Shown: positions 1-64,000 of the stretch, one piece after another
How the letters are laid out: every line of letters begins with the position of its first letter
Numbering within the stretch: position 1 is the stretch's first letter
Origin: a virus
Virus record (IMG/VR): IMGVR_UViG_3300032820_000001
Span: 32,001 to 96,000 of that record
Strand: one strand, 5' to 3'
DNA: 64,000 nt
Made by a program: the position numbers and the translations under genes
The notes under the pieces: model-generated
What the model saw: only the letters and a program-made list of their open reading frames with translations
What the model was told of the DNA's origin: nothing
Databases searched by the model: none

Positions 1-83
1 ATCTTCCAAGTTTTTTGTCTGGGGAGCTGGACAAGTTAAAAGAATTCTTTGGAATTTCCCTTAATTTGCATTGGAGAATCATT

Positions 84-464
84 TCAATCCTCTTCTTTCT
101 TCTTGTTGGTGGTTTTCTTTTTGGTGGTCTTCTTCTTTTTCTTCTTCGGTGTTTCCTCCGGTGCCGGAGCTTCTTGAGGAGGGGTATGCTCTTGAAGAAT
201 TTTAATGTATCCAATCATAATTTCAATACAATCCTCCACACGGAGGGCTGTTTTACTTATGAGGGTCTTAAGTTCCACGAGAGATTTTGTTCCCTCCACG
301 GGTTTATCAATAACCTCATTTCCGGCATCGCGGGACAACTTTGCGATGCCCCCGAATGAATTAGCAAGCTCATTTAATAAAATTTTAACTCGGTCAGGCA
401 CCTCTACCAAATCTACGCTATAAGTAATAGAAACGCGGCTGGGAATTTCATTTTCGTCGCTCAT
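84..464 (-). CDS. hypothetical protein with Lys-rich C-terminus
   Basis: 126-aa ORF, AGGAG SD upstream, same strand as all neighbours. Confidence 0.7.
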   Translation of the reverse strand: MSDENEIPSRVSITYSVDLVEVPDRVKILLNELANSFGGIAKLSRDAGNEVIDKPVEGTKSLVELKTLISKTALRVEDCIEIMIGYIKILQEHTPPQEAPAPEETPKKKKKKTTKKKTTNKKKEED

Positions 465-472
465 AAATACTC

Positions 473-757
473 CTATTGCAATAAACTCTCGACGCCCGAC
501 TTAATAAAGGAAGCTAACATCCCAACTGTGACTGTCATCAACATCCACATCATTCGAGAGGCACTTTTCTTCCACTGTTCCAAGTCGCGGATACGAGCAT
601 AAATTCCCTCATCGGGTGCGTAGAGAGATTTCTCTACCTTGTTGATAATGTTAGCAACTTCCTCTTGCTTCTCCTTTAAATCATCCATCTTTACAGATAG
701 AATGTCAAGGGATGCTTTAACTTCAGTAGCTAACAATTGATATTGATTGTCGTCCAT
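473..757 (-). CDS. small coiled-coil protein with C-terminal TM helix (holin-like candidate)
   Basis: 94 aa, heptad-like N-terminus then MMWMLMTVTVGMLASFI; AAGGAG SD; late motif at 784-791. Function is inference. Confidence 0.55.
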   Translation of the reverse strand: MDDNQYQLLATEVKASLDILSVKMDDLKEKQEEVANIINKVEKSLYAPDEGIYARIRDLEQWKKSASRMMWMLMTVTVGMLASFIKSGVESLLQ

Positions 758-798
758 AAAATTTCACTCCTTATTCACAAGAATAAGTAGTCTCTTTG

Positions 799-2382
799 TT
801 AAGCTTCGCTCTCAACAATTGCAAAGTCGGCAGTTAATAAAACAGAAGATGCGGATGCTGCGTTTCGCAGGGCACTCTTTGTTACCTTGGCTGGATCTAG
901 CACACCAGCTTTAATCAAGTCTTCAAACTTGCCAGTGGCCACGTTGTATCCACGAGTATCTGAGGAGAATGATTGTACTTTGGCCAGCACCACATCTGGA
1001 GATTGGCCTGCGTTTCTTACCATCGTCTTCAGTGGTTCTTCAATTGCTTTCTTTACAATCTCTGCACCAAGACGCTGATCTTCGTTCAGCAATTTCCCCT
1101 TGAGGTTCTTCAGGACTTCAGTAGAGTTGACGAGGGCGGTGCCCCCACCTGGGACTATCCCTTCCATTTGGGCGGAGTCTACAGCCGATAAAGCATCTTC
1201 TATGCGGTGTTTTTTCTCAATCATTTCGACTTCTGTGGCACCACCGACATTAATAATGGCAATACCGCTGGATAGTCTTGTAATTCTTTCTTGTATTTTT
1301 TCACACTCCCGCAAATCTTCAGCAGAAGCTAGCTCCGCCTTCAAGAGCTCAATGCGTTTATCAATTTCTGCTTGATCTCCCAAGCCGCCGACAATTGTGG
1401 TGTTATACTTGGTGGCCTCGATGGTCTTGGCTCGGCCCAAGTGTTCCAGCTTGGCTTCTTGTAGGCGCATGCCGCTTTCGCGGGAGATGTATGTGGCTCC
1501 AACGGAGATGGCCAAGTCCTTCAGGATGTTGCGGCGTTCTTCTCCGTAGCGAGGAGCTTTGATTGCCGCCACCTTCATTGTTCCACGAACTGCGTTCATA
1601 ATGAGTGCGGCCAAAGCTTGGCCCTCAATATTCTCTGCAACAATTGTTAGAGGTCGGGTCTCCCTTGCGGCGACCTCAAGGATAGGAAAAATTTCCTCGA
1701 CGGTTTCAATTGTGGAGTCCGTCACCAGAATAAAAGCATCCTCTTGGTTAGACAAGCCTCGTCGCTCGTCGTTAACAAAAGCCGATGCACAAATGCCGCT
1801 GTCGAACCTGAACCCCTCCACTACGTCAAGGGTTGTCTCATGAGAGCGAGCCTCTTGGATGGTGATGGCTCCGTCTTTGCCCACCAAGTCTACAGCCTTC
1901 GCAACCAAAGCGCCGATGGTGGTATCACCATTAGCTGAGATGGTTGCAATGTTTTTGATGTCATCTTCGCTGGCAATTGGCTTGGCCATGTCGCTGACCG
2001 CTTCGACCACCTTGTCCACAGCCACATCGATACCGCGCTTGAGCTCGACAGGGTTTGACCCTGCTTTCAAATACTTCTGAGCATTTGTGAGGATGGCTCT
2101 CGCCAAGACAGTAGCGGTGGTTGTACCATCGCCAGCAATTGAATTCGTTTTCTCCGCCGACTGTTTAATAATCTGAGCAGCCGCGTTCTCGAAGGGATCA
2201 TCGAAGTGAACGAACTTGGCAACAGTGACCCCATCTTTTGTGATGATTGGATTGGCACCCTTCTGATGGAGGATTACATTTCTGCCTCCCGGCCCCAACG
2301 TAGATGCTACATTATCGGCAAGCTTATTGACGCCAGACAAGATCTTCTCGGCCAGCTCATTGCCGTTGTTATATTTTTTCAT
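799..2382 (-). CDS. groEL: chaperonin GroEL (phage-encoded)
   Basis: TLGPGGRNV, ITKDGVTVAK, AGDGTTTATVLA, IEDAL, GIVPGGG, LDPAKVTKSAL; no C-terminal GGM tail. Confidence 0.98.
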   Translation of the reverse strand: MKKYNNGNELAEKILSGVNKLADNVASTLGPGGRNVILHQKGANPIITKDGVTVAKFVHFDDPFENAAAQIIKQSAEKTNSIAGDGTTTATVLARAILTNAQKYLKAGSNPVELKRGIDVAVDKVVEAVSDMAKPIASEDDIKNIATISANGDTTIGALVAKAVDLVGKDGAITIQEARSHETTLDVVEGFRFDSGICASAFVNDERRGLSNQEDAFILVTDSTIETVEEIFPILEVAARETRPLTIVAENIEGQALAALIMNAVRGTMKVAAIKAPRYGEERRNILKDLAISVGATYISRESGMRLQEAKLEHLGRAKTIEATKYNTTIVGGLGDQAEIDKRIELLKAELASAEDLRECEKIQERITRLSSGIAIINVGGATEVEMIEKKHRIEDALSAVDSAQMEGIVPGGGTALVNSTEVLKNLKGKLLNEDQRLGAEIVKKAIEEPLKTMVRNAGQSPDVVLAKVQSFSSDTRGYNVATGKFEDLIKAGVLDPAKVTKSALRNAASASSVLLTADFAIVESEA

Positions 2383-2414
2383 TAAAACTCCCGCTAAAGT
2401 TAATACCTATATAT

Positions 2415-2442
2415 ATTATAACCACTTTATGAAATTTGTAAA
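2415..2442 (-). promoter_or_regulatory. sigma70-type promoter for groEL
   Basis: minus strand TTTACA-N16-TATAAT, preceded by AAAACAC. Confidence 0.6.
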
Positions 2443-2448
2443 GTGTTT

Positions 2449-3990
2449 TTATTGAGCATCGTCATCAACTAAAGCTTGGGTGGCAAGCTCATCGGCGTGA
2501 CCTTTGGTTTCCTTGGCGGATTCCACCGCTGCATCGGCGAACTTGGTGCGACGTGCTGCTGCGGTAGATAAAAAATATTCATTAACATTATCTGTGAGTG
2601 TTTTGAGGTTATCATACACCCCTTTGAGCTGCGTTTCAATCTTAACGGCGTAATTTTCCACAATCTGCTTGATAAATTCGGGACTTACATCGAGAACACC
2701 CGTGGCTTCATAATTTCCTTCCAAGCCTTTCATTTTAGATTGAGTGATGTGGAATTGAGTTCCCTCCTCTCCCTCCATGAGAACCCCCAATGGGCCTCTG
2801 GCTATGCGCTCCGTCAAGAAACACCTTTCTCTGGGCTCGCGGCTCTCCTGTACCAGTTCATCTTCAGGCTCCTCGGTGGGGAGTTCTGGCGCCTTGCCGC
2901 GTAAACCTGCGCCATGCTTCTTATAATACCCAATAGTATATCTTATAAGGCTGAAATAGTCTTGCGTATTATAGTTGGCTCTTTCAATTACGTCACGCAA
3001 CACTCCAATCGATTGGGGGACATCGAGATAAGTCTCTTTATCCCGCCAGTAGGCTGCGGCCTCTTTGCGCTTTATCCCCGCTTCCTTTAGCGCACTGATA
3101 AACAATTCGTCATTTAGAATTTCTTTATTAAGTCGCAACAATGCTTTGTTGTCTTTGTTTGTTTCCATGATGTTCATGAAGCTCGTGGAATCAATGGTAA
3201 ATTCATGAAACTCCAAAATGTCAGCCTTTTCAGACTTATCCTTAGCCACCACGACATATAATAAACTCTGGTCATCGCCTTCGGCCAACGTTCCCACAAG
3301 GTTGGCATAACTTCCCTTAATCTGGGTGCCGCCCTTGGTCAACAATTTTAAACTAATGGGATATCCTCCCACCATTTTACCCGTTTCCGGTTCCCTGGTT
3401 TGGATGGCCCGAAGATCGGTAATGTCGAGAGTTCCGCCTGCGCTTCGTTCCACTTCCTGACTTCCGTTAAGGAGTGCTGCCAAGAATCCTTCAAACACAA
3501 AGCCTGCGCTGGAAGCTGTGAAGTCTTTCACAACTGAAGATAAGGAGTCGAAGAATACGAGCGTTGATAGAATCTTTGCGGTTGATCGAACTTCTCGTCG
3601 ATTATAAGCAATGTTATTAATGTGATTGATCTTTCCCTTGAGGGTCTTACCGGGGAACTTAGAAAAGAATTTATAGACTTCACCGCGTGATGTGGAAGAG
3701 GGATCTCCCCATGCTTCGGTGGGAACAAGTTTGGGGATTGAAAAAGGAATTGCCTTCTCCTCCCCCTTCTTGGCCTTTACCATAGGTTTTTCTTTCTTGG
3801 CCTCCGCATGAATGCTTGGATTTTTGTCGGGGTCTTTTCCTTTAAAGCTGAGTTCATCGGTGTCATCACCATAAATTGAGACTCCCGATGTTTCGGCGCC
3901 GCCTCTGGTATAGGCTATTTGGCCCATTTTGGAGCCCATCTCCTGCAGGGCTTTCATTACTTCTTCTGCTAACCAGTCATTATATTTCAT
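2449..3990 (-). CDS. hypothetical protein, possible PD-(D/E)XK-like core
   Basis: 513-aa ORF; FEGFLAALL...DITDL...ISLKLL segment. Confidence 0.6.
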   Translation of the reverse strand: MKYNDWLAEEVMKALQEMGSKMGQIAYTRGGAETSGVSIYGDDTDELSFKGKDPDKNPSIHAEAKKEKPMVKAKKGEEKAIPFSIPKLVPTEAWGDPSSTSRGEVYKFFSKFPGKTLKGKINHINNIAYNRREVRSTAKILSTLVFFDSLSSVVKDFTASSAGFVFEGFLAALLNGSQEVERSAGGTLDITDLRAIQTREPETGKMVGGYPISLKLLTKGGTQIKGSYANLVGTLAEGDDQSLLYVVVAKDKSEKADILEFHEFTIDSTSFMNIMETNKDNKALLRLNKEILNDELFISALKEAGIKRKEAAAYWRDKETYLDVPQSIGVLRDVIERANYNTQDYFSLIRYTIGYYKKHGAGLRGKAPELPTEEPEDELVQESREPRERCFLTERIARGPLGVLMEGEEGTQFHITQSKMKGLEGNYEATGVLDVSPEFIKQIVENYAVKIETQLKGVYDNLKTLTDNVNEYFLSTAAARRTKFADAAVESAKETKGHADELATQALVDDDAQ

Positions 3991-4861
3991 CTTTGATCTC
4001 CTTGATAACTTTTGCTAAATCCAGACACGCAGGATCAACTTTATTCTCCGTTACATGGTAGTGACATATCACCCCCTTAAACGCAGACGACTTAATTACG
4101 TTCTTAATTAGTTCGCCATTTTGGTTTGGGTATTCTAAAGGTACATTATAGAACTTGCACAGCGATTTTAATAGCTCTTTAAGGGCCTCGACCTGAACCT
4201 CGTAGAAATCCATGTGGGTCGGGAAAGGTTTTCCGTGTAGTGTGCTCTTGGGGAACATTGGTCGGGGCGGATCATATCTATCAATGTATTCTTTATAAAC
4301 AGCGTTGCTGATCTCAATGCCAATACTCTTAGAGTTGACGCCTCGTGCATGCCATGCAACATGGTTGGTGTCCATGAGCTGGTGGATGGTGCCGTCATTG
4401 TCGATGCAGAAGTGGGCAGAGAGCCCTCGTTGTCCCAAGATTTTTGCACACTGAGTTGAGCTTAAGCACCCATCCCAATGAACCACAATTTTGTCAATCG
4501 ATGACATGCGGTTGCCGCTGACAGACTTATATTGATTTGACTTGCACATCAGGGCTCCTGGGGATGTCCATAAAATGGTGTCTTCCCAATCAATTGTCAC
4601 CTCTACGTCATTACAAATTATCTTCTTGTCAATGTTGTCAATTTCAAATTGCTCTCTGGCGAGTTCCAACTCATCATCTGGCAGATCTGCAGTGGTGAAT
4701 ATCTCATTCCCATCCCGATCCACTCCAAGCCTTTGTTGGTTGAGTTTCTCCAGCTCCTCGTAGAATGGAGCAGAGGGAGTCATAATTTTTTCTCTTCTTC
4801 TCGTTTTTCTCCCGAAAATTAATCCCAGGATAGCTTCAAGGATTGTCATCAACAGCTTCAT
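3980..4861 (-). CDS. N-acetylmuramoyl-L-alanine amidase (Amidase_2-type endolysin)
   Basis: IVVHWD, LSAHFCIDNDGTIHQ, AWHARGVNSKSIGIEI, ICHYHV..NKVDP; GAGGAG SD. Confidence 0.92.
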   Translation of the reverse strand: MKLLMTILEAILGLIFGRKTRRREKIMTPSAPFYEELEKLNQQRLGVDRDGNEIFTTADLPDDELELAREQFEIDNIDKKIICNDVEVTIDWEDTILWTSPGALMCKSNQYKSVSGNRMSSIDKIVVHWDGCLSSTQCAKILGQRGLSAHFCIDNDGTIHQLMDTNHVAWHARGVNSKSIGIEISNAVYKEYIDRYDPPRPMFPKSTLHGKPFPTHMDFYEVQVEALKELLKSLCKFYNVPLEYPNQNGELIKNVIKSSAFKGVICHYHVTENKVDPACLDLAKVIKEIKDEI

Positions 4862-5255
4862 GTTGTGTCTCCTCTGTTGACAAATTGTTGTATGCCGCGA
4901 GTTGGGCCATTGCGTCGTCCCAGTTTTCGATATTTAGGTAGGGTTTGTACACTTCGGGATAGGATTCAATAAATGTTTGAATGATTTGTTTTCTCCATTC
5001 CCGCAAGTCATGTTCATCCTCGTTGCGGAGAACTTTGATCTTCTGCTCATCTATCCCGGTAATCTCCATGGCCATGTAGCCAGCTTCCAAGCTCATGATC
5101 ATGCGTGTGTACATCTTCACCGTGAAGGTGAGGATCTCGTTCTCTACCACCTGTAAGAGATGGCTCTTCAATCCAAAGATAATTGCCAAGGCGCTATACA
5201 CCTTATGAAAAAAGATCCCTGCCAAAAACGCTATAACTATATATACCAATGTCAT
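4836..5255 (-). CDS. hypothetical protein with N-terminal hydrophobic segment
   Basis: 139-aa ORF directly downstream of a consensus promoter. Confidence 0.7.
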   Translation of the reverse strand: MTLVYIVIAFLAGIFFHKVYSALAIIFGLKSHLLQVVENEILTFTVKMYTRMIMSLEAGYMAMEITGIDEQKIKVLRNEDEHDLREWRKQIIQTFIESYPEVYKPYLNIENWDDAMAQLAAYNNLSTEETQHEAVDDNP

Positions 5256-5288
5256 ATTTCACTCCATACAAAAAAACACTGCTCTGTC

Positions 5289-5317
5289 ATTATACAACAT
5301 AGCAGTGTTTTTGTAAA
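5289..5317 (-). promoter_or_regulatory. sigma70-type promoter
   Basis: minus strand TTTACA-N17-TATAAT with TG extension, preceded by AAAACAC as in the groEL promoter. Confidence 0.7.
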
Positions 5318-5334
5318 GTGTTTTCGAACAAGTA

Positions 5335-6162
5335 TTACTTATTCAAGCGGCTGATTACTTTAGAAGTAATTTCAGCAACTAAAGCGTCGACTGAGCTTTT
5401 CTTTTTCTTGGACTCATTCGTCCCCTCATAGTCTTCGCGGCTCTTGGACTGGTCGCCTTTTTTGGCTCCGCCTTCGGCAACCTTAGCTTCGGCCATTTCG
5501 ACTTCTTCTTCGTCGTCAATCATGACTTCTTCTTCGCCGCCGGCCATGGGCTCAGGTAAAGGCTCTTCCATTCCCGCTTCTTCTTCAGTGTCGCTCACCG
5601 TCACCATTTCGGTTCCAGTAGCTTGATTCAGAAGAGCTGCGAGGTCGTCAAGAATTGCTTTGGCGCGTGTGGCCAAGTCACCTTCGTCGGCGCCAGCTTC
5701 AGCGTCAGCAGCCATGTCTTCAATGTCGGCATCCATGGCAACTTCTTCGTCACCGCCTTCATAGTCGAGATGGCCAGGATCGGTTTCGGACTCATCGCCC
5801 TTGTTTCCGCCCCATTCTTCATCTTCTTCGTCATCTTCAGCGATGCGAAGGTTTTCATTTTTGGCGTCGGCTTCTTCAACCGCATCTTCGCCTTCATGAA
5901 CGCGATCAGTGAGGTTCATACCTCGTTCGGGGCCTTTTGCTGCGTTTTCAGTACGCTTGGCAGTACCACCTTCTTCAACGGTCTCTGCTTCTTCAACAGA
6001 GTCTGCTTCTTTAACAACCTCATCGCCTTCTTTCACTTCCTCTTCATTAACTTCTTCTTCGCTCACTTGTGATTCCAAGAAGGATTCTGAAAGTGGAGCG
6101 AGGTTAGCTAATCCCATGAAACGACGAACAGTTGATTCGTTTAAAAGTTTCTTGTTACTCAT
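5335..6162 (-). CDS. highly acidic protein, candidate head-internal or scaffold-like protein
   Basis: 275 aa, Glu/Asp-rich; GAGGAG SD; upstream motif shared with scaffold gene. Function is inference. Confidence 0.65.
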   Translation of the reverse strand: MSNKKLLNESTVRRFMGLANLAPLSESFLESQVSEEEVNEEEVKEGDEVVKEADSVEEAETVEEGGTAKRTENAAKGPERGMNLTDRVHEGEDAVEEADAKNENLRIAEDDEEDEEWGGNKGDESETDPGHLDYEGGDEEVAMDADIEDMAADAEAGADEGDLATRAKAILDDLAALLNQATGTEMVTVSDTEEEAGMEEPLPEPMAGGEEEVMIDDEEEVEMAEAKVAEGGAKKGDQSKSREDYEGTNESKKKKSSVDALVAEITSKVISRLNK

Positions 6163-6233
6163 AGTATACTATCTCCTCTTGATGTTTAAATCGATTTTTT
6201 CAAGATTTACTCTGCAAACTGCAGAATAACTAT

Positions 6234-6268
6234 TATAAATAGTGTGGGTCTTTGCAAAAACCCCTTTT
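6234..6268 (-). promoter_or_regulatory. bipartite late-promoter-like motif
   Basis: AAAAGGGGTTT-N13-CACTATTTATA; near-identical arrangement at 48506-48539. Confidence 0.6.
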
Positions 6269-6557
6269 ATTTAGCCGAAAGCGGTTTTTCAATACGTTTC
6301 TTTAATTTTTGAACAGCGGCCTTTTCAATTTGACACACCCGAACAAAACTTATGCGAAGTCTTTCGCCAATTTCTCTGAGGGTGAGCCCTCCTTCGTGTT
6401 TATCCACAGCCACCAAAGTGCAATTAAGATCCTCTTCATAATCAATCCAGTGTTTACACTCCGAGTTAGGGCAAGAAACTTTGCTCCTTTTACACGCTGT
6501 CATACATCTTGGCTCAACGGTAGGGGCATCCAGAAACACATTAAGCAAATCAGACAT
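6267..6557 (-). CDS. Cys-rich protein with sigma70 region 4-like HTH
   Basis: GLTLREIGERLRISFVRVCQIEKAAVQKLK; start moved to MSDLL (GGAGG SD). Confidence 0.8.
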   Translation of the reverse strand: MSDLLNVFLDAPTVEPRCMTACKRSKVSCPNSECKHWIDYEEDLNCTLVAVDKHEGGLTLREIGERLRISFVRVCQIEKAAVQKLKKRIEKPLSAK

Positions 6558-6915
6558 CGTATTCCTCCAACTCAATCAAGTCGAAGATGTTCTCGATATC
6601 TTCTGGGGATAATGCAAACCGACGGTCTACATCGTCTGCCTCTTCTCGTTCTTTCCTTATCATTTTTCTATTCCTTTTATTATCAATTTGTTTAGTCTCT
6701 TTATATTCCTCGAAGAAAGCAGTGAGGTGCTTGTTGTCTCCGATGAAGCCGCCAACCAAGGCCCGAAAAAATTCTGTCTTGGTTAGTTTTTCATACTCCA
6801 GCTTCATGATGAGATTCACATACACGGTATCGGTGCTATCATAATAAAGTGTTGGGTACACCCGACGATTAAGTTGGCCATACTCTTCAATTTTTTCTCC
6901 CGGAATTTTAGACAT
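6550..6915 (-). CDS. hypothetical protein
   Basis: 121-aa ORF overlapping both neighbours in a coupled arrangement. Confidence 0.75.
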   Translation of the reverse strand: MSKIPGEKIEEYGQLNRRVYPTLYYDSTDTVYVNLIMKLEYEKLTKTEFFRALVGGFIGDNKHLTAFFEEYKETKQIDNKRNRKMIRKEREEADDVDRRFALSPEDIENIFDLIELEEYDV

Positions 6916-7189
6916 TCGGTGTTGCCCGATCCCGAAGGCGCTGGTCGAAATCCTTCACCAATTCCTGGGCCTTTGACCAGCAGTCGGGACAGTACAAACG
7001 AACTGTTTCGGGGTCATGGCGCACGACCACGCTCCAGCTCATCACCTGTTCTCTATTCTGGCGGTCGAACGGCTCCTCGCATGCAAGGCACTCTTCAGGC
7101 AATTGATCGAAGAGACCCATTTTCTCCTCCACATCCTTTTGGATTTGCTTATGTTTCTTCTTGTTCTTTAATTTCCTAACCATACTCAC
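6908..7189 (-). CDS. hypothetical protein with CxxC motifs
   Basis: 93 aa; CLAC and YCPDC. Confidence 0.75.
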   Translation of the reverse strand: MSMVRKLKNKKKHKQIQKDVEEKMGLFDQLPEECLACEEPFDRQNREQVMSWSVVVRHDPETVRLYCPDCWSKAQELVKDFDQRLRDRATPNV

Positions 7190-7191
7190 TC

Positions 7192-7689
7192 CTACATCGC
7201 CGTCAATAACGGTACGCCTGGGGCACCTGACTCTGAGGTTCCAAAAATAACAACAGCCGATGGGAAGGGAGCAGAATTTCTTCCGCCGCCGAACTTCAGG
7301 CGCCCTTTGATGAGCCTAATCTCATCGGCCTTCATCACATAGTCGTGCCAATAGCGCGTATCCGTTCGAGCCGGGATGAGCATCACAACGGTGGTGCCTT
7401 TGGCCTGGGCCGATTGGTATGCCTTCTTAACCCACAGGCCGATGGCTCGGCCATAAGGGGGGTTAACGAATGCGGTATGGCCTGACCAATCTTGGATGAG
7501 GCCATCATCTTCGGGGGTGAAATATTTTGAGCACACCGCGTTGTGGCTCTGGGCGCAGGGATCAAGATCAAAAGAAAATTCTTTGTCTAGCTCCTGAAAG
7601 AAACTGTGTGGTGTGGACCACTCCAAACTCTTGCTGCTAAACAGCGTTTCCATATCATGCTTTCTCATTTCGAGCCTCCTTGAGTTCAT
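7192..7689 (-). CDS. phage N6-adenine DNA methyltransferase (Dam-type)
   Basis: WSTP, FDLDPCA, FVNPPYG, LIPARTDT, GRLKFGG, APFPSAVVIF. Confidence 0.92.
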   Translation of the reverse strand: MNSRRLEMRKHDMETLFSSKSLEWSTPHSFFQELDKEFSFDLDPCAQSHNAVCSKYFTPEDDGLIQDWSGHTAFVNPPYGRAIGLWVKKAYQSAQAKGTTVVMLIPARTDTRYWHDYVMKADEIRLIKGRLKFGGGRNSAPFPSAVVIFGTSESGAPGVPLLTAM

Positions 7690-8215
7690 TATACTTCTTC
7701 TGCAGCAAATCCTTTTGCTCCTTCGCCGAGGTAGGCGTGTCTGTAGAGCCTAAAGATCCCGCGCCTCGGTCGCTAATTGTGATGGGATACCAATTATAAA
7801 GGTTGCCTGTATTAGTCTCCAACGCTCGAAAGTGAACCACTGGAACCATGACTGCTTGGGCAATCTTATCCTTTGGGATAATTGTCTGGGGCTTCTTGCC
7901 AATGTTGTGAAGGTTGACAAACACCTCTCCGTCGTACCCGCTGTCCACCACGCAAGCACCAACAATGAGGCTGCGCTTGGCTGCAATACTGGATCTGTTC
8001 TTGATCTCAATCATATATCCATGAGGTACACCAAACCGATAGCCTGTGGCCAGTAGCTTGCTCTCTCCTGGCTCAATGACAATCGAATCATTATCGGGGT
8101 GAGGAAGGAAGCCTTCCGGCTCTGGGTTGAAGTACAGGTCTAGTCCTGCGTCTGATGGGTTGGCCCTCTCTGGAGGGAAGGCACTCTCTCTAACTCTGCA
8201 AAATTCTAAAATCAT
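7655..8215 (-). CDS. dut: trimeric dUTPase
   Basis: SDAGLDL, RSSIA, VVDSGYDGE, KIAQAV, RGAGSLGSTD. Confidence 0.95.
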   Translation of the reverse strand: MILEFCRVRESAFPPERANPSDAGLDLYFNPEPEGFLPHPDNDSIVIEPGESKLLATGYRFGVPHGYMIEIKNRSSIAAKRSLIVGACVVDSGYDGEVFVNLHNIGKKPQTIIPKDKIAQAVMVPVVHFRALETNTGNLYNWYPITISDRGAGSLGSTDTPTSAKEQKDLLQKKYNELKEARNEKA

Positions 8216-8224
8216 AATTTCTCC

Positions 8225-8461
8225 TTAGTTGATTTCTGTCTTCTCTAATTCCCGCAGCATCATCCAATTCAAAACATCGAATGGACCGCCGTAGGTAACG
8301 ATAACTTCATACTCGCTATCTTTATATTTCTCGTTCAATTCCTCACAGGCAGCATCGGTTTCTTCGGCTCCCCGAAGGGTACGGCGCTCCTCGATCTTGA
8401 GCTTCGTGTTGTGTATCACCACAACTGAATTAAATTTTCTTTTCTTTTTCTCTCCCGTCAT
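8225..8461 (-). CDS. hypothetical protein
   Basis: 78-aa ORF coupled to the dnaE stop. Confidence 0.6.
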   Translation of the reverse strand: MTGEKKKRKFNSVVVIHNTKLKIEERRTLRGAEETDAACEELNEKYKDSEYEVIVTYGGPFDVLNWMMLRELEKTEIN

Positions 8462-11400
8462 CCTAAAACCCTGAAGTTATGATATATGCTGCGTGTGGAG
8501 AATCCCCACTGCTCGCTGAAATCTAACTTCGCCATGTAAGGCCGGTTGATTTGAATTCTATCTCTATGCTCTTTAACTCCCCAGCACTTAATGTGTGTGA
8601 GGACACTGTTTTCATCCACCACCTCGATAACCCAATAGGTCTTGTCGTTCTTGGTCTTTCGTGCCGTCACTTTTCGTGGGACAAACCACACCAAGTTCAA
8701 GTCGGGGTCGTAGTCTGAAATTGCTGGTACGCAGTATTCCTTTAGCCTTTGTTGGATGGGCTCATCAACGACAAGATGAATTGGGAACACCCCAGTTAGG
8801 CTGGCCAGATATTCAATCTTCTCCTCGATGGCGAAGTCTCCCTCCGGTGCGTACATCTCAATATTATCCTCTAAGTCTTTCTCTTTCCGGGGGCGTTCGA
8901 CTGCCACCGCTGACCAGTAATGTTTGAGGCCAGTGAATCGATCATCCATCAGGCAATTCAATGCTTGGCTTCTCACCAAAACATCAAGAGCTTTCTTGTT
9001 GAGTTTGCTGTACACCATGTCCTCGTTGAAGAGAAAGTCCTCAATTTTGTGGAAGGGGCGGCCATTGAAGATTTGCTCAATTGCCGACTCACCAAGTCCC
9101 TTGATGGAGGTGAGGGGTTGAATGAGCGCGTGGCCATCATCCGATATTTCCCATACCCTTCCAGATGTGTTGACGTTTAACTTCTCAATGCCAAAGCCCA
9201 AACTCTTTGCGACATTGATTGCCGCCTCTTTTCGTCCTTCGGGCTCTTTGTCGAGAAATGCTGCCATCCATTCAACTGGATAATAGTTGAGCAGATGAGC
9301 ACACTGATAAGATAGCGTAGCATAAGAAACCGCATGTGATGCGTTGAAGCCATAGCCTGAGAAGAATTCCATCTTCTCCCACAATTCCATTGCTTGTTGC
9401 TCAGTAATTCCCTTGTCGACACATCCGTCGACAAACTTAAGTCGGATCTTTTCTAATTCTTTTGCGCCCTTGCCTGTTCCTTTTTTGGTTAAGAGCTTGC
9501 GAAGGGCATTCCCCTCGTCCAAAGATATATCACGACCAAGTTTGTGCGCCAACAAAGCCAGCTGCTCTTGGAAAATAATGAAGCCATAAGTTTCTTCAAG
9601 GCACTCTTTGATAACCGGATGGCCATATTCAATTTCTTCTGGATTCTTTATTGCCTTCGCATAACGTTTGGCAACACCTGCAGACAGAGGGCCCGGTCGA
9701 TAGATCGCAGTGATGGCTGACAGATCTGCAAGACTTGTGGGCTTCGTATCTTTGCAGAATTTTTGTGCCCCATCTTGAGTGAATTGAAAAACGCCAGCCC
9801 ACTTTCCTTTCTGGAATATGTTCTTCCATACTTTCTGATCATCAAAGTCAATTGTATCTGGGTGAAGGTGTTTCTCGTAATACGCTTTTACCTGCGCGAA
9901 AGTGGGTTCCGGTATATCATGCTTCCTTATTAGGATGTGACGTATCGCTCCCTCAATCATGCGAAGTGAAGCGAGTCCCAAGATATCAAACTTAATAAAA
10001 CCCATGGGCTCCAAGTGACGCACGTTCTGTCCCTCACTCCACGGTGTCTGCCGGACACCACCGGATGAGATGAGGGGCATGTGATGGTCGAGGTTCTCGC
10101 CCACCAAAATTCCACCAGCGTGGCGTGAACAGCTTCGCGTACTCCCAAAGATTCTCAACACATGCGTCTTTACTTGAGGGTATTTGTTCAAGAAAGCCTT
10201 GAGACTATCTGAATATTCTAATACCTCTTCAAAGGTTGGGGCGTATACACCTGCAGCAATTCCATTAGCTTCCTTCGCTCTGGGTGTTGCCTCGTGGATC
10301 ATTTTACTTGTAACCCCATTGGCCTCAGCGAAGTCGATGTTGTAAAATTTGGAGATGTCTTTGATGAGTGATCTCAATTGGAGAGTGTTCCAGTTAGAGA
10401 TGGGAACCACAACGTTGTCTCCCCACTCCTTAATGAACATATCTTTTAGTTCCATTGGATCGGCCACATCATAATCAATATCAGGGTAGTCTACTGTATC
10501 CTTCCGTAAGAATCTCTCGAACTGGAGGTTGTATTTGATGGGATCAATTTGCGTGATGTTAAGACAATAAGCAATGAGTGAGCCTGCGGCTGACCCTCGT
10601 CCTGCACCCACAAGCTGCGCCTCTTGTGCCTTGTCTGAAATAGCTCTCATAGTCAAAAAGTATTTACTAAAACCTCTGGAGCTGATAACATCAAACTCTT
10701 GTTCAATTCTCTCCTCGTAATTTTTCTTTCCGGTGAGGCCACGCTTTGCAAGACCATCGCGGGTGAAGCCCATCAAAGCGTCGTCTGCAGTCATACCTTC
10801 TGGTACAACGAAATCAGGAAGTCGCACCGTGTTGTCGGGAAAGAAAGACTCAATCTTTTCGTGGGCAATTTCATACGTGCGCTCGATGCTGTCCAAGATT
10901 AATTTCTCATCATACTCCACGCCTTTAGGAAATAGCGGTGTGTCTTTCTCTCGGTAAGACCAGTTGTCTGGCTGAGAGTATTTGCGATATGCTTCGAGCA
11001 TCTCGTCACCGTTCTTGGGGTAGAGTTCACACCGAGTCTCATCGATGGTGTCGGGCAACGTCGCTTCGGCGAGGCCCTTACGCAACCATCCCAGCTTTCG
11101 ATAGAGTTCCCGGTCTTTCCACGATTTCTTATCTGGGTAGTGACTATCTGAAGTCGAGACAAGTTGAATATCAAACTCGGCGCATACCTTAATAACAAAT
11201 TTATTAATAGCATGTTGATCGGGGATAGCGTTCCATTGTACTTCTCCGTAAAAATTATCTCCGAAGATTTCTTTGAAGCGGCTGGCGGTCTTACGCATAG
11301 CGGCGAAAACTGCATCTTCGCCCTCTCCTCGGTTGGCCCAATAATCACCGGCAAATACACCACCCATGCAGGCGCTTGCTACAATAATCCCTTCGCCATA

Positions 11401-11922
11401 TTTCTCCAACATTTCGAAGTCGATGCGAGGATAGCGATAGAAGTTTTTGGGAGTGTAAGATTCCGAAACCATCTTGAAAAGATTGTTCAGCCCCTTCTGA
11501 TTACGAACCAGCAGAATAAGATGACTACGCCGAGACAGAATATCTTTAACAGCACTTTTGCTTGCTGCTTCATCTTCGACTGTCGTTCCGGTAGCCTCTC
11601 CATCACTCTTGGCCCTCTTCTTATCTAGTTCGGCCAATTGCTTTTCTTCGCGCCACTCTGGTAAAGAGGGTACAAAATATGCTTCACACCCATAGATCGG
11701 CTTAAAATCCTTACCACTCGCCTGCATTTCCTTCGCGTGGAGTACCTGATACGCGAGGCCATTCATGTTCCCATGATCGGTGAGCGCCAATGCATCCATA
11801 CCATTTTGATAGGCTGAGTCCATGTGTTCTTGTGGATAACCAAGTGCATCGAATGGCGAACCTGCCACACTGTGGGCATGCAGCCCGACGTACTTTACTT
11901 TTGAATTTTCTCGTTCGGTCAT
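8458..11922 (-). CDS. dnaE: DNA polymerase III alpha subunit (family C)
   Basis: PHP domain (HAH, TDHG, GCE, DSH), GRGSAAGSL, PDIDYD, KFDILGL, YRPGP, YGFNASHA, C-terminal OB fold. Confidence 0.97.
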   Translation of the reverse strand: MTERENSKVKYVGLHAHSVAGSPFDALGYPQEHMDSAYQNGMDALALTDHGNMNGLAYQVLHAKEMQASGKDFKPIYGCEAYFVPSLPEWREEKQLAELDKKRAKSDGEATGTTVEDEAASKSAVKDILSRRSHLILLVRNQKGLNNLFKMVSESYTPKNFYRYPRIDFEMLEKYGEGIIVASACMGGVFAGDYWANRGEGEDAVFAAMRKTASRFKEIFGDNFYGEVQWNAIPDQHAINKFVIKVCAEFDIQLVSTSDSHYPDKKSWKDRELYRKLGWLRKGLAEATLPDTIDETRCELYPKNGDEMLEAYRKYSQPDNWSYREKDTPLFPKGVEYDEKLILDSIERTYEIAHEKIESFFPDNTVRLPDFVVPEGMTADDALMGFTRDGLAKRGLTGKKNYEERIEQEFDVISSRGFSKYFLTMRAISDKAQEAQLVGAGRGSAAGSLIAYCLNITQIDPIKYNLQFERFLRKDTVDYPDIDYDVADPMELKDMFIKEWGDNVVVPISNWNTLQLRSLIKDISKFYNIDFAEANGVTSKMIHEATPRAKEANGIAAGVYAPTFEEVLEYSDSLKAFLNKYPQVKTHVLRIFGSTRSCSRHAGGILVGENLDHHMPLISSGGVRQTPWSEGQNVRHLEPMGFIKFDILGLASLRMIEGAIRHILIRKHDIPEPTFAQVKAYYEKHLHPDTIDFDDQKVWKNIFQKGKWAGVFQFTQDGAQKFCKDTKPTSLADLSAITAIYRPGPLSAGVAKRYAKAIKNPEEIEYGHPVIKECLEETYGFIIFQEQLALLAHKLGRDISLDEGNALRKLLTKKGTGKGAKELEKIRLKFVDGCVDKGITEQQAMELWEKMEFFSGYGFNASHAVSYATLSYQCAHLLNYYPVEWMAAFLDKEPEGRKEAAINVAKSLGFGIEKLNVNTSGRVWEISDDGHALIQPLTSIKGLGESAIEQIFNGRPFHKIEDFLFNEDMVYSKLNKKALDVLVRSQALNCLMDDRFTGLKHYWSAVAVERPRKEKDLEDNIEMYAPEGDFAIEEKIEYLASLTGVFPIHLVVDEPIQQRLKEYCVPAISDYDPDLNLVWFVPRKVTARKTKNDKTYWVIEVVDENSVLTHIKCWGVKEHRDRIQINRPYMAKLDFSEQWGFSTRSIYHNFRVLG

Positions 11923-11925
11923 AAT

Positions 11926-12159
11926 CTATCCTAGCTTCCTTAAGTGATAGTGTGCAATACTGAGGCGTTGGCCGCCTACATAAATCATAGCGGAATCCCA
12001 CAACTTATCAGCGCCTAATACAATTCCGATTTCTCGATCTGGTTGGCGTGAGTAATCCAGAGGAGTAACTATCTCCACTAAATCTCCACGCTCAAGTGTC
12101 AGCCCCGACCAGTCGGTAAGATCTTTGAGCCATTCGCTTTTGAAATGTGACAACTCCAT
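11926..12159 (-). CDS. hypothetical protein (KOW/SH3-like pattern)
   Basis: 77 aa, RGDLVEIV...GIVLG; overlaps upstream ORF by 68 nt. Confidence 0.5.
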   Translation of the reverse strand: MELSHFKSEWLKDLTDWSGLTLERGDLVEIVTPLDYSRQPDREIGIVLGADKLWDSAMIYVGGQRLSIAHYHLRKLG

Positions 12160-12988
12160 TCGCTGCTTCCTTGTGTTTCTCTACTTGGTCTTCTGAGCCA
12201 AGGTAGTTCTTATAATTTTCCCAAGTGTCAATCTGGTGATACCAAGGGACTGAAATTTGTTTCGGCTCATCCATTATAACAGATTTAAAAATCTCGTCAA
12301 GTCCTGTTTTGTATTTTCTTACTTCCCGCCGGGCATAGACAAACACATCGCGGTCGAAAGTGAAGGCGGTGTGCAACCCATCGGCCACTGACTTGTCGTC
12401 GTGGGTAATTATATAAGAGCTATCGGAGCGCAGCATGTGGCGCTTCGTTCGTAGAACATCCGCATCATAAATTCCGTAGGGGAAAGAAACAAAGTATTTA
12501 TCAGGGATCACCCACTTGGATACTCGGAAGGACATCCGAAAGGAGGTGATGGCTCCGACCAGTGCGCTCCAGCCCAAACTCTCTCTGCGCTCAAAGTCAA
12601 TTGGTTTGAGCTTCACATAGTAGATGGGGATGCGCCTAATGTGATCCTTCATCTTTGAGCGGGGGTTGCCAGCTATCCTGTCAATCTCAACGGGATCGAA
12701 GATCCAATCCCCCAAGCGATGGCGGATGAGCGGGGTGGTGCCTTCTTTGCATACAATCCAAATGGTGGAGACGCCAGCACAGGCACACTCGTACACCGCA
12801 TGCTCAACTGCTAGATAGTCCTGGCCGACAGGCATCAATGAATCGTGCCATGGCATGTTGAAGTCTAGCTTCGCGCCAGTGACAGGAACGACACCAGCAA
12901 GGTGAAAGTCGCCAACTGCATACTTTCCCTTCTTAGACTTCCGCTTGTCGCGAAGGATTCTGACTCCCTCTAATTTTTCCTCTTCCAT
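12092..12988 (-). CDS. divergent sugar-phosphate nucleotidyltransferase-fold protein
   Basis: AGVVPVTG...LMPVG...AVEHAVYECACAGVSTIWIVC follows the N-terminal layout of RmlA/GlmU-type enzymes. Confidence 0.6.
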   Translation of the reverse strand: MEEEKLEGVRILRDKRKSKKGKYAVGDFHLAGVVPVTGAKLDFNMPWHDSLMPVGQDYLAVEHAVYECACAGVSTIWIVCKEGTTPLIRHRLGDWIFDPVEIDRIAGNPRSKMKDHIRRIPIYYVKLKPIDFERRESLGWSALVGAITSFRMSFRVSKWVIPDKYFVSFPYGIYDADVLRTKRHMLRSDSSYIITHDDKSVADGLHTAFTFDRDVFVYARREVRKYKTGLDEIFKSVIMDEPKQISVPWYHQIDTWENYKNYLGSEDQVEKHKEAANGVVTFQKRMAQRSYRLVGADT

Positions 12989-13785
12989 TTGGACTTCCTA
13001 AAAAATTGTTCTAGATATTTAGTATAACGCAATGGGTCATCATTGTCAAGATCATTTATGAATTTAATTGTATCTGTATCGTCATATTTGTTCTTGTGAA
13101 GAATGTGGGTTTCCCTGAGAATTGTTTCTATCTTCAGGGAAAGGTATGCTGGTTTGCCAGTGGTGGCTTGTGTACCATTCTTCGACCCTTTCATTCCTGC
13201 GTTCTTCATCATCTCCCTCGACTTCAGCAGAACATATGATTCCGAGTAATTGATATTTTTTAATTGGGGCGCCGTCATAATTGAGAGGGCACACGCATCT
13301 TTGCGAGTGTTCCGCTGGCCGGTGATGCGGAGGTTGGGGTAGAATAAAATCTTTTTCACGAAGTCGCTGTCCTCATCTTCAATGTAATCATACGGATGAT
13401 TCCCTCCACGATATACATTGATCCAATCCAACACCAAATATTCTTTCTTGGCCTCGTGGATCGGCGCGGGTAATCCCTCAACGCCCAGATCGTCGATGAG
13501 GTGCAGAGTATCATAAGAGAACGTCACCATCCTAGAATTTTTTGTGAAACACTTTATCTCTTGCGCCTCTTGGTCGACACGCATGGAGACAATTTTATCG
13601 GACATTGGGAGCTGGCCAGCGAGTGACAAGACAAACGACAAATGTTCCCACTTAGCGACGCAGTTAGAGCGAAAGAAGTGGGGTTGTTGGGGGATACATA
13701 GAACGGGATGCCCCGTAGCATACGCAAAAGAAAGGGCCTCTAACGAGCCCCCTACCACTATGTTTTTATATGTGAGGTTTTTCAA
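12970..13785 (-). CDS. hypothetical protein with Rossmann-like N-terminus
   Basis: NIVVGGSLEALSFAY resembles a dinucleotide-binding start. Confidence 0.55.
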   Translation of the reverse strand: MKNLTYKNIVVGGSLEALSFAYATGHPVLCIPQQPHFFRSNCVAKWEHLSFVLSLAGQLPMSDKIVSMRVDQEAQEIKCFTKNSRMVTFSYDTLHLIDDLGVEGLPAPIHEAKKEYLVLDWINVYRGGNHPYDYIEDEDSDFVKKILFYPNLRITGQRNTRKDACALSIMTAPQLKNINYSESYVLLKSREMMKNAGMKGSKNGTQATTGKPAYLSLKIETILRETHILHKNKYDDTDTIKFINDLDNDDPLRYTKYLEQFFRKSKWKRKN

Positions 13786-14078
13786 AACAAACTCATCTTT
13801 CTGAGGAGTGGATCGATTAGCTCAAACAAAATTCTCCAGAACCCAACAAAGAAATTTATGCCCACATCAATTAAAGACCCGAAGGAATCTATCACTCCGG
13901 TGAGTGCGTTATAAATTAGATCAGTGGTGTTGGGGTTGAACCCGATCATGCAGAGAAGTACAGCTGGAAAACATATGGTTGCCAGGAATAGAAAGACCCT
14001 CCAAAGGCGAAAGGCCAGTGAGGAAATATTTCTCGATGTTGAACCCATAGTCGGTCTAGCAAATCTCGCAAAACCCAA
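13782..14078 (-). CDS. putative small membrane protein
   Basis: two hydrophobic segments; fills the gap on the coding strand; start uncertain (TTG 14078 or ATG 14048). Confidence 0.45.
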   Translation of the reverse strand: MGFARFARPTMGSTSRNISSLAFRLWRVFLFLATICFPAVLLCMIGFNPNTTDLIYNALTGVIDSFGSLIDVGINFFVGFWRILFELIDPLLRKMSLF

Positions 14079-14106
14079 TTCGTTTAGAACGAATTCTCCT
14101 ACGCTA

Positions 14107-14385
14107 TTAGAGTTTTACTTCACACAACACATAATTTGCTTGAAGTAAATAGTGAGTAACTCCGTCAAGAGAAACTTCCCTCACCATATTCGGCTCTGCA
14201 ATCACCAGGGAGCCTTCGGAGATCTCGCTTTTAACGGACTCATGAACACTCAAGACCCTGGCAATTACATAATCTTTCTTCTTCTGGTAGTCGATTGGCA
14301 GGAGAACGTGGGGCCTCGATTCGGGCTCCTCATTCTCCTCCACCAACTCTACCAGAAGATGTTTGTTCTTGGGGAAAATTTTCAT
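14107..14385 (-). CDS. groES: co-chaperonin GroES-like protein
   Basis: MKIFPKNKHLLVE...VLLP...ARVLSV...EGSLV...DGVTHYLLQANYVLCEV matches the Cpn10 layout and size. Confidence 0.8.
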   Translation of the reverse strand: MKIFPKNKHLLVELVEENEEPESRPHVLLPIDYQKKKDYVIARVLSVHESVKSEISEGSLVIAEPNMVREVSLDGVTHYLLQANYVLCEVKL

Positions 14386-14654
14386 TAAACGCCCCGACCA
14401 ACAGTCTCGTAGAAGTCCATCAACTGATCTAAGTCCACATCGTCCTTGATCATCTTATAGGCTTTCATGGCCATCTTCACTTCTTCTTTACTGAGCCATC
14501 CGTTCTCAACGTAATTTTGCTTGAGAGCTTTCTTCTGCTCCTTGAAGGGCTCGATAGCTTCCTCGATGGTGGCCACCGACTTAATATAATCGACGATGCG
14601 ATCTTCCTTTTTAACTTCTGCTTCTTGGTTTGTATTATCAATAGCTAATTTCAT
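14385..14654 (-). CDS. small helical DNA-binding protein (GapR / T4 DsbA-like)
   Basis: 89 aa; RIVDYIKSVATIEEAIEPFKEQKKALKQ; start moved to MKLAID (AGGAG SD). Confidence 0.55.
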   Translation of the reverse strand: MKLAIDNTNQEAEVKKEDRIVDYIKSVATIEEAIEPFKEQKKALKQNYVENGWLSKEEVKMAMKAYKMIKDDVDLDQLMDFYETVGRGV

Positions 14655-14665
14655 TTCTTTCTCCT

Positions 14666-17086
14666 TTAGCCGCACTTAGCGAACCCACAATGGGTACAAG
14701 TGACACACCCGTCCTGATAGACCAGACCATCTGATCCGCAGCTTGGGCACATTTTATCTGTGGCTTTTTCGCCATCAGCAATGCATTTTTTCAACACCCT
14801 TGACACTACCTTGTTGAAGGATGTGAAGTCGGTATCTTGATCTTTCTGCATCTGCTCCACAACAAACTTCACGCTTGCACCGTGGCGCAGAGAGAGTGAG
14901 ATCATACGAGTCATAATCGCATTATTAGGATTATCAAACATACTCACGATATCGTTCACAACCATCTCGTCTTCCTCTGTTTCTCCCAAGACCAAATCAT
15001 AAATTGATCTGGTTGTCTTGCGAGGGTGTTTGGTTATTGTACCATAGTTATATTTTTTTGGCAAGGTAATTTTTGAGGAAAGACCTGCAAACAACTCATA
15101 AGGTTTTCCATCCAAAAGCCCCAAAAGAACAACCCAGCCCTCTCCCTGAATTGTGGGGCGGTGGATTTCACACTTCATAACTTCTGGTCGGCATGCGGCG
15201 TCTCTCTGCGGGAAGGAAGTATCCTCCTCTGATGCTGAGACCAGTACGCCAGTTCGTGAGCCATCAACGTAGACTGTAATTCCTTTGAGGCCGCGCTTCC
15301 AGCCCTCCTTGTATAGTTCACCCACCACTTTGGGCGGTGTTCCTTTTGGGAGGTTGATGGTTGAAGAGATGGCGTGGTCAATGTGCTTCTGGATGGTCTC
15401 TTGAATCTTAACTCGTCTCATCCAATCAATTTGATCTGACTCCACGAAGAAGGCTGGGAGCTTGCTGCCTCTCCCCTTACCGACAATACTCAAGTAGTCT
15501 TGAATGTTTTTATGAAACACCTTATATTCCTGCCATTTATCTCCCACATCGTCAACGAAATCTACTTTAGTTTTGGTGTCGTTGTGGCTAATCTTGCGGC
15601 GGCGTATATAAAAATTACGGAACACGGGCTCTAACCCAGAACTGGTCTGGCTCATAATGGAGACTGAGCCTGTGGGTGCATTCGTAAGGATGGAGATATT
15701 TCTCCTGCCATATTTTTTTATAAGCCTTCGAATGTTTTGGGGTAGCGATTTGATAAAGGCGTTGTTCTTCTCAGTTTCCCAATTAAAGTCAGGGAATGCG
15801 CCGCGCTCTTTTGCCAAGTTGCATGACTCGCGGTAAGCCTCAACCTTCAAAGTCTCATATATCTTGTCGATGATCTCAATGGCCTTGTCGCTATCATAAC
15901 GCAAGCGGAGGGAGGCAAGGGCATCTGCTAGGCCATGGGTTCCTAGTCCAGTTCGTCGCCCCCCTTCGGCTGCCTTACGGAGCTTCATCCACAATACCTG
16001 CTCATCGGAAGTATCGCACGACTCCATAATTGCCATAATCTTTTCTATCTCCAACTCCACCAGATCATCGGAGAGCCGCATGGCAGTCCGTACCGTGTTC
16101 CCAAAGTCATCGAAGTCAAAAGATGCTTGTTTCGTGAAGGGGTCACTCACAAAGTTTTTAAGGTTCACTGAAATCAGACGGCAGCTATCATAAGCGGAGA
16201 GGGGAATCTCAGCGCAAGGGTTGGTGCAGATGGTTTTGTAGGCATCATATTCGTGAGCTGGTAGGTTCTTCGTGATGTTATCCCACATCAAGATGCCGGG
16301 TTCTGCGGTAGCGGTGGCCGACTCTACAATTTTATCCCACAACTCTTTCGCCTTAATCTCTTTTGTTATTTTGGGAGCAAGAGAGCCCACAGGAAATTGT
16401 AACATAAAGGTCTCATCGTTTTCGACGGCCTCCATAAAGCTATCGCTTATCTTGACCGATACATTTGCGCCCGTTACCTTGGTTAAGTCGCGCTTCATTG
16501 TAACAAAGCTTTCGATGTCAGGGTGGCGAATGTCCATCGTGATCATCAACGCGCCACGTCTACCGTTCTGGCCGACCATACGGCACACATAAGAATAGAA
16601 GTCAGCAAAAGACCAAGCACCTGTGGTGGTTCCTGCACTGTTGCTAACAGGGGCGCCTTCGGGTCGGAGTTCTGATATGTCTAGGCCGACGCCACAACGA
16701 CGCTTAAAGAGGTTGGCAAGATCTTTGCCTGAGTCAATGATGGATGAGATGTTATCTAATGGCGAGTCCACCACCACGCAATTTGAAAGGGAGGCATTTA
16801 CAAAATTGTTGCCGATTCCGTACATGGGTGATCCCTGGGGGACGATCTTCTTGAAACCCTTGAGGTGATCGAAGATTTGTTTCTCTGAGAGTTTCTTCTT
16901 TCCGAACTTTTCTTCTATCCGAGCGAACTCTTTGGTGAGCCTAAGATGCATATCATTCGGATTCTTCTCATGAAATTCGCCCTCCTTGTCTCGAAGAGCG
17001 TACTTTGTAATAAATACATTGGTCGCTAGATCATCACCTTCAAAATATTCTTTTGTCTCTCTCGTCACGGTATCAACTTTTGGCAT
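14666..17086 (-). CDS. nrdJ: class II (B12-dependent) ribonucleotide reductase
   Basis: SLSNC, GVGLD, RRGALM, TNPCAE, RRTGLG, APTGS, YVDGSR, C-terminal CPSC...CVTCTHCG; start at MPKV (GGAGG SD). Confidence 0.93.
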   Translation of the reverse strand: MPKVDTVTRETKEYFEGDDLATNVFITKYALRDKEGEFHEKNPNDMHLRLTKEFARIEEKFGKKKLSEKQIFDHLKGFKKIVPQGSPMYGIGNNFVNASLSNCVVVDSPLDNISSIIDSGKDLANLFKRRCGVGLDISELRPEGAPVSNSAGTTTGAWSFADFYSYVCRMVGQNGRRGALMITMDIRHPDIESFVTMKRDLTKVTGANVSVKISDSFMEAVENDETFMLQFPVGSLAPKITKEIKAKELWDKIVESATATAEPGILMWDNITKNLPAHEYDAYKTICTNPCAEIPLSAYDSCRLISVNLKNFVSDPFTKQASFDFDDFGNTVRTAMRLSDDLVELEIEKIMAIMESCDTSDEQVLWMKLRKAAEGGRRTGLGTHGLADALASLRLRYDSDKAIEIIDKIYETLKVEAYRESCNLAKERGAFPDFNWETEKNNAFIKSLPQNIRRLIKKYGRRNISILTNAPTGSVSIMSQTSSGLEPVFRNFYIRRRKISHNDTKTKVDFVDDVGDKWQEYKVFHKNIQDYLSIVGKGRGSKLPAFFVESDQIDWMRRVKIQETIQKHIDHAISSTINLPKGTPPKVVGELYKEGWKRGLKGITVYVDGSRTGVLVSASEEDTSFPQRDAACRPEVMKCEIHRPTIQGEGWVVLLGLLDGKPYELFAGLSSKITLPKKYNYGTITKHPRKTTRSIYDLVLGETEEDEMVVNDIVSMFDNPNNAIMTRMISLSLRHGASVKFVVEQMQKDQDTDFTSFNKVVSRVLKKCIADGEKATDKMCPSCGSDGLVYQDGCVTCTHCGFAKCG

Positions 17087-17108
17087 ATCGGTTCCTCCCT
17101 TTCCCATC

Positions 17109-18485
17109 TTACACCCGTTTTTTGTCTTCTTTAAATTCTTTATACTTTTCTTGCAGTTTTTCTTTTTGTTCCTTCGCCGTCACCAGTGCAATGGACGACG
17201 GTGTGTCGCCCTGATATGGCAGAACCTTCAAGTCTATATTCTTTGTATTCATGTGCATCGGGTAAACCAGTCCGTCTGGGCCGTTGCGGTTCTTGGCCAC
17301 GAACATGCGAGCTGTGTTCGACACCTTGTCATCGATGGTTCGAGAGATGGAGCAGATAAAATCTGCAACGAAACATTTATTGAAAGCTTCGCTGATCGAC
17401 TCCATGGTAATCACTTCGGCGTTGAGGCCCGAACGGTTGGTTTGGGAGGCTGTCCACAAGGGGCATTCATACTCCTGGGCAATTCCTCTCAGTTCCTCGT
17501 AGATCGATTCCAACTCATTTCTCTTTTCTTTCTGGGCAGCTACAGGTCTGAGGAGGTCTCCATAGTCCATGATGATCATATCAATTGGAACCTCCCGCTT
17601 TCGCAATTTTTCGAGATGGGCTCTCAAGGTCTGTGTCGATGCCGACTTTGTTGGGTACTCTTTAATTATAAGTCCGCCGGACATATCTTTAATCTTTTCG
17701 TAAATTTCGTCTTTGAGACCATGCAGTGCGTTAAGGCCGAAGCCTGTGATACACGCATCATATCGATTGCCGATGACCGTATCCTGCAGTTCTAGCGTGT
17801 AGTGGATGACGTTGCGGCCCTGTTTGATGGCTTGCGCTCCGAGGTGAACGAGGGCCATGGATTTCCCGGCGCCTGTCGGTGCTACAACAACGCCAAGTTC
17901 GCCCTTCCCCAAGCCGCCATGGATGATGTTATCAATTTCCTTCCACCCAGTGGTAACGGGGTTCCGAGCTTTTAATTCAAAACGCTTCTCGAAATCTAAA
18001 ATGTAATCGTAACCAAAGTCAGTGTCGGTTCCAAGCTTCAAGGCGTCGTCAAGGGTGCTTTTGATCTTCTCAAAAGAATTATCTTTCAGTAACTCAACAC
18101 TCTTAAGCATCGCCTCTTTCAGCTTTTGCTTCTTGCAGAACTCCAGAGCATGTTCTTTGACATATGCTGCATCCTTCACATCCTCTTCGTTGGTTCGAAC
18201 TCTGGCGAAGAAATCTCTGACTTGTTTCTTTACAAGTTCGTTCTCATCTTCCAGTTCAGTTCGGAGGATGGTCTCTACAATAGATTTGGTTGGGTGCGTT
18301 CCGTACTTGGTTTTGTAGGTAAAAATTTTCTCATTAAAAATTTGGAGGTACTTGGTTTCAAAAAACCCTATATCCATCACTTCGCTGATCTGATCAGAAA
18401 ACTGGCGGTCTTCCAAAACAAGCCTTGTAAGCTTTTCCTGAAAGGACTTGCCATAGTGGGCAAAACTTGCTACTTCCTTTTGCAT
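17109..18485 (-). CDS. replicative DNA helicase (DnaB / T4 gp41-like)
   Basis: APTGAGKS, YTLEL, IMDYGD, WTASQTNR, AKNRNGPDG. Confidence 0.93.
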   Translation of the reverse strand: MQKEVASFAHYGKSFQEKLTRLVLEDRQFSDQISEVMDIGFFETKYLQIFNEKIFTYKTKYGTHPTKSIVETILRTELEDENELVKKQVRDFFARVRTNEEDVKDAAYVKEHALEFCKKQKLKEAMLKSVELLKDNSFEKIKSTLDDALKLGTDTDFGYDYILDFEKRFELKARNPVTTGWKEIDNIIHGGLGKGELGVVVAPTGAGKSMALVHLGAQAIKQGRNVIHYTLELQDTVIGNRYDACITGFGLNALHGLKDEIYEKIKDMSGGLIIKEYPTKSASTQTLRAHLEKLRKREVPIDMIIMDYGDLLRPVAAQKEKRNELESIYEELRGIAQEYECPLWTASQTNRSGLNAEVITMESISEAFNKCFVADFICSISRTIDDKVSNTARMFVAKNRNGPDGLVYPMHMNTKNIDLKVLPYQGDTPSSIALVTAKEQKEKLQEKYKEFKEDKKRV

Positions 18486-19469
18486 TTAACCCTCTACTGA
18501 GTATCGTTTCATGAGTGAATAAAGTGTATCCCAATTACCTGCGCCGAAGCCGTCCTTGATCATCATCGTCACAACCTCAGTCTTATTAAAAGACATATCC
18601 ATCTCCTCAATGGCGCTGCGGATATACGCAAGGCTCTGGAAGGGGATGTTGGGTGAAGATAATTGCATCATATTATAATTCGTCAGGACTAGATCTTTGC
18701 TCTCTAATATCTTATCATATATTTTTGGCTTGCCAAGGTTTTTCTCACATTCCTCGAAAACATCTTGGAGCATGTACTCTTTGTTCTCCTTCAGGAAAGG
18801 GAACCGCTTGGCCACAGTCTTGAGGCCGACGCCTTCCACCCCTTTCAGGTTGTCGGACTTATCTCCCTCAAGAGCACGAGCAATGACGAAATTTATTGGG
18901 TGAATATTGTAGGTCTCAAGGAGATCTTTTTCTCGAACGACCTCTTTCTTTCCTTTTTCCCTCGGACGCCAGATGACAGTCTTATTGGTATCGCCATCGG
19001 CACCAACGCATTGGTAAAAATCTTTGTCGCTAGAAAGGATGATCTTCAGCCAATCATCAAAGTTCCCCATCTGATTTACATAGGAGATGATGTCGTCTGC
19101 CTCACACCCATCAACTCGGATCTGATGGATAGGCATTGAATTTATATAGTCGATGGTTCGTTCATATTGCCAAGAACGGTTCGCCATCTCTTGTTCTTCG
19201 GTGAGAAGATCGCGGACCATTCGATTAAGCCGCACTGGTTTGCGGCCTGCTTTATACTCTTTGACAATTTTTCTTTTGCGGATGCTGCCACCTTCGCCAT
19301 CCCAGATAACAACAATCTTGTCGGGCTTGACTTCCCTCGCAACTTTCTGTAAAGACGCTAGGAAACCTTTGCAGCCACCAATGGGATCACCGTTGGTGGA
19401 GATGCTAGGGTTAGCATTATAATTCCTCATGTAGATGTTTAAACCATCTACAATCAATAATCTTTTCAT
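18486..19469 (-). CDS. 5'-3' exonuclease / flap endonuclease (PolI 5' nuclease, T4 RNase H-like)
   Basis: LLIVDG, WDG, YKAGR, EADD, SSDKDF, GDKSDNLKGVEGVGLKT. Confidence 0.93.
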   Translation of the reverse strand: MKRLLIVDGLNIYMRNYNANPSISTNGDPIGGCKGFLASLQKVAREVKPDKIVVIWDGEGGSIRKRKIVKEYKAGRKPVRLNRMVRDLLTEEQEMANRSWQYERTIDYINSMPIHQIRVDGCEADDIISYVNQMGNFDDWLKIILSSDKDFYQCVGADGDTNKTVIWRPREKGKKEVVREKDLLETYNIHPINFVIARALEGDKSDNLKGVEGVGLKTVAKRFPFLKENKEYMLQDVFEECEKNLGKPKIYDKILESKDLVLTNYNMMQLSSPNIPFQSLAYIRSAIEEMDMSFNKTEVVTMMIKDGFGAGNWDTLYSLMKRYSVEG

Positions 19470-19480
19470 GTGGACCTCCT

Positions 19481-20617
19481 CTACTGTGCTTCGTCAGCAT
19501 CGAGGTCATAAAAATCAGAGGCAGTCCCGTCGCGGTTGGCGAACTTCAAGACAACTTCTTTTTCGAAGATGTCCATAGCGGTGGCGCGGAAGGTCTCATC
19601 CTGCATTTTATCGAGCCACATCTTTGACTGAAACTTTTCTTCTTTGCCATCTGAGTGGACAAGAGTGTACCACGCACCTGCGTTCTTAACTCGATCCGAT
19701 CCTTTGATGGCCTCGAAAATTCCTTCGTCATTCTGAATTCTTACTTCGTCTCCCCACAAAATCTTGAAGAAGCACTCACGGCCGTCAGAGCCAAAGCGAG
19801 ACTTTTTAATCTTTGCCTTTACTTCGGAGCCGATGCGAAAGCCATTCTCATCTAGAATATAAGATGCCTTGGACTTGCGGCCTGTGAGGTAGATACGCAG
19901 GGATGCTGCGTATTGCATGCTCTTTCCTCCGGGGGTGACAAACGGATCAATCATCGCTGAGACATGATCTCCGGGGCGGGGGATGTTTGTTTTTAATTGG
20001 TTCAACACCAGGAAGGTGCTGTTGGTCTCATTCAATGGGATGGTAAGCTTCTGCATCGCTTTGGAGAGGATACGAGCTTTAAGTGCCATTGTCTCTTGCG
20101 GATTGAACGTGCCTGAATTATCAGATTCCGTCGGCGTGTTTGCAAGACTATCCCATATAAATAAGACGTTTTCGTTTCCTTCGGTGAGGACTGTCTCGAT
20201 GGTCTCAAGCATGTTCTCGACGGAAGTAGGCGTAACTCTTAGGAAATTCTCTTCATCTACTCCCGCTTTTCTTAGGAACTCAAAGTCCATGGCAGCTTCC
20301 GAATCGAAGTAGATAACGCTGATTCCTTTAGTTGTGGCGTTGGCTGCAACCTGTGCAGCCATGTAAGACTTGCCGGATGCTTCAAGCCCAGCAATTTCTG
20401 TAATTCTGCCAACGGGAATGCCAGCCACTTTGCCTCGGCAAATGATGCCGTCCAGCCATGTGCAGCCCGTTGGGATCCAATCTGACACTTCGGAAGGGTT
20501 GGTGTCCGTCATCGTGTGGGCAACAGTCATACCCATCCTCTTGTTAAGAACCGTTGCGATTCCTTTGACGCCAAGTTTCCCCGGCTTTGATTTGATGTGT
20601 TTTAAATTTGTTGCCAC
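19481..20617 (-). CDS. recA: RecA/UvsX recombinase
   Basis: GRITEIAGLEASGKS, YFDSE, WDS, LNQL, TPGGK, KIKKSR, AGAWY. Confidence 0.93.
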   Translation of the reverse strand: MATNLKHIKSKPGKLGVKGIATVLNKRMGMTVAHTMTDTNPSEVSDWIPTGCTWLDGIICRGKVAGIPVGRITEIAGLEASGKSYMAAQVAANATTKGISVIYFDSEAAMDFEFLRKAGVDEENFLRVTPTSVENMLETIETVLTEGNENVLFIWDSLANTPTESDNSGTFNPQETMALKARILSKAMQKLTIPLNETNSTFLVLNQLKTNIPRPGDHVSAMIDPFVTPGGKSMQYAASLRIYLTGRKSKASYILDENGFRIGSEVKAKIKKSRFGSDGRECFFKILWGDEVRIQNDEGIFEAIKGSDRVKNAGAWYTLVHSDGKEEKFQSKMWLDKMQDETFRATAMDIFEKEVVLKFANRDGTASDFYDLDADEAQ

Positions 20618-20640
20618 TGATTTACCTCATGTTTGAAAGA

Positions 20641-20716
<76 letters not shown>

Positions 20717-20811
20717 AAAAAAGGTGGGCAGTTCCCTTTGCCGACTTGCTGCCCGTCAAGTGCGTGAGGAATATGTACACGCGCCCGGTTGAGGCAAAGG
20801 GAAGAAATTAA

Positions 20812-21567
20812 TTAAGCATTCAATAAGTCATTAAATGACTTGTCAACACTTGACGCATTATCCTTCGAAGTATACTTCGCGGTTTCAGAAGAGTCTCCTT
20901 CCGCCGTTTCATCGGAGGTGAGATACTCATCCAAGAACCCCTGAACATCAGACGTACTCTTCTTCTCGAAAAGAGAATCGATATCTGGAATGCTGTCCAA
21001 GATTTCCTTGCAAGCTTCGGGTGTTGCTTCGACGCAAACCGTAGAGGTAGAGCGTTTTGGCGTCAACTTCGTCTGCGGGAATGATTGACCTGCGGCCTTA
21101 CCGTAGTGAAGGTCAAGGTCAGTTCCTGCTTCGATGTCAGTGATGTCGCCATACTCAGGGTTCAACACAAGGTTAAGCAAGGTTTCATAAGCCATCTTGC
21201 CATAGCCCCAAATTTTCACACCCAAGTTTTCTTCGCCACGAACCAATACGGGTGAGAAGAATCGCTGCCGAGCGGTAAGCTCTTTGGCCATCTTCACACT
21301 GTCGTCATCGCCTTCTTTATAAAGCTTTCGGGCGAAGTCACAAACTGGGCACTCATCGCCAAAGTTTTTCTTTGGACACAAGAAGCCAGAATTGCTGCCG
21401 ACATTGTAGTGGAAATGGTAATCCTTAAAGGGATCGCCGTCTTTGGTTGTTATAATGCGAATCGTTTGGTTCCCATCCGAAGGTCGCCAGAAGGCACTAG
21501 ACCCATTGCTTCCCTTGGATTGAAGTTTGGTCAAACGGTCTCGCATTTTGCTCATATCAATTGTCAT
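20812..21567 (-). CDS. single-stranded DNA-binding protein (gp32-like)
   Basis: FWRP...IRII, HYN, CPKKNFGDECPVC, WGYGK, YGDITD...GTDL, acidic tail; start at MTIDM (AGGAG SD). Confidence 0.85.
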   Translation of the reverse strand: MTIDMSKMRDRLTKLQSKGSNGSSAFWRPSDGNQTIRIITTKDGDPFKDYHFHYNVGSNSGFLCPKKNFGDECPVCDFARKLYKEGDDDSVKMAKELTARQRFFSPVLVRGEENLGVKIWGYGKMAYETLLNLVLNPEYGDITDIEAGTDLDLHYGKAAGQSFPQTKLTPKRSTSTVCVEATPEACKEILDSIPDIDSLFEKKSTSDVQGFLDEYLTSDETAEGDSSETAKYTSKDNASSVDKSFNDLLNA

Positions 21568-21625
21568 ATTTTTTTCTCCTGTTAAAGTCACTAGGGCAAA
21601 TCTCCCCTAAGTGCTGGTTTTTATT

Positions 21626-21654
21626 ATTATACCACAGATCATCTGTGCTGTCAA
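21626..21654 (-). promoter_or_regulatory. consensus sigma70 promoter for ssb with palindromic spacer
   Basis: TTGACA-N17-TATAAT; spacer contains CACAGAT-G-ATCTGTG. Confidence 0.85.
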
Positions 21655-21659
21655 GCACT

Positions 21660-22496
21660 TTAATCTCGCTTTTGTATCATCACTGAAGATTGTACACAAA
21701 AGACGTGTGGCTCCTCGTATGTGGTGGCGTACACCCTATATGAAGTTCGTTGTTCTCCCTCTCGGTGGGAGTCTATTTTCTCTTTCAGTTGTGAAAGTAA
21801 TTTATTATCATTCCTCAATTCATTCTCATTGATCCCGCAATAATACATACGCTCTCGAATATTATCTAAATCAAAAAAGTTCTTTTCATCTTTAGTATCT
21901 AAGGATACCATGCTGATGGTGGCGATTCGCGAGTAGTGAATTCCTTCAGAGTCCACGCTGAGAACAGGTTGCGAATGTTCGAAGTAATTTATGAGGTTTA
22001 GTGGGGAAACGATGTGCTGGTGAAAATTATCTTCGTAGCCAATGATCGGAACATCCCCCATCGCGGCCTGAATGTTTTCGGCACTAAAAAGCATAAGCTG
22101 GTGGATCACTCCAGACCGAGCATACTCCTGCAGAACATTGAAGACTAAATTCTCCTGAAGTTTTGATACTTCATTGAGAGAGGTTAGATCTGGCTGGATG
22201 TATACCACCGTACAGGCCCAAGGTCTTGTCTGTTCCAAAATCCTAAGAGTTGTCGCAGAAATAAGTTCTCCTCCGTTAACAAGAAAGATGCTCCTTCCCT
22301 TCAATTCCTTAAAAAAGTATTTCATGGAAGGGCAATTCTTCTCGTATTTTTCGGGGTGATCTTCTTTTTTGATCCCGCGAGTTCTCTTGGATTTTTCCAA
22401 ACCAACATTGATTTTGTAGACATCATAATTGTCGTGCTTGGCAAACTCATCTGCCAAGCGGCAACCCATGTCGCCTAGTCCAATAATGTTAATCAT
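21660..22496 (-). CDS. divergent tubulin/FtsZ-like protein
   Basis: N-terminal IIGLGDMGCRLADEF and FtsZ-like spacing; GGGTGSG loop degenerate (NGGELISA). Confidence 0.55.
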   Translation of the reverse strand: MINIIGLGDMGCRLADEFAKHDNYDVYKINVGLEKSKRTRGIKKEDHPEKYEKNCPSMKYFFKELKGRSIFLVNGGELISATTLRILEQTRPWACTVVYIQPDLTSLNEVSKLQENLVFNVLQEYARSGVIHQLMLFSAENIQAAMGDVPIIGYEDNFHQHIVSPLNLINYFEHSQPVLSVDSEGIHYSRIATISMVSLDTKDEKNFFDLDNIRERMYYCGINENELRNDNKLLSQLKEKIDSHREGEQRTSYRVYATTYEEPHVFCVQSSVMIQKRD

Positions 22497-22528
22497 GTGA
22501 TCTCCTTGGGTATAAGGTGCCCCTGCAC

Positions 22529-24217
22529 CTACATAACCTTCCGGGCAGCCACGGCCAAGTTTCTGGCATATCTCTGCTTTGCCTTTTTGAAGGCTCTTCG
22601 AAGATCATCATCGTGAGACATTTCCAGTTCCGTGAGAGCCAGTGCTGCCATGGTGATATGCACCGCTGACTTGACATCCTTCGAGGCTGTTTTGCTAAAA
22701 ATCGTCTGTGAGATAAAATCATTCTCTGAGTTATAAGTTATTTCAATGCGATCCGGTGCTTCGGCCGGGGTGTTTAGCTTAAAAATCAAATCGTCTGGAT
22801 CGGACTCGAACTCAAAAGATTTTGTCGCAATTGTCCACTCATAACCATAATCCGCACAAGACTTCGGCTTTCGGGGGGTCTTATCCTTTCCTCGGCCCTG
22901 TGGAGCAGGTCGTGTAGTCCTTCCACTTTCATCTATTTTCTTGCGCGTTTGAGGATCCAATGCAAATCTTTCGGAATTTTCAGACAATTTCGTATCAAGC
23001 TCCCTAATAAGATCAGCCTCTCGTTCGGCAGCTCTGATTCGGGCTCTCTTTCGAACGTGAGCCAATGGCAGCTTGCACAGATCCTTCAGGGCGCGAACAA
23101 GGGACTGGTCCATCTCTGGTCGAGCCTTTTGCACGTTGTAACTTACGAGGCTTGTTTTGTTGGGGATTAACAAGTCCACATAAAAGCCCGTAAAAACATC
23201 ATTTTTTCCCCACACTCCAAAAGTTTGGGGATCGTACATATTCATCAACCTGCGGTTTTTAAAAAGTCTAACCCCTTGGCCGCGTGTCTTTTGACCACCG
23301 GTTTTGCCACGGCCCGGTGGGCTGAAATAAGTGACCTTTACTCTAACTTGTTCCTCTCCCACCTTCAAAGTAATAAATTCGCCCTTTTTCCAAGTAGTTT
23401 CCTCATATCCTTCCGAAGCAGGGTTAAGATCCTGTAAAGTGACTGGTCTTACTTCTCTTGAGAAAGGTTCATTCTTCCCGTTATAATTTACAGTAAAAGT
23501 AAGATCGCCATGGCTGGCTGGCGTGGAGATCATCTTGGAAAAAATAGTACCCAATGGCGCAAAAAGTGATGTGGCCCAACTTTTGGCGTTACAAGACTTC
23601 TTAACTTTAGATAAATTTGAAATAGAGATGATGGTGCCTGTAAAAGTATCGACATTTCCGCCAGAAATACCGCCAAGAGCAACTATAATTTCCTCGGATA
23701 ATTGATTTGCTACTTCTGAATATTCGTTAGGCGGGGTTGCCCAAAATGCCAAGTCGTTGGCTTCGCGAAGTAGATCGCACGAAATATGACCAAGGACATA
23801 GCGGCCCTTTTGGGCACTCAAAACTGTCAAAGAATCTCCCAAACTGAGGGATGCGGCTTTCATGCCAAGTCCAAATTCTCCAAGAGCCTTTTCATTTCCA
23901 AAGTCCCTCTCTCGCTCTGTGCCGAGGCGCATTGCTTCGCAGAGTTCGCCCGAAGTCATCCCTGATCCGTTGTCTGCAATGGTGATAGTGGCGTCCTTGA
24001 GATACTTAGAGCCGTCTTGGGGGTGGATAGCAACCTCAATTACGGAAGCTCCTGCTTCGATTGCATTATCGCATATATCTGCAGTTGCCTCTTCGGGCTT
24101 GTATCCGATAGAAGCAATCGCAGTTTGGAGCGTGATTGGGTTATAAGCCTCTCTGCCGCTATATATTACAGCGTTGTTTGGCTTGTTTGATTTATTTGTA
24201 GGGGGTGTGTGTTGCAT
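22529..24217 (-). CDS. MORC-type GHKL ATPase
   Basis: ADICDNAIEAGA, ITIADNGSGM, LGEFGLGMKAASL, downstream S5-like region (GVRLFKNRRL). Confidence 0.85.
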   Translation of the reverse strand: MQHTPPTNKSNKPNNAVIYSGREAYNPITLQTAIASIGYKPEEATADICDNAIEAGASVIEVAIHPQDGSKYLKDATITIADNGSGMTSGELCEAMRLGTERERDFGNEKALGEFGLGMKAASLSLGDSLTVLSAQKGRYVLGHISCDLLREANDLAFWATPPNEYSEVANQLSEEIIVALGGISGGNVDTFTGTIISISNLSKVKKSCNAKSWATSLFAPLGTIFSKMISTPASHGDLTFTVNYNGKNEPFSREVRPVTLQDLNPASEGYEETTWKKGEFITLKVGEEQVRVKVTYFSPPGRGKTGGQKTRGQGVRLFKNRRLMNMYDPQTFGVWGKNDVFTGFYVDLLIPNKTSLVSYNVQKARPEMDQSLVRALKDLCKLPLAHVRKRARIRAAEREADLIRELDTKLSENSERFALDPQTRKKIDESGRTTRPAPQGRGKDKTPRKPKSCADYGYEWTIATKSFEFESDPDDLIFKLNTPAEAPDRIEITYNSENDFISQTIFSKTASKDVKSAVHITMAALALTELEMSHDDDLRRAFKKAKQRYARNLAVAARKVM

Positions 24218-24289
24218 GATTTTCTACCTTCCTGTTCGCAGTGTGATGAATTTCACAATGCAGTGGTTATAATCAACTCAACTTGTATT

Positions 24290-24318
24290 ATTATACCACG
24301 GATCACTTTGCGTGTCAA
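24290..24318 (-). promoter_or_regulatory. consensus sigma70 promoter for the MORC ATPase gene
   Basis: TTGACA-N17-TATAAT; -35 overlaps the polA TGA. Confidence 0.85.
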
Positions 24319-25523
24319 GCTTTTATTCTCTGCAGATCTCCAAAATTTTTCCCAACCGACAAGGAGGCCATAAATTTCCCCATCTTCGTATTGGAAAAAA
24401 TCTCCAAAATCTCTTTGATTTCATACCTTTCCTCGTCCAGCAAATCAATCACCACCGAATCGTGGAGACAAAATTTAATGAAACTTTTTTTATCTTTCAG
24501 TAGATCTCTTAGCGCCAGCATACGATCAAATACGAGATCAGCTGTTGTACTCTGAACCAGATAATTGAGTGCATGGTGATCGTCGGCCTCAAGTTTTCGG
24601 CCAAATGGTGTAGTCACGATCCCAGCTTTGGGATCATAAAACTTACTTAGAACCTTTTCTTTTTCGTACAGCCGCGAAAGTTCTTCGCCAATATCGGATG
24701 TCTTCGATCCATACAGCCACGATATTACGGACTTTTTCGCTTCTTCTCTTGATGTATTTAGAACGTCCGAGTTCCATTTGTGAATATCCTCTTCTGGTTG
24801 TTCCTTTCCTGCGAGGGCAAGAAGGGTGCGAAGTTCTGCAGCGTTATAATCCAATTCCACAATCCAGTCATTCGTTGGTTGTACTATGCAACGAAAATCC
24901 TTATCCAAATTAAGTATGGGGAAGGATCCCTTTTTCACCGAAAGTCTGCCTGTCTTTGTTTTGAAGGCATCATAAGATACAAAGTCTGCCTTGCGTCCTT
25001 GGTTTAGATCCCGAACAAAGTCCCTCGCTCTTTTGTTGTGAATTTTTCGTTGTAAGGGGGAGACATTGAGCTCTATTTTCTTGTCTTCTATCTCCAGCAG
25101 CATCTCGCTTAGGCTTCGCATGAAGTCATAATTTTGGGGTTTTTCTTGGGTGCTAAAAACATGTTTTATTATTTCTGTTTTGAGGTCACAATACCTCAAT
25201 AGATATTGTCTGGGGATCAAATCAAAGATGCAATTATCGAAGAGGTTTACTTTGGCCTCTTTGAATGAATTGCGATAAGCTTCCATTCTTTTCATTATTG
25301 CCGCCCACTCTTCCTTAATATGCGGGGGACACATCTCAGTGAGGTTCTTTCCTCCCGCATAAAAATATGCGAACTCTGCATCGGTGGCATCGATTGAGTG
25401 CAGCGATGGCGTTGGACGCCAAGTGTGGGTGAGGTCGCCTGGAATATTATCGAAGTGTAATTCGCCATCGCAGAACACACCAACGCACTCCTTCTTATCG
25501 TCAAGAGTGGCAAAATATGTCAT
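24315..25523 (-). CDS. minimal family A DNA polymerase (polymerase domain only)
   Basis: TGRLS, motif A LDYNAAELR, motif B REEAK...LYG, TPFGRK, NYLVQSTTAD, motif C LHDS. Confidence 0.85.
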   Translation of the reverse strand: MTYFATLDDKKECVGVFCDGELHFDNIPGDLTHTWRPTPSLHSIDATDAEFAYFYAGGKNLTEMCPPHIKEEWAAIMKRMEAYRNSFKEAKVNLFDNCIFDLIPRQYLLRYCDLKTEIIKHVFSTQEKPQNYDFMRSLSEMLLEIEDKKIELNVSPLQRKIHNKRARDFVRDLNQGRKADFVSYDAFKTKTGRLSVKKGSFPILNLDKDFRCIVQPTNDWIVELDYNAAELRTLLALAGKEQPEEDIHKWNSDVLNTSREEAKKSVISWLYGSKTSDIGEELSRLYEKEKVLSKFYDPKAGIVTTPFGRKLEADDHHALNYLVQSTTADLVFDRMLALRDLLKDKKSFIKFCLHDSVVIDLLDEERYEIKEILEIFSNTKMGKFMASLSVGKNFGDLQRIKA

Positions 25524-25535
25524 AAGTCCTCTTTT

Positions 25536-26735
25536 TTAAAAGCGAAAACGGGGGGATCTCTTGTTGGTGGAAACCGTTAAGGGATCAAACTTACTATTAA
25601 TATAACCTAATGCGCTCTCAATGTCAAGGTATTTGTTGAGGGAAATTGATTCTTTTACAATATCGTCAAATTGTTCCTGCGAGATTGCGGAGTTTATTTC
25701 CACTCCCTTGATGAAAGCATAAATGCGGAGCCACGTCGGGTACCCCATCATCGAAATCATTTCATCCAGGCTGTCAAAGTGGTTGGGATTGTAAACTTCG
25801 CGGGGCTTGAGGGAATAGGAGGTTTTGCCATTCGAGTGGCAGATGGTGGCAGTTGTGCTGCCCGGTGGGAAAATTTCATAATAAAGCATATTAATCATTT
25901 TCACAATTTCATAGAACTCTGCTTGCAGGGGGTTGAAATATAATTTGTTAAACATATCCTGAGAATTTAGGTATCCTCTCTTCTGCATATATTCTTTTGT
26001 TGCCTCCGAAGAAAGGTTGACCACAAATCGCCATGGCGCGTGGCGATCCAAAATGAATCCGTGGTTCTGGGCCAGTTGAAAGAAGTGGGAAAAGTTGGGG
26101 TCTTCAAAATATTGAGAGCAGCTAATATAATCATCTCCGTATTGTTCATTGTTGATATCGAATGCGAGACCAGTGGCGAAGATATCATTGTGGCTGGACA
26201 AAGTATATCTTCCGAATGTGAGTGGAAAGGTTGGATTAAGTTCTGTAGCAAATTCCAGGAAAACTAAGAGAAAGTCTCGAAAGCTTTTAATCTTATTAAA
26301 GCTTTGCGGAGAGTCTACTTTTCTCTCTTTAAATTTCTTTTTAACCTTGGCAAGATATGCAATGTATTCGCTCTTCCAAGTTGTGTCAGATCGCGATGTG
26401 AGGCCAAGGCCAGCGAAGGGGCCAGAAGAGCGCATGGCTCGGCTTTCAACTCGCTTAAGCAGTGCAGCTGAGAAATCTTCTAGGGCGTCTGCGACGAAAT
26501 CGAAAGTGTTGACCGTTCCTTGGAATGGCGTCATGAGGGACAGGTGTGGTACCGCAATTTTAAGATCCAAGTTCACCTTCCCATATAGAGTCTTCTTGCG
26601 AAGATCTATTAAAGACAGGTTAGGGTTATCATCTACGACGCCAGTTGCATATTTTTCATAGTGTTTCCTCTGAACATATGTATACTTAGCATTAAGTTGA
26701 TTGTTTCCTTTTGGTTTAATTTGGGGCATCATCAC
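25536..26735 (-). CDS. hypothetical protein (virion module)
   Basis: 399-aa ORF coupled to the baseplate hub gene. Confidence 0.75.
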   Translation of the reverse strand: MMMPQIKPKGNNQLNAKYTYVQRKHYEKYATGVVDDNPNLSLIDLRKKTLYGKVNLDLKIAVPHLSLMTPFQGTVNTFDFVADALEDFSAALLKRVESRAMRSSGPFAGLGLTSRSDTTWKSEYIAYLAKVKKKFKERKVDSPQSFNKIKSFRDFLLVFLEFATELNPTFPLTFGRYTLSSHNDIFATGLAFDINNEQYGDDYISCSQYFEDPNFSHFFQLAQNHGFILDRHAPWRFVVNLSSEATKEYMQKRGYLNSQDMFNKLYFNPLQAEFYEIVKMINMLYYEIFPPGSTTATICHSNGKTSYSLKPREVYNPNHFDSLDEMISMMGYPTWLRIYAFIKGVEINSAISQEQFDDIVKESISLNKYLDIESALGYINSKFDPLTVSTNKRSPRFRF

Positions 26736-29700
26736 ACCTCAACTCTCCCGAATGTTTAAATGTACAATCAAGAGTTGTAGTCCATGAACCGTTTTCTACG
26801 CGGTTGGTGATATTAACTATAGTAAAATATCCAGGCAATCCCAGCTTAAGCAAATTTGCATGGGTGCCGTGGGATGTTGGTTTGATATATACTTCCTGTG
26901 TGGCGCAAAAGAATGGAGTTCCATATAAAGTTACAGTAGCATTGTAAATCCTTGGGATGGCCTTGGGGCCAGTCTTTATATCGAGCATTGCCTGCATCGT
27001 GTTGTAGGTTTCAAACTCGCTCCAAGTGACAGCATTCATCTTTATGTCCTTTACCACGCCTGCATCTTGGCCAGAGTGGAGATGATATATACCATCCCTG
27101 ACATCGCGGCGGTAATCTCTCGTGTTGTTGCCATAATAGCGGTTAATATTTGTTTCCTGTGCAAAAATAAACAGGTAGTCTTTCTGCGGTGCTGTATTAC
27201 TCTCTCGGTGATCTTCATTTTGAGTGAGGGGGAGGGACGCCTTTGTTGAAGACGCCTGTGGGTTTGCTAAATCCTCCACATATAACAATTCGCCACGTTT
27301 GCGTTTCGTGACGGGGCCATTCTCTTCAACGAAGCCAAACGCATCTGGCTTGGCAGCGTCTTCAGAAACATGAGCTGAATAAGCGGTGGTTATAATATTT
27401 TTGCGTTGGGCTGGTAACATCAAGTCTGGGCTTTGTTCCTCTAGGGCAGAGACAATAAGACTATTGATACTCTCAGAAATAAATCTTTTAAGGGGGTAGG
27501 TGAAGAGGCTTTTGTTGACCACCTTCTCACTCCACCAACGCTGAAATAGTCTAAATGAAATTGGGATGTCGGCAATGTTCACAACATGGCGGGTCAGCAA
27601 GTCGTTGCTGCAGGGCTCTTTCTCCTGAGTATACGCCTCTGTTTGGGTCGCGGGGTCGGCAACTGGTCCAGATAATTCAGTGGTAACGCTTGCTTCCTCA
27701 AATTTCGGCTTGGGGTCATAATATTTGATTTCAACGCCAGCTGCAAGTTCTTCCTCTTCGGTCTCAGGTAAGGGTTCTTCTGGGAGAAGGGCTGGCATAC
27801 CCTCAAGGCCCTCGGATTTCCAGTATTCTTTTTCTTCCTCGGATAATTCTGCTGTCGGCTTCTTTTCATTTTTGGTGTCGGCAACAACAAGGGCCTCACT
27901 TTCTGGATCTTTGCTTTTGCTCTTAGTTCCTTTATATTCGTGACACTCGGAAGCTGTGTTATATCTGTCCCTTAGAATAACCTGTCCAGTTCCCTCGTCA
28001 ACCCCCACGGTGGATTGGGGATTCTCATTAGGAGAAACGCCTCGGATGATTGTCATCGGACCCAAGACAGTTCTTAATTCAAGAGAGCTATCGTTATTAT
28101 CTGAAGTGAATTGCTCGTCAAGAACTACCTCTAGGAGATCCCCGTAAAAAAAATAAGGTATCTTGTATCCCTCTTTGCTAAAAAATGGACAACAATAATC
28201 AGCTGAACCGAAGGTTTTTTGGAAATCTATGTGTTGGGCTCCGCGAGTTACATCGCAAGGATTAACTTGTACCGCCTTAATACGGTTTTCTGTGATGAGT
28301 TTGTCAACCACCGTGGCGTAGAGGGCCTTCTTCTGTAATTTCGCGGTCATATATTTTTCAAACTCTTGTGCTGTCAGATCTGGCTTGGCTCTTGCGCTCA
28401 GATCTCGAATTCTTTTTGTAAGTGTGGGGAGGTCTTCACTCTCCAACCTCTCAGTATCAATCTCTCCCGGTTCGATTGTTTTATTGGCGTACTGTTGTGC
28501 TCTAGCTACTCTGGTTACGAGATCTTTATATGTTACGATATCAGCGGCGCGTTGGACCAAAAGCTGTTGGCGCTCTGCCATCATTTCTTTGGTAAGTTTG
28601 TCTGCCAAAATATTGGCTCGGCGCGGGTCGTTGGTGGTGGCATCAACTGAACTTTGGAAATCTAAGTCCACAAAAAGGCTCCCATCATCGTTTAGAGAGA
28701 TGGTGTGCAGGCTCGTCATCATCTTTAATTTAACTTTTAACTTTTCTACTCGGTCGGCCAGTTCCGAATGATCTCGCCAGATATCGCTTTTTCTATCAAT
28801 CGCGTATTCGACAACTACTTGGTTCTCAAGGTTGTGAGGTGAAAAAATTACGTTGCCGGCTGTTGCTTGCGACTTTATCTCCTCCGATGCTTCTCTGGGC
28901 CAGAAAATATCAGAGAAACTATAGGTGTGTCCAGCATCGTTAGTTCTCTCTTTCAAAAGCTCATCCACACTCTGGGCCCTTATTCTCATTTTGGTGCGAA
29001 CGTATCTCTTAGCCTCCTCCACGTTCAGGTTGCCTGAGATAACCCAATCAAAACTCATGAGGCCGACGCCCGTACTTGTCCCAAGGTTCGTTCCAGAAGT
29101 AAGGCCAGCTTCATCGGGGAATTGCTCAAATTCATATTCCGCCATTACAGTTTCTTTCTTTCCATCGCGGCCTTTTCTGTCGACAGGCTTGTACACTCTC
29201 ACTCTTGGGATCATTGCCGATAAATGAATTGGCTTTAAGTCCTCAAAGATATAAGACATGTCACTTCGTGAAGTAATTAAGTTTCCAAGATCTCGCATGT
29301 GCGCTCCATCTTTAAGATCCAAAGTGGCAAAGCGCCTGTACAGGTCGGAGCCTCTCTCTTTGCGCTCATCTTTGCCGTGTTGCATCACGTCAACTAGGTG
29401 CCATAAAAGAATCCCTTGCTCACTTAGAGTTCGTTGATTTTCGATGGAGTCATTCTGGGCCCTCACTCTGGCTTCTTGGGCCTCGGCGGATTGGGATTTG
29501 TCAGCGTCGTAACCCTCGTCGCTCTTACGCTTCCTTTCCGGGTCGATATAGTAGTCAAAGTAGAAGGCTCGTAAAAACTTTTGATCAGATTCGTTCTGAA
29601 CTCCTGTTGAATCCTCCACAGGGGTGGTATCTGAGGATATGAGATTTCCGGCGGAATTGGTAGCTACATTTTCTTGGACACTCTGGCCCGTCGTTTTATC

Positions 29701-30417
29701 TTCGAGATATTGAGTCTTATTCGCAGACTTTGCTAAGATTTCGGAAATTTTGTCAGCCACTACTTCGACGGGATCGGGATATTCCAGGGCGGAGGAGAAC
29801 ATTTGAGAATCTTTGGTTCGGTTAAAAGAGGAAATTTTAAAAAGAATATCCCAAGGGCGATTGGTGTTAGATATATAGTCCAGCTGTGGATCGGTAAACC
29901 TACTACCCCCAATAACCTCGTAGAAACCAGCGGGCCAGCGATTGTTGCCCTTCGATATGTTGCCCTCTTGGCCGGGGGGATTTTCATCTACAAGCTCTTC
30001 ACCCAGATAATAAAGGCGGATAGTGAAATAATCTTCGCCACGGCCACCTGACTTCGTAAAAGTAAAGGGAACTCGATAGCCAAAATCGAATTCGTGGCCC
30101 CCTGAAGTTATTCCTGGGCCCAAGAAGCCTCTATCGTTAAAGTCCGAGGGGAAGGGCCGTGGCCACGAAAGAGTCTCACCGGGCTGACGCCTGTTTGTTG
30201 GTGCAAAGTCATCCCAGAGGGGTCTGTCCACGCCAGGGAAAAGGTCTCGATTGGGGTACATTTTCGTTTTGTCCCAAAAAGCTTTTGCTGCGATTAGAAA
30301 TAGTGCTTGATTTGTATTGATCGCTGTGTTGCGCAACACATTTTTGCCATCATCCGCCAGCTTTCCTTTGAAAAGATTCTGTCGTAATTCTTTTTTAAGT
30401 TCGGGAGAGTAAGTCAT
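26716..30417 (-). CDS. baseplate hub-like protein
   Basis: 1233 aa; C-terminal YNATVTLYGTPFF...GYFTIVNITNRVENGSWTTTLDC resembles gp27/VgrG-type hubs; position next to LysM and TMP genes. Confidence 0.6.
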   Translation of the reverse strand: MTYSPELKKELRQNLFKGKLADDGKNVLRNTAINTNQALFLIAAKAFWDKTKMYPNRDLFPGVDRPLWDDFAPTNRRQPGETLSWPRPFPSDFNDRGFLGPGITSGGHEFDFGYRVPFTFTKSGGRGEDYFTIRLYYLGEELVDENPPGQEGNISKGNNRWPAGFYEVIGGSRFTDPQLDYISNTNRPWDILFKISSFNRTKDSQMFSSALEYPDPVEVVADKISEILAKSANKTQYLEDKTTGQSVQENVATNSAGNLISSDTTPVEDSTGVQNESDQKFLRAFYFDYYIDPERKRKSDEGYDADKSQSAEAQEARVRAQNDSIENQRTLSEQGILLWHLVDVMQHGKDERKERGSDLYRRFATLDLKDGAHMRDLGNLITSRSDMSYIFEDLKPIHLSAMIPRVRVYKPVDRKGRDGKKETVMAEYEFEQFPDEAGLTSGTNLGTSTGVGLMSFDWVISGNLNVEEAKRYVRTKMRIRAQSVDELLKERTNDAGHTYSFSDIFWPREASEEIKSQATAGNVIFSPHNLENQVVVEYAIDRKSDIWRDHSELADRVEKLKVKLKMMTSLHTISLNDDGSLFVDLDFQSSVDATTNDPRRANILADKLTKEMMAERQQLLVQRAADIVTYKDLVTRVARAQQYANKTIEPGEIDTERLESEDLPTLTKRIRDLSARAKPDLTAQEFEKYMTAKLQKKALYATVVDKLITENRIKAVQVNPCDVTRGAQHIDFQKTFGSADYCCPFFSKEGYKIPYFFYGDLLEVVLDEQFTSDNNDSSLELRTVLGPMTIIRGVSPNENPQSTVGVDEGTGQVILRDRYNTASECHEYKGTKSKSKDPESEALVVADTKNEKKPTAELSEEEKEYWKSEGLEGMPALLPEEPLPETEEEELAAGVEIKYYDPKPKFEEASVTTELSGPVADPATQTEAYTQEKEPCSNDLLTRHVVNIADIPISFRLFQRWWSEKVVNKSLFTYPLKRFISESINSLIVSALEEQSPDLMLPAQRKNIITTAYSAHVSEDAAKPDAFGFVEENGPVTKRKRGELLYVEDLANPQASSTKASLPLTQNEDHRESNTAPQKDYLFIFAQETNINRYYGNNTRDYRRDVRDGIYHLHSGQDAGVVKDIKMNAVTWSEFETYNTMQAMLDIKTGPKAIPRIYNATVTLYGTPFFCATQEVYIKPTSHGTHANLLKLGLPGYFTIVNITNRVENGSWTTTLDCTFKHSGELRCDDAPN

Positions 30418-30427
30418 ATCTGTCTCC

Positions 30428-30769
30428 CTACATCCTTAACAGGCCATAGACCTTATCCAGTGGCTTGGGAATATAAAGGGCGTCTCCAACGGAAATGTGA
30501 CCTTCGGTGGGCTTGCCGTTATACCATGCAATGATCCACCACAACTCTGGTTTTCCGTAGTGTTCATCGGCCAATTTGTAGAGTCTGTCACCAGTTCCCC
30601 AAATGTGCATGATGTTGTTGAACGTTCCTACCTCTTCGATATCTGGTTGTCTTTTCCTGTTTGTTTTATACTGAATTAAACCCTGCGTAACACCGCGAGC
30701 TTTGCGGAGCTTGCGATATAACATTGAGTTATTAAATTTTGTTTGTGATGATTTATATCTGCCTGACAT
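30428..30769 (-). CDS. LysM-like baseplate protein (gp53 / P2 gpX-like)
   Basis: GDRLYKLADEHYGKPELWWIIAWYN...VGDALYIP. Confidence 0.8.
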   Translation of the reverse strand: MSGRYKSSQTKFNNSMLYRKLRKARGVTQGLIQYKTNRKRQPDIEEVGTFNNIMHIWGTGDRLYKLADEHYGKPELWWIIAWYNGKPTEGHISVGDALYIPKPLDKVYGLLRM

Positions 30770-31540
30770 CTATCGTCCTCCCTTCTTTTTTGGCTCGTCT
30801 GCGTTTCTGGGAAAGGATGGGCCTATGTCTTCGTTGCCGGCGTTGGTGAGGAACTTTCCTCTTTGGCCATCGCTCCAACCCAATGGGTGATCGTGAGCTA
30901 CATAAAATCCAAAAGCCAATTTAATGGTTTGGGGATATAAAATTCCTGGTGCTGGGTCAAAGAACCCCTGTTCAATGTCCGGGGAATATGTGAGACCGTC
31001 GATGGTTCCGATAAGGCCAGAAGCAATTCCGGAGCCTTGGGCATTATAGCGCGCACTCTGTATAAGGTTGCCAAATTTTAACCTGAAGAGTGGGGCACCC
31101 ATGATGGTTGATGCGTTGTTTTGTGTGGTGAGGCTCTTTTGGGTTGTGACATTTTTTTGGGCGGATTCTTGTTGCTTACCACCGGGGGCTGCAGGGATGG
31201 TTGAGGGCGTTTGATCATAAGATGGGTAAAGCATAGAAAGAAGCGTCGAGCAGTTCTTCAGATTGTGGTGAGCTTCTTCGATGCCGTCAGCGACGACATC
31301 CCAGCCCAACGATATAATTCGTTGAGTGCCCCTGAAACTTCTAATTGGATCCATTCGCCCGAAAGTTCTCTCGGTGTTCCACTCGGAGGAAAACTGATCT
31401 TCAAACTGAGTTATGAACGCTTTAAATTGTACTTCGGCTCCGGAGGGGATGTGTTGGATGTGAATATAATATTGACCATGATTGAAGATGGCCTTTTCTG
31501 TATCGTTTCCCACTTTTAAGATTGGTTTTTTGTCGGCCAT
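30770..31540 (-). CDS. tail tube initiator / baseplate protein
   Basis: FSSEWNTERTFGRMDPIRSFRGTQRIISLGW; located between TMP and LysM genes. Confidence 0.6.
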   Translation of the reverse strand: MADKKPILKVGNDTEKAIFNHGQYYIHIQHIPSGAEVQFKAFITQFEDQFSSEWNTERTFGRMDPIRSFRGTQRIISLGWDVVADGIEEAHHNLKNCSTLLSMLYPSYDQTPSTIPAAPGGKQQESAQKNVTTQKSLTTQNNASTIMGAPLFRLKFGNLIQSARYNAQGSGIASGLIGTIDGLTYSPDIEQGFFDPAPGILYPQTIKLAFGFYVAHDHPLGWSDGQRGKFLTNAGNEDIGPSFPRNADEPKKKGGR

Positions 31541-31565
31541 TTTAAATTATTAACTCCTTTGTTGT

Positions 31566-33791
31566 TTAGTATGGTGAAAGTGAATCTTGAAGAATTGATA
31601 TCGGAGCTGGATTGCTTTGCGATGCAAATCCTTTTTTGTTAACTTCTGCTAAGTTGTTAACGGCTTGGGCAATTTGCATTCCATTCTCGGCTGTAATCTT
31701 GGCCAAAACTTGAGTGTCGCCATCCAAGTTGGTGCCGGTCATCTTATCAAGGTATGCCCCAAGCTTACCCATGTAGGCACCACCGTAAGCGGCGCCGGCT
31801 ACAGCGCCCGCAGGGGCAAGTACTGGGGCGGCGGCCATGGTGAGGCCGCCCGCAGCAAATCCTGCAGCGCCTCCGCCGATGCTGCCGATTGATTGAAGAG
31901 TCGCCTCCCACTTTCCAATCTTCCCCGTCACTAACTGTAGGCCACTTGCAGCAACAGTCACAGCGGCACCCACTGCTGGTAGGCGTTTAAGTGCCGCCAA
32001 TGCTTTGGGACTGTTTTTGAGGAGCCCGGTGGATGCGCTCGCCAAAGCTTTGTCGCGGGCCGGATTAAAAAGGGCCTTCTTTAGCCATGGGGCATATCCA
32101 AGGGCAGTGCCAGTGGCAAGCGCACCGCCAACGTTCCCGCCCATTTCTTGGGCCTGTTGAAAAACGCCCTTGGGGCCTATGCCGGCCTTTTTTCTGGCCA
32201 GTGTTTCGGCTGCGGTTGTTCCTGCGCCTCCGGCGCCGACACCTAAGCCAGTGGCGTTGCCCTTTATCCAATTATCCACAAGTTTGCCCAAATCTTTAGC
32301 TATTACACCAAACCACTTCCCAACAAAAAACTTTAAGATATTAAAGATTTTCTCCAACATCTTCGATGATTTAAGGGCAATCGACTTCTCATCCATTTTT
32401 CCCTCTTCGAGCTTCTTCTTGATGGTGCTGGTGTCTATTTTTCCCGTCAGCATCTTCTTGAAGGTGGGTGCGTCGACGCCCATATGTTTGGCCATCATAT
32501 CTAACTCTGCTCCGGCCACTTGTGAAATATCTTTTCCCGCAAGTTTGTAAATTCTCCTCACCTCCATGAGTGGAGCGAGAGGATCTTCAAAAGCCTTTTC
32601 CATAAATCTCATAGGATCAGCCAATCCTTGGCCAACGATTGAATTTAACTTGCTCGCAAAATCGGCAGCACCTGAAATTGTTTTTAATGAATCATTAAAC
32701 CCAAGAATCGTATCAGTCGATACAGATAGTTGAGCGGATGCAATCGCAACGTTGCTAAAATTGTCTTTAAGCTGCCCGGCATAAAGAGAAAGTCGAGGCA
32801 TCGCTTGCTGGAATGCAGCAAGCATTTCACCTGGAGGTTTTTTCATGGCGAGACCAAGTTCCATCATATCCCTCTGAATATCTCTTGCCTGCAATGGAGC
32901 CTCTCCGAATGCCTTTACCAAGTCTGTGAAGCTTTGGGCTGCCGAATCAGTGGAAACTCCGAACCGCTCCCACAAAGCAAAGGATTCTGCGATGCCCTGA
33001 GTGAAGCCCTGAAGCTGGTTTGTCGGGAAGGCTCGCTCAAGAGACGTAAGCGCGTTTGTTATTTGGGCTCCATAGGGGAGCAGGCGGATCATAGATTGTT
33101 GTAGCTGTTCGGTCATCTCGGCGCCGCGACCAGTTACCCGATTATAATCGGCCACCACGTCCTCCGTGGCGGAAAAGGCAAATGCAATTCCTGCAGCTGC
33201 ACCTTGCATGGCCTTTTTTCCTGCTGCCATCGCTACATTCTGCACATTGATGGTTTTGGCAACTTCGGCTCTGGCTTTTATGGCCTCTTCGGAGTTTGAG
33301 GACATAGCTTTGCTGGCCAGCTTTATCTTGTCTATGTAGCTGTCTTGAATACCAATGAGGCCGGTGAGATCGCGGGCAAGGTCATTATATGCGCCGATGC
33401 TTGCTTGCATCCCCTTGTTTTCTTTTTCGCGTTCTTTGTTTATTCTCTTAATTTCTTTACGAAGGTTTTTAAGAGCATCAGCGTGATCCTGTCCCTTATC
33501 CTCTAAGGATTCATAAAGATCAACCTGCGCTTCCATGATCGCAATGTTAGCTTTTTCTTGTTCTTCTACACTCGCATTCAGATCCAGCTCGTCGCGGCGT
33601 TGCTGCAATCTTCTCCACATCGCGGCTTCTTGCTTTTCTTGCATCTTATCAAAATCACCGGGGGATGAGGGTGAGGGTGAGGGCGTTGGCGGTGTAGGTC
33701 CAGGCGAAGGGGTGCCTTGGGCCGTTATCGTGGTCCTGAGCGCATTTAGAGCGGCAATAAGAGCTGCGGAGTTGAAATTAGGGGGTGGCAT
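31566..33791 (-). CDS. tape measure protein
   Basis: 741 aa, Ala/Gly-rich and helical, downstream of tube and chaperone genes. Confidence 0.75.
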   Translation of the reverse strand: MPPPNFNSAALIAALNALRTTITAQGTPSPGPTPPTPSPSPSSPGDFDKMQEKQEAAMWRRLQQRRDELDLNASVEEQEKANIAIMEAQVDLYESLEDKGQDHADALKNLRKEIKRINKEREKENKGMQASIGAYNDLARDLTGLIGIQDSYIDKIKLASKAMSSNSEEAIKARAEVAKTINVQNVAMAAGKKAMQGAAAGIAFAFSATEDVVADYNRVTGRGAEMTEQLQQSMIRLLPYGAQITNALTSLERAFPTNQLQGFTQGIAESFALWERFGVSTDSAAQSFTDLVKAFGEAPLQARDIQRDMMELGLAMKKPPGEMLAAFQQAMPRLSLYAGQLKDNFSNVAIASAQLSVSTDTILGFNDSLKTISGAADFASKLNSIVGQGLADPMRFMEKAFEDPLAPLMEVRRIYKLAGKDISQVAGAELDMMAKHMGVDAPTFKKMLTGKIDTSTIKKKLEEGKMDEKSIALKSSKMLEKIFNILKFFVGKWFGVIAKDLGKLVDNWIKGNATGLGVGAGGAGTTAAETLARKKAGIGPKGVFQQAQEMGGNVGGALATGTALGYAPWLKKALFNPARDKALASASTGLLKNSPKALAALKRLPAVGAAVTVAASGLQLVTGKIGKWEATLQSIGSIGGGAAGFAAGGLTMAAAPVLAPAGAVAGAAYGGAYMGKLGAYLDKMTGTNLDGDTQVLAKITAENGMQIAQAVNNLAEVNKKGFASQSNPAPISILQDSLSPY

Positions 33792-33803
33792 TTAACTTTA
33801 CCT

Positions 33804-34139
33804 CTATCTAAACGGCCATTTAATGCCAGTGGTTCTCTCAAACTTGCTAACCGCAGAATTTAATGAATACTTACTTCTATATGTCTGAGGATTATCAAGT
33901 CCATATTTCTTGTACTTGGTTAAATAGTCTTTTTCTTTTCCCAAAACTTTTGAGAAATCGCGGACTTGAGATTGAGTTCCTTTAACTGTTACGGGAATGC
34001 TAGTTCCGCCAAACATGGAGCCCATGATCTTTTCAATTGCCCAGCCAAAAGTTCTAAACCAACTCTCGTCGAGTTCGCCATTGGCCATTGCATTTAAATC
34101 AATCTCAATTTCTTGCAATTCGCCTGTTGTATCGTTCAT
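33804..34139 (-). CDS. hypothetical protein
   Basis: 111 aa; GGAGGA SD; late motif at 34174-34181. Confidence 0.75.
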   Translation of the reverse strand: MNDTTGELQEIEIDLNAMANGELDESWFRTFGWAIEKIMGSMFGGTSIPVTVKGTQSQVRDFSKVLGKEKDYLTKYKKYGLDNPQTYRSKYSLNSAVSKFERTTGIKWPFR

Positions 34140-34187
34140 GTTCTTTCCTCCATAAGAAGTTGTATTTCCTTAGTAAATAGTTCAAAT

Positions 34188-34222
34188 AAAAAAATAGAGA
34201 GAATGTATAAAGTCCTCTCTAT
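34188..34222 (-). terminator. intrinsic terminator after the chaperone extension
   Basis: ATAGAGAG/CTCTCTAT stem followed by a T-run on the minus strand. Confidence 0.55.
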
Positions 34223-34414
34223 CTTCTTCCGCGAGAACTGGATGCTCTGTTCTCGGATTCTCTTTCTTTTTGTTCTATGAGTCGCTTAATAAACCACCTT
34301 CGAATTGTAATTGGGAGAGTGTAAGCCTCTGCAAATGACCAATTCCCATGGTATTTTAATACAAATAATTCTTCGTATACTGATTCAATATAATTATTAT
34401 CGAGGCCAAAAAAA
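34219..34414 (-). CDS. tail assembly chaperone C-terminal extension (probable frameshift product)
   Basis: FFGLDNNYIESVYEELFVLKYHGNWSFAEAYTLPITIRRWF; no ATG of its own; overlaps the chaperone end at a T7 run. Confidence 0.65.
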
Positions 34415-35278
34415 CTCGTAATTGACAGGAACCTCCAGGTCCTGTCGCTCGCCACACTTAGAACATTGAAATTTTTGAGTCATATCAATGTTGGGGGTTA
34501 ATTCAGCATATACGCCGCGCAAATACTTGGAGTCCAGCGCGGGCATAATGTCTACAAAGTTAGAAATTTGTGATCGGTCTTTGATGCCATTGGCTCCGAT
34601 GATAATCATTTTAAGAGTATCGGTTAGAGCAGTGGATGCGTGACCCTGCTTCTCTTTTCGTTTTTGGAAGGCTTCCAGTTTCTCCTCGTCAGCACCCGTC
34701 ATCAGCCTGATCTCTACGTCGGTCTCACTCTTGGGAAGTGTCACAATAAAGGTGCCGTCATCAGTAACTTGGATATCTTCGAGTTCTCCATTGAGCTCTT
34801 CTGCACTAAAGGAGGCACCAACAGTCGACTTTTCATCCAAGTCAAAGGAGAAGTCCTGCTCTGTATTGCAAGAGGGGCACTCCACTTTCGTCAGATAGTC
34901 GGCCCCATAGCCAGCTACACGAGCTGCCACAGTGAGGGCGTTCCTGTCTCCCGTAAGGAGGTCTTTAACATTAATTTCTTCGTCCACGATGAGGCTCTGA
35001 AGCATTCTATCAACAGCAACACCTTTCTGGATAAGGGAAACTGATGCTAGGATGTCTTCTTCCTTTGCGGTCATGTGGCGCATTTCTACCGATTCAACGC
35101 CGCTGAGTGCATGGTTGGCCGGATAATACAATCCGCGTGAAGGAAGATCCACAAATTCAGTGGGAACTGTGAAACTTAATCCTTGTGCGGGTGGTGGCGT
35201 GGTGTTTTCTTCCACGTCAGGAGCAGAGGCTTTGGGGGTTTTTGTCCCCGTCCTCGCTCGATTATTTCTTGATGACAT
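34397..35278 (-). CDS. tail assembly chaperone / baseplate hub assembly protein (T4 gp26-like)
   Basis: VDLPSRGLYY, MTAKEEDIL, LLTGDRNAL...ARV.GYG, CPSC and CSKC, ends FFWPR. Confidence 0.75.
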   Translation of the reverse strand: MSSRNNRARTGTKTPKASAPDVEENTTPPPAQGLSFTVPTEFVDLPSRGLYYPANHALSGVESVEMRHMTAKEEDILASVSLIQKGVAVDRMLQSLIVDEEINVKDLLTGDRNALTVAARVAGYGADYLTKVECPSCNTEQDFSFDLDEKSTVGASFSAEELNGELEDIQVTDDGTFIVTLPKSETDVEIRLMTGADEEKLEAFQKRKEKQGHASTALTDTLKMIIIGANGIKDRSQISNFVDIMPALDSKYLRGVYAELTPNIDMTQKFQCSKCGERQDLEVPVNYEFFWPR

Positions 35279-35306
35279 TAATCACCTCTTTCTTTCTCTG
35301 GTGTTA

Positions 35307-35918
35307 TTATAAAGTGGTATCACCTTGCGGTTTGAAAAATGGTGTTCCGCCGCCCAATCCGTTTTGGGGGGTTGAAAGTTCGGCGTAATCATATCTCAAT
35401 ACAAGCTCAATGGTACTCAACTCGTCCGATTCATAATCAAGCATGCTGAAATTTACTGATTGGATCCATGCACTCTTCAAAACCCATTGCTCAAGTTTGG
35501 TATTGGTATTCTCGCCAATTTGAGTAATTGTCACAGTACCCATGGCGGCGATGGCGTCCGACTTATTGACGGTTGTGATACCCTCAGTTGCAGTTGTAGC
35601 ATTGCCTGGAATTCTATACCCCGAATTTTGGAGTATTTTGGCAGTTGCAGCAGCGGCATCCGGGTTGACCGGATCAACAAGTGTAATTGTAACAGTTTCC
35701 CACTCCACACGACCTGGGTAGTGGAAGGTGTGGTTAATATATTTATGTGCTGTCTCAGTGATAGAGAATTTTGGCTTGTCCGCTTTAGACGCGTACCAAC
35801 TTGCGTTTTGGGGGAAGCCTTCTTCACCGACGAGACCGGAGGCGATGTCCACAAGAAATCTATATGCCCGTTTAGGGTCTTGACCTTTAGGGTTTGTCCA
35901 AAAATTCTGGTTTGTCAT
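35307..35918 (-). CDS. tail tube protein (gp19-like)
   Basis: KRAYRF, KPKF, YPGRVEWETVTITLVDP, W.LKSAWI, LDYES, LRYDYA; follows the sheath gene. Confidence 0.85.
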   Translation of the reverse strand: MTNQNFWTNPKGQDPKRAYRFLVDIASGLVGEEGFPQNASWYASKADKPKFSITETAHKYINHTFHYPGRVEWETVTITLVDPVNPDAAAATAKILQNSGYRIPGNATTATEGITTVNKSDAIAAMGTVTITQIGENTNTKLEQWVLKSAWIQSVNFSMLDYESDELSTIELVLRYDYAELSTPQNGLGGGTPFFKPQGDTTL

Positions 35919-35952
35919 TTGTTATTTCTCCTTATGAATCAATCTTCACAGA

Positions 35953-35960
35953 TAAGTAGT
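35953..35960 (-). promoter_or_regulatory. late-promoter-like ACTACTTA upstream of tail tube gene
   Basis: intergenic copy of the recurring motif. Confidence 0.55.
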
Positions 35961-35972
35961 GCCTTTATTCCT

Positions 35973-38900
35973 TTAATCTTCAAAAGATGCTCCAGTTTTC
36001 TGAATGATAAAATCAATTGCAATAAATTCTATTGATCTAGCTGGCTTCAAGAAAACTTTAGCATACATAACATTTCTGTCAATCAAGTCAGGAGTAGTAG
36101 TTGTTTCGTCCAAGACGATCTTATAGTCAGTTAATCCCATTTGAGCCTGAACATCTGCCAAGAAAGGCTCTGCTCTAGCCAGGAATCGTGACCAAGTGGC
36201 CGGACCATTGTTATCGAACAAAGTAGTTGAAGCAATATTAGAAATCCCTTTCTTAACATATAGCATCATTCTTCGAACGTTCACTCGGTCCAATGCAGAT
36301 TGGGTGGCTTGTAAAGTTTTCTGTCCGAAAATTACAATACCCTCTGCTGGGAATTTAGCGATTGGGTTCACATTGTTCTCGTAGAGTTTATCTCTCATCT
36401 TCCGAGTCAAGTGTTCGCGAACACCAATCACAGGGATACCCGCTGCACCATCAGATAGGCCGCCGCGTGTGAATCCTGCTGGCGCGAACCATGGTGCTGC
36501 CTTCTTGTCGTTGCTCGCAAAAGTACCGAGAGCGGCGACAGAAGGGGGAACCCATAAAATTAACCCTGCGCCAAATTCATCCTTCGTCTGAACCCAGGGG
36601 TAATATGAGCAGCCATAGCTGCTGTTAAGTGACCTGTCTTTAAGAGCGGATACTGTACTATTGACGGATCCTACTCGATCTTCTGGGGGGTCGTTTGAAT
36701 CTGCTGATGGCAGATAGCCGTCCTCCAAATCAATGATGGCGAGGGCATCTGCGCGTGTTTCGCAAACATCAATCAAGTGAGTTGTGAGAGCGGGGGTTGT
36801 AACACCCGGCACAGTGGCCAAACTTATGTTCACGACTTCCGGATCGGCAATTGTGTCAATCGCCCTCTTCACAGAGTTGAATGCATAATTATTATATTCC
36901 GTAGAGTTACCACCTTCCGACGTTTTCGTGTTTCTGATGGGATCTTGATCATAAATATCAAATCCGTCAAATCCTCCAACAAGTGGCATCGTAAAGCGAT
37001 TGATTCCCGCATCTAAAACGCGAGTATAACTGGGGGATAGTCCACCAGATTCGGCGTCTGGGGTTGGGCCACCTGCGGTGATGGAAAGGCCATCGACTCG
37101 GTTAGTTGTGTTATAAACCACCTGATTTTCAATTCCGCCGGAGCTTGAGACATACGCAATGTTATCTAAACTAAATACGAAATTTCCTCCGTCGGCGACA
37201 GTTGTTTTGGTAGCATCGGTAGGTAGGTAACGAGCCAAATCGATATAAGATCTTTCAAAACTCGTGCTGCCTGCTCGATCTGTGGTAATTCCGAAATATG
37301 GCTCTGTTGGATCTGTGAATCCGCCTTCCGAAGAACTAACTCTGAGTGCCATAGAGGGCCCTGTAAGTGTAAAGGAACCTGTTGATCCTGCTGCTCCTGA
37401 AATAGATGTAGTCAAAGCAGAATGAGGAATATCAAGTTGCCAGTTTGCAGGGGCACTACCGGTGGAATTAACAGCGCCGGTGGTTGTTACATATGTATCT
37501 GGCCCTTGGAAACCAAAAGGTAGGTAATCAGACCCGTATTGAGTTGACTCCATATCCACATAAATATATTTGGATTTATTGGCATAATCTCCGTACTCAG
37601 TAAAGCGTCTTTCATTGTCAGACCATTCGGCGTATTTATCTCCAATTTTAACGGGGAGGTAATCAGCAGAATTGGGGTTCAAATTACAATTAGTAAACAT
37701 TTCTAAGACGCGTTTTTTGGTGTCAGTGTCTCGCGCATCGCGGACTTCAACCGTGAACGAACCATAGGGATTAAAATCCGGGTTCGTTGGAGCCGAGATA
37801 TCTGAGATAGAAATTTTAATATTTGAATTGGCCCACTCGCCAGTATCAATCGCCTTCAAACTAAAGAGCGTAGGCATATCAGCGGGGTCATAAGAGCCCG
37901 TATCTGGGCTCGTTGCTTGGCCAATCACCTTGCCAGTTTGGGCGGTCTGAGATCCTACCTTGCGGCAGCACCCGTCCGTCAATCCGACAATTACTCCATA
38001 CGCATTTCCTGCCAAGGCTGCTGTGGAACCTAGAGTGTCTTCGAGATTTCGTTCATACGTTTCTCCCAAAAAGTAAGTGGCAGCACTTGGTGTAATTTCA
38101 CCGAGGCGGGTGGGATCAGTGTTGAAGGACTTACGAATATAAGCTCCGTCATTGGGATTAAAATTAAAAGAAGATGTAACGACAGGGTTGCCATCAGCAT
38201 CCTCAATAATTGCTTTAAACTGAAAATCTCCGCCATTGCTGGAGATGAATTCACATGCGCCATTGGTGGTAACGGCGCCATTAAGGTTTTCACCAGCTAG
38301 CCGGATCGAGCCTGTATTGAGATACCAGATGGCAGCAAGGGTGCCCCCATCTGCGGCTGCGCCGGGCGTTGTTGATGCGTCGGTTCCTCCCGATAGGGCG
38401 CCGCCTGGGCCAGTGGTAAGAGTGGCATTGCTGAAGTCCGTTGTAACTGTGTGAGTATTTCCATCTGCTCCCGCAACGCTGGCGGAAATAGTGATTACAC
38501 CCAGCACATTGCTGGCGCTGAAATACGAACTTCCATTAATGGCGAGGACACAAGCTTCGGCGCGGGCTGTGTTATCGGCGCCGCCTCCGGCTGGTGGGGC
38601 GATGGGGATTTCATCATTAACAGTTTTCGTATCGTCGCCGCCTGCGACGGTGGTGAGGGTAATAATTTGTCCATCAATCAAAACGTCAGTAATCTCCAGG
38701 CTACAAGTAGCATAGGTCGCAGGGACCACAACGGGGGATGAAGATGCCGAGGCAACAAAAAGGCCGAATGCGCCTCCGTTGGAGGCAGTGCTCGGATTTG
38801 GAGTGTTTACTGTCTTCCAGCCCGCTTCGCCGTTTCCAGCAGAAGCACCTGTTCGAGTTTCGCCAAGAACACGAACCACGGTCAGCGGTGATCCGCTCTT

Positions 38901-39173
38901 GAGCCATGCTCGTGCAGCGTAAGATGCGTAAGTGGGGGAGGTTCGATTGCCCTCTCTCCAGACGTCGCCGCCTTCGCCGCCAGGAATGGGGTTTCCAAAG
39001 AGTTCCACAAAATCCAAGAATGAATTGACAGTGACGGGGCGCATTGCTGGCCCTCGCTGGGTTCTGCCGATGACAGCTGGGCCGACTTCGGCTGCCTGCC
39101 TGGGCAATTGAGATTGGTCTATTTCGGTTAAGAAAATTCCGGGGGATACAAAACGATACTTATTAGCTGACAT
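35973..39173 (-). CDS. contractile tail sheath protein (gp18-like), enlarged
   Basis: FVSPG...EID, VVRV, YYPW, VPPS, WFAPAG..RG, GQKTLQ, DRVNVRR, RSIEFIAIDF; start at MSANK (AGGAG SD). Confidence 0.95.
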   Translation of the reverse strand: MSANKYRFVSPGIFLTEIDQSQLPRQAAEVGPAVIGRTQRGPAMRPVTVNSFLDFVELFGNPIPGGEGGDVWREGNRTSPTYASYAARAWLKSGSPLTVVRVLGETRTGASAGNGEAGWKTVNTPNPSTASNGGAFGLFVASASSSPVVVPATYATCSLEITDVLIDGQIITLTTVAGGDDTKTVNDEIPIAPPAGGGADNTARAEACVLAINGSSYFSASNVLGVITISASVAGADGNTHTVTTDFSNATLTTGPGGALSGGTDASTTPGAAADGGTLAAIWYLNTGSIRLAGENLNGAVTTNGACEFISSNGGDFQFKAIIEDADGNPVVTSSFNFNPNDGAYIRKSFNTDPTRLGEITPSAATYFLGETYERNLEDTLGSTAALAGNAYGVIVGLTDGCCRKVGSQTAQTGKVIGQATSPDTGSYDPADMPTLFSLKAIDTGEWANSNIKISISDISAPTNPDFNPYGSFTVEVRDARDTDTKKRVLEMFTNCNLNPNSADYLPVKIGDKYAEWSDNERRFTEYGDYANKSKYIYVDMESTQYGSDYLPFGFQGPDTYVTTTGAVNSTGSAPANWQLDIPHSALTTSISGAAGSTGSFTLTGPSMALRVSSSEGGFTDPTEPYFGITTDRAGSTSFERSYIDLARYLPTDATKTTVADGGNFVFSLDNIAYVSSSGGIENQVVYNTTNRVDGLSITAGGPTPDAESGGLSPSYTRVLDAGINRFTMPLVGGFDGFDIYDQDPIRNTKTSEGGNSTEYNNYAFNSVKRAIDTIADPEVVNISLATVPGVTTPALTTHLIDVCETRADALAIIDLEDGYLPSADSNDPPEDRVGSVNSTVSALKDRSLNSSYGCSYYPWVQTKDEFGAGLILWVPPSVAALGTFASNDKKAAPWFAPAGFTRGGLSDGAAGIPVIGVREHLTRKMRDKLYENNVNPIAKFPAEGIVIFGQKTLQATQSALDRVNVRRMMLYVKKGISNIASTTLFDNNGPATWSRFLARAEPFLADVQAQMGLTDYKIVLDETTTTPDLIDRNVMYAKVFLKPARSIEFIAIDFIIQKTGASFED

Positions 39174-39304
39174 TGCGAGGTCTCCTTTTGGCTTACTCAT
39201 CTCTAAAAATTGAGTATTACAACACGATTATATACCATATTAATTAGTATTTAAGAATTTCAAAAGCAGAAAAAGTGTTTTTTATGGCTAATAAAGGGGG
39301 TTTA

Positions 39305-40123
39305 TTAAAAGAAGTCTAAATCAGACTCGTCTAACATTGTTCTTTCGCGGGGGATTTTCACCTCAACAGCATTCTGTCTCTTCACAATAAATGGCTTCTC
39401 TTGGTTGGGGCCGGCGCCGACGAGATAACCCAAGACGCGGATGTCAATTTCACACTCATACATTCTCTCATCCTCTCCCATCTCCTCAACATTACTTGTA
39501 GATGTAAAATCAGATTCAATAAAAGCTTCGTACTTGTGGCCGTCTTTTATGACCGTGAAATAATTTATATTACCTGTCGCGGTCATAAATGGTTGTAATA
39601 AATCATTCATTTGCTGTTGGTACTCGGTTCGAACCTTAACAATATAGTTAGCGTTAACCGAAACTGGAAAAGGGATAGTGATGGTTTCATACACAATCTT
39701 TTTGTTCTTCCTTGGAAAATTTATCTGCCCGCGATCTTTGAGGGCGTCGGCGTTGGCAAAATTAGATGACTTATCTTGGTTGATTTGTCGAGTAATTTGA
39801 AATCCGCCGCCTTTTGCATCAGGGTCATTTGGAATGTTAGCCCATGCAACCCCTTTGCGCGTGGCATCTTTCTCAAACCCTGTTCGCTCTAGAGATAAGA
39901 GAGGAAGGATCAGGGCCCCTTCTTTGTCGCGCATTTCTTTGCTGCGCTTTGACTGATAAGCTCTCTCTGCGGAAACCCAAATAGTGGGGACTTTTTTATA
40001 CCCCCTGTTTGAAGTAACATGGAGATCCATCACTTCGTTTAGCCACTCGTACATCGCCAAGTCCATCGTTTCAATAGTTGATGGCTCAAAAGGTATTACA
40101 ATTTCTTCTTTATCTTCTGCCAT
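39305..40123 (-). CDS. tail terminator / completion protein (gp15-like)
   Basis: 272 aa between neck and sheath; ILPLLSLER, PVSVNANY..VRT. Confidence 0.6.
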   Translation of the reverse strand: MAEDKEEIVIPFEPSTIETMDLAMYEWLNEVMDLHVTSNRGYKKVPTIWVSAERAYQSKRSKEMRDKEGALILPLLSLERTGFEKDATRKGVAWANIPNDPDAKGGGFQITRQINQDKSSNFANADALKDRGQINFPRKNKKIVYETITIPFPVSVNANYIVKVRTEYQQQMNDLLQPFMTATGNINYFTVIKDGHKYEAFIESDFTSTSNVEEMGEDERMYECEIDIRVLGYLVGAGPNQEKPFIVKRQNAVEVKIPRERTMLDESDLDFF

Positions 40124-43100
40124 TAGTTTCCGTCCCCGCCTGCGGTGTTGCTATCTGCTTTACTATAGAAGCTGCTGGCATGCCAAACTCCGCCTTCGTT
40201 GAAATAGTATTTATCTGATTGGACAAACACGCCAACGGGAGAGGAGCCAACCTTACTTAAGTAAATAGCACGTCCAGCGTAAGATGCCGCATTTTCATCT
40301 AATCCGATTAAAACAGCGCGATCTGAATTTTGTGTTCCGTCAAGAGTTAGTATATTCTGAATGTCAGGATGCGAAGAGGCTTGCGGTTCTTGCGGTGTAG
40401 TGTCAGCGTCCGTATAAAAGTGGGAGGGGTGCCAAATGCCGCCCTCATTAAAGTAAAATTTACTGGGTATTCTAAACGGCGTGACGGGGTTCGAAGCAAT
40501 TGACGACAAATATAAAGTCTTCCCAGAATATAAAACTGAGTTTGTGGCATATTCTTCTATCAGAGCCCTGTTGGGCCCGTCGCCGTCATCGGCCAATGTG
40601 AAAATACCAGACCCAATGGCAGCGATTGCAACAGTCGTAGTTCCACCACCGCCGGGGCCAAGATTAGAAAGTTGTTCATTTAAAGAATTTATTTGAAGCT
40701 GAATATCCTGCTGAGATCCCTGAATTAAGTCCGTGAGGCCATTGACATCTGCCGCCTCAACATATGAGGCAGTTAATCGGGAAAATGTTGGGGCGCCATC
40801 GGGGGTGTTGAATCTAAAGCCATTGGTTTCACCATCGATGGTTATTTTATGTGTTCCCCCGAAAATGATAGAGCCCGTAGAAACATAAATATCTCGCACC
40901 TGCTTGTCTATTGTTCCAATATCATAAAGGTTGCCAGATGCTGGAGCGATATGTCCATGAACCTCGATACCAGATGCGGTAAGAGACGAAACTGTCATTG
41001 CCTTGGTGGATGTGTTTCCTTTGTCGAGAATTGTATCGAGAGTATCTGCTTCCTCATAATAACTCGCAGTGAGGGCGTTTGCCACCGATCCTACAATTTC
41101 AGAGGCAGGGATGTTTGTCAAGTTGGAGGCATCCCCAATATAGGCAGAGGCAGACATTGAACCAGTATATGTTAAAACATTACTTGGGCCGGTAACAGAA
41201 AGAGTCCCCACTGCAGTTGAACCAGAGACAAAATGCAAAGAAGATCGGCGCACATAAATGGCATTCCATGGCTTCGCCAAGGCCCCCAGATCATGACTAA
41301 ATCGAGAATACGGCAAGATATTACCACTAGAATTTATTGTCCCCTCAAAATTGTGAGAGTCCAAAATCCCCGATCCAAAATTAGTTGTTCGAGTCACACT
41401 CAAGTTGCCCGTAATTGCGGCGGCGCCTACGTGATGTCCATCCCAAGATCCAGTGACACCAACCAAGCCAATGCCACTCCCAATAAAAGAGGAGGCCGAG
41501 AGCGTGGAAGAAACACTAACGTCGCCCATGAAATTAACGGTATCCCTGAATATAGAAGTTCCTCCTGAGCCAGTTTGAAGAAAAGAACCTGTAAACCTAT
41601 GAGTGTCGCTGAGGACATTGCCGAACGACGTGGAGCCAGAATATGTTAAGACACTACTATCGTCGACAGAAATTGTTCCCACATCCGTGGTACCGGATAT
41701 AAAGTGAAGAGAGCGATGGCCGACGTAGAGGGTATTCCACGGTTTTGCTGGGGAGCCTAAGTTGTGACTGAATCTCGCATTGGGGACAAGGTTCCCACTG
41801 ATATCTAGGCTTCCCGAAAAAATATGAGAGTCGGTATCGCTTGATCCAAAAGTTGTTGAATCCGACACAACTAGCGAGCCCGTAATTGCTGCATCACCTG
41901 TGTGTTGTCCATCCCAGTCTCCAGTGACGCCAGTGATGCCGGTGCCATCGCCAAAGAAAGCGGAGGCAGAGACGTGGCCAGAGGCGGTGAGGTTTGTTAC
42001 CTCAAGTGTTCCTGTAATTGCTGCATCGCCTGTGTGTTGACCATCCCAATCTCCGGTGACACCGGTTAAGCCAGCTCCATCGCCGAAAAAGGAAGAGCCG
42101 CTTATAATAGAGCCAGTTATATTTTGTGCGTGTACCAAAGTCCCGGACACGTTACCAGTTACATCACCCAGAACGCTGCCAGTGAGATCTCCAGTTACGT
42201 TCCCGGCTAAGTCGCCAGTTACGTTTCCTGCAACATCACCCAGAACGCTTCCGGTTAAGTTGCCAGTAACGTCACCAGTAACATCACCAGTAAGATTGCC
42301 AAGAACGCTGCCAGTTAAATCCCCAGTTACGTTTCCTGCAACATCACCCAGAACGCTTCCGGTTAAGTTGCCAGTGACATCTCCAGTTAAATTTCCAGCA
42401 ACGTTACCCAGAACACTTCCAGTTAGATTTCCAGTTACATTGCCAGTTACATTGCCAAGGATGCTGCCCGTCAAATTGCCAGTGACATCGCCAGTGACAT
42501 CACCAGTTACATTGCCAAGGACACTGCCAGTTAAATCTCCGGTCACGTTCCCGGTAAGGTCGCCAAGAACGCTTCCAGTTAAGTCACCAGTTACATTCCC
42601 AACAACATCGCCAGCAACGTCACCAATCACAGGCCCCAATAAAGAGCCAGTAAAGGATGTTGCCTCCACTGTTGATCCTGATATTGCTTGCGTCACAAAC
42701 ATAGAACCAGTTATGTGAGCATCACCAGTTAAATTTCCATCCCAAGAGCCACCAACGCCGCTTAGGTTACTACCATCGCCAAAAAAGGCAGATGCAGAGA
42801 TAGAAAGAGAGGAAGATAAATTTCCCTGAATTTCTATATCATCTTTGAAAATAGAAGTTGCGCCGGAGCCGGTCTGGAGGATAGATCCTGTAAATTGGTG
42901 GGTGTTGGTTAGAAGAGAGCCGAACTTTGTGGAACCCGTAAGATTTATATCTCCAGAAGAATTGATTGTTATCTCATCACTGGTGGAAGTTAGTGTTACG
43001 TTGGTTCCCTCCACTAAAGTTTTCATATTAAATTGGATTCCAGTTTTATTCCTGAAGACTCCCTCGCCAGTGCCAACATTGGCCATTGTGTTATCCACAC

Positions 43101-44268
43101 CATCGGGAGTTATAATGTTTGCGTTCTCGCATGCCGTAACGGAATCCAGATCAAACTCACTAACAGTCCCCTCAACCTCGGAAAGCTTGAAGATTCCTTC
43201 CCTGGCTCGGATGCAGCTGGCCACCACTTCAAACTTCTCGTCTATTTTCCCGAAAAGTAACTTGGGTTGTCCCACAGTAATAATTTCATAAAGAATATTC
43301 CCATAAAGGACGAAATCTCCCTCTCTAACAAAAAGATTTTGGTCTTCGGTGAGGCGCCGCTTGTGAAACTTAACGTCGATAGCGGATTTTCTGTCAATTC
43401 CAAAACTGGTGGTGGTGGTATCGCTGCCTTTCCACTCGATAGCTGCGAATACGCGTATGGGCGGCAAAAAAGTCTTATTTATAGCTTCGCCGTATAATTC
43501 ATGAAAATCAGAATTTGGAATGGACACCGGAAAGTATACAACCTGTTGGCCGACAACCCTTTCGAGTACCTCGTCGTTGACTTGTTTAACTAAATTTGAT
43601 TCTTTTCTCCCCGTAAAAAGGGGAGGAGGTGGTGTGCCCGGTCTTTCGTACACTTCGCCACAGGGTTGCTCGCCGGAGCCTCCGGTGCTGGTGGTGTCTC
43701 CCGTTAAAACTCGTATTTCTTGGATGGGATCGCATGCCGGTGCTGTTAAGCGCGGATCATCATCTCCGTCGTCTGCATAAGATTCCGAGGGGAAAGTTCC
43801 GTCCCTTGCGCGGACGCATTTTGCAGAAATTTCAATCTTTGAATCGGGTTGACCGAACAACAGCTTTGGCTGGGCCAGCTGCACAATCTCATACTTCTGT
43901 TCACCATACTGAATGAAGTCTCCCTCTCTTACAAAGAGGTTTTGGTCTTCGGTAAGGCGGCGCTTGTGAAAATGAATTGTCACTGAGGACTTCTTATCTA
44001 TTCCGAAGCCAGTGGTAGCGGTTTCTTCGCCTTCCCACTCGGCCAAGACTTCCACATGAACGGGTGGCAAGTAAGTTTTGTTAATTGCTTCACCATAAAG
44101 TGGGTGGAAATCTGAGTGTTTTAAACTAATGGGATAGTAGAGTATCGAAGTTCCGATTACTCTTTCGATTACCTCGTCAGTAACCTGCTTTACAATGTCT
44201 TTTTCTTTTTGCCCCGTAAACAAAGGAGGTGGAGGGGCTTCAGGTTGCTTCCACTGATTATCAGACAT
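40123..44268 (-). CDS. tandem-duplicated neck (head-closure, gp14-like) domains fused to a repetitive fibre
   Basis: two roughly 155-aa copies sharing PPPPLFTG, LYGEAINKT, FHKRRLTEDQNLFVREGDF, then GxVTG repeats. Confidence 0.7.
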   Translation of the reverse strand: MSDNQWKQPEAPPPPLFTGQKEKDIVKQVTDEVIERVIGTSILYYPISLKHSDFHPLYGEAINKTYLPPVHVEVLAEWEGEETATTGFGIDKKSSVTIHFHKRRLTEDQNLFVREGDFIQYGEQKYEIVQLAQPKLLFGQPDSKIEISAKCVRARDGTFPSESYADDGDDDPRLTAPACDPIQEIRVLTGDTTSTGGSGEQPCGEVYERPGTPPPPLFTGRKESNLVKQVNDEVLERVVGQQVVYFPVSIPNSDFHELYGEAINKTFLPPIRVFAAIEWKGSDTTTTSFGIDRKSAIDVKFHKRRLTEDQNLFVREGDFVLYGNILYEIITVGQPKLLFGKIDEKFEVVASCIRAREGIFKLSEVEGTVSEFDLDSVTACENANIITPDGVDNTMANVGTGEGVFRNKTGIQFNMKTLVEGTNVTLTSTSDEITINSSGDINLTGSTKFGSLLTNTHQFTGSILQTGSGATSIFKDDIEIQGNLSSSLSISASAFFGDGSNLSGVGGSWDGNLTGDAHITGSMFVTQAISGSTVEATSFTGSLLGPVIGDVAGDVVGNVTGDLTGSVLGDLTGNVTGDLTGSVLGNVTGDVTGDVTGNLTGSILGNVTGNVTGNLTGSVLGNVAGNLTGDVTGNLTGSVLGDVAGNVTGDLTGSVLGNLTGDVTGDVTGNLTGSVLGDVAGNVTGDLAGNVTGDLTGSVLGDVTGNVSGTLVHAQNITGSIISGSSFFGDGAGLTGVTGDWDGQHTGDAAITGTLEVTNLTASGHVSASAFFGDGTGITGVTGDWDGQHTGDAAITGSLVVSDSTTFGSSDTDSHIFSGSLDISGNLVPNARFSHNLGSPAKPWNTLYVGHRSLHFISGTTDVGTISVDDSSVLTYSGSTSFGNVLSDTHRFTGSFLQTGSGGTSIFRDTVNFMGDVSVSSTLSASSFIGSGIGLVGVTGSWDGHHVGAAAITGNLSVTRTTNFGSGILDSHNFEGTINSSGNILPYSRFSHDLGALAKPWNAIYVRRSSLHFVSGSTAVGTLSVTGPSNVLTYTGSMSASAYIGDASNLTNIPASEIVGSVANALTASYYEEADTLDTILDKGNTSTKAMTVSSLTASGIEVHGHIAPASGNLYDIGTIDKQVRDIYVSTGSIIFGGTHKITIDGETNGFRFNTPDGAPTFSRLTASYVEAADVNGLTDLIQGSQQDIQLQINSLNEQLSNLGPGGGGTTTVAIAAIGSGIFTLADDGDGPNRALIEEYATNSVLYSGKTLYLSSIASNPVTPFRIPSKFYFNEGGIWHPSHFYTDADTTPQEPQASSHPDIQNILTLDGTQNSDRAVLIGLDENAASYAGRAIYLSKVGSSPVGVFVQSDKYYFNEGGVWHASSFYSKADSNTAGGDGN
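42140..42650 (-). repeat. G-[ND]-[VL]-T-G tandem repeat region with an exact 53-bp direct repeat
   Basis: 42215-42267 is identical to 42323-42375. Confidence 0.9.
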
Positions 44269-44279
44269 CTATGATCCCC

Positions 44280-45548
44280 CTATCCCACAAAGATAGTCAG
44301 AGGGATCTTTTGTTGAATTCTGTTTGCGTTTTCGATGAGGTCAGCATCGCCAGACATTAGCTGCCCATACGTCATTTCGTCTAAGATGGTCTTCAGTTCA
44401 TCTCGAAGAGCAGTTTGTTCTTCTTTTGCCTGCGACGCCAACTCAGAACCGTTCAGCGTAACCGAATCTCCTGGAATTGGGATTGTGGCAAATTTCCCGC
44501 GAATGTGGCCAAGGGTCTCCTTGCTCAGTGCTAGACAAAATCTCCTGATCCACTGCTTTCCAATCGCATTGATATTTTCGTAAGGAACGTTGTCCAGTGG
44601 AAGGGTATTCATGTTATTTATACCGTCAATACCAATGTCGGCGCCGGAGGAATTAACCCAGTTATCGCCAGGAATAGTAAACTCAAACCACATCTTGTCT
44701 ATATTGTATGCGGAGGGGCTGGGAAAGACACGAAGTTTATTATCTCGCAACTCATAAGAGCATTGAGAGGTTCTGGTATATAGGGCATCCTCATAGGCCA
44801 TAGCTTGGAGTTTGTTTTCCCAAACGGGAACCACCTGGAAGGTGCTGTCGTCGGCATATTGCCCATAAGACGTTAAATTACCAATTACATTTAACCCTCC
44901 CTGATACCCGAAGAATCGCCACATGACGCGGGGGGTTTTGTAAAACACCTTTTTAATTAAGATCTTTTTATCTCCTACCAAGCCACTAAAGAGAGATCCA
45001 GTCTTGAGGGATTCCGCCTCGATGATAGATTGTAAGTTGTAATCTTGAACTTGAGATTCTATGTCAAAAGATGCAGAATAGATCGGGGTGCTTCCCCCTA
45101 CATTTGCTTCCTGCGAAATACCATCAGCAACACGACGGGCATAGGCGTAATCGAACAGTGGGTATTTTAAGCCAACGTGTCCGCCTTCTAGGGACGCGCT
45201 CAGGTCAGTGCCGGGTTTCATCTCACCTTTGTGATCAAACGTCCCTGTGGAGGCGCCCAGGACGTCAGAGAGTATGTTCTTCGACTGGTGTATGTTAATA
45301 AGATACGAGTATTCGAGACACGACTCTTCGTAGGCTGCGTATACGCTCTCTTCTTTAATTTCAATATCAAGAACGTCGCCGCCCAATTTGCGATATGTAT
45401 AGGTCACTTGGTCGACGGCGCCGGAGATGAAGTCATCGCTAGTATAGACGCCGGTTGCAAGTGAAGAAGTCACAAGCGAACGAGATCCTGTAGGGGGAAG
45501 AACTGAAACGCTGGTATTGCTTTTTGGGGTGAGAATCGGAGCTGCCAT
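44280..45548 (-). CDS. neck / head-tail adaptor protein (gp13-like)
   Basis: RKLGGDVLDIE, WIRRFCLALSKETLG.IRGKF.TIPIPG..VTLNG; follows MCP. Confidence 0.75.
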   Translation of the reverse strand: MAAPILTPKSNTSVSVLPPTGSRSLVTSSLATGVYTSDDFISGAVDQVTYTYRKLGGDVLDIEIKEESVYAAYEESCLEYSYLINIHQSKNILSDVLGASTGTFDHKGEMKPGTDLSASLEGGHVGLKYPLFDYAYARRVADGISQEANVGGSTPIYSASFDIESQVQDYNLQSIIEAESLKTGSLFSGLVGDKKILIKKVFYKTPRVMWRFFGYQGGLNVIGNLTSYGQYADDSTFQVVPVWENKLQAMAYEDALYTRTSQCSYELRDNKLRVFPSPSAYNIDKMWFEFTIPGDNWVNSSGADIGIDGINNMNTLPLDNVPYENINAIGKQWIRRFCLALSKETLGHIRGKFATIPIPGDSVTLNGSELASQAKEEQTALRDELKTILDEMTYGQLMSGDADLIENANRIQQKIPLTIFVG

Positions 45549-45581
45549 TCAAAGTACCTCGTGAGATTATAATTCACTTAA

Positions 45582-45589
45582 TAAGTAGT
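45582..45589 (-). promoter_or_regulatory. late-promoter-like ACTACTTA upstream of neck gene
   Basis: intergenic, just downstream of the MCP terminator. Confidence 0.55.
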
Positions 45590-45617
45590 TTATTTATTGA
45601 CTAAATGCAGAACAAAT

Positions 45618-45641
45618 AAAAAACCCGCCACAAGGACGGGT
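45618..45641 (-). terminator. intrinsic terminator after major capsid gene
   Basis: ACCCGTCC-TTGT-GGCGGGT followed by TTTTT. Confidence 0.75.
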
Positions 45642-45668
45642 CTTTCATATATTATGTATTGGTTTTAA

Positions 45669-47363
45669 TTAGCCGAGCAAATTTTCGACAATAACCATGC
45701 CATACATGTCAGGACGCACCATCTTCTTAGCATAGCGAGTCATCACACCCTTTCTGGGTACGAAGTCTTCTGGGCCAAAAATGGTAGGAGTGACTTGCAG
45801 TGGCACATACGGTGAGTAAACATATCCACTTTCGAGGAAGTTACTACCCTTACGACCAACGAGGATCACATTACGAGGGAAGTAGGGATCAACTAAGATA
45901 TCCCACTTACCTTGAAGTGTTCCAACCTGAACGGTTCCAGCGGTTCCCTTGTCATCGTCGTGAGTCACTTTGGCTCGGAAGCCTGCAGTGAATTCGAGGA
46001 TGTTGGCAACTTCGGGAGAAGTAACCAAGAAGGTCGCTCCGCCACGCAACACTTTGCGGTGAATCTGAGCCGATACGTCATTAACCACTTCGAGAAGTGT
46101 TTCGTACCATTCAGAAACCGTACCAGTGAAGTCGCCGCCGGCAACAGTCGCGCCAGTGTCTCGGTCAACAAAATTACCAGGGCGTCGGCTCCAGTAATAA
46201 GTGCTGGCTTTGGCACCTTTCACCAAGTCGTTCAAGATTTCTTGATCGATTTCGAGAGCAATTTGTTCAGAGAGAATGCTTGTCAATTCAACTTCGGCAT
46301 CGAGGTTGTGATAAGCGTTCAAGTCTTGACCCAATTCAGGGCTCCACTTTGCTTTCAATTTCTTGGTAACGGCGGTTACAGCAACACTGTCAACTTTGAT
46401 GTCAATCTCAGGAATGAGACCAACAGGTTCTCCGTTGAAAGTTCCGGCTTCATCGCCAGCGCCTTCAAGTCCCCATGGATCAGTACCAACAATAGAGCCT
46501 AAGCCTCCACCTTCAGTAAATTGATCTTTCAAGGGATAAGAACAGGTCAATGCGTCAGTCGCGACTGTGGCGATGGCGCCGGGGTTTGTCAATGTGAAGG
46601 TGAGTGTCTCTCCATCACGAGTTGTCAAACGACGCACCAACGAATCATCGGTACCAAGACCGCTAGTAATATCAATATCAATCAGGTTATCGATGTTTAC
46701 CATATCCATCGTGGATCCAATATCAAGGCTCAACTGTCCGACACAAGCTGCTCCGTCAGCCAAGGCCAACAAATCAGGATCGTAGCGAACTGCTGAGAGT
46801 TTTGCGGCAGCCATCGAAGAAGTAATCACGGTGCTTGTAAACGCCGGGGTTGCTGCTTCTGATGCGCCACTGGTAGATCCGGTTGGGGATGCATAACCAC
46901 TTTGAAGGTTATAAAACCCACCACCATCTTCCGTAAGGTTAGAATTGAGAATACCACCAGTAAGCTGAGAAGCTACTACGCCTCCACCATATACTGACAT
47001 TTCGTCGGTAAAGGGCGGACGGTCATTGCTCAAAGTAAAATCCATGAAGAAAATCAAGCCAGATGGCAAGCTCATGGGTTGTACGGAGACTAAATCATTG
47101 GCAATCAATCCACCGAACACACGACGGACGATAGGGAATGCAACAGCTGCAAATCCTTCAACATCGCCGGCGGCCATGGATGATGCTTCACGAAGAAGCT
47201 CCTTTGCTTGGTTTTCGAGTAAGCGACTCATTTGATCTTTTTTGCGGTCATTGTCAAGACCTTCCAAAAGTCCGGTTTGCTCCCATTTAGAAATAAGAGC
47301 GGCTCCTTCTTTGGAAAGGTCGCGGGAGACAATACCTTCAGTTAATTTTTCTAAAACAGACAT
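45669..47363 (-). CDS. major capsid protein (T4 gp23-like)
   Basis: FPIVRRV, VQPMSLPSGLIF, KLKAKWSPELGQDL.AYH..DAE.EL, EIDQEIL, YSPYVPL, MTRYA; start at MSVLEK (AGGAG SD). Confidence 0.96.
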   Translation of the reverse strand: MSVLEKLTEGIVSRDLSKEGAALISKWEQTGLLEGLDNDRKKDQMSRLLENQAKELLREASSMAAGDVEGFAAVAFPIVRRVFGGLIANDLVSVQPMSLPSGLIFFMDFTLSNDRPPFTDEMSVYGGGVVASQLTGGILNSNLTEDGGGFYNLQSGYASPTGSTSGASEAATPAFTSTVITSSMAAAKLSAVRYDPDLLALADGAACVGQLSLDIGSTMDMVNIDNLIDIDITSGLGTDDSLVRRLTTRDGETLTFTLTNPGAIATVATDALTCSYPLKDQFTEGGGLGSIVGTDPWGLEGAGDEAGTFNGEPVGLIPEIDIKVDSVAVTAVTKKLKAKWSPELGQDLNAYHNLDAEVELTSILSEQIALEIDQEILNDLVKGAKASTYYWSRRPGNFVDRDTGATVAGGDFTGTVSEWYETLLEVVNDVSAQIHRKVLRGGATFLVTSPEVANILEFTAGFRAKVTHDDDKGTAGTVQVGTLQGKWDILVDPYFPRNVILVGRKGSNFLESGYVYSPYVPLQVTPTIFGPEDFVPRKGVMTRYAKKMVRPDMYGMVIVENLLG

Positions 47364-47388
47364 TTTTAGAATCTCCTTTGTAGTTAGA

Positions 47389-48441
47389 TTATTTGATCCC
47401 CGCCAGAAGTTTCCAGCGTTGTTCATGGGGATTAATAATTTTGGTTTCTTTTCGTCGAGGCATTCTCTTCGACGTATTGTTGCTAACTACTTCGCTTAGT
47501 GATTCAGGTCGTCCTTGCCTCTTTGTGGACACCACTGTGCTTTGAAGTGTTTCGAATACAGTCTTTGCATGCTCAACTGACTTTGTTTCGTGAAGTGCCT
47601 CGACAGCAATTTGTCTCTGTCGCTCATTCAAGGAGTCGGACTTTAATACTTCATTAGTATAAAGCAGTTTAGCATTTTGGAGACTGAGATTCTCCAACGT
47701 CGTCGCGAGCTTCTGAATATTCTTCTTCTGCTCGCTCATTCCGGATAACAATTTTTTATTATCCGCTTTGAAATTATCGTTTTGCACTTGGAGGGCTTTG
47801 ATAGTTTCTAAAAGTTCTTTTTTCTTGCCGGCGATCTTCTTAAGATCGATTGATTCGTTTTTCTTGCTTTCCTCGAATCCGTATCCGGCGTTCGGGCCTT
47901 TACATCTTGGATCGCTGGGATCCTTTTCGCAATCCTCTTCTTTTTCATCGTCTCTGCCTTCTTCCAATGAAACCTCTTCAACAGTTTCTTCTTCTCCGAG
48001 AAGTTCAGCAATTACGGAAGCAAGATCATCTTCTTCGAGTGTTAAGTCTCCTTCTTCTTCCCCTTCGGGTGGAACGAGATCGGCAAGTGGCTCAATTGGC
48101 TCTTGTTCAGAAGGGAGTGGCTCCTCTTCGGACTGAGCAATTGCGGCCAAGCCGTCAAGATCAATTGAAATCATTTCTTCTTCGTCTGGACATGCACATG
48201 CATTTTCTCCAGCGGCGGCTGCGAGGGGTAGATCTGTGGCGAGCGGATCTTCTGTGGCGGCAGCTCCATCAACAGTGACGTCGATGGCATTGTCCAAGTC
48301 GTCTTCAGCTTCGAGAATACTCTCCATCATCTTCTTAACTTCCGGAGCATACTTCTCAACTATTTCCGTTTCTGCGCTTTTAAGGGCCGCTTCTTTAAGG
48401 GCCTTTGCATCGATAATTGCTTGTTCTAACATTCGTGACAT
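47389..48441 (-). CDS. prohead scaffold / core protein
   Basis: acidic middle, coiled coil, NAKLLYTN, C-terminal RWKLLAGIK; directly upstream of MCP. Confidence 0.8.
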   Translation of the reverse strand: MSRMLEQAIIDAKALKEAALKSAETEIVEKYAPEVKKMMESILEAEDDLDNAIDVTVDGAAATEDPLATDLPLAAAAGENACACPDEEEMISIDLDGLAAIAQSEEEPLPSEQEPIEPLADLVPPEGEEEGDLTLEEDDLASVIAELLGEEETVEEVSLEEGRDDEKEEDCEKDPSDPRCKGPNAGYGFEESKKNESIDLKKIAGKKKELLETIKALQVQNDNFKADNKKLLSGMSEQKKNIQKLATTLENLSLQNAKLLYTNEVLKSDSLNERQRQIAVEALHETKSVEHAKTVFETLQSTVVSTKRQGRPESLSEVVSNNTSKRMPRRKETKIINPHEQRWKLLAGIK

Positions 48442-48505
48442 TTGGCTACTCCCATTCTTGTGATTCAAAATCTTTGATATAAAGTCTATAGGGACTTCTA
48501 ACTAA

Positions 48506-48539
48506 TATAAATAGTGCTCACATCGTGTAAACCCCCTTT
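48506..48539 (-). promoter_or_regulatory. bipartite late-promoter-like motif upstream of scaffold-capsid operon
   Basis: AAAAGGGGTTT-N12-CACTATTTATA. Confidence 0.6.
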
Positions 48540-48618
48540 TTTGCAAAAAAACCTGATTTTTAGAGAGATAGCCATGGGTTTTCATGGGGAGTTACTATTT
48601 CTTTGTCTCCTCAAAAGC

Positions 48619-48645
48619 AAAAGCACCCTCCGAAGAGGGTGCTTT
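48619..48645 (-). terminator. intrinsic terminator after the giant fibre gene
   Basis: AAAGCACCCTC-TTCG-GAGGGTGCTTTT perfect stem. Confidence 0.85.
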
Positions 48646-48690
48646 GAGTAATTTAAAATGTCCGGTTAGAGACCGAAAGGGTGTTGTCTA

Positions 48691-51600
48691 TTAATTTCCA
48701 GGGTCACTAAATTCTCCAGATGCGGCATCCCATTCTAGAATTGTCTCAGTAGTGGGCGATGCTCCAAAAGGAGTAAATGTCGCCTCAACCGAGTAATCAT
48801 CACCATCTTTCACAAGTTGCAACGCAACAGTGTTGATGTTACCATTTAAGGTGTCTGCCTGAAATGTGTTTGATGTATCGTTCGTAATAGTGAGGGCTCT
48901 TAGGCTATTTCCGAGCTCTCCGGCCACCGCTGTGGACACCGATATCTCTGCAGTGAAGTCGTCCCACCCTGTAGATTTACAGTATTTGATAACCGTTGGT
49001 GGGACATTCGCAAAAAGACGGACACCAGAGGCAATGCCAGTAACATTCGTCCCGTTTGCGGCGGTGTTCATTTGGCCCGTGGTATAACCACCTGCTGAGT
49101 AGTCAATTGTTTGTCCAGTGCCGGTGCCGCCAGGGCCTCCGGTTATTGCGCCATAGAGAACATCATCATCAACGATGATGGTTAACTGGTCAACATATGC
49201 CTGATTAGCGCCGAAGAGATCGATCTGCATATCCAACCACTCATTTGGTATAAACGGATTGTTGGGATCGGCATCTGCGCCGTCGGTAACACCGTCTAAG
49301 TCGGTGTCGACGCAATCGGAGCCGGGAGCCAGACATAAGTATTCTTCTTCAGTATTAACAACAACAAGGGAGGTTACGTTCTCATCACCACCGGTGAAAT
49401 AATCTAATCTCAGCGGGGCGCCGGTGTTGGGTGCCGTGTAAACGACATGGCCAATAGTAAATTTATTATCAACCGGTGTTTCGGGGTTTGTGTTTACTGG
49501 GTAGAGCGAGTTCTCTGTGGTCACAGTTTCAGCAGGATCCAGCGGATTGTAAGAATCTAAATCCTGGCTATTGTTGTCGTCCATATACATGTGCTGGCCA
49601 CTGCTGTCATAGCCGTCGACAAAATAAAGAGATGTCGAGAGGCCGGTTGCTTCCTCGTTGTTATCATAGCGAAACACAAAAGATGATGCATCTGAGGCTG
49701 GTTTGTAGAGAAGTACATCTTCACGCACTGCAAAAACCGTTACTTCTAAACTGTGAATATTTCCAGATGGGTCTGGTGCTGACCAGCTCGTATTTAGCGG
49801 ATCAAGTATCGCACTTCTTTCCACGCCGGTATTTCCAATTTCAACCCTGAATGCATCAACTGACTCATGTATAGTAAGGTCTCCCTTCAGCCAATCAAAT
49901 GCGTCAGCACATTCTGGCTGAACAAGAAGAACCTGAGTATCGACCAGTGCATTGCTTGAATTTCCATACTGATTGTGCTGGGCGACATCAGCTGTTATTG
50001 CGCCGGGGTCGCCGTGGATATTTTCAAGGTGCGTCAATCGAACCCAGTAGCGACCATCAGGCATTCCTGCAGTATCTATAACAGCATTTTCACTTAAAGG
50101 CGTGAGTCCTTGCGTGGCTGAAGTATTATAAGAAACTTCAATAGCAACACCGTTACTATCAAGTTCGAGTCTATACAACTCAAAGGCTGCCCTCCAAGAA
50201 GCTGCCGTAAAAACTCCTGTGGTTGTCATTGAGGTAGGATCAATTACTAATTTGTTTCCAACAGTTGTGGCGATGAGGCCACTTGAATAACCTGTAGTAT
50301 AGGTATTATATTCAATTGTTTGGGCAGAGCCTGAAATCGTTATCGATTCTGCTGGAATAAGTGTAACCTCGCAGTGGACACCTGGATCTTCGGAATCTAA
50401 GTGTGGGTTTGGATTTTCGGCAGTGCCTACAGACATTTCGAGGTTATCTCCGTAACCATCGTTATCGGCGTCACTGTCTTCATTGGGATCGTTCGGGAAT
50501 GCATCATATGACCATGAAACACCATCGGAATCTGGATCGGCTTGGGCTTGATACTCAGCTTCAGTCTGGTGTATACAGACTTTTACGATTGGTTCCGAAA
50601 GTCCATTATAATCTGTGTCCCAAGGGGATCGTTGGAGATAATTGTGACTAGACTGAGCAACATTATTAACCGTATCATATAAAATTGCATATACCCTTAA
50701 TAAACCCCAACTTGAGCCGGCGCTGACGTTACTATTAAACATCTCTTGAGTGAGTTCAATTGTATCGTCGGGTCCTGCCATGTTATTGAGGTTCCATGGG
50801 TCGAGGGCATCAGTACCATCGGCACTATAATAGTTCCACCCGGTGGTGGTGTCGTGGTTCCTGAGCATGAACCGGGCTTCTAGGTTGGGAAGCGAAGTAC
50901 CATCCGGGGTTTTGAAGGATTGTGCTTGGCCCAAGTCACCGGAAAACTTCATGAAGTCTCCTACGACGGAAAGAATAGATTCCTCGCCGGTTAATTGATC
51001 GTTGGTAGAGCCCGGTCGGATGAAAGTGGAATCTGCGGGGATAATATCCCTCGTAATGCCAAGACCGTTATTAAAGACCCGGATGTGAGAATTGGTTGCA
51101 AATTCCATTTCTATGGATGAGCCGGCGGCAGCGATGGCGTCGCCTCCGGTAACTCCGTACTCCTGATCCGCGAGGGCCAGACCATTGTGAAAGGGAACAT
51201 TCGCCGCAGGTGAAACAAATATAAAAGCAAAAGGGCTTAATTCATCTCCAAAATACGCCACGTTAGATTGTTGGCCATATTGGTTAGTAACATAAGCTCT
51301 AATTTTCAAATAGCCACCTCCTCCGCCAGTGGGGTTTAGAGTCGCATCGGAGTACGCGACATTTTGGATGGCTCCATTTCCAGCATCGTTTTCTCCAATG
51401 TCTGGTATTTGGATAATACCTTCTTTGAATTTGCCGTTAATGGCGTCCCAAGTGGATGTGCCGGATGCCACGGTGATTGTGGCCATCGTGAGCTCAACAG
51501 TAAGTATTGATCCTACTCTGTTGGGTTCGTCGACCGTAACCTCTGATCCTACGAATTCAATCTGATCGCCGGGGGCAGCGATGAGAAGTCCCCATGGTTC

Positions 51601-54600
51601 TAGATGGTGGTATTTCTGAAAGCCTAGACCGGTTTCGGTGTTGACTATGGCCGATTGCAGTTCGGGGCCTGCGCCGGTCCACACGGGTGCCAGCGTCATA
51701 GTTGGCGCTGCGGGAAGTGCAGGGTTGCCATCGTCCGGATCGGGGGGGGTGCCGTCGGCAGCAATGCCGTCGCCGTCATCATCGATGGAGCCGTCAGGAT
51801 CGTTGGGTAAGGCATCTGCCTGCCACAAAACACCGTCGCCGTCTGGATCTGCATTTGCTGCCCATTCAGCTTCGTCGGCCGCCATCCAAAGGTGATTGAC
51901 GTTTGTTTTGGGTTGGGTAAATGACGAAATGATATCGCCGCCGTGATGGAGTAATTGGCCTGTGGATTCATCATGCACTTGATATGTAACGCGCATTGTG
52001 GAATCACCGATGTCAGAAAGCACTACAGTGTCGCCGTCCGAAAGGGGGTCTGTGGTGCCTGCGCCGGGGAGTTCGGTTTGCCAATTGCTCTTTGAAATTA
52101 TTAATCGGGTTTTAAGGTTAGTCAATACATTACCGTTAACATCCTTAAGTTCAACATCGGTATGATCAAAAGTTATCTCATCGTCGTAGACAGCAAAGAG
52201 ATATCCCGAAATCAGATTGTCGGTATTGTTGAGCCACGTTGCGCCCGTAGCGGCTGTCGTCCAAGTAATGGCCCCTGTGGGCTGCTCTCTAACCGCATCA
52301 TTGTCGTTGGGGTTAGTTATTGTGAACGAAGAGTTTGGCACAGGAGCATCGGGGTATGGACGATATTCGCCCGCAGATTGATACACATATGTTAAAGCAT
52401 CGGTAGAACCAACTATTCCAATTCTGAAGTCGTCGTTGCCGGCGCTTTCTGCACCGGTTGTTCCATTTGCATCGGTGCCGGCGAACTCTTCCCAATAGGC
52501 CAGAGTGGTGGTACTAATTCCGGAATTAGCATGAGTTACCACAAAATGAACTTGCAAGGATTCGGCACCTTCAAAATCACTTAAAGTGACGGGGGCAGCG
52601 ACGTCTAACGTAGGCTGAAGCCAGCCTGCGCTTTGCCAAGTGGTAGTGGCAGAAGCGAGTGTTGTAAGAGCATCCTCGGTTGATCTTAATTCAACGCTCA
52701 ACGTTGTGCCATCTACTTGACTTTCGGCATCAATTTCCAATAAGGAATCAAGATCGAACCGAATCTGATCAGCTCCCATTGCAAACAAGTAGGGGGTCTC
52801 GTAGCTATATATGGGCGTCGTTGTTGATATAATTGTATTTTTAGTTCTAGTAACATTACTAATTGCGTCAAAGCCCGGTAGATTTAGCAAAGTAAGTTGT
52901 GGTGTAGTTGTTTCACTAACCGCTGCAGCGTTATCTGCTGCAACTTGTGCCGCATCCTCAGCTATATCGTTTATCCTTATTCTAGATAAAGACCAGCCGC
53001 TGTAGAAACCAAGATCGCCTTGGGTCCAAGAGCCGTCTTCGTCAGCATATGCTGCAAACATCAAATCTCCAAAGGTTTTGGGCATCTGTGTCCAAGCGTG
53101 GGCACCGGCTCCTGGTACATCGGCGGTTGCAAGATCAATGAAATCGCCACTGTCCCAAACATGAAGGGCGCCGTTAATGTAGACGCGCATTTCCTCGCCA
53201 TCTCTGACGAGAGAAACGTGTGTCTTTTCGCCTGCTCTGATGGGGAATCCACTTTGGGGACCAGCTGCAGTGTTGTCAGTTCCGTATGGGAGGGGTATGT
53301 GTGAAAGATTGAGTGAATTATAAGTATGGTTATAAAATGAACCAATAGTATAATAATTTCCTACTTGCACACCACCTTCCATAAGGGGGCGACAAATATC
53401 ATCATCTTGATCGTCCTTAACCATTTGAGTCTGCACTGAGAAACCGCCGTTTTGGTAGAGAACTGCTTGGTTTCGCTTCGTTCCTATTATGTGCTTGGGC
53501 CTATTATAGCCGTTGCTGGCGAAAGTATTCTCTGGTATATCTAGTATAAAGGAAAGTGTAAATGGTCGCAATGCCATGGTTTTCATAATACTGGTATGTA
53601 ACGCTGCACCAGCGAACATGCTTGGTGATGTCCAAGATCCAGACAAATGAAGGGCAAGGGGATCTCCAACATAACTTATTTCGGCGCCGTCGTTGTCGTA
53701 GTTGTCGTTTACACTGTAGGCGGCAATCGTATCTGTGGTTAGAGGAATAATTGCCGGATAAGACAATCCCAAAGGAAGTCCTGGAATTGGATCGTTAATA
53801 ACAGATATGCCATCGGCGTCCCAATCGCCACTAACATAAGTGGCTAAAGAATCGTTTTTGGTGCTAATGGTGGCTAAAGTGACAACGGCTTGTTGTCCCG
53901 CAGCCAATTGTGCGTTATAGTGATCTTCCTGATCTGTACCAATTTGACTGGATGGGTTATTATCCCCAGTAATTAAATCAGCACAAATTGCAGCAACGTC
54001 TTGGGATTCTTGGAACGCCTGTGCAATAGCAGTTTCCGTATCGGTGATAATGGTTTGAGCAGCTGCCGTAAGATTACCGTCTGCGCCCACATCATAATGT
54101 GCTGCTGTGAGAGTTTCTTCCCACGTAGGGGATGTTACAGCAAGGAAGCTGTTATCTCGGAGGTTTTCTAGGGTGCTTACAGCATTAACCATGTTCTCGC
54201 CTTCGAGGGTGTAAGTCGCAGGTGCGCCGCTGCCAGGAACAAGGGTGGCGCCGGGGTAGACAGAGATGGGAGTGCCACCATCAACTACCAAATCCTTCCC
54301 GTCGTAATTAAGAACAAAGGTGGTTGGGACGTTGGCATCGGGGAATCCACCGGGCCCGATGTCTGCAAGATAAGAAGTTGGGTCTACAGGATTGGGAACT
54401 TGGTCATCCCTATGAATGAAAAGCTGTCCTCCATTATCTCCCCATGAGTCTGCCCAGTCAAGACTAATGTCTGTAAGGCCAGCAGAAATTGGGGGTGTGC
54501 TGGTAGTGGTTCCGTTTGGCGCTCCTGGTTGGGGCGCCATGTTTTCGTCCATGTAAAATCCGCCCTGGATCATAACCGTTGTGGTTGCATCTTGGATGAA

Positions 54601-57600
54601 AGATATTATTGGTTCGTTATAGTAAGTGTCAAAGAAAAATGTCCAGCGCAATGCGGGGCCGTCGAAGTATCCATCGCCGCCGGCGGTAAGCTGAACTGCT
54701 GTTTGTTCGCCCGGATCGAGATGAAAGTCATCAACTGGATCAAGAACGTTATCGGCATCGGTATCGGGGCTCATCAAATTGATGGTAATCACTTGAAGAG
54801 TTTCATTTCCGTCTGCGTCTACTACTTTAATTGTAAATGTATCGGCACCGGTGAATGCGCCTGCGGTTGCAGGAGTATAAATCCACTCTCCGTAGCGGAT
54901 GTCCGAAGAGCTTGGGTCCTGAGCTGTTATTACAGCTGTACCGTGTGAGCCCTGTGAAGAGATGCTGAAGGGGTTTGCTGCATCCATAAGATTGGCATCC
55001 ATGGCACGTATTTCAGAACTGTATACACCTTGTCCTGAATTATATTCAAAGACTCCGGCGGATACCCACTGTCCTGTGGGATCCATAAATGTGGTGGGAA
55101 CGTCAGATAATTCTTCGATGATTGCATGACCACCGTCGGTTTCAGCTATAAATTCATCAGACGGGACATAAAATACGTTCTGATCTCCGGCTCCGTCCGT
55201 AACAGTATATTGGGCTCGTAAAATTTTGCCCACCAAAGACGCAGCTATGGTAATGGGATCTTCGGGGCCCACGGAAATGGGGTCGTTAACATCGATGGTG
55301 GAGGTTGTCGGTGAACCAATATCAGTCCACGGTGTGGTTGGGTTTCCAAAGCCTGTGCCAGAAGTATTATCGGCAGGATCATTAGATTGCCACACCACGT
55401 CGATAACGGTGATTCCGGAGTTGTCCTCGATGGCGGCGGCAAATGTATTAACCGTCTGATCCACCATTGGTGGCGACATCATCTCTAAGTCGACTGCAAA
55501 TACCGTAGCATCTGGGTTGTCGTCATAAACGATTATCCCGTCAACGCCGCCGAAAACATCACCAACGCCTGCGCTGGATATGGTTCTTTTGATTACTAGA
55601 TTTCCCGTACCAGAATCAATCTCAACTGAGTATGTATCGGTAAGATATTCTTGAGGTCCTTGCGGGTTGGAATTCAGGCCCAACCACAGTGGGTTTCCGT
55701 AGTTATCGAAAAACGTCAATGTTTGGCCGCCGTCGTTAAAACTGTCCCCCATATTAAGTATGTGCGTATCTCCTTCAGAAATTGGAAGAGTACCCTGAAG
55801 GCTGGGGTTGCCGGTGGCCAATTCGCCAAGGCCATAGTTCACTGCCATATTGCCATTGATAATGACTTCGAAAGTACCTTCGGGGTCTCCGTAAGGTGTG
55901 CCGCCGTATTGATCTACCGAAAGAGAGTATACATAGGTAAAATCGGGCACAACTATGCTCCTAATTTCAGAATGTGCTCCACTAAGGCCGCTACTATCAA
56001 CCGTATATCTGATTATAACAGACAGCTGATCGTCAGCGGCCATGGCTGCAACAGTTGCGCCAGGAAGGGTATTTGTGGTTTGACCTCCGATGGTGGTGCC
56101 GTTGGCTAGCCACTCTATTGAAGTAATGGTAATGGCCTCAGACGCAATTGTAGTAGCGTCTGCAACGAGGTCATCGCTTGCACCAAAAAGAATAACTGCT
56201 GGAAGAAGTGCTCCAGATGTAACGCTAGTTTGTACATCCGGATCATTAACCGCATCGGTGCCGTCGAGATCATAATCGCCCGCTGGTTCAAGCCAGTCGG
56301 GGGTACCGTCGTTGTCTGCATCGGGCATCACTGCGTTGGCCCATGAACCGTTAGAATATGTCAAAATGGCTGTGCCATTGACGGAAAGAGTTGAGCCATC
56401 CCAGACAATCTGAATATCGTAAGGGCCCGTGGTGTAATCGGGTACAATGGAAAACACAATGGTGTCAGTGTCGGGGTTTTTGAAGTCAACGCTTGTAATG
56501 CCGCCGTCGCCAAAGGTGTCTAAGAGAGAAAGCGTTTGTGTGCCTTCCTGTGGTGTTATCACGCCATGGTCTGACATCAGAAGTGGGCTTTCCCAATTAT
56601 TTAACCCTCCGATAAGGCCGGTGGCGTTAAGAGCAATTTGCCATTCTGAAGTCCAATCGTCGCCGTTGAATACAATGGCGCCATAATCTGGTGATGCTTC
56701 AGATATCGCGTAGAACGGTGACATAAACCACTGTCCGCCTTCACAAAAGTAAAATTTCTCTGCCACTGAAAATGGGGCGAGAACGGGGTCACTGTCGTCA
56801 GCCGTAGTGAGATAAAAGACCTCTCCTTCGTGATCAGACATATCTGCTTTGAGTGCAGAGCCGTCTTTCAAGTGAGCTGGAACAGCGTCATAAAGTGGAA
56901 CAATAAATTTAGTTGATGTCATGTCTCCTGACATTTCAGCATTTTGACCTGCTGCAATAGAAAGAGTATCACTTCTCATACCGGCGGTTTTTGTAACGCC
57001 GTCGACTGCTTTATCGACAGCACCGAGCATAGCATCAAGCCTATTTTGGCGGCTTTGCAATTTCTGATCCAACATATCGTCGGCAGCATGCAAAGATGTG
57101 AGGCCAGTTAAACAATAGGTAGCCACGCCATAAGTAATTTCAAATGTAGAAGATGCACCAATAGATGCAGTTGCGTTAGAGATTTTGGCAGTTAAACCTG
57201 CTTCATGAGTATCTTCTGCGGTGGTATTATGGGCAATCAAAACTGCCTGCTGTGCAGCGATTGTATCGTCTGCAGGAGCTGCGCCACGGATTTCGGATTT
57301 CATGGTGTTTATTTTAGAAGTTAGGGTTCCACGCAAGTCTGGATCTGAGTCCATGGCTGTTTGGAGTGCCTCAAGTGTTTTCCAAGTGTCTTCAACGCCA
57401 GTGCCTTCTAGTCTCTGTGAGACTTGGTATGCCAAAGATCCTGATACGGTCTTGGCTCCTTGAATTCTTATAATGTCTGTATTGGAGTTTGAAAGTTGAG
57501 TGTCCAATTTCAAATCTGCGTCTTTCAGACTTGTAGCATTATCTGCATAATTTGTATCAGTTCGAGCTACATAATCGTGGCCTCGAAGTGAAGGGGTCGC

Positions 57601-57891
57601 GCCAGTGGCAGCGTCGGCTGCGGTTGCGATCCTAGTATTTTCTAAGTTGGTTTCGAGCGGACTGTGAGTCGCTGCAGAATCGACGGTTCGTTGTCTAATG
57701 GAACCGGATTTGCTTTCGAGTGTTGCAACAAGATCGTTGCCATCAACGCCCAAGACACCTATAGTGCCGGACATCGTAGATACAGCGTCAGCGGTGCCTA
57801 AGTTGGCGTCGCCGTCAGCTGTCATGGTGTGTTTCAGATCGTTGGCCAAGTCGCCAGATCCTGAAATGACTGCTATACCTTTTTTAGTCAT
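48691..57891 (-). CDS. giant fibre/adhesin-like virion protein (about 3,070 aa)
   Basis: N-terminal 400 aa paralogous to 58151-59809; DxDxDG Ca-binding repeats, cadherin-like and LamG-like segments. Confidence 0.75.
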   Translation of the reverse strand: MTKKGIAVISGSGDLANDLKHTMTADGDANLGTADAVSTMSGTIGVLGVDGNDLVATLESKSGSIRQRTVDSAATHSPLETNLENTRIATAADAATGATPSLRGHDYVARTDTNYADNATSLKDADLKLDTQLSNSNTDIIRIQGAKTVSGSLAYQVSQRLEGTGVEDTWKTLEALQTAMDSDPDLRGTLTSKINTMKSEIRGAAPADDTIAAQQAVLIAHNTTAEDTHEAGLTAKISNATASIGASSTFEITYGVATYCLTGLTSLHAADDMLDQKLQSRQNRLDAMLGAVDKAVDGVTKTAGMRSDTLSIAAGQNAEMSGDMTSTKFIVPLYDAVPAHLKDGSALKADMSDHEGEVFYLTTADDSDPVLAPFSVAEKFYFCEGGQWFMSPFYAISEASPDYGAIVFNGDDWTSEWQIALNATGLIGGLNNWESPLLMSDHGVITPQEGTQTLSLLDTFGDGGITSVDFKNPDTDTIVFSIVPDYTTGPYDIQIVWDGSTLSVNGTAILTYSNGSWANAVMPDADNDGTPDWLEPAGDYDLDGTDAVNDPDVQTSVTSGALLPAVILFGASDDLVADATTIASEAITITSIEWLANGTTIGGQTTNTLPGATVAAMAADDQLSVIIRYTVDSSGLSGAHSEIRSIVVPDFTYVYSLSVDQYGGTPYGDPEGTFEVIINGNMAVNYGLGELATGNPSLQGTLPISEGDTHILNMGDSFNDGGQTLTFFDNYGNPLWLGLNSNPQGPQEYLTDTYSVEIDSGTGNLVIKRTISSAGVGDVFGGVDGIIVYDDNPDATVFAVDLEMMSPPMVDQTVNTFAAAIEDNSGITVIDVVWQSNDPADNTSGTGFGNPTTPWTDIGSPTTSTIDVNDPISVGPEDPITIAASLVGKILRAQYTVTDGAGDQNVFYVPSDEFIAETDGGHAIIEELSDVPTTFMDPTGQWVSAGVFEYNSGQGVYSSEIRAMDANLMDAANPFSISSQGSHGTAVITAQDPSSSDIRYGEWIYTPATAGAFTGADTFTIKVVDADGNETLQVITINLMSPDTDADNVLDPVDDFHLDPGEQTAVQLTAGGDGYFDGPALRWTFFFDTYYNEPIISFIQDATTTVMIQGGFYMDENMAPQPGAPNGTTTSTPPISAGLTDISLDWADSWGDNGGQLFIHRDDQVPNPVDPTSYLADIGPGGFPDANVPTTFVLNYDGKDLVVDGGTPISVYPGATLVPGSGAPATYTLEGENMVNAVSTLENLRDNSFLAVTSPTWEETLTAAHYDVGADGNLTAAAQTIITDTETAIAQAFQESQDVAAICADLITGDNNPSSQIGTDQEDHYNAQLAAGQQAVVTLATISTKNDSLATYVSGDWDADGISVINDPIPGLPLGLSYPAIIPLTTDTIAAYSVNDNYDNDGAEISYVGDPLALHLSGSWTSPSMFAGAALHTSIMKTMALRPFTLSFILDIPENTFASNGYNRPKHIIGTKRNQAVLYQNGGFSVQTQMVKDDQDDDICRPLMEGGVQVGNYYTIGSFYNHTYNSLNLSHIPLPYGTDNTAAGPQSGFPIRAGEKTHVSLVRDGEEMRVYINGALHVWDSGDFIDLATADVPGAGAHAWTQMPKTFGDLMFAAYADEDGSWTQGDLGFYSGWSLSRIRINDIAEDAAQVAADNAAAVSETTTPQLTLLNLPGFDAISNVTRTKNTIISTTTPIYSYETPYLFAMGADQIRFDLDSLLEIDAESQVDGTTLSVELRSTEDALTTLASATTTWQSAGWLQPTLDVAAPVTLSDFEGAESLQVHFVVTHANSGISTTTLAYWEEFAGTDANGTTGAESAGNDDFRIGIVGSTDALTYVYQSAGEYRPYPDAPVPNSSFTITNPNDNDAVREQPTGAITWTTAATGATWLNNTDNLISGYLFAVYDDEITFDHTDVELKDVNGNVLTNLKTRLIISKSNWQTELPGAGTTDPLSDGDTVVLSDIGDSTMRVTYQVHDESTGQLLHHGGDIISSFTQPKTNVNHLWMAADEAEWAANADPDGDGVLWQADALPNDPDGSIDDDGDGIAADGTPPDPDDGNPALPAAPTMTLAPVWTGAGPELQSAIVNTETGLGFQKYHHLEPWGLLIAAPGDQIEFVGSEVTVDEPNRVGSILTVELTMATITVASGTSTWDAINGKFKEGIIQIPDIGENDAGNGAIQNVAYSDATLNPTGGGGGYLKIRAYVTNQYGQQSNVAYFGDELSPFAFIFVSPAANVPFHNGLALADQEYGVTGGDAIAAAGSSIEMEFATNSHIRVFNNGLGITRDIIPADSTFIRPGSTNDQLTGEESILSVVGDFMKFSGDLGQAQSFKTPDGTSLPNLEARFMLRNHDTTTGWNYYSADGTDALDPWNLNNMAGPDDTIELTQEMFNSNVSAGSSWGLLRVYAILYDTVNNVAQSSHNYLQRSPWDTDYNGLSEPIVKVCIHQTEAEYQAQADPDSDGVSWSYDAFPNDPNEDSDADNDGYGDNLEMSVGTAENPNPHLDSEDPGVHCEVTLIPAESITISGSAQTIEYNTYTTGYSSGLIATTVGNKLVIDPTSMTTTGVFTAASWRAAFELYRLELDSNGVAIEVSYNTSATQGLTPLSENAVIDTAGMPDGRYWVRLTHLENIHGDPGAITADVAQHNQYGNSSNALVDTQVLLVQPECADAFDWLKGDLTIHESVDAFRVEIGNTGVERSAILDPLNTSWSAPDPSGNIHSLEVTVFAVREDVLLYKPASDASSFVFRYDNNEEATGLSTSLYFVDGYDSSGQHMYMDDNNSQDLDSYNPLDPAETVTTENSLYPVNTNPETPVDNKFTIGHVVYTAPNTGAPLRLDYFTGGDENVTSLVVVNTEEEYLCLAPGSDCVDTDLDGVTDGADADPNNPFIPNEWLDMQIDLFGANQAYVDQLTIIVDDDVLYGAITGGPGGTGTGQTIDYSAGGYTTGQMNTAANGTNVTGIASGVRLFANVPPTVIKYCKSTGWDDFTAEISVSTAVAGELGNSLRALTITNDTSNTFQADTLNGNINTVALQLVKDGDDYSVEATFTPFGASPTTETILEWDAASGEFSDPGN

Positions 57892-57914
57892 ATTATATCC
57901 CTCCAAGGATTAAA
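57892..57914 (-). promoter_or_regulatory. conserved fibre-gene 5' leader (copy 1)
   Basis: TTTAATCCTTGGAGGGATATAAT directly before ATG; identical at 61024-61046. Confidence 0.8.
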
Positions 57915-57972
57915 AGTTAATTAACTTATCATGATCATATTTTGGACACAGAAGTGCCAAGAGTATCGTTGG

Positions 57973-57980
57973 TAAGTAGT
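57973..57980 (-). promoter_or_regulatory. late-promoter-like ACTACTTA
   Basis: intergenic copy upstream of the giant fibre gene. Confidence 0.55.
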
Positions 57981-58065
57981 TGATTTTCATTAGGAAACCT
58001 AAAGTATTTTCATATCCTTTGTTACCCGAAAATCAAGGCGGATCTAGATTTAGATCTCAAAAGAA

Positions 58066-58093
58066 AAAGCACCCCGCCTTGTGGGGGTGCTTT
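58066..58093 (-). terminator. intrinsic terminator after the 552-aa fibre gene
   Basis: AAAGCACCCC/GGGGTGCTTT stem followed by a T-run on the minus strand. Confidence 0.8.
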
Positions 58094-58150
58094 GTAATTG
58101 TTTGTTGTATCGTTCATCTTTATCTCAAAGAGATTAAGAGTTACAATTGT

Positions 58151-59809
58151 TTAGGAGTCGGTGAACTGCACCGTGACCACGTTAAAGGAATCATCTATAA
58201 ACTGAAATGTATAAACGTGTCCAGGTCCCTGATCCAACCCGATCTCCGCCAACTTCACCAATGTGGTGGTTCCTGCGGCGAGGGGATATGGTGCACCAGT
58301 GGGAGGTGGGCTGCCAAACCAAACATCACCGTAGCCGGCGTTCGTTGCAACCGCCACGCAATTGGCGCTACAGGTAATATCAATGCTGCCACCGTTGTCA
58401 ACAATTGAAGCTGCAAAGGCAATATCAGCTTCTATCGTTACATCAACAGTAGCGGTGGCCGTTTGGTTTTGGCTGTCTGTTGCTGTAAAAGTCACTGTTT
58501 GGTTTGCACCAACAGCCATAGTGCTGGCATTTGCGGGATCCGCAGTAACAGCAAGTGCGCCGTCTTCGATATCAGTTGCAGTTGCATTAGACGCGAAGTC
58601 ATAATTAGTATTCTCTGTTAGAGTGGTACTTACTCCTGCAGTGTTAATCGTTGGCAAGTTGTCATAAAAGAACGGTGATGCAAACCACTGAGAATCTTCG
58701 CGGAAATAAAATTTATTATTCGCTGGGAACTCTGTGGTGCTGTTGGCACTAAATTCAGCGGCAGAACATTCCAAATAGAACACTTCTCCCTCTTCTGGGC
58801 TGGCTTCAATATCGGCAATTGTCGATACTTTCGGCGTGAAGAATTTCTCACAGGAAGTGTCGCCCGACATTTCAGCGTTCTTGTTGGCTGCTACAGTGAG
58901 AGAGTCACTTCGCATGCCAGCTGCTTTAGAAGAGCCGTCGACAGTTTTAGCGGCTGCGCCAAGCATGGCGTCAAGTCTATTCTGTCGACTTTGCAATTTC
59001 TTATCCAACTCATCGTCGGCTGCATGCAAGCTCGCTTTACCGTTCAAATAATTTGTAGCTTCTGCATTACCATAATCAACAGCAAATGCACTACTTGCCC
59101 CAATGGAACTGGTAGCGTTGCTGAGTTTGGTAGTCAAACCTGCTTCATGAGTATTTTCTGCGGTGTTATTGTGGGCACTCAAAGTTATCTGTTGTGCAGC
59201 AATTGTATCATTAGGTGCCTGAGCGGTACCTCTAATTTCTGATTTCATTGCGGTGATCTTAGAAGTTAAGGTGCCTCGCAGATCTGTATCTGCATCCATG
59301 GCAGTCTTAAGTGCTTCAAGAGTTTTCCAAGTTTCTTCAACGCCAGTGCCTTCTAGTCTCTGTGAGACTTGATATGCAAGCGAACCAGAAGTGGTATTAC
59401 TACCATTGATACGATTGATATCGGCCTTTGAAGCGTCAAGTTGAGTGTCCAATTTCAAATCGGCATCAAGTAAGCTTGATGCACTATTTGCATAGTTGGT
59501 GTCAGCTCGTGCTACATAGTCGTGGCCATTATTGGCTCCGTCTACAGCACTCGCTGCGGTTGAAACTCGCACGTTTTCCAGGTTTGTTCCGAGTGGACTG
59601 TGAGTCGTTGCGGAATCGGTGGTTCGAGTTCGAACCGAGCCTGAAAGGGTTTCGAGTCTAGTTACGATGTCTCCAGCAGATCCTAATACAGTAACTGTAC
59701 CAGAAAGAGTGGAAATGGCATCAGCATGACCTAATTCGGCCACACCATCGTCCATAAGTTTGTGTTTCACGGCTGAAGAGCCTGAAACTACTGCTATACC
59801 TTTAGTCAT
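58151..59809 (-). CDS. fibre paralog with C-terminal Ig-like domain
   Basis: MTKGIAV start, ADxxLD coiled-coil motifs, aromatic module, then ATATDIEDG...TVTFTATDSQNQTATATVDVTI. Confidence 0.75.
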   Translation of the reverse strand: MTKGIAVVSGSSAVKHKLMDDGVAELGHADAISTLSGTVTVLGSAGDIVTRLETLSGSVRTRTTDSATTHSPLGTNLENVRVSTAASAVDGANNGHDYVARADTNYANSASSLLDADLKLDTQLDASKADINRINGSNTTSGSLAYQVSQRLEGTGVEETWKTLEALKTAMDADTDLRGTLTSKITAMKSEIRGTAQAPNDTIAAQQITLSAHNNTAENTHEAGLTTKLSNATSSIGASSAFAVDYGNAEATNYLNGKASLHAADDELDKKLQSRQNRLDAMLGAAAKTVDGSSKAAGMRSDSLTVAANKNAEMSGDTSCEKFFTPKVSTIADIEASPEEGEVFYLECSAAEFSANSTTEFPANNKFYFREDSQWFASPFFYDNLPTINTAGVSTTLTENTNYDFASNATATDIEDGALAVTADPANASTMAVGANQTVTFTATDSQNQTATATVDVTIEADIAFAASIVDNGGSIDITCSANCVAVATNAGYGDVWFGSPPPTGAPYPLAAGTTTLVKLAEIGLDQGPGHVYTFQFIDDSFNVVTVQFTDS

Positions 59810-59835
59810 AGTTTATTTTCTCCTTCTAATAGTTA

Positions 59836-61023
59836 TTATGATTCTGGTTCGAATCTGAACATGGATGGATGCCATTCGCCATCTTCACACATGTAAAGTT
59901 TATCGTCTTGTTTAAATGAAGTTGCACCATCACCGTCGGTGATAAATACAAACTTGCCATTGTGGGCTTGTCGCGCTGCGTTTGTCGCTGGATCGAGTCC
60001 TGCGTTAACCGCTGCAGTCGAGCTCATGTTGGGGAGCGAAAAGCGACCACTATTTGCGGTGAATCTCACAGTTCCCAAATCTGCAGTGCTACTAACCGTA
60101 AGCTTTCCAGCGAGGGTCATTGCACCACCAGTGGTGCCGTTACCTTCGAGGGCCGTAAGAGACAAATCTCTTTGGTAAATAGCTTCGTCCAAGTCCTTAT
60201 CGGCTTGAACCATGGTTCCAGCTGCAGTGATGTAGTTTTCAGTAGCGTAAGCATCAGGAGTATTTGTGCCATCGGCAGCGAGGCCGAGGTTAGTAAACGT
60301 GGTGCTCAATTCGCCAACTAACAAACCGTTTTCGGTGTTATAGCGAGAAATTTCACTTTCAAGAGCGCCAGACAAATAGCCAAGAGTGGCTGTGGCACCT
60401 TCGAGGTTGGCGATAAATGTCGCCTTTGAAGACGAAATGTGATTCTCGATTGCAGTCACCACGGTTGTGGCGGGTGCGTCGTCAAGACTATCGCCTGCGT
60501 TTCTCAGGGAGTCTTGAATGCCTTCAATGGTATCAAGTGCTCCTGCGGGGTTGGTGAAGTTAGCACCGGTTGCGCCGGCTCCAAAAACAACTTCTGCAAT
60601 TTGTCGCTTGATTGAGTGTGCGCCAGTGTTGGCATCCATTACATCAATTCTGTCTTGTTCGGTTTTTGCCAAAGCATCAATTGCTTTATCTGCGGCAGAG
60701 AATTCTGCTGCAGCGCCGTCGCCGCTTAAGGCAACATAAGTTCCAGCACCGGTGGTGCCCATAAGAACTTCTGCTGCATCTAATTTTTGCTGAATATCAG
60801 CAATTGTGTTTGAGTCTAGGGTTGCTTCTGTCCCAAGGTCGGTGTCGACTTGGGTGAGAGTTGCGGCTACGTCAGTAACAGCTGCGCCATCTTTGGCGAT
60901 TGAAACAACGCCATCGAGGTTGACCTGCTTTGAAGAGCCTGCAAGACCTAAGTTAAATTCGCCCTCGTTGTCGAGCTTGTGTACCTCTGCGGTACCACTG
61001 CGAACTACTATACCTTTTTTCAT
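59836..61023 (-). CDS. fibre paralog ending at the aromatic module
   Basis: MKKGIVV start, ADxxLD motifs, C-terminal KLYMCEDGEWHPSMF. Confidence 0.75.
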   Translation of the reverse strand: MKKGIVVRSGTAEVHKLDNEGEFNLGLAGSSKQVNLDGVVSIAKDGAAVTDVAATLTQVDTDLGTEATLDSNTIADIQQKLDAAEVLMGTTGAGTYVALSGDGAAAEFSAADKAIDALAKTEQDRIDVMDANTGAHSIKRQIAEVVFGAGATGANFTNPAGALDTIEGIQDSLRNAGDSLDDAPATTVVTAIENHISSSKATFIANLEGATATLGYLSGALESEISRYNTENGLLVGELSTTFTNLGLAADGTNTPDAYATENYITAAGTMVQADKDLDEAIYQRDLSLTALEGNGTTGGAMTLAGKLTVSSTADLGTVRFTANSGRFSLPNMSSTAAVNAGLDPATNAARQAHNGKFVFITDGDGATSFKQDDKLYMCEDGEWHPSMFRFEPES

Positions 61024-61046
61024 ATTATATCCCTCCAAGGATTAAA
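61024..61046 (-). promoter_or_regulatory. conserved fibre-gene 5' leader (copy 2)
   Basis: identical 23 nt to 57892-57914. Confidence 0.8.
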
Positions 61047-61065
61047 GTGTTTTTATTAATTTCGA

Positions 61066-62331
61066 TTATGCATCATCCTTCAATAAGTGAGATGAGTGCC
61101 AGATTCCATTTTCACAAAAGTAAAGTACTGAACCTTCGGTAAATGGGGTTGCGCTCATGTCGGTAGCTGCGGCGTTGTTGAGGCAGAATACCTTTCCATT
61201 ATTGGAAGTATCACCATCTCGCATAGTCGCGTCATCAATTGCTTCTTGTCCAGTCATAACTGGGAAGTTAAAAGTTGAAGTGCTCATCATTTTCAGGTGT
61301 CCGCTAATGTCGGAAGTTCCGCTAATAGTGAGAGTGTTACATGCAAGCAAGTCAGAACTTAAAGCTGCTATGTCAGTTTCCAAAGTCTTGGTTGCGTCGT
61401 CAAACTTCTTATCTCTTGCGATCATTGAAGTTGCGCCAGTTGTATAATTACCTTCGGTCATGGCCGACATGGTTCCGTCAGCGGCCGTTCCAGCGCATGA
61501 GGCGCCTTGGGTGCTGTCGATATCGTCACGCAAAGCTTTTTGCGATCCACCCACAGGGCGAGCCGCGCTTGTCAGATCTGTCGTTCCTGCACGTCGGTTT
61601 TTCTCGGCTTCGATTTCTGTTTCGAGAGTGTTCAAGTTTTCGTCTGCAGTGCCGACATCACCGTCGATTTCTTCGAGTGCGGATGCAACGTCAGAAAGAA
61701 CGGTTCCGGAAAAGTCAGTGTCGTCAGCGATGCTGGCCTGAATTTCTGGAAGAGTGTCGAAAGCGTCACCGGGACTAGCAACAACATCAGCAATTGCTTT
61801 TTTGATGGAGCCAGCGTTGGATGCGTGTTCCAAAATGCCTAGTTCGGCTCTTTGTCTTACGATTTCAGCAACAAGTGCTTCGTCCACTGCTTTAAGAGTG
61901 GTTGCGTCTTTGACGCCTTGAATGTTTGCACTGGTTGTGTTCAGTGTGGGGTTAACCCCAACGATGCCAGAAGTGGCATTGTTTGTGGCTGCGCCGGTGC
62001 CCGCTGTCAAGCCGGCTGCAACGATCAAATCGTTAACCTTGCCGTCAAGAAGGTCTCTACGACCATCAGCATCTGATTCTTCTTTATCAAGAGAACCTTT
62101 TATACCATTGATGACTTTAGCTAAGTCATTTGAATTGGCGCCGTCGGCTGCCATGATGGTGCCATAAGTGCCGTCCGCTTTGACTTTAATGTCAAGGTTT
62201 TCGACTTGTACGGTACCATTAAGTGTTACGGCTGATGTGCCGCCGCCTCCGACTTTAGCGTCACCATTATCCACAAGCTTGTGAACGGTGGCGCCAGTGG
62301 AAGCATTTAATACTGCTATACCTTTTGCCAT
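61066..62331 (-). CDS. fibre paralog ending at the aromatic module
   Basis: MAKGIAV start, coiled coil, C-terminal VLYFCENGIWHSSHL. Confidence 0.75.
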   Translation of the reverse strand: MAKGIAVLNASTGATVHKLVDNGDAKVGGGGTSAVTLNGTVQVENLDIKVKADGTYGTIMAADGANSNDLAKVINGIKGSLDKEESDADGRRDLLDGKVNDLIVAAGLTAGTGAATNNATSGIVGVNPTLNTTSANIQGVKDATTLKAVDEALVAEIVRQRAELGILEHASNAGSIKKAIADVVASPGDAFDTLPEIQASIADDTDFSGTVLSDVASALEEIDGDVGTADENLNTLETEIEAEKNRRAGTTDLTSAARPVGGSQKALRDDIDSTQGASCAGTAADGTMSAMTEGNYTTGATSMIARDKKFDDATKTLETDIAALSSDLLACNTLTISGTSDISGHLKMMSTSTFNFPVMTGQEAIDDATMRDGDTSNNGKVFCLNNAAATDMSATPFTEGSVLYFCENGIWHSSHLLKDDA

Positions 62332-62355
62332 ATTTATATCCCTCCAAGGATTAAA
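62332..62355 (-). promoter_or_regulatory. conserved fibre-gene 5' leader (copy 3)
   Basis: same 22-nt core TTTAATCCTTGGAGGGATATAA. Confidence 0.8.
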
Positions 62356-62439
62356 ATTGTTAATTAAATGTCCGCAGCAGACCTGGCTGCTACAAACACT
62401 AAAGACGATTAGGCACAGTGGTGCCATAGTCTTCGGGGG

Positions 62440-62447
62440 TAAGTAGC
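62440..62447 (-). promoter_or_regulatory. late-promoter-like GCTACTTA upstream of the fibre array
   Basis: one-mismatch copy of the motif. Confidence 0.45.
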
Positions 62448-62534
62448 TGAAATCATTGCTGAAATCTCAAATATATTCAATTGTTTTGATTGTGGCGAAA
62501 TAGGACTCATTCCGCAGGAGATCTGAAAAGAAAT

Positions 62535-62559
62535 AAAAAAAGCACCCTGCTGGGTGCTT
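62535..62559 (-). terminator. intrinsic terminator after the small paralog pair
   Basis: AAGCACCC-AGCA-GGGTGCTT followed by TTTTT. Confidence 0.8.
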
Positions 62560-62563
62560 CCTT

Positions 62564-62989
62564 TTAGGGGGCGTTTATACCCGAACCGCTGAGAACGTAT
62601 TCATCCTCAATCTCGGTAAGGGCTGCTATAATTTCGTAATCCCTCGCAACAATGCCGGAGTTTCTTATATAGAGTCGGCGGCACCTAACATTAAGGGTTA
62701 ATGGTGCGTTGAGATCATCCGACGATGGTGTGAAATCTAAATAGTTTCCATCTGGCAGTGGTGTGCCCCATGGAGCAGCAGGGAAGCCTCCCAAGTCAAA
62801 TGATATCTGCATGCGGCCAATTTTGTTAATAGTAACAGAGCTAGCTACATGAGGGAACTCAATCTCCAAAAAAGTGGGGTCTGCTGCAGATCCGGCATCC
62901 ACGCTGCCAGTTACTATGAAGGGCCTGCCAGAGTTTGTATATTGTGTGGCATCGTCGATTCCCGGCTTATAAGAATAATAATTGCTCAT
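62564..62989 (-). CDS. small beta-rich protein, paralog A
   Basis: MSNYYSYKPGI, SGRP, IEFP, NVRCRRLYI, DEY.L.GSGI. Confidence 0.8.
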   Translation of the reverse strand: MSNYYSYKPGIDDATQYTNSGRPFIVTGSVDAGSAADPTFLEIEFPHVASSVTINKIGRMQISFDLGGFPAAPWGTPLPDGNYLDFTPSSDDLNAPLTLNVRCRRLYIRNSGIVARDYEIIAALTEIEDEYVLSGSGINAP

Positions 62990-62997
62990 GTTTTCCC

Positions 62998-63375
62998 CTA
63001 TGGCCCTGTAATTCCAGAGCCAGTAAGAATGTACTCATCGGTAATACCAGTCAGCTCACCCAAAGTTTGTATAGTGGTGGCATTGCCTGTGGCGGTTTCT
63101 ATATAAATCCTTCTACACTTGACATTAAAAATTCGAGGCTCTGAGGCTGCTTCGATGGTTATTTTGTTTGCAGCTGGTGCTGCAGCGTTGAAATAAAGTA
63201 AAATATCCTCATTGGTGCTCAGGATAGTGAACGACTTTGTTACACGGGGGAACTCAATCGGCTCTACGTGTCCCGAAGATGCAGGTGTTGTAACAATTTG
63301 GAACCATGGGCGCCCAGACATATAATACTGACCTGCCTCACCTATGCCCGGTTTATAACTATAATAATTACTCAT
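62998..63375 (-). CDS. small beta-rich protein, paralog B
   Basis: MSNYYSYKPGI, SGRP, IEFP, NVKCRRIYI, DEY.L.GSGI. Confidence 0.8.
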   Translation of the reverse strand: MSNYYSYKPGIGEAGQYYMSGRPWFQIVTTPASSGHVEPIEFPRVTKSFTILSTNEDILLYFNAAAPAANKITIEAASEPRIFNVKCRRIYIETATGNATTIQTLGELTGITDEYILTGSGITGP

Positions 63376-63593
63376 ACGTTTTTCTCCAGTGATTTTTTCT
63401 TAGCATTTTGCTTTTCAATCTCGCGTTTGGCTTTCTTCTTTATGAGGCGGGCCTTGTCGGACTTCTTTTGATAATATCTACGCTCTCTCAGTTGTTCCAT
63501 GATTCGGAACTTCTTGATATGTTTCATAAACCTTTTTATCATTCTCTCCGACGATTCTCCCGCTCTTGCCTTTATTGTAACATTTGTTGCCAT
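63372..63593 (-). CDS. rpsU: ribosomal protein bS21 (phage-encoded)
   Basis: 73 aa basic protein; V.I.AR.GES.ERMIKRF.K......MEQLRERRYYQK.SD pattern. Confidence 0.85.
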   Translation of the reverse strand: MATNVTIKARAGESSERMIKRFMKHIKKFRIMEQLRERRYYQKKSDKARLIKKKAKREIEKQNAKKKSLEKNV

Positions 63594-63608
63594 TGTAATT
63601 AAGCCTTT

Positions 63609-64000
63609 CTAAATTAATTTTCCCCATCTGTTATTCATGAGTGAAGAAATATCGACACCAGAATCTCCCGGCTCGACTCCTTCCATCACATTTCCAGAAG
63701 CGGGGTCTGTGCCACGCATGGGGGTTGTTCCCTCAAATACATTTACACCACCATAGGCATCTTGGCCAATTGCGGTAAGCATTTTTCGCTTTGTCTCGTC
63801 GAGCTTCATCTTCATTTTCTTCGTGTCCTCGGTATCATCTCGTTTTTCTGTAGGAGTTGAAACCTCTGTAATCGGGGTGACTCCTTGGGAATATCCCTCA
63901 ACAACCTGAGATACAATGCTCTTCAGTAATCCTTCTTCGTATAGGGACTCTCTAATACATTCTTTGATGATGGGTTTTAATACTTTTTTGAGATCGCTTT
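63609..64000 (-). CDS. hypothetical protein, 5' end outside the window
   Basis: frame open from the window edge: SDLKKVLKPIIKECIRESLYEEGLLKSIVSQVVEG...RWGKLI. Confidence 0.75.
   Translation of the reverse strand, partial: SDLKKVLKPIIKECIRESLYEEGLLKSIVSQVVEGYSQGVTPITEVSTPTEKRDDTEDTKKMKMKLDETKRKMLTAIGQDAYGGVNVFEGTTPMRGTDPASGNVMEGVEPGDSGVDISSLMNNRWGKLI

What the first reader, a model, noticed from the sequence alone, without database searches (positions are those of the whole stretch)
40160..61205. One roughly 40-aa aromatic module shared by five fibre proteins (six copies)
Seen: consensus G[KER]xx[YF][LI]-x(8-16)-F-x(4)-[KV][FYL]Y[FM][CNR]E[GDN][GS]xW-xx-S-x-[FL]. It occurs twice at the neck-fibre C-terminus (about 40160-40520), in the giant protein (about 56715-56830) and in the 552-aa protein (about 58670-58795). 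It ends the 59836 and 61066 proteins. It always follows the shaft; in two proteins extra domains are appended after it. Known: the T4 fibritin foldon is a small trimerisation domain in this position. Inference: an undescribed foldon-like or docking module acting as a universal joint.
Basis: partly seen in the sequence, partly recalled or inferred. Interest (0 to 1): 0.78.

Follow-up and report, generated by a model that had tools for sequence, protein, structure and literature searches.

The report
Foldon-like knob domain on phage neck fibres
An unnamed protein domain of about 70 residues, whose conserved half resembles the T4 fibritin "foldon", occurs six times in the neck protein and four sister fibres of an uncultured marine T4-like phage; it most likely holds three fibre chains together, which is untested.

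Summary
All six copies lie at the stated places. A profile built only from other genomes finds exactly these six in the 191-kb phage genome (E 1e-30 to 1e-6).

AlphaFold2 with 102 sequences gives pLDDT 85, above 95 in the core.

No match came from the local Pfam, PHROGs, PDB sequences, Foldseek or cultured phages. At least 178 clusters exist in metagenomes, in two contexts:
- On the gp14-like neck protein, usually as two modules. They are tandem here; elsewhere one is fused and one is a separate 80-aa gene.
- In fibres of the form: conserved ~50-aa N-terminal anchor, optional stalk, module, optional cargo.

Four of the five window proteins are paralogues of the second type, so the module has two independent contexts, not five.

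Profile-profile comparison links the module weakly but reproducibly to the foldon and to a 40-aa mini-module, probably Pfam 38.1 PTL_trimer. The best fold matches, also weak, are collagen XV/XVIII trimerisation domains.

Best reading: a foldon-superfamily trimerisation knob (confidence 0.5). A docking role is possible. The oligomeric state is untested. The scan noted this module before in another genome (e1-5810461).

The parts
40123..44268 (-). 1381-aa neck protein: two gp14-like head-closure domains, a long fibre, then module a and module b
   Evidence: ORF. The gp14-like domains at aa 5-159 and 207-360 each match the single-domain neck protein of L057 at 53-57% identity. The gene lies between the gp13-like and gp15-like genes.
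40402..40629 (-). Module copy a (aa 1214-1289 of the neck protein)
   Evidence: HMM E 4e-29. Groups with copy a of 21 orthologues (SH-aLRT 84).
40153..40380 (-). Module copy b (aa 1297-1372 of the neck protein; the protein ends 9 residues later)
   Evidence: HMM E 4.5e-30. AlphaFold2 model pLDDT 85, core above 95. Copy-b clade SH-aLRT 96.
48691..57891 (-). Giant fibre protein (3066 aa from the ATG at 57891): anchor, stalk, module, then ~2670 aa of cargo
   Evidence: ORF. True start and SD leader. Paralogy to the other three fibres.
56698..56925 (-). Module in the giant protein
   Evidence: HMM E 1e-29; E 1.4e-9 with the profile built from other genomes.
58151..59809 (-). 552-aa fibre: anchor, stalk, module, then ~170 aa with weak Ig-like matches
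   Evidence: ORF. Big_9 and HYR matches below cut-off at aa 395-459. 61% identical to the giant protein over the shared part.
58655..58882 (-). Module in the 552-aa protein; its helix region is about 10 residues shorter
   Evidence: HMM E 6e-21; gap visible in the alignments.
59836..61023 (-). 395-aa fibre (ATG at 61023): anchor, stalk, module at the C-terminus
59842..60069 (-). Module ending the 395-aa protein
   Evidence: HMM E 5.8e-30.
61066..62331 (-). 421-aa fibre (ATG at 62331, not the upstream ATG of the longest ORF): anchor, stalk, module at the C-terminus
61069..61296 (-). Module ending the 421-aa protein
   Evidence: HMM E 3e-29.
57736..57891 (-). N-terminal ~50-aa anchor (M-x-KKGIAV...G...lG) of the giant protein. 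The same anchor starts the other three fibres at 59809, 61023 and 62331.
   Evidence: Anchor HMM hits at aa 1-50 of all four window fibres and of some 90 of the ~105 single-module proteins of 300 aa or more elsewhere; alignment.
44280..45548 (-). gp13-like neck protein (context)
   Evidence: phrog_211, head-tail adaptor Ad2. 52% identical to the 438-aa protein of L057.
39305..40123 (-). gp15-like tail terminator (context)
   Evidence: Weak T4-gp15_tss match. 44% identical to the L057 285-aa protein.

Best explanation
The module is an autonomous domain of 65-75 residues: strand, alpha-helix, short helix, strand, then a beta-hairpin. Its conserved C-terminal half, G-x3-Y-L ... F ... K-F-Y-F-x-E-x-G-x-W-x2-S-x-F, is a foldon-type hairpin.

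I read it as an enlarged member of the foldon-like group of phage-fibre trimerisation motifs. In this reading it is a knob that brings three chains together in register after the anchor or stalk and keeps them together, so that anything from nothing to 3,300 residues of cargo can be carried beyond it.

In this phage lineage it is the fixed part of a fibritin-like fibre system tied to the neck. The gp14-like neck protein usually carries two modules. Every fibre that starts with the conserved ~50-aa anchor carries one.

Shown: the domain, its predicted fold, its distribution and its two contexts. Inferred: the link to the foldon, the trimeric state and the role in registering the chains.
For: 1. 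It is a real conserved domain: six copies, an independent profile finds them, and 178 clusters at E<=1e-3 in 1.84 billion representatives.
2. The fold prediction is confident: pLDDT 85, core above 95.
3. The hairpin matches the foldon: Y to W is +7 and G is at +5. hhalign aligns module residues 48-74 to the whole foldon (score 21.7, P 2.8e-4). Column-shuffled foldon alignments score 8.0 +/- 2.4 with a maximum of 19; 0 of 200 reach the real score; the reversed alignment scores 7.1.
4. A ~40-aa mini-module lies just upstream of the pair in 21 orthologues. Five of these 21 carry a precomputed PF26696 hit ('PTL_trimer, phage tail like trimerisation region', a name from Pfam 38.1). One of them, P0025, has no other non-module sequence. 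The mini-module matches the module (P 2.4e-4; shuffles 8.7 +/- 1.8, maximum 14.5) and the foldon (P 8.7e-6, probability 83%).
5. The best fold matches of 48,161 chains are the collagen XVIII and XV trimerisation domains, aligned over their full length (57 of 57 and 53 of 53 residues; Z 4.1 and 3.6). N-terminal domains of trimeric phage tailspikes follow. The collagen domains also sit between a shaft and a cargo and start in-register assembly (PMC7852327).
6. The architecture of anchor, stalk, module and variable or Ig-like cargo mirrors fibritin. Fibritin has a conserved 50-aa N-terminal neck-binding domain, a shaft, one or two foldons and variable C-terminal domains (PMC3797505).
7. Strong conservation across very different cargos argues for an assembly role rather than host binding.
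Against: - No oligomeric state was measured or modelled; only single chains could be folded.
- Pfam Fibritin_C finds nothing in the genome at E<=10.
- HMM-to-sequence searches with the foldon or mini-module profiles find no module.
- hhalign probabilities are only 41-44%.
- Fold matches are weak (Z about 4, no Foldseek hit at E<=0.001). A two-residue-turn hairpin with an aromatic cross-strand pair could be convergent.
- In many relatives a single-domain gp14-like protein (gp14 is a hexamer in T4, PMC12929629) carries one module with no fibre and is followed by a module-only gene. Pure fibre trimerisation does not explain this.
- A crude heptad scan found little canonical coiled coil before the module.
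Confidence: 0.5

Rival explanations
1. Docking module. The modules on the neck protein and on the fibres bind one another, or bind the fibres' N-terminal anchors. The neck then offers sockets on which exchangeable fibres are hung. This is comparable to T4 gp13 domain III binding fibritin, or to gp10-like adaptor domains in branched tailspike systems.
For: - The second neck module can be a separate ~80-aa gene directly after a neck protein that ends in a module. It has its own ATG, and its frame relative to the upstream gene varies, so the two must associate non-covalently.
- Two separate lineages keep two neck modules, one in tandem form and one in split form.
- In four of five related contigs a neck-type module co-occurs with modules on fibre proteins.
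- Anchor and module almost always occur together, and minimal proteins of 132-135 aa consist of only those two parts.
Against: - No interaction data exist.
- Neck and fibre modules of this genome do not group together or show concerted change.
- Co-occurrence can arise from duplication within a genome.
- This reading does not exclude trimerisation; it may be a second function of the same knob.
Confidence: 0.25
2. Adhesin or lectin domain: an aromatic-rich binding site for a host or environmental glycan, displayed at fibre ends.
For: The conserved aromatic residues (Y, F, Y, W, F), the C-terminal and tandem placement on the neck fibre, and the Ig-like or adhesin-like neighbours.
Against: - It is the most conserved part of proteins whose other parts vary freely. 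That is the opposite of receptor-binding domains.
- It often lies next to the N-terminal anchor with the cargo beyond it.
- It is fused directly to a neck ring protein.
- No lectin fold appears among the matches.
Confidence: 0.08
3. A passive folding cap or spacer: a stable small domain that ends or punctuates fibres, with no oligomerisation or binding role.
For: It is a small, stable-looking domain with a confident monomer model, and no function has been shown.
Against: Nine positions are invariant or 90% or more conserved across 102 divergent sequences. The module is strictly tied to two partners. Module-only genes are maintained.
Confidence: 0.1

Closest known systems
T4 fibritin (Wac) C-terminal foldon (PDB 1RFO; Pfam PF07921 Fibritin_C)
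   Same: - Beta-hairpin with the same spacing: foldon Y-V-R-K-D-G-E-W against module Y-F-N-E-G-G-x-W, followed by S-x-F.
- It sits after the shaft of a fibre associated with the neck.
- It can occur twice, as in JS98-type fibritins (PMC3797505).
- Profile-profile alignment is in register.
   Different: - 65-75 aa against 27 aa, with an extra strand, an alpha-helix and a long loop.
- No match to the Pfam model.
- It also occurs next to the N-terminal anchor, in the middle of giant proteins, on the gp14-like neck protein and as a gene of its own.
- The anchor is not detectably related to the fibritin N-terminal domain (P 0.12).
Pfam 38.1 PF26696 PTL_trimer ('phage tail like trimerisation region')
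   Same: A ~40-aa unit (strand, short helix, G-T-i-v-Y-n, F-x-F-x-Q-x-G-x-W) lies directly before the module pair in 21 orthologues. The five of them that carry the longer IP[QR]L variant have a precomputed PF26696 hit. The unit aligns to the module with one 12-residue insertion in the module.
   Different: The family is not in the local library, so the assignment of the mini-module to it is an inference. The module is nearly twice as long and carries no PF26696 label in fragments that hold modules only. In this window's neck protein the mini-module is precisely deleted.
Trimerisation domains of multiplexin collagens XV and XVIII (PDB 3N3F, 9BNB)
   Same: They are the best structural matches and are aligned over their whole length. 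They have a similar size (~55 aa) and lie between a trimeric shaft and a cargo domain. They start in-register trimer assembly (PMC7852327).
   Different: Z is only 4.1 and 3.6 with 10-11% identity, and there is no sequence signal. This is an analogy, not kinship.
Fibritin-type collar or whisker fibres of T4-like phages
   Same: The four window fibres and their relatives have a conserved ~50-aa N-terminus, a stalk, a small conserved knob and a variable C-terminal part that includes Ig-like domains (PMC3797505).
   Different: There are no PHROG or Pfam fibritin matches. The genes are separated from gp13 by the scaffold-position and capsid genes. There are four paralogues instead of one gene. Where they attach on the virion is unknown.

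Membership tests
T4 fibritin foldon (Pfam PF07921 Fibritin_C) | Match to the family model at or above its cut-off | tested here: not met
   PF07921 finds nothing in the whole 191-kb genome at E<=10. The Pfam scan of the six copies at E<=10 lists no fibritin family.
T4 fibritin foldon (Pfam PF07921 Fibritin_C) | Hairpin motif: aromatic-x-R/x-x-D/N/G-G-x-W, with Y to W at +7 and G at +5 | tested here: met
   Y59...G64...W66 is conserved in 90% or more of 102 sequences. The foldon sequences from nine phages show the same spacing.
T4 fibritin foldon (Pfam PF07921 Fibritin_C) | Detectable profile-profile homology | tested here: inconclusive
   hhalign score 21.7, P 2.8e-4, probability 41%. 0 of 200 column shuffles reach the score (maximum 19.0).
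T4 fibritin foldon (Pfam PF07921 Fibritin_C) | Minimal unit of about 27 residues without a helix | tested here: not met
   The model has a strand, a 12-residue helix, a short helix and three further strands over ~62 ordered residues.
T4 fibritin foldon (Pfam PF07921 Fibritin_C) | Autonomous trimerisation | not testable with these tools
   Only single chains can be folded here. This needs multimer prediction or SEC-MALS.
Pfam 38.1 PF26696 PTL_trimer | Match to the family model | not testable with these tools
   The family is absent from the local Pfam copy. Fragments that hold only modules carry no precomputed Pfam label.
Pfam 38.1 PF26696 PTL_trimer | Similarity to the ~40-aa mini-module presumed to be this family | tested here: inconclusive
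   hhalign score 22.6, P 2.4e-4, probability 44%. Shuffles score 8.7 +/- 1.8 with a maximum of 14.5.
Multiplexin collagen trimerisation domain | Shared fold | tested here: inconclusive
   Top two of 48,161 chains: Z 4.1 (57 aligned, rmsd 3.6) and Z 3.6 (53 aligned, rmsd 3.1). Foldseek E about 2.
Multiplexin collagen trimerisation domain | Sequence relationship | tested here: not met
   A profile of 102 sequences finds no PDB chain at E<=10.
Fibritin-type collar fibre (for the carrier proteins) | Homology of the N-terminal ~50-aa domain to the fibritin neck-binding domain | tested here: inconclusive
   hhalign of the anchor against 11 Wac N-termini gives P 0.12 and probability 0.5%, although the alignment is in a plausible register.
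Fibritin-type collar fibre (for the carrier proteins) | Segmented coiled-coil shaft | tested here: inconclusive
   A crude heptad scan flags only aa 241-278 of the 453-aa ORF and aa 281-308 of the giant protein.

The most novel reading that the evidence does not exclude
The module is the socket of a plug-and-socket system on the phage neck. The gp14-like protein displays two modules, fused or as a separate subunit. These recruit, by module-module or anchor-module binding, an exchangeable set of fibres with very different cargos. The phage could then re-equip its collar simply by duplicating a small anchor-plus-module cassette.
Probability: 0.25. Interest if true: 0.75.

Novelty: new variant of a known kind. 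Interest (0 to 1): 0.55.

Why it matters
The T4 foldon is the standard trimerisation tag of structural biology and vaccine design, and its immunogenicity is a recognised problem (PMC13766278). A larger, independently folding relative with many natural variants would give alternative tags. It would also show how such motifs grow, from 27 aa to 40 aa to 70 aa.

For phage biology, the module together with its ~50-aa anchor defines a so far unannotated fibre system around the neck of an abundant, uncultured marine T4-like lineage. It gives annotators a handle for hundreds of 'hypothetical' structural proteins. These include giants of more than 3,000 aa and neck proteins that carry fibres.

Tried and rejected
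- Local Pfam-A on the six copies (E<=10) and on the whole proteins: nothing relevant.
- PHROGs, also at E<=5: nothing for the module or the anchor.
- PDB sequence search with the 102-sequence profile: none.
- Foldseek against PDB and BFVD: no hit at E<=0.001.
- tblastn of the neck pair and of an anchor-plus-module protein against 50,697 phage records: none, apart from one chance-level row.
- Profile search of Flavobacterium phage immuto, Microcystis phage Mel-JY01, Rhodothermus phage RM378, the 484-kb uncultured phage LR756508 and the T4-like RB18: none at E<=1. The same profile found the module in 5 of 5 metagenomic relatives.
- Single-sequence AlphaFold2 of the tandem pair failed (pLDDT 34).
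- Stop-codon read-through or frameshift joining the 267-aa neck protein to the module-only ORF: rejected. The frame relation varies between loci, and a conserved ATG follows the stop by 3-10 codons.
- Simple fission or fusion orthology of the split and tandem pairs: rejected. The split copies group with each other, not with tandem a or b.
- Anchor against the fibritin N-terminus: not significant.
- Foldon and mini-module HMMs against the genome: nothing.
- Heptad scan: uninformative.
- PF26696 and PF26708 are not in the local library.
- The paper on the collagen XV domain structure (PMC3048825) is not held.
Full report
**Setting.** The window is bases 32001-96000 of a complete 191,133-bp IMG/VR virus record with direct terminal repeats.
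- All genes in the region of the finding are on the minus strand.
- In the direction of transcription the order is: four fibre genes; a 359-aa gene in the scaffold position; a gp23-type major capsid protein (Pfam Gp23, E 4e-70); a gp13-like neck protein; a 1381-aa neck protein; a gp15-like protein; the tail sheath; the tail tube; and a baseplate hub.
- The capsid protein is at most 51% identical to anything in 50,697 phage records. The nearest are an uncultured 484-kb phage, Flavobacterium phage immuto, Microcystis phage Mel-JY01 and Rhodothermus phage RM378.
- This is therefore a distant, uncultured T4-like myovirus.

**The observation.** The six stretches align with invariant G, F, Y, E, W and S.
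- BLAST with the neck pair finds the other four copies at E 1.7e-6 to 7e-3.
- An HMM of the six finds no seventh copy in the six-frame translation of the genome.
- An HMM made only from neck-type modules of other genomes recovers all six and nothing else (E 1e-30 to 1.2e-6).
- The giant, 552-aa, 400-aa and 453-aa proteins are paralogues over about 320 N-terminal residues plus the module. The first two are 61% identical. Four of the six copies therefore come from duplication of a whole gene.
- The listed ORFs of three of these proteins start too early. The real starts are ATGs at 57891, 61023 and 62331, each behind the same leader TTTTAATCCTTGGAGGGATATAA(A)T.

**Size and fold.**
- A 102-sequence alignment (A2) has nine positions that are invariant or conserved in 90% or more of sequences: G36, Y40, F52, K57, Y59, E62, G64, W66 and S69.
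- AlphaFold2 with this alignment gives pLDDT 85 and pTM 0.71, with blocks of 95-98 for residues 11-70.
- The elements are: strand 11-14, helix 18-29, short helix 31-34, strand 38-43, bridges at 49 and 52, then a hairpin of strands 57-61 and 66-68.
- Without an alignment the prediction fails.
The strand-helix half varies more and is about 10 residues shorter in the 552-aa protein.

**Distribution.**
- The six-copy profile finds 178 clusters (50% identity) at E<=1e-3 among 1.84 billion representatives.
- It finds 68 loci in IMG/VR and 42 proteins in the 5.8-billion-protein set, several of them from Tara Oceans.
- Where the protein atlas records taxa for look-alike clusters, they are viral.
- No cultured phage has the module.
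- The module has only two contexts.

*Context 1: the neck protein.*
- Orthologues of the 1381-aa protein end in a tandem pair of modules.
- Copies a and b each form their own group across genomes (SH-aLRT 84 and 96).
- In another group of contigs, for example L057, the order is: a gp13-like gene; a 280-aa gene with a head-closure match that has no counterpart among the ten window proteins I compared; a 267-aa protein; a separate 80-95-aa gene; then gp15-like and sheath genes.
- The 267-aa protein is a single gp14-like domain, 53-57% identical to each of the two such domains of the window protein. A ~30-residue linker and one module follow it.
- The separate 80-95-aa gene consists of little more than one module.
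- The split copies group with each other, not with tandem a or b. The two-module state was therefore reached or homogenised separately in the two lineages.

*Context 2: fibres with an N-terminal anchor.*
- Of about 105 single-module proteins of 300 aa or more, about 90 start with a conserved ~50-aa anchor: M-x-KKxKGIxV..(K/H)FKF..(D/E)G.S.lG...H...G. Most of the rest, and most shorter hits, look like fragments cut by contig ends.
- The four window fibres start with the same anchor.
- The distance from anchor to module runs from about 10 to more than 1,000 residues.
- The cargo after the module runs from 0 to about 3,300 residues.
- The smallest proteins (132-135 aa) are anchor plus module only.
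- In four of five related contigs, neck-type modules occur together with one module per fibre gene; the fifth, 62% complete, shows only the neck pair.

**Comparison with known families.**
- Nothing matches in the local Pfam, PHROGs, PDB sequences or Foldseek libraries.
- The full-library structural aligner puts the collagen XVIII and XV trimerisation domains first. They are aligned over their whole length (57 of 57 residues, Z 4.1; 53 of 53, Z 3.6).
- N-terminal domains of trimeric phage tailspikes and fibres follow at Z 2-3.4. These scores are weak and could reflect only a common small arrangement.
- The module hairpin has the spacing of the T4 foldon. I checked the foldon sequence against PDB 1RFO.
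- hhalign aligns module residues 48-74 with the whole foldon in that register: score 21.7, P 2.8e-4, probability 41%.
- 200 column-shuffled foldon alignments score 8.0 +/- 2.4 with a maximum of 19.0; the reversed alignment scores 7.1.
- The Pfam Fibritin_C model itself finds nothing in the genome.

**The bridging mini-module.**
- Twenty-one orthologues of the neck protein carry a ~40-aa mini-module directly before the module pair. An example is FTIPQLTNEELSSLQPKNGTMVYDTTQEKFLFCQGGEWLSL.
- The five of these orthologues that carry the longer IP[QR]L variant have a precomputed hit to PF26696. The protein atlas names this family 'PTL_trimer, phage tail like trimerisation region' (Pfam 38.1).
- One of the five (P0025, 234 aa) has no other sequence outside its two modules.
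- That the mini-module is this family is my inference, because the family is not in the local library.
- The mini-module aligns to the module with one 12-residue insertion in the module (score 22.6, P 2.4e-4; shuffles 8.7 +/- 1.8, maximum 14.5). It aligns to the foldon at P 8.7e-6, probability 83%.
- The three units therefore form a consistent series of 27, 40 and 70 residues sharing the final hairpin.
- In the window's own neck protein the mini-module is precisely deleted. A coiled-coil-like segment and a glycine run precede module a.

**Interpretation.** The carrier fibres have the layout described for fibritin (PMC3797505):
- a conserved 50-aa N-terminal domain that binds the neck;
- a shaft;
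- a small C-terminal unit that starts trimerisation and occurs twice in JS98-type fibritins;
- variable additions, including Ig-like domains in RB43.

In T4, twelve fibritin trimers bind domain III of the gp13 dodecamer, and gp14 is a hexamer (PMC12929629). The collagen XV/XVIII domains likewise sit between a shaft and a cargo and start in-register assembly (PMC7852327).

On this basis the most likely function is a foldon-superfamily trimerisation and registration knob (confidence 0.5).

Two facts do not follow from that alone. Single-domain neck proteins carry a module without a fibre. A module-only gene is kept beside them. Both suggest that modules also bind one another or bind the anchor, so a docking role (0.25) may be a second function rather than a true alternative. 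A host-binding role is unlikely (0.08), because the module is the constant part next to freely varying cargo.

**Limits.**
- No multimer could be modelled and no coordinates were available for surface analysis.
- Homology of the anchor to the fibritin N-terminus was not shown (P 0.12).
- The coiled-coil test was crude.
- The similarity to the foldon rests on short profiles and may be convergent.

**Earlier notes of this scan.** The scan had already noted the same module in another genome, with a similar reading (e1-5810461).

Noticed in passing
L057:2419-3470 (also L042-L065): In a second group of uncultured T4-like contigs, the gp14-like neck protein has a single domain, carries one module after a ~30-aa linker, and is followed by a separate 80-95-aa gene that is essentially one module. 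The relative frame of the two genes varies between loci, and an ATG follows the stop by 3-10 codons, so they are two genes and not a read-through product.
   Followed up: yes
window 40630-40830 (aa ~1150-1213 of the neck protein): Orthologues carry a ~40-aa foldon-like mini-module (probably Pfam PF26696 PTL_trimer) just before the module pair. In this phage it is cleanly deleted between '...FSRL' and 'TASYV...'. A coiled-coil-like segment and a glycine run then precede module a.
   Followed up: partly
window 57892-57915, 61024-61047, 62332-62355: Three of the four fibre genes share the leader TTTTAATCCTTGGAGGGATATAA(A)T directly before the ATG. The longest-ORF starts (TTG at 57906 and 61038, ATG at 62427) are artefacts of reading this leader as codons ('EGYN'). 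The true products are 3066, 395 and 421 aa.
   Followed up: yes
window 57736-57891, 59663-59809, 60889-61023, 62191-62331: A conserved ~50-aa N-terminal anchor is shared by the four fibres and by about 90 database clusters. Proteins of only 132-135 aa consisting of anchor plus module exist in relatives (L066:2712-3116, P0052). Where the anchor binds on the virion is unknown, and it shows no significant similarity to the fibritin N-terminus.
   Followed up: partly
window 58790-58882: The module of the 552-aa protein lacks about 10 residues of the helix region and scores lower (71 bits against about 100). This is so although the protein is 61% identical to the giant protein overall. The strand-helix half of the module seems dispensable or fast-evolving.
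   Followed up: no
L075 (Serratia phage X20 fibritin), L079 (Cronobacter phage CR9 tail fibre): Foldon-type motifs (EAPxDGxxYxRxxGxW) occur two or three times in tandem in fibritins and tail fibres of cultured phages. They also occur in Cellulophaga, crAss-like and Pseudomonas phage structural proteins. The foldon motif is far more widespread than T4-like whiskers.
   Followed up: no
P0059, P0099, P0089 (database relatives): The cargo after the module in several relatives starts with DTDGDGV-type repeats, resembling calcium-binding thrombospondin type-3 repeats. Others carry He_PIG or Big_9 Ig-like domains (P0042, P0038).
   Followed up: no

What the first reader, a model, noticed from the sequence alone, without database searches (positions are those of the whole stretch)
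48691..62331. Array of four paralogous fibre genes on a common chassis with different distal payloads
Seen: all four start M[ATK]K?KGI[AV]V, have a helical shaft with repeated ADxxLD-like motifs and reach the shared aromatic module. Two stop there (395 and 421 aa), one adds about 170 aa with an Ig-like domain, and one adds about 2,650 aa. They lie upstream of the scaffold/capsid genes, far from the baseplate genes. Inference: a family of head or collar appendages sharing one attachment site, giving a multi-ligand or mixed display. This is the best candidate here for an undescribed system.
Basis: partly seen in the sequence, partly recalled or inferred. Interest (0 to 1): 0.82.

Follow-up and report, generated by a model that had tools for sequence, protein, structure and literature searches.

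The report
Paralogous neck-fibre gene cassette in marine phage
An uncultured 191-kb marine T4-like phage carries four sister genes for virion fibres that share the same two end-pieces but carry different tips, one 3,066 residues long. They most likely hang from the phage neck as a fast-changing set of adhesive whiskers, a new version of a known phage strategy.

Summary
Four tandem minus-strand genes (A 421, B 395, C 552, D 3066 aa) share three parts: a ~45-aa N-terminal beta "cap", a helical shaft and a ~55-aa aromatic C-terminal module. C adds ~167 aa and D ~2,670 aa after the module.

No Pfam, PHROG, PDB or cultured-phage relative was found. The family is confined to a subclade of an abundant uncultured marine phage group.

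In relatives the slot between prohead protease and scaffold/capsid genes holds 1-4 members of 134 to over 1,800 aa. Orthologues are 36-44% identical where flanking genes are 73-88%.

The module's last hairpin resembles the T4 fibritin foldon at profile level. The cap does not resemble fibritin's N-domain.

The only other structural gene that tracks the family is the gp14-like neck protein. It carries the same module in 7 of 7 family-bearing genomes and in 0 of 17 without, but that amounts to about two evolutionary events. In one relative a slot fibre is homologous to the fibre fused to gp14 here.

Best reading: fibritin-like neck fibres with swappable adhesin tips. Fibre identity is firm (~0.9); neck anchorage is inferred (~0.55).

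The scan has noted this same stretch in other readings, and ordinary fibritin variants in other genomes, but not this family on other DNA. I rate it a new variant of a known kind.

The parts
61066..62331 (-). Gene A, 421 aa: cap + helical shaft + terminal aromatic module
   Evidence: ORF and translation; cap and module HMM hits
59836..61023 (-). Gene B, 395 aa: cap + shaft + terminal module. This is the protein that was folded.
   Evidence: AlphaFold2 model, mean pLDDT 71: beta cap 5-49, four main helices, module 331-390 at pLDDT 76-92
58151..59809 (-). Gene C, 552 aa: chassis 63% identical to that of D, plus a ~167-aa payload (about 58151-58654) with a weak Ig-like signal
   Evidence: Big_9/HYR below threshold
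48691..57891 (-). Gene D, 3066 aa: chassis (residues 1-400) plus a ~2,670-aa payload (48691-56691). The payload has one Big_9 Ig domain near residues 966-1038, a weak LamG-like signal near 1541-1576, and Asp-rich DxDxDG-type linkers near 524-555, 2015-2060, 2452-2500 and 2862-2880.
   Evidence: Payload residues 477-1662 are 50% identical to part of a 3663-aa relative, P0009
62182..62331 (-). N-terminal cap of A (first 50 codons). The equivalents are 60874-61023 (B), 59660-59809 (C) and 57742-57891 (D).
   Evidence: Cap alignment and HMM; predicted beta strands
59851..60006 (-). Aromatic C-terminal module of B. The equivalents are 61075-61251 (A), 58661-58831 (C) and 56707-56880 (D). The final hairpin is foldon-like.
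   Evidence: Module HMM. hhalign against T4-type foldons: Prob 71%, P 3.7e-5, 0 of 100 column shuffles reach the score
62334..62356 (-). Shared 23-nt leader with GGAGGG Shine-Dalgarno in front of A. The same leader lies at 61025-61047 (B, one mismatch) and 57893-57915 (D).
   Evidence: these are the only three copies in the genome at up to 4 mismatches
62535..62564 (-). Intrinsic terminator before the A-B-C unit. Sister terminators at 58066-58093 (after C) and 48620-48645 (after D) delimit two transcription units, [A-B-C] and [D].
40123..44268 (-). gp14-like neck protein, 1381 aa. It has two tandem ring domains plus a fibre that ends in two copies of the same aromatic module (about 40408-40524 and 40162-40287). 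It is the inferred anchoring partner or sister fibre.
   Evidence: Module hits at residues 1249-1287 and 1328-1369; two copies of the immuto/Mel-JY01 gp14-like domain
62564..63375 (-). Two small genes (141 and 125 aa) directly upstream. They diverge as fast as the fibres (34-43% identity to the L003 orthologues), so they are possible accessory or assembly factors. Function unknown.
   Evidence: no family hit

Best explanation

Shown:
- Each protein has a conserved ~45-aa N-terminal beta cap, a segmented alpha-helical shaft of variable length, and a ~55-aa aromatic module whose last beta-hairpin is foldon-like.
- An optional payload follows the module: none in A and B, ~167 aa that is weakly Ig-like in C, and ~2,670 aa of adhesin-like beta domains with Asp-rich linkers in D.
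- The genes form two late-type transcription units, each with a terminator and a shared leader.
- The units sit in a hypervariable slot between the prohead protease genes and the scaffold/capsid genes.

Inferred:
- The module nucleates trimerisation, as the fibritin foldon does.
- The cap is the common docking piece.
- The fibres are mounted on the neck through the C-terminal extension of the gp14-like head-closure protein. This would give a collar of mixed whiskers whose different tips bind different surface ligands or help position other fibres, as T4 fibritin does.
- Rapid turnover of shaft and payload, and gain or loss of array members by recombination between the repeated cassettes, retunes what the virion sticks to.
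For: Paralogy and uniqueness of cap and module.

Architecture: AlphaFold2 model of B. The long shafts of relatives show a strong 3.6-residue hydrophobic periodicity and 18-residue repeats.

Foldon likeness:
- The module profile against an alignment of seven T4-type fibritin C-termini gives Prob 71%, P 3.7e-5 and score 25. Column shuffles give 7.4 +/- 2.0, maximum 17.2, and 0 of 100 reach the real score.
- The whole-chassis profile aligns to T4 Wac only at its last 45 residues.

The same plan is published for fibritins (PMC3797505): a conserved 50-aa N-domain, a segmented coiled coil, and a C-terminal part that may be one foldon, two foldons, 1-3 Ig domains or more than 900 aa.

Hypervariable slot:
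- Related IMG/VR contigs carry 1-4 members of 134 to 1,878 aa in the same place.
- Orthologues in L003 are 36-44% identical while neighbouring genes are 73-88%. By region: cap 56-78%, shaft 29-40%, module 42-51%.

Link to the neck:
- gp14-like carries the module in 7 of 7 genomes with the family and in 0 of 17 without.
- Capsid protein, gp13-like, gp15, portal (one lone substitution), scaffold and protease show no family-specific indels or discriminating columns.
- Cultured relatives immuto and Mel-JY01 lack both the family and the module.
- In contig L056 the slot encodes a fibre of at least 3,209 aa that is 34-46% identical (E 4e-57) to the fibre fused to gp14 in this phage. This is a gene-fusion ('Rosetta stone') link.
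Against: - No virion data exist. No cultured phage carries the family.
- The cap shows no similarity to the fibritin N-domain (Prob 0.15%).
- Pfam Fibritin_C is not hit. Foldon-like hairpins are common in phage tail fibres generally, so they indicate a trimeric fibre and not a neck location.
- The genes are not next to gp13 as wac is in T4. Scaffold and capsid genes lie between.
- The co-occurrence with the gp14 module needs only about two changes on the capsid-protein tree, and a single origin is not excluded. It is therefore weak as independent evidence.
- Heptad periodicity in B's helices is not significant.
- Fold searches gave nothing significant.
- A trimerising module on a ring protein with no fibre (the 263-271-aa gp14 forms), and module-only ORFs of 80-95 aa, are not explained by the foldon reading.
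Confidence: 0.55

Rival explanations
1. Capsid head fibres. The cap docks on capsomers (as phi29 gp8.5 does at quasi-threefold sites, or Hoc at hexamer centres). Many sites per head would then display a mixture of the four fibres.
For: The genes lie inside the head-morphogenesis block, between protease and scaffold/capsid genes. phi29 gene 8.5 also sits in the head block (my own knowledge). Mini forms with only cap + module (112-146 aa: L010, P0102, P0110, P0122) look like decoration proteins. An Atlas feature search listed a cluster in which 23% of members carry Phage_head_fibr, at score 0.86, which is a lead only.
Against: No Pfam hit to Phage_head_fibr or Hoc. The capsid protein has no indel or diagnostic residue that tracks the family, whereas gp14 does. 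The module and a fibre type are shared with the neck protein.
Confidence: 0.2
2. Tail or baseplate side fibres (ordinary receptor-binding fibres) that merely happen to be encoded in the head block.
For: Shaft segments and slot neighbours hit generic 'tail fiber' PHROGs and tail-fibre proteins of other phages. The payloads are adhesin-like. Sets of receptor-binding proteins on a shared N-terminal anchor are typical of baseplates (my own knowledge: CBA120, G7C).
Against: The cap occurs on no other protein of the genome. The payload of D shares nothing with other proteins of the genome. Earlier scan notes place the baseplate block, with its own giant fibre candidates, 25-45 kb away; I did not check that. 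The family's presence co-varies with the neck protein gp14; baseplate genes lay outside the fetched loci and were not compared.
Confidence: 0.1
3. Plug-and-socket chain. The cap docks onto the aromatic module. The gp14 extension would be the root socket. Cap+module proteins would be extendable links, joined end to end as the T4 long tail fibre is. Cap-only proteins (184-188 aa in the distant clade) would be chain-ending tips.
For: Cap and module travel together. Pure cap+module minis exist, as do cap-only proteins and module-only ORFs next to gp14. Both the gp14 module and the family appear or disappear together.
Against: There is no direct evidence of a cap-module contact. The single-chain model of the mini protein was poor (pLDDT 59). 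Payloads placed after the module in C and D would have to leave the socket accessible.
Confidence: 0.15

Closest known systems
T4 fibritin (gpWac) and its variants: T4 type, JS98 two-foldon type, RB43 Ig-tipped type, Aeh1 long type (PMC3797505; PMC12929629)
   Same: Both are fibres of ~400-500 aa with a conserved ~50-aa N-terminal piece, an alpha-helical shaft interrupted by loops and a foldon-like C-terminal hairpin. The distal part is variable and may be Ig-like or very long. Both are encoded in the late structural region near the neck genes. The doubled module at the end of the gp14 fibre recalls the two-foldon JS98 type.
   Different: The N-terminal cap is not homologous to the Wac N-domain. 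There are four paralogues instead of one gene. They lie between protease and scaffold genes, not before gp13. The module is longer (~55 aa, with an extra strand and short helices) and can be internal, followed by up to ~3,300 aa. The correlated partner is gp14, whereas Wac binds gp13 domain III. Turnover between close relatives is fast, whereas fibritin C-domains are reported as stable within lineages.
Other collar/whisker systems: XM1 gp40, Bas63/Sf14 collar + whisker, GP4 rope/Fiber-1 (PMC12609058)
   Same: These are neck-mounted accessory fibres built from dedicated genes. In Bas63 and GP4 an extension of a collar protein carries several fibre subunits, which is comparable to a gp14 C-terminal extension serving as the mount.
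   Different: No sequence or fold match was found. Those systems use Ig-like collar rings and whisker dimers, and they have no paralogous array with different payloads.
Multi-tailspike or multi-fibre sets on a shared N-terminal anchor (e.g. CBA120 TSP1-4, G7C, PhiK64-1; from my own knowledge, not tested here)
   Same: Several paralogous receptor-binding proteins share an attachment piece and differ in their distal domains. Content varies between relatives.
   Different: Those sets are baseplate-attached, mostly enzymatic tailspikes. Here the chassis is helical, the genes lie in the head/neck block, and the payloads are non-enzymatic as far as Pfam can tell.
phi29 head fibre gp8.5 (Pfam PF11133)
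   Same: A trimeric helical fibre encoded within the head gene block, and dispensable as a decoration.
   Different: No Pfam match, and no capsid-protein feature tracks the family.

Membership tests
T4 fibritin (gpWac) | Conserved ~50-aa N-terminal neck-binding domain homologous to that of Wac | tested here: not met
   hhalign of the cap alignment against T4 Wac residues 1-90: Prob 0.15%, 8 columns. The cap HMM does not hit the Wac N-terminus.
T4 fibritin (gpWac) | Segmented parallel alpha-helical coiled-coil shaft | tested here: inconclusive
   The AlphaFold2 model shows four main helices separated by loops. Heptad contrast is not significant in single helices (p 0.04-0.23). The long shafts of relatives show strong 3.6-residue periodicity. 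Oligomeric state was not tested.
T4 fibritin (gpWac) | C-terminal foldon (Pfam PF07921 Fibritin_C) | tested here: inconclusive
   Profile-profile match to seven T4-type foldons: Prob 71%, P 3.7e-5, 0 of 100 column shuffles as high. No Pfam hit even at E 10. The motif also occurs in many tail fibres, so it is not specific to fibritin.
T4 fibritin (gpWac) | Gene directly upstream of neck gene 13 (order 12-wac-13-14 in T4) | tested here: not met
   The array is separated from the gp13-like gene by the scaffold and capsid genes.
T4 fibritin (gpWac) | Twelve trimers bound to gp13 on the virion | not testable with these tools
   No multimer modelling was available and no cultured relative exists. 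gp13-like shows no family-specific feature.
phi29-type head fibre (PF11133) | Sequence membership in Phage_head_fibr | tested here: not met
   No Pfam hit for A-D; only a weak Atlas lead.
Paralogous receptor-binding protein sets on a common anchor | Paralogues share the N-terminal piece and differ distally, with content varying among relatives | tested here: met
Paralogous receptor-binding protein sets on a common anchor | Anchor binds a baseplate adaptor | not tested
   The baseplate genes lie outside the window. The cap is absent from all other proteins of the genome.

The most novel reading that the evidence does not exclude
Cap and module may be a matched plug and socket. The gp14 neck ring would offer module sockets. 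Cap+module fibres would plug in and offer a new socket in turn. Cap-only proteins would terminate the chain. From a small, quickly reshuffled gene cassette the phage could then assemble branched or concatenated neck fibres of programmable length and tip. Such a combinatorial, end-to-end fibre construction kit at the neck has not been described.
Probability: 0.15. Interest if true: 0.8.

Novelty: new variant of a known kind. Interest (0 to 1): 0.55.

Why it matters
The phage belongs to a large group of uncultured marine T4-like phages: more than 524 IMG/VR contigs carry a related capsid gene.

In one subclade, the most variable genes of the head/neck block are these fibres. That points to a second host- or particle-binding organ besides the baseplate.

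If the fibres sit on the neck, they extend the fibritin idea from one sensor whisker to a mixed, fast-evolving set that includes a 3,066-residue adhesin-like member. The gp14 head-closure protein would then act as a fibre mount.

The family has no Pfam or PHROG model. A profile for the cap and the module would therefore annotate dozens of currently 'hypothetical' proteins in ocean viromes.

Tried and rejected
- Pfam and PHROGs on A-D and neighbours: nothing for the chassis.
- PDB sequence searches with D and with the family profile: only coiled-coil noise.
- tblastn of B and of a distant member against 50,697 phage genomes: no family member, only shaft-repeat hits.
- Foldseek of the B model against the PDB and BFVD: no hit with E < 0.1. 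The weak rows were trimerisation domains.
- The first fold (134-aa mini protein) was too poor to use (pLDDT 59).
- Huge-phage contig LR756508 and RM378: no cap or module.
- Search for a family-specific domain in the capsid protein, gp13, gp15, portal, scaffold, protease and the 132-aa protein: none, apart from one lone portal substitution.
- Similarity of the D payload to other proteins of the genome: none.
- Heptad test: not significant.
- A wider locus search with the 34-sequence alignment failed because no stretch was conserved enough.
- The N-terminus of the L056 giant could not be fetched. The stored stretch starts about 15 codons into the gene.
I redid it from locus references.

Readings rejected:
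- Internal head or scaffold cargo: no capsid-targeting leader, and the architecture is that of a fibre.
- Chance motif: HMM E-values and uniqueness in the genome rule it out.
Full report
**Setting.** The window is bases 32001-96000 of a single 191,133-bp contig. All genes in the region run on the minus strand.
- The capsid protein (45669-47426, 585 aa) is a gp23-family protein (Pfam Gp23, E 4e-70).
- Its nearest relatives among deposited phage genomes are an uncultured 484-kb phage, Flavobacterium phage immuto, Microcystis phage Mel-JY01 and Rhodothermus phage RM378, at 42-51% identity.
- This is therefore a distant T4-like myophage.
- In the direction of transcription the order is TerL, portal, 271 aa, 178 aa, prohead protease, 92, 265, 132, 125 and 141 aa, then A, B, C and D. 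These are followed by a 359-aa putative scaffold, the capsid protein, gp13-like (422 aa), gp14-like (1381 aa), gp15, sheath, tube and a gp48/54-type baseplate protein.

**Observation.**
- The four genes are A 62331-61066 (421 aa), B 61023-59836 (395 aa), C 59809-58151 (552 aa) and D 57891-48691 (3066 aa).
- They align over their first ~400 residues. C and D are 63% identical there. The other pairs are 23-25% identical, with BLASTP E from 9e-10 to 7e-5; for B-D BLASTP aligned only the 40-residue module.
- Three parts are common: a ~45-aa cap, a shaft and a ~55-aa aromatic module. The cap consensus is M.KKGIAV.SGS..vHKL.DDG.a.lG...l.G.v.v. The module consensus is NGk.FYL...F...K.YFCEdG.W..S.F.
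- In the whole genome the cap occurs only on these four proteins. The module occurs on them and twice at the C-terminus of the gp14-like protein.
- A, B and D are preceded by the same 23-nt leader with a GGAGGG ribosome-binding site, the only three copies in the genome.
- Three sister terminators (62535-62564, 58066-58093, 48620-48645) delimit two units, [A-B-C] and [D].
Only the Ig-like label for C rests on sub-threshold hits.

**Structure.**
- AlphaFold2 on B with a 34-sequence alignment gave mean pLDDT 71.
- The model has short beta strands in residues 5-49 and helices at 52-87, 108-130, 185-245 and 271-293, separated by loops.
- Residues 294-330 are a low-confidence linker.
- The module (331-390, pLDDT 76-92) is confident and ends in a hairpin at 375-380/383-390.
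- Foldseek found nothing significant. The weak rows were trimerisation domains of fibrous proteins, including a foldon fusion and the collagen XVIII trimerisation domain.
- Long relatives have shafts made of 18-residue repeats with a strong 3.6-residue hydrophobic period.
- For the short helices of B the heptad test is not significant.
- The helical nature is therefore shown by the model, and the coiled-coil trimer is inferred.

**Payloads.**
- After the module D carries ~2,670 residues.
- These include one Big_9 Ig domain above the Pfam threshold (28.5 bits, near residue 1000), a weak LamG-like signal, and several Asp-rich DxDxDG-type linkers.
- The rest matches nothing in Pfam, PHROGs or the PDB.
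- About 1,200 residues of the payload are 50% identical to part of a 3,663-aa relative.
- This composition is that of a long adhesin-like fibre.

**Distribution.**
- A profile search of 1.84 billion representative proteins gave 400 hits. Most are proteins that share only shaft repeats.
- Of the best 150, 38 carry both cap and module.
- In about 28 of these the module is terminal. In others it is followed by 78 to 3,278 residues.
- Mini forms of 112-146 aa consist of cap and module alone.
- No cultured phage has the family.

**Comparative genomics.**
- Fourteen IMG/VR loci found with the family profile all place members in the same slot, between the protease block and the scaffold/capsid genes.
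- Content differs between loci:

| Locus | Family members in the slot (aa) |
|---|---|
| L003 | 428, 396, 514 |
| L006 | 220, 719, 748, 1878, plus a collagen-like protein |
| L011 | 705, 662, 588 |
| L010 | 134, 319 |
| L015 | 870 |
| More distant lineage | one member of 520-1,090 plus a 184-188-aa protein with the cap but a different C-terminus |

- Against L003, A, B and C are 36-44% identical while the large flanking structural genes are 73-88% identical.
- Within the orthologues the cap (56-78%) and module (42-51%) are better kept than the shaft (29-40%) and payload (24%).
- The two small upstream genes (141 and 125 aa) diverge just as fast.
- C and D share an exact 38-bp tract. Together with the repeated leader and terminator cassettes, this offers substrates for recombination.

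**Where do the fibres sit?**
- A second locus set, found with the capsid protein, shows the group is large: more than 524 related contigs. Most members lack the family.
- I scored the loci where both the slot and a complete gp14 are visible.
- The family is present in 7 of 7 genomes whose gp14-like protein carries the aromatic module. That module sits either at the end of a ~100-aa extension (263-271-aa forms) or at the end of a fused fibre.
- The family is present in 0 of 17 genomes whose gp14-like protein is the short 162-172-aa form.
- Two further contigs with the module on gp14 (L056, L067) have large fibre genes in the slot, but the locus ends cut them.
- Capsid protein, gp13-like, gp15, portal, scaffold, protease and the 132-aa protein show no family-specific indels. 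The only diagnostic residue among them is a single portal substitution.
- On a capsid-protein tree the family-bearing genomes form three lineages inside one clade. Only about two changes are needed, so the correlation is not many independent events.
- In L056 the slot encodes a fibre of at least 3,209 aa. It is 34-46% identical, over several hundred residues (E 4e-57), to the fibre that is fused to gp14 in this phage.
- The same fibre type is thus either free in the slot or covalently part of the neck protein. This is a classical fusion argument for physical association.
- Taken together, these points make the neck the most likely mount.

**Relation to fibritin.**
- Published work describes T4-type fibritins as having a conserved 50-aa N-domain that binds the neck and a segmented triple coiled coil (PMC3797505).
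- Their C-terminal part may be one foldon, two foldons, one to three Ig domains, or a fibre of more than 900 aa.
- In T4, twelve trimers bind gp13 domain III (PMC12929629).
- I built an alignment of seven T4-type foldons from deposited phages.
- The module profile matches it at Prob 71% and P 3.7e-5, with a score of 25. Column shuffles gave 7.4 +/- 2.0.
- The chassis profile aligns to Wac only at its extreme C-terminus, and the cap does not match the Wac N-domain.
- Pfam Fibritin_C is not hit. Earlier notes of this scan say that foldon-like units are common in tail fibres, which limits what the motif proves.
- The family works like fibritin, but it fails two of the defining tests for membership: the N-domain and the gene position.

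**Open points.**
- Why a ring protein without a fibre (gp14 of 263-271 aa) ends in the module is unexplained.
- So is why an 80-95-aa ORF that is essentially one module follows it.
- A plug-and-socket reading, in which the cap docks on the module, would explain these forms, the minis and the cap-only proteins. I give it about 15%.

**Verdict.**
- This is a real, unannotated and fast-evolving fibre family.
- It is most likely a multi-paralogue, fibritin-like neck-fibre cassette with swappable adhesin tips.
- Fibre identity has confidence about 0.9; neck mounting about 0.55.
- I rate it a new variant of a known kind.

Noticed in passing
L004:8264-8815, L005:10940-11494, L007:10966-11532, L009:10398-10964, L012:10311-10865, L013:10299-10865: In the more distant lineage a 184-188-aa protein follows the long fibre. 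It has the same N-terminal cap but no module. Residues ~20-60 resemble a repeat found twice inside the gp14-fused fibre of this phage (residues 789-848 and 948-1007) and weakly resemble tail-spike PHROGs. It ends in a GDWIVTS...GHG domain of unknown kind.
   Followed up: partly
L013:15455-16258 and 16259-16501 (also L005, L009, L012): In the distant lineage the gp14-like protein is 263-267 aa and ends in the aromatic module. It is followed by an 80-95-aa ORF that is little more than one module. In this phage the two modules sit at the end of one 1381-aa gp14-fibre fusion.
   Followed up: partly
L108 + L056 (IMGVR_UViG_3300024261_000026), joined frame 2-9631: The slot gene encodes at least 3,209 aa, cut at its 5' end by the stored stretch. 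It is built of repeats homologous to the gp14-fused fibre of this phage. Its first visible residues (F.FLEDG....G) look like the middle of a cap.
   Followed up: partly
L003:12543-14087: The orthologue of C ends in a run of about 30 glycines followed by GGGD repeats, where C has its payload domain.
   Followed up: no
window 57389-57426 and 59334-59371: There is an exact 38-bp identity between C and D inside a chassis that is 57-79% identical at DNA level over its first ~1 kb. This is a likely gene-conversion or crossover tract.
   Followed up: partly
window 62564-63375: The 141-aa and 125-aa genes upstream of A have no family match. They are only 34-43% identical to their L003 counterparts, as divergent as the fibres, so they may be fibre assembly or adaptor factors.
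   Followed up: no
L005:7922-10801, L013:6908-10189: The shafts of the long relatives consist of dozens of 18-residue repeats (S.EES.R..AD.SL...L), giving hydrophobic periods of 3.6 and 4.5 residues.
   Followed up: partly
genome 168668-168895 (+), outside the window: A 75-aa frame gives a weak module-like hit (E 1e-4). I did not examine it.
   Followed up: no
L055, L059, L081, L102 (slot between protease and scaffold): Some relatives without the family still hold other large genes (575-904 aa) in the same slot. The slot seems to be a general landing place for accessory structural genes.
   Followed up: no
P0008 (representative library): An unrelated 3,071-aa protein with an apparent hydrophobic, signal-peptide-like N-terminus (judged by eye, not predicted) matches the shaft part of the profile in 33 stretches. 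The shaft repeat type is therefore not confined to this family.
   Followed up: no
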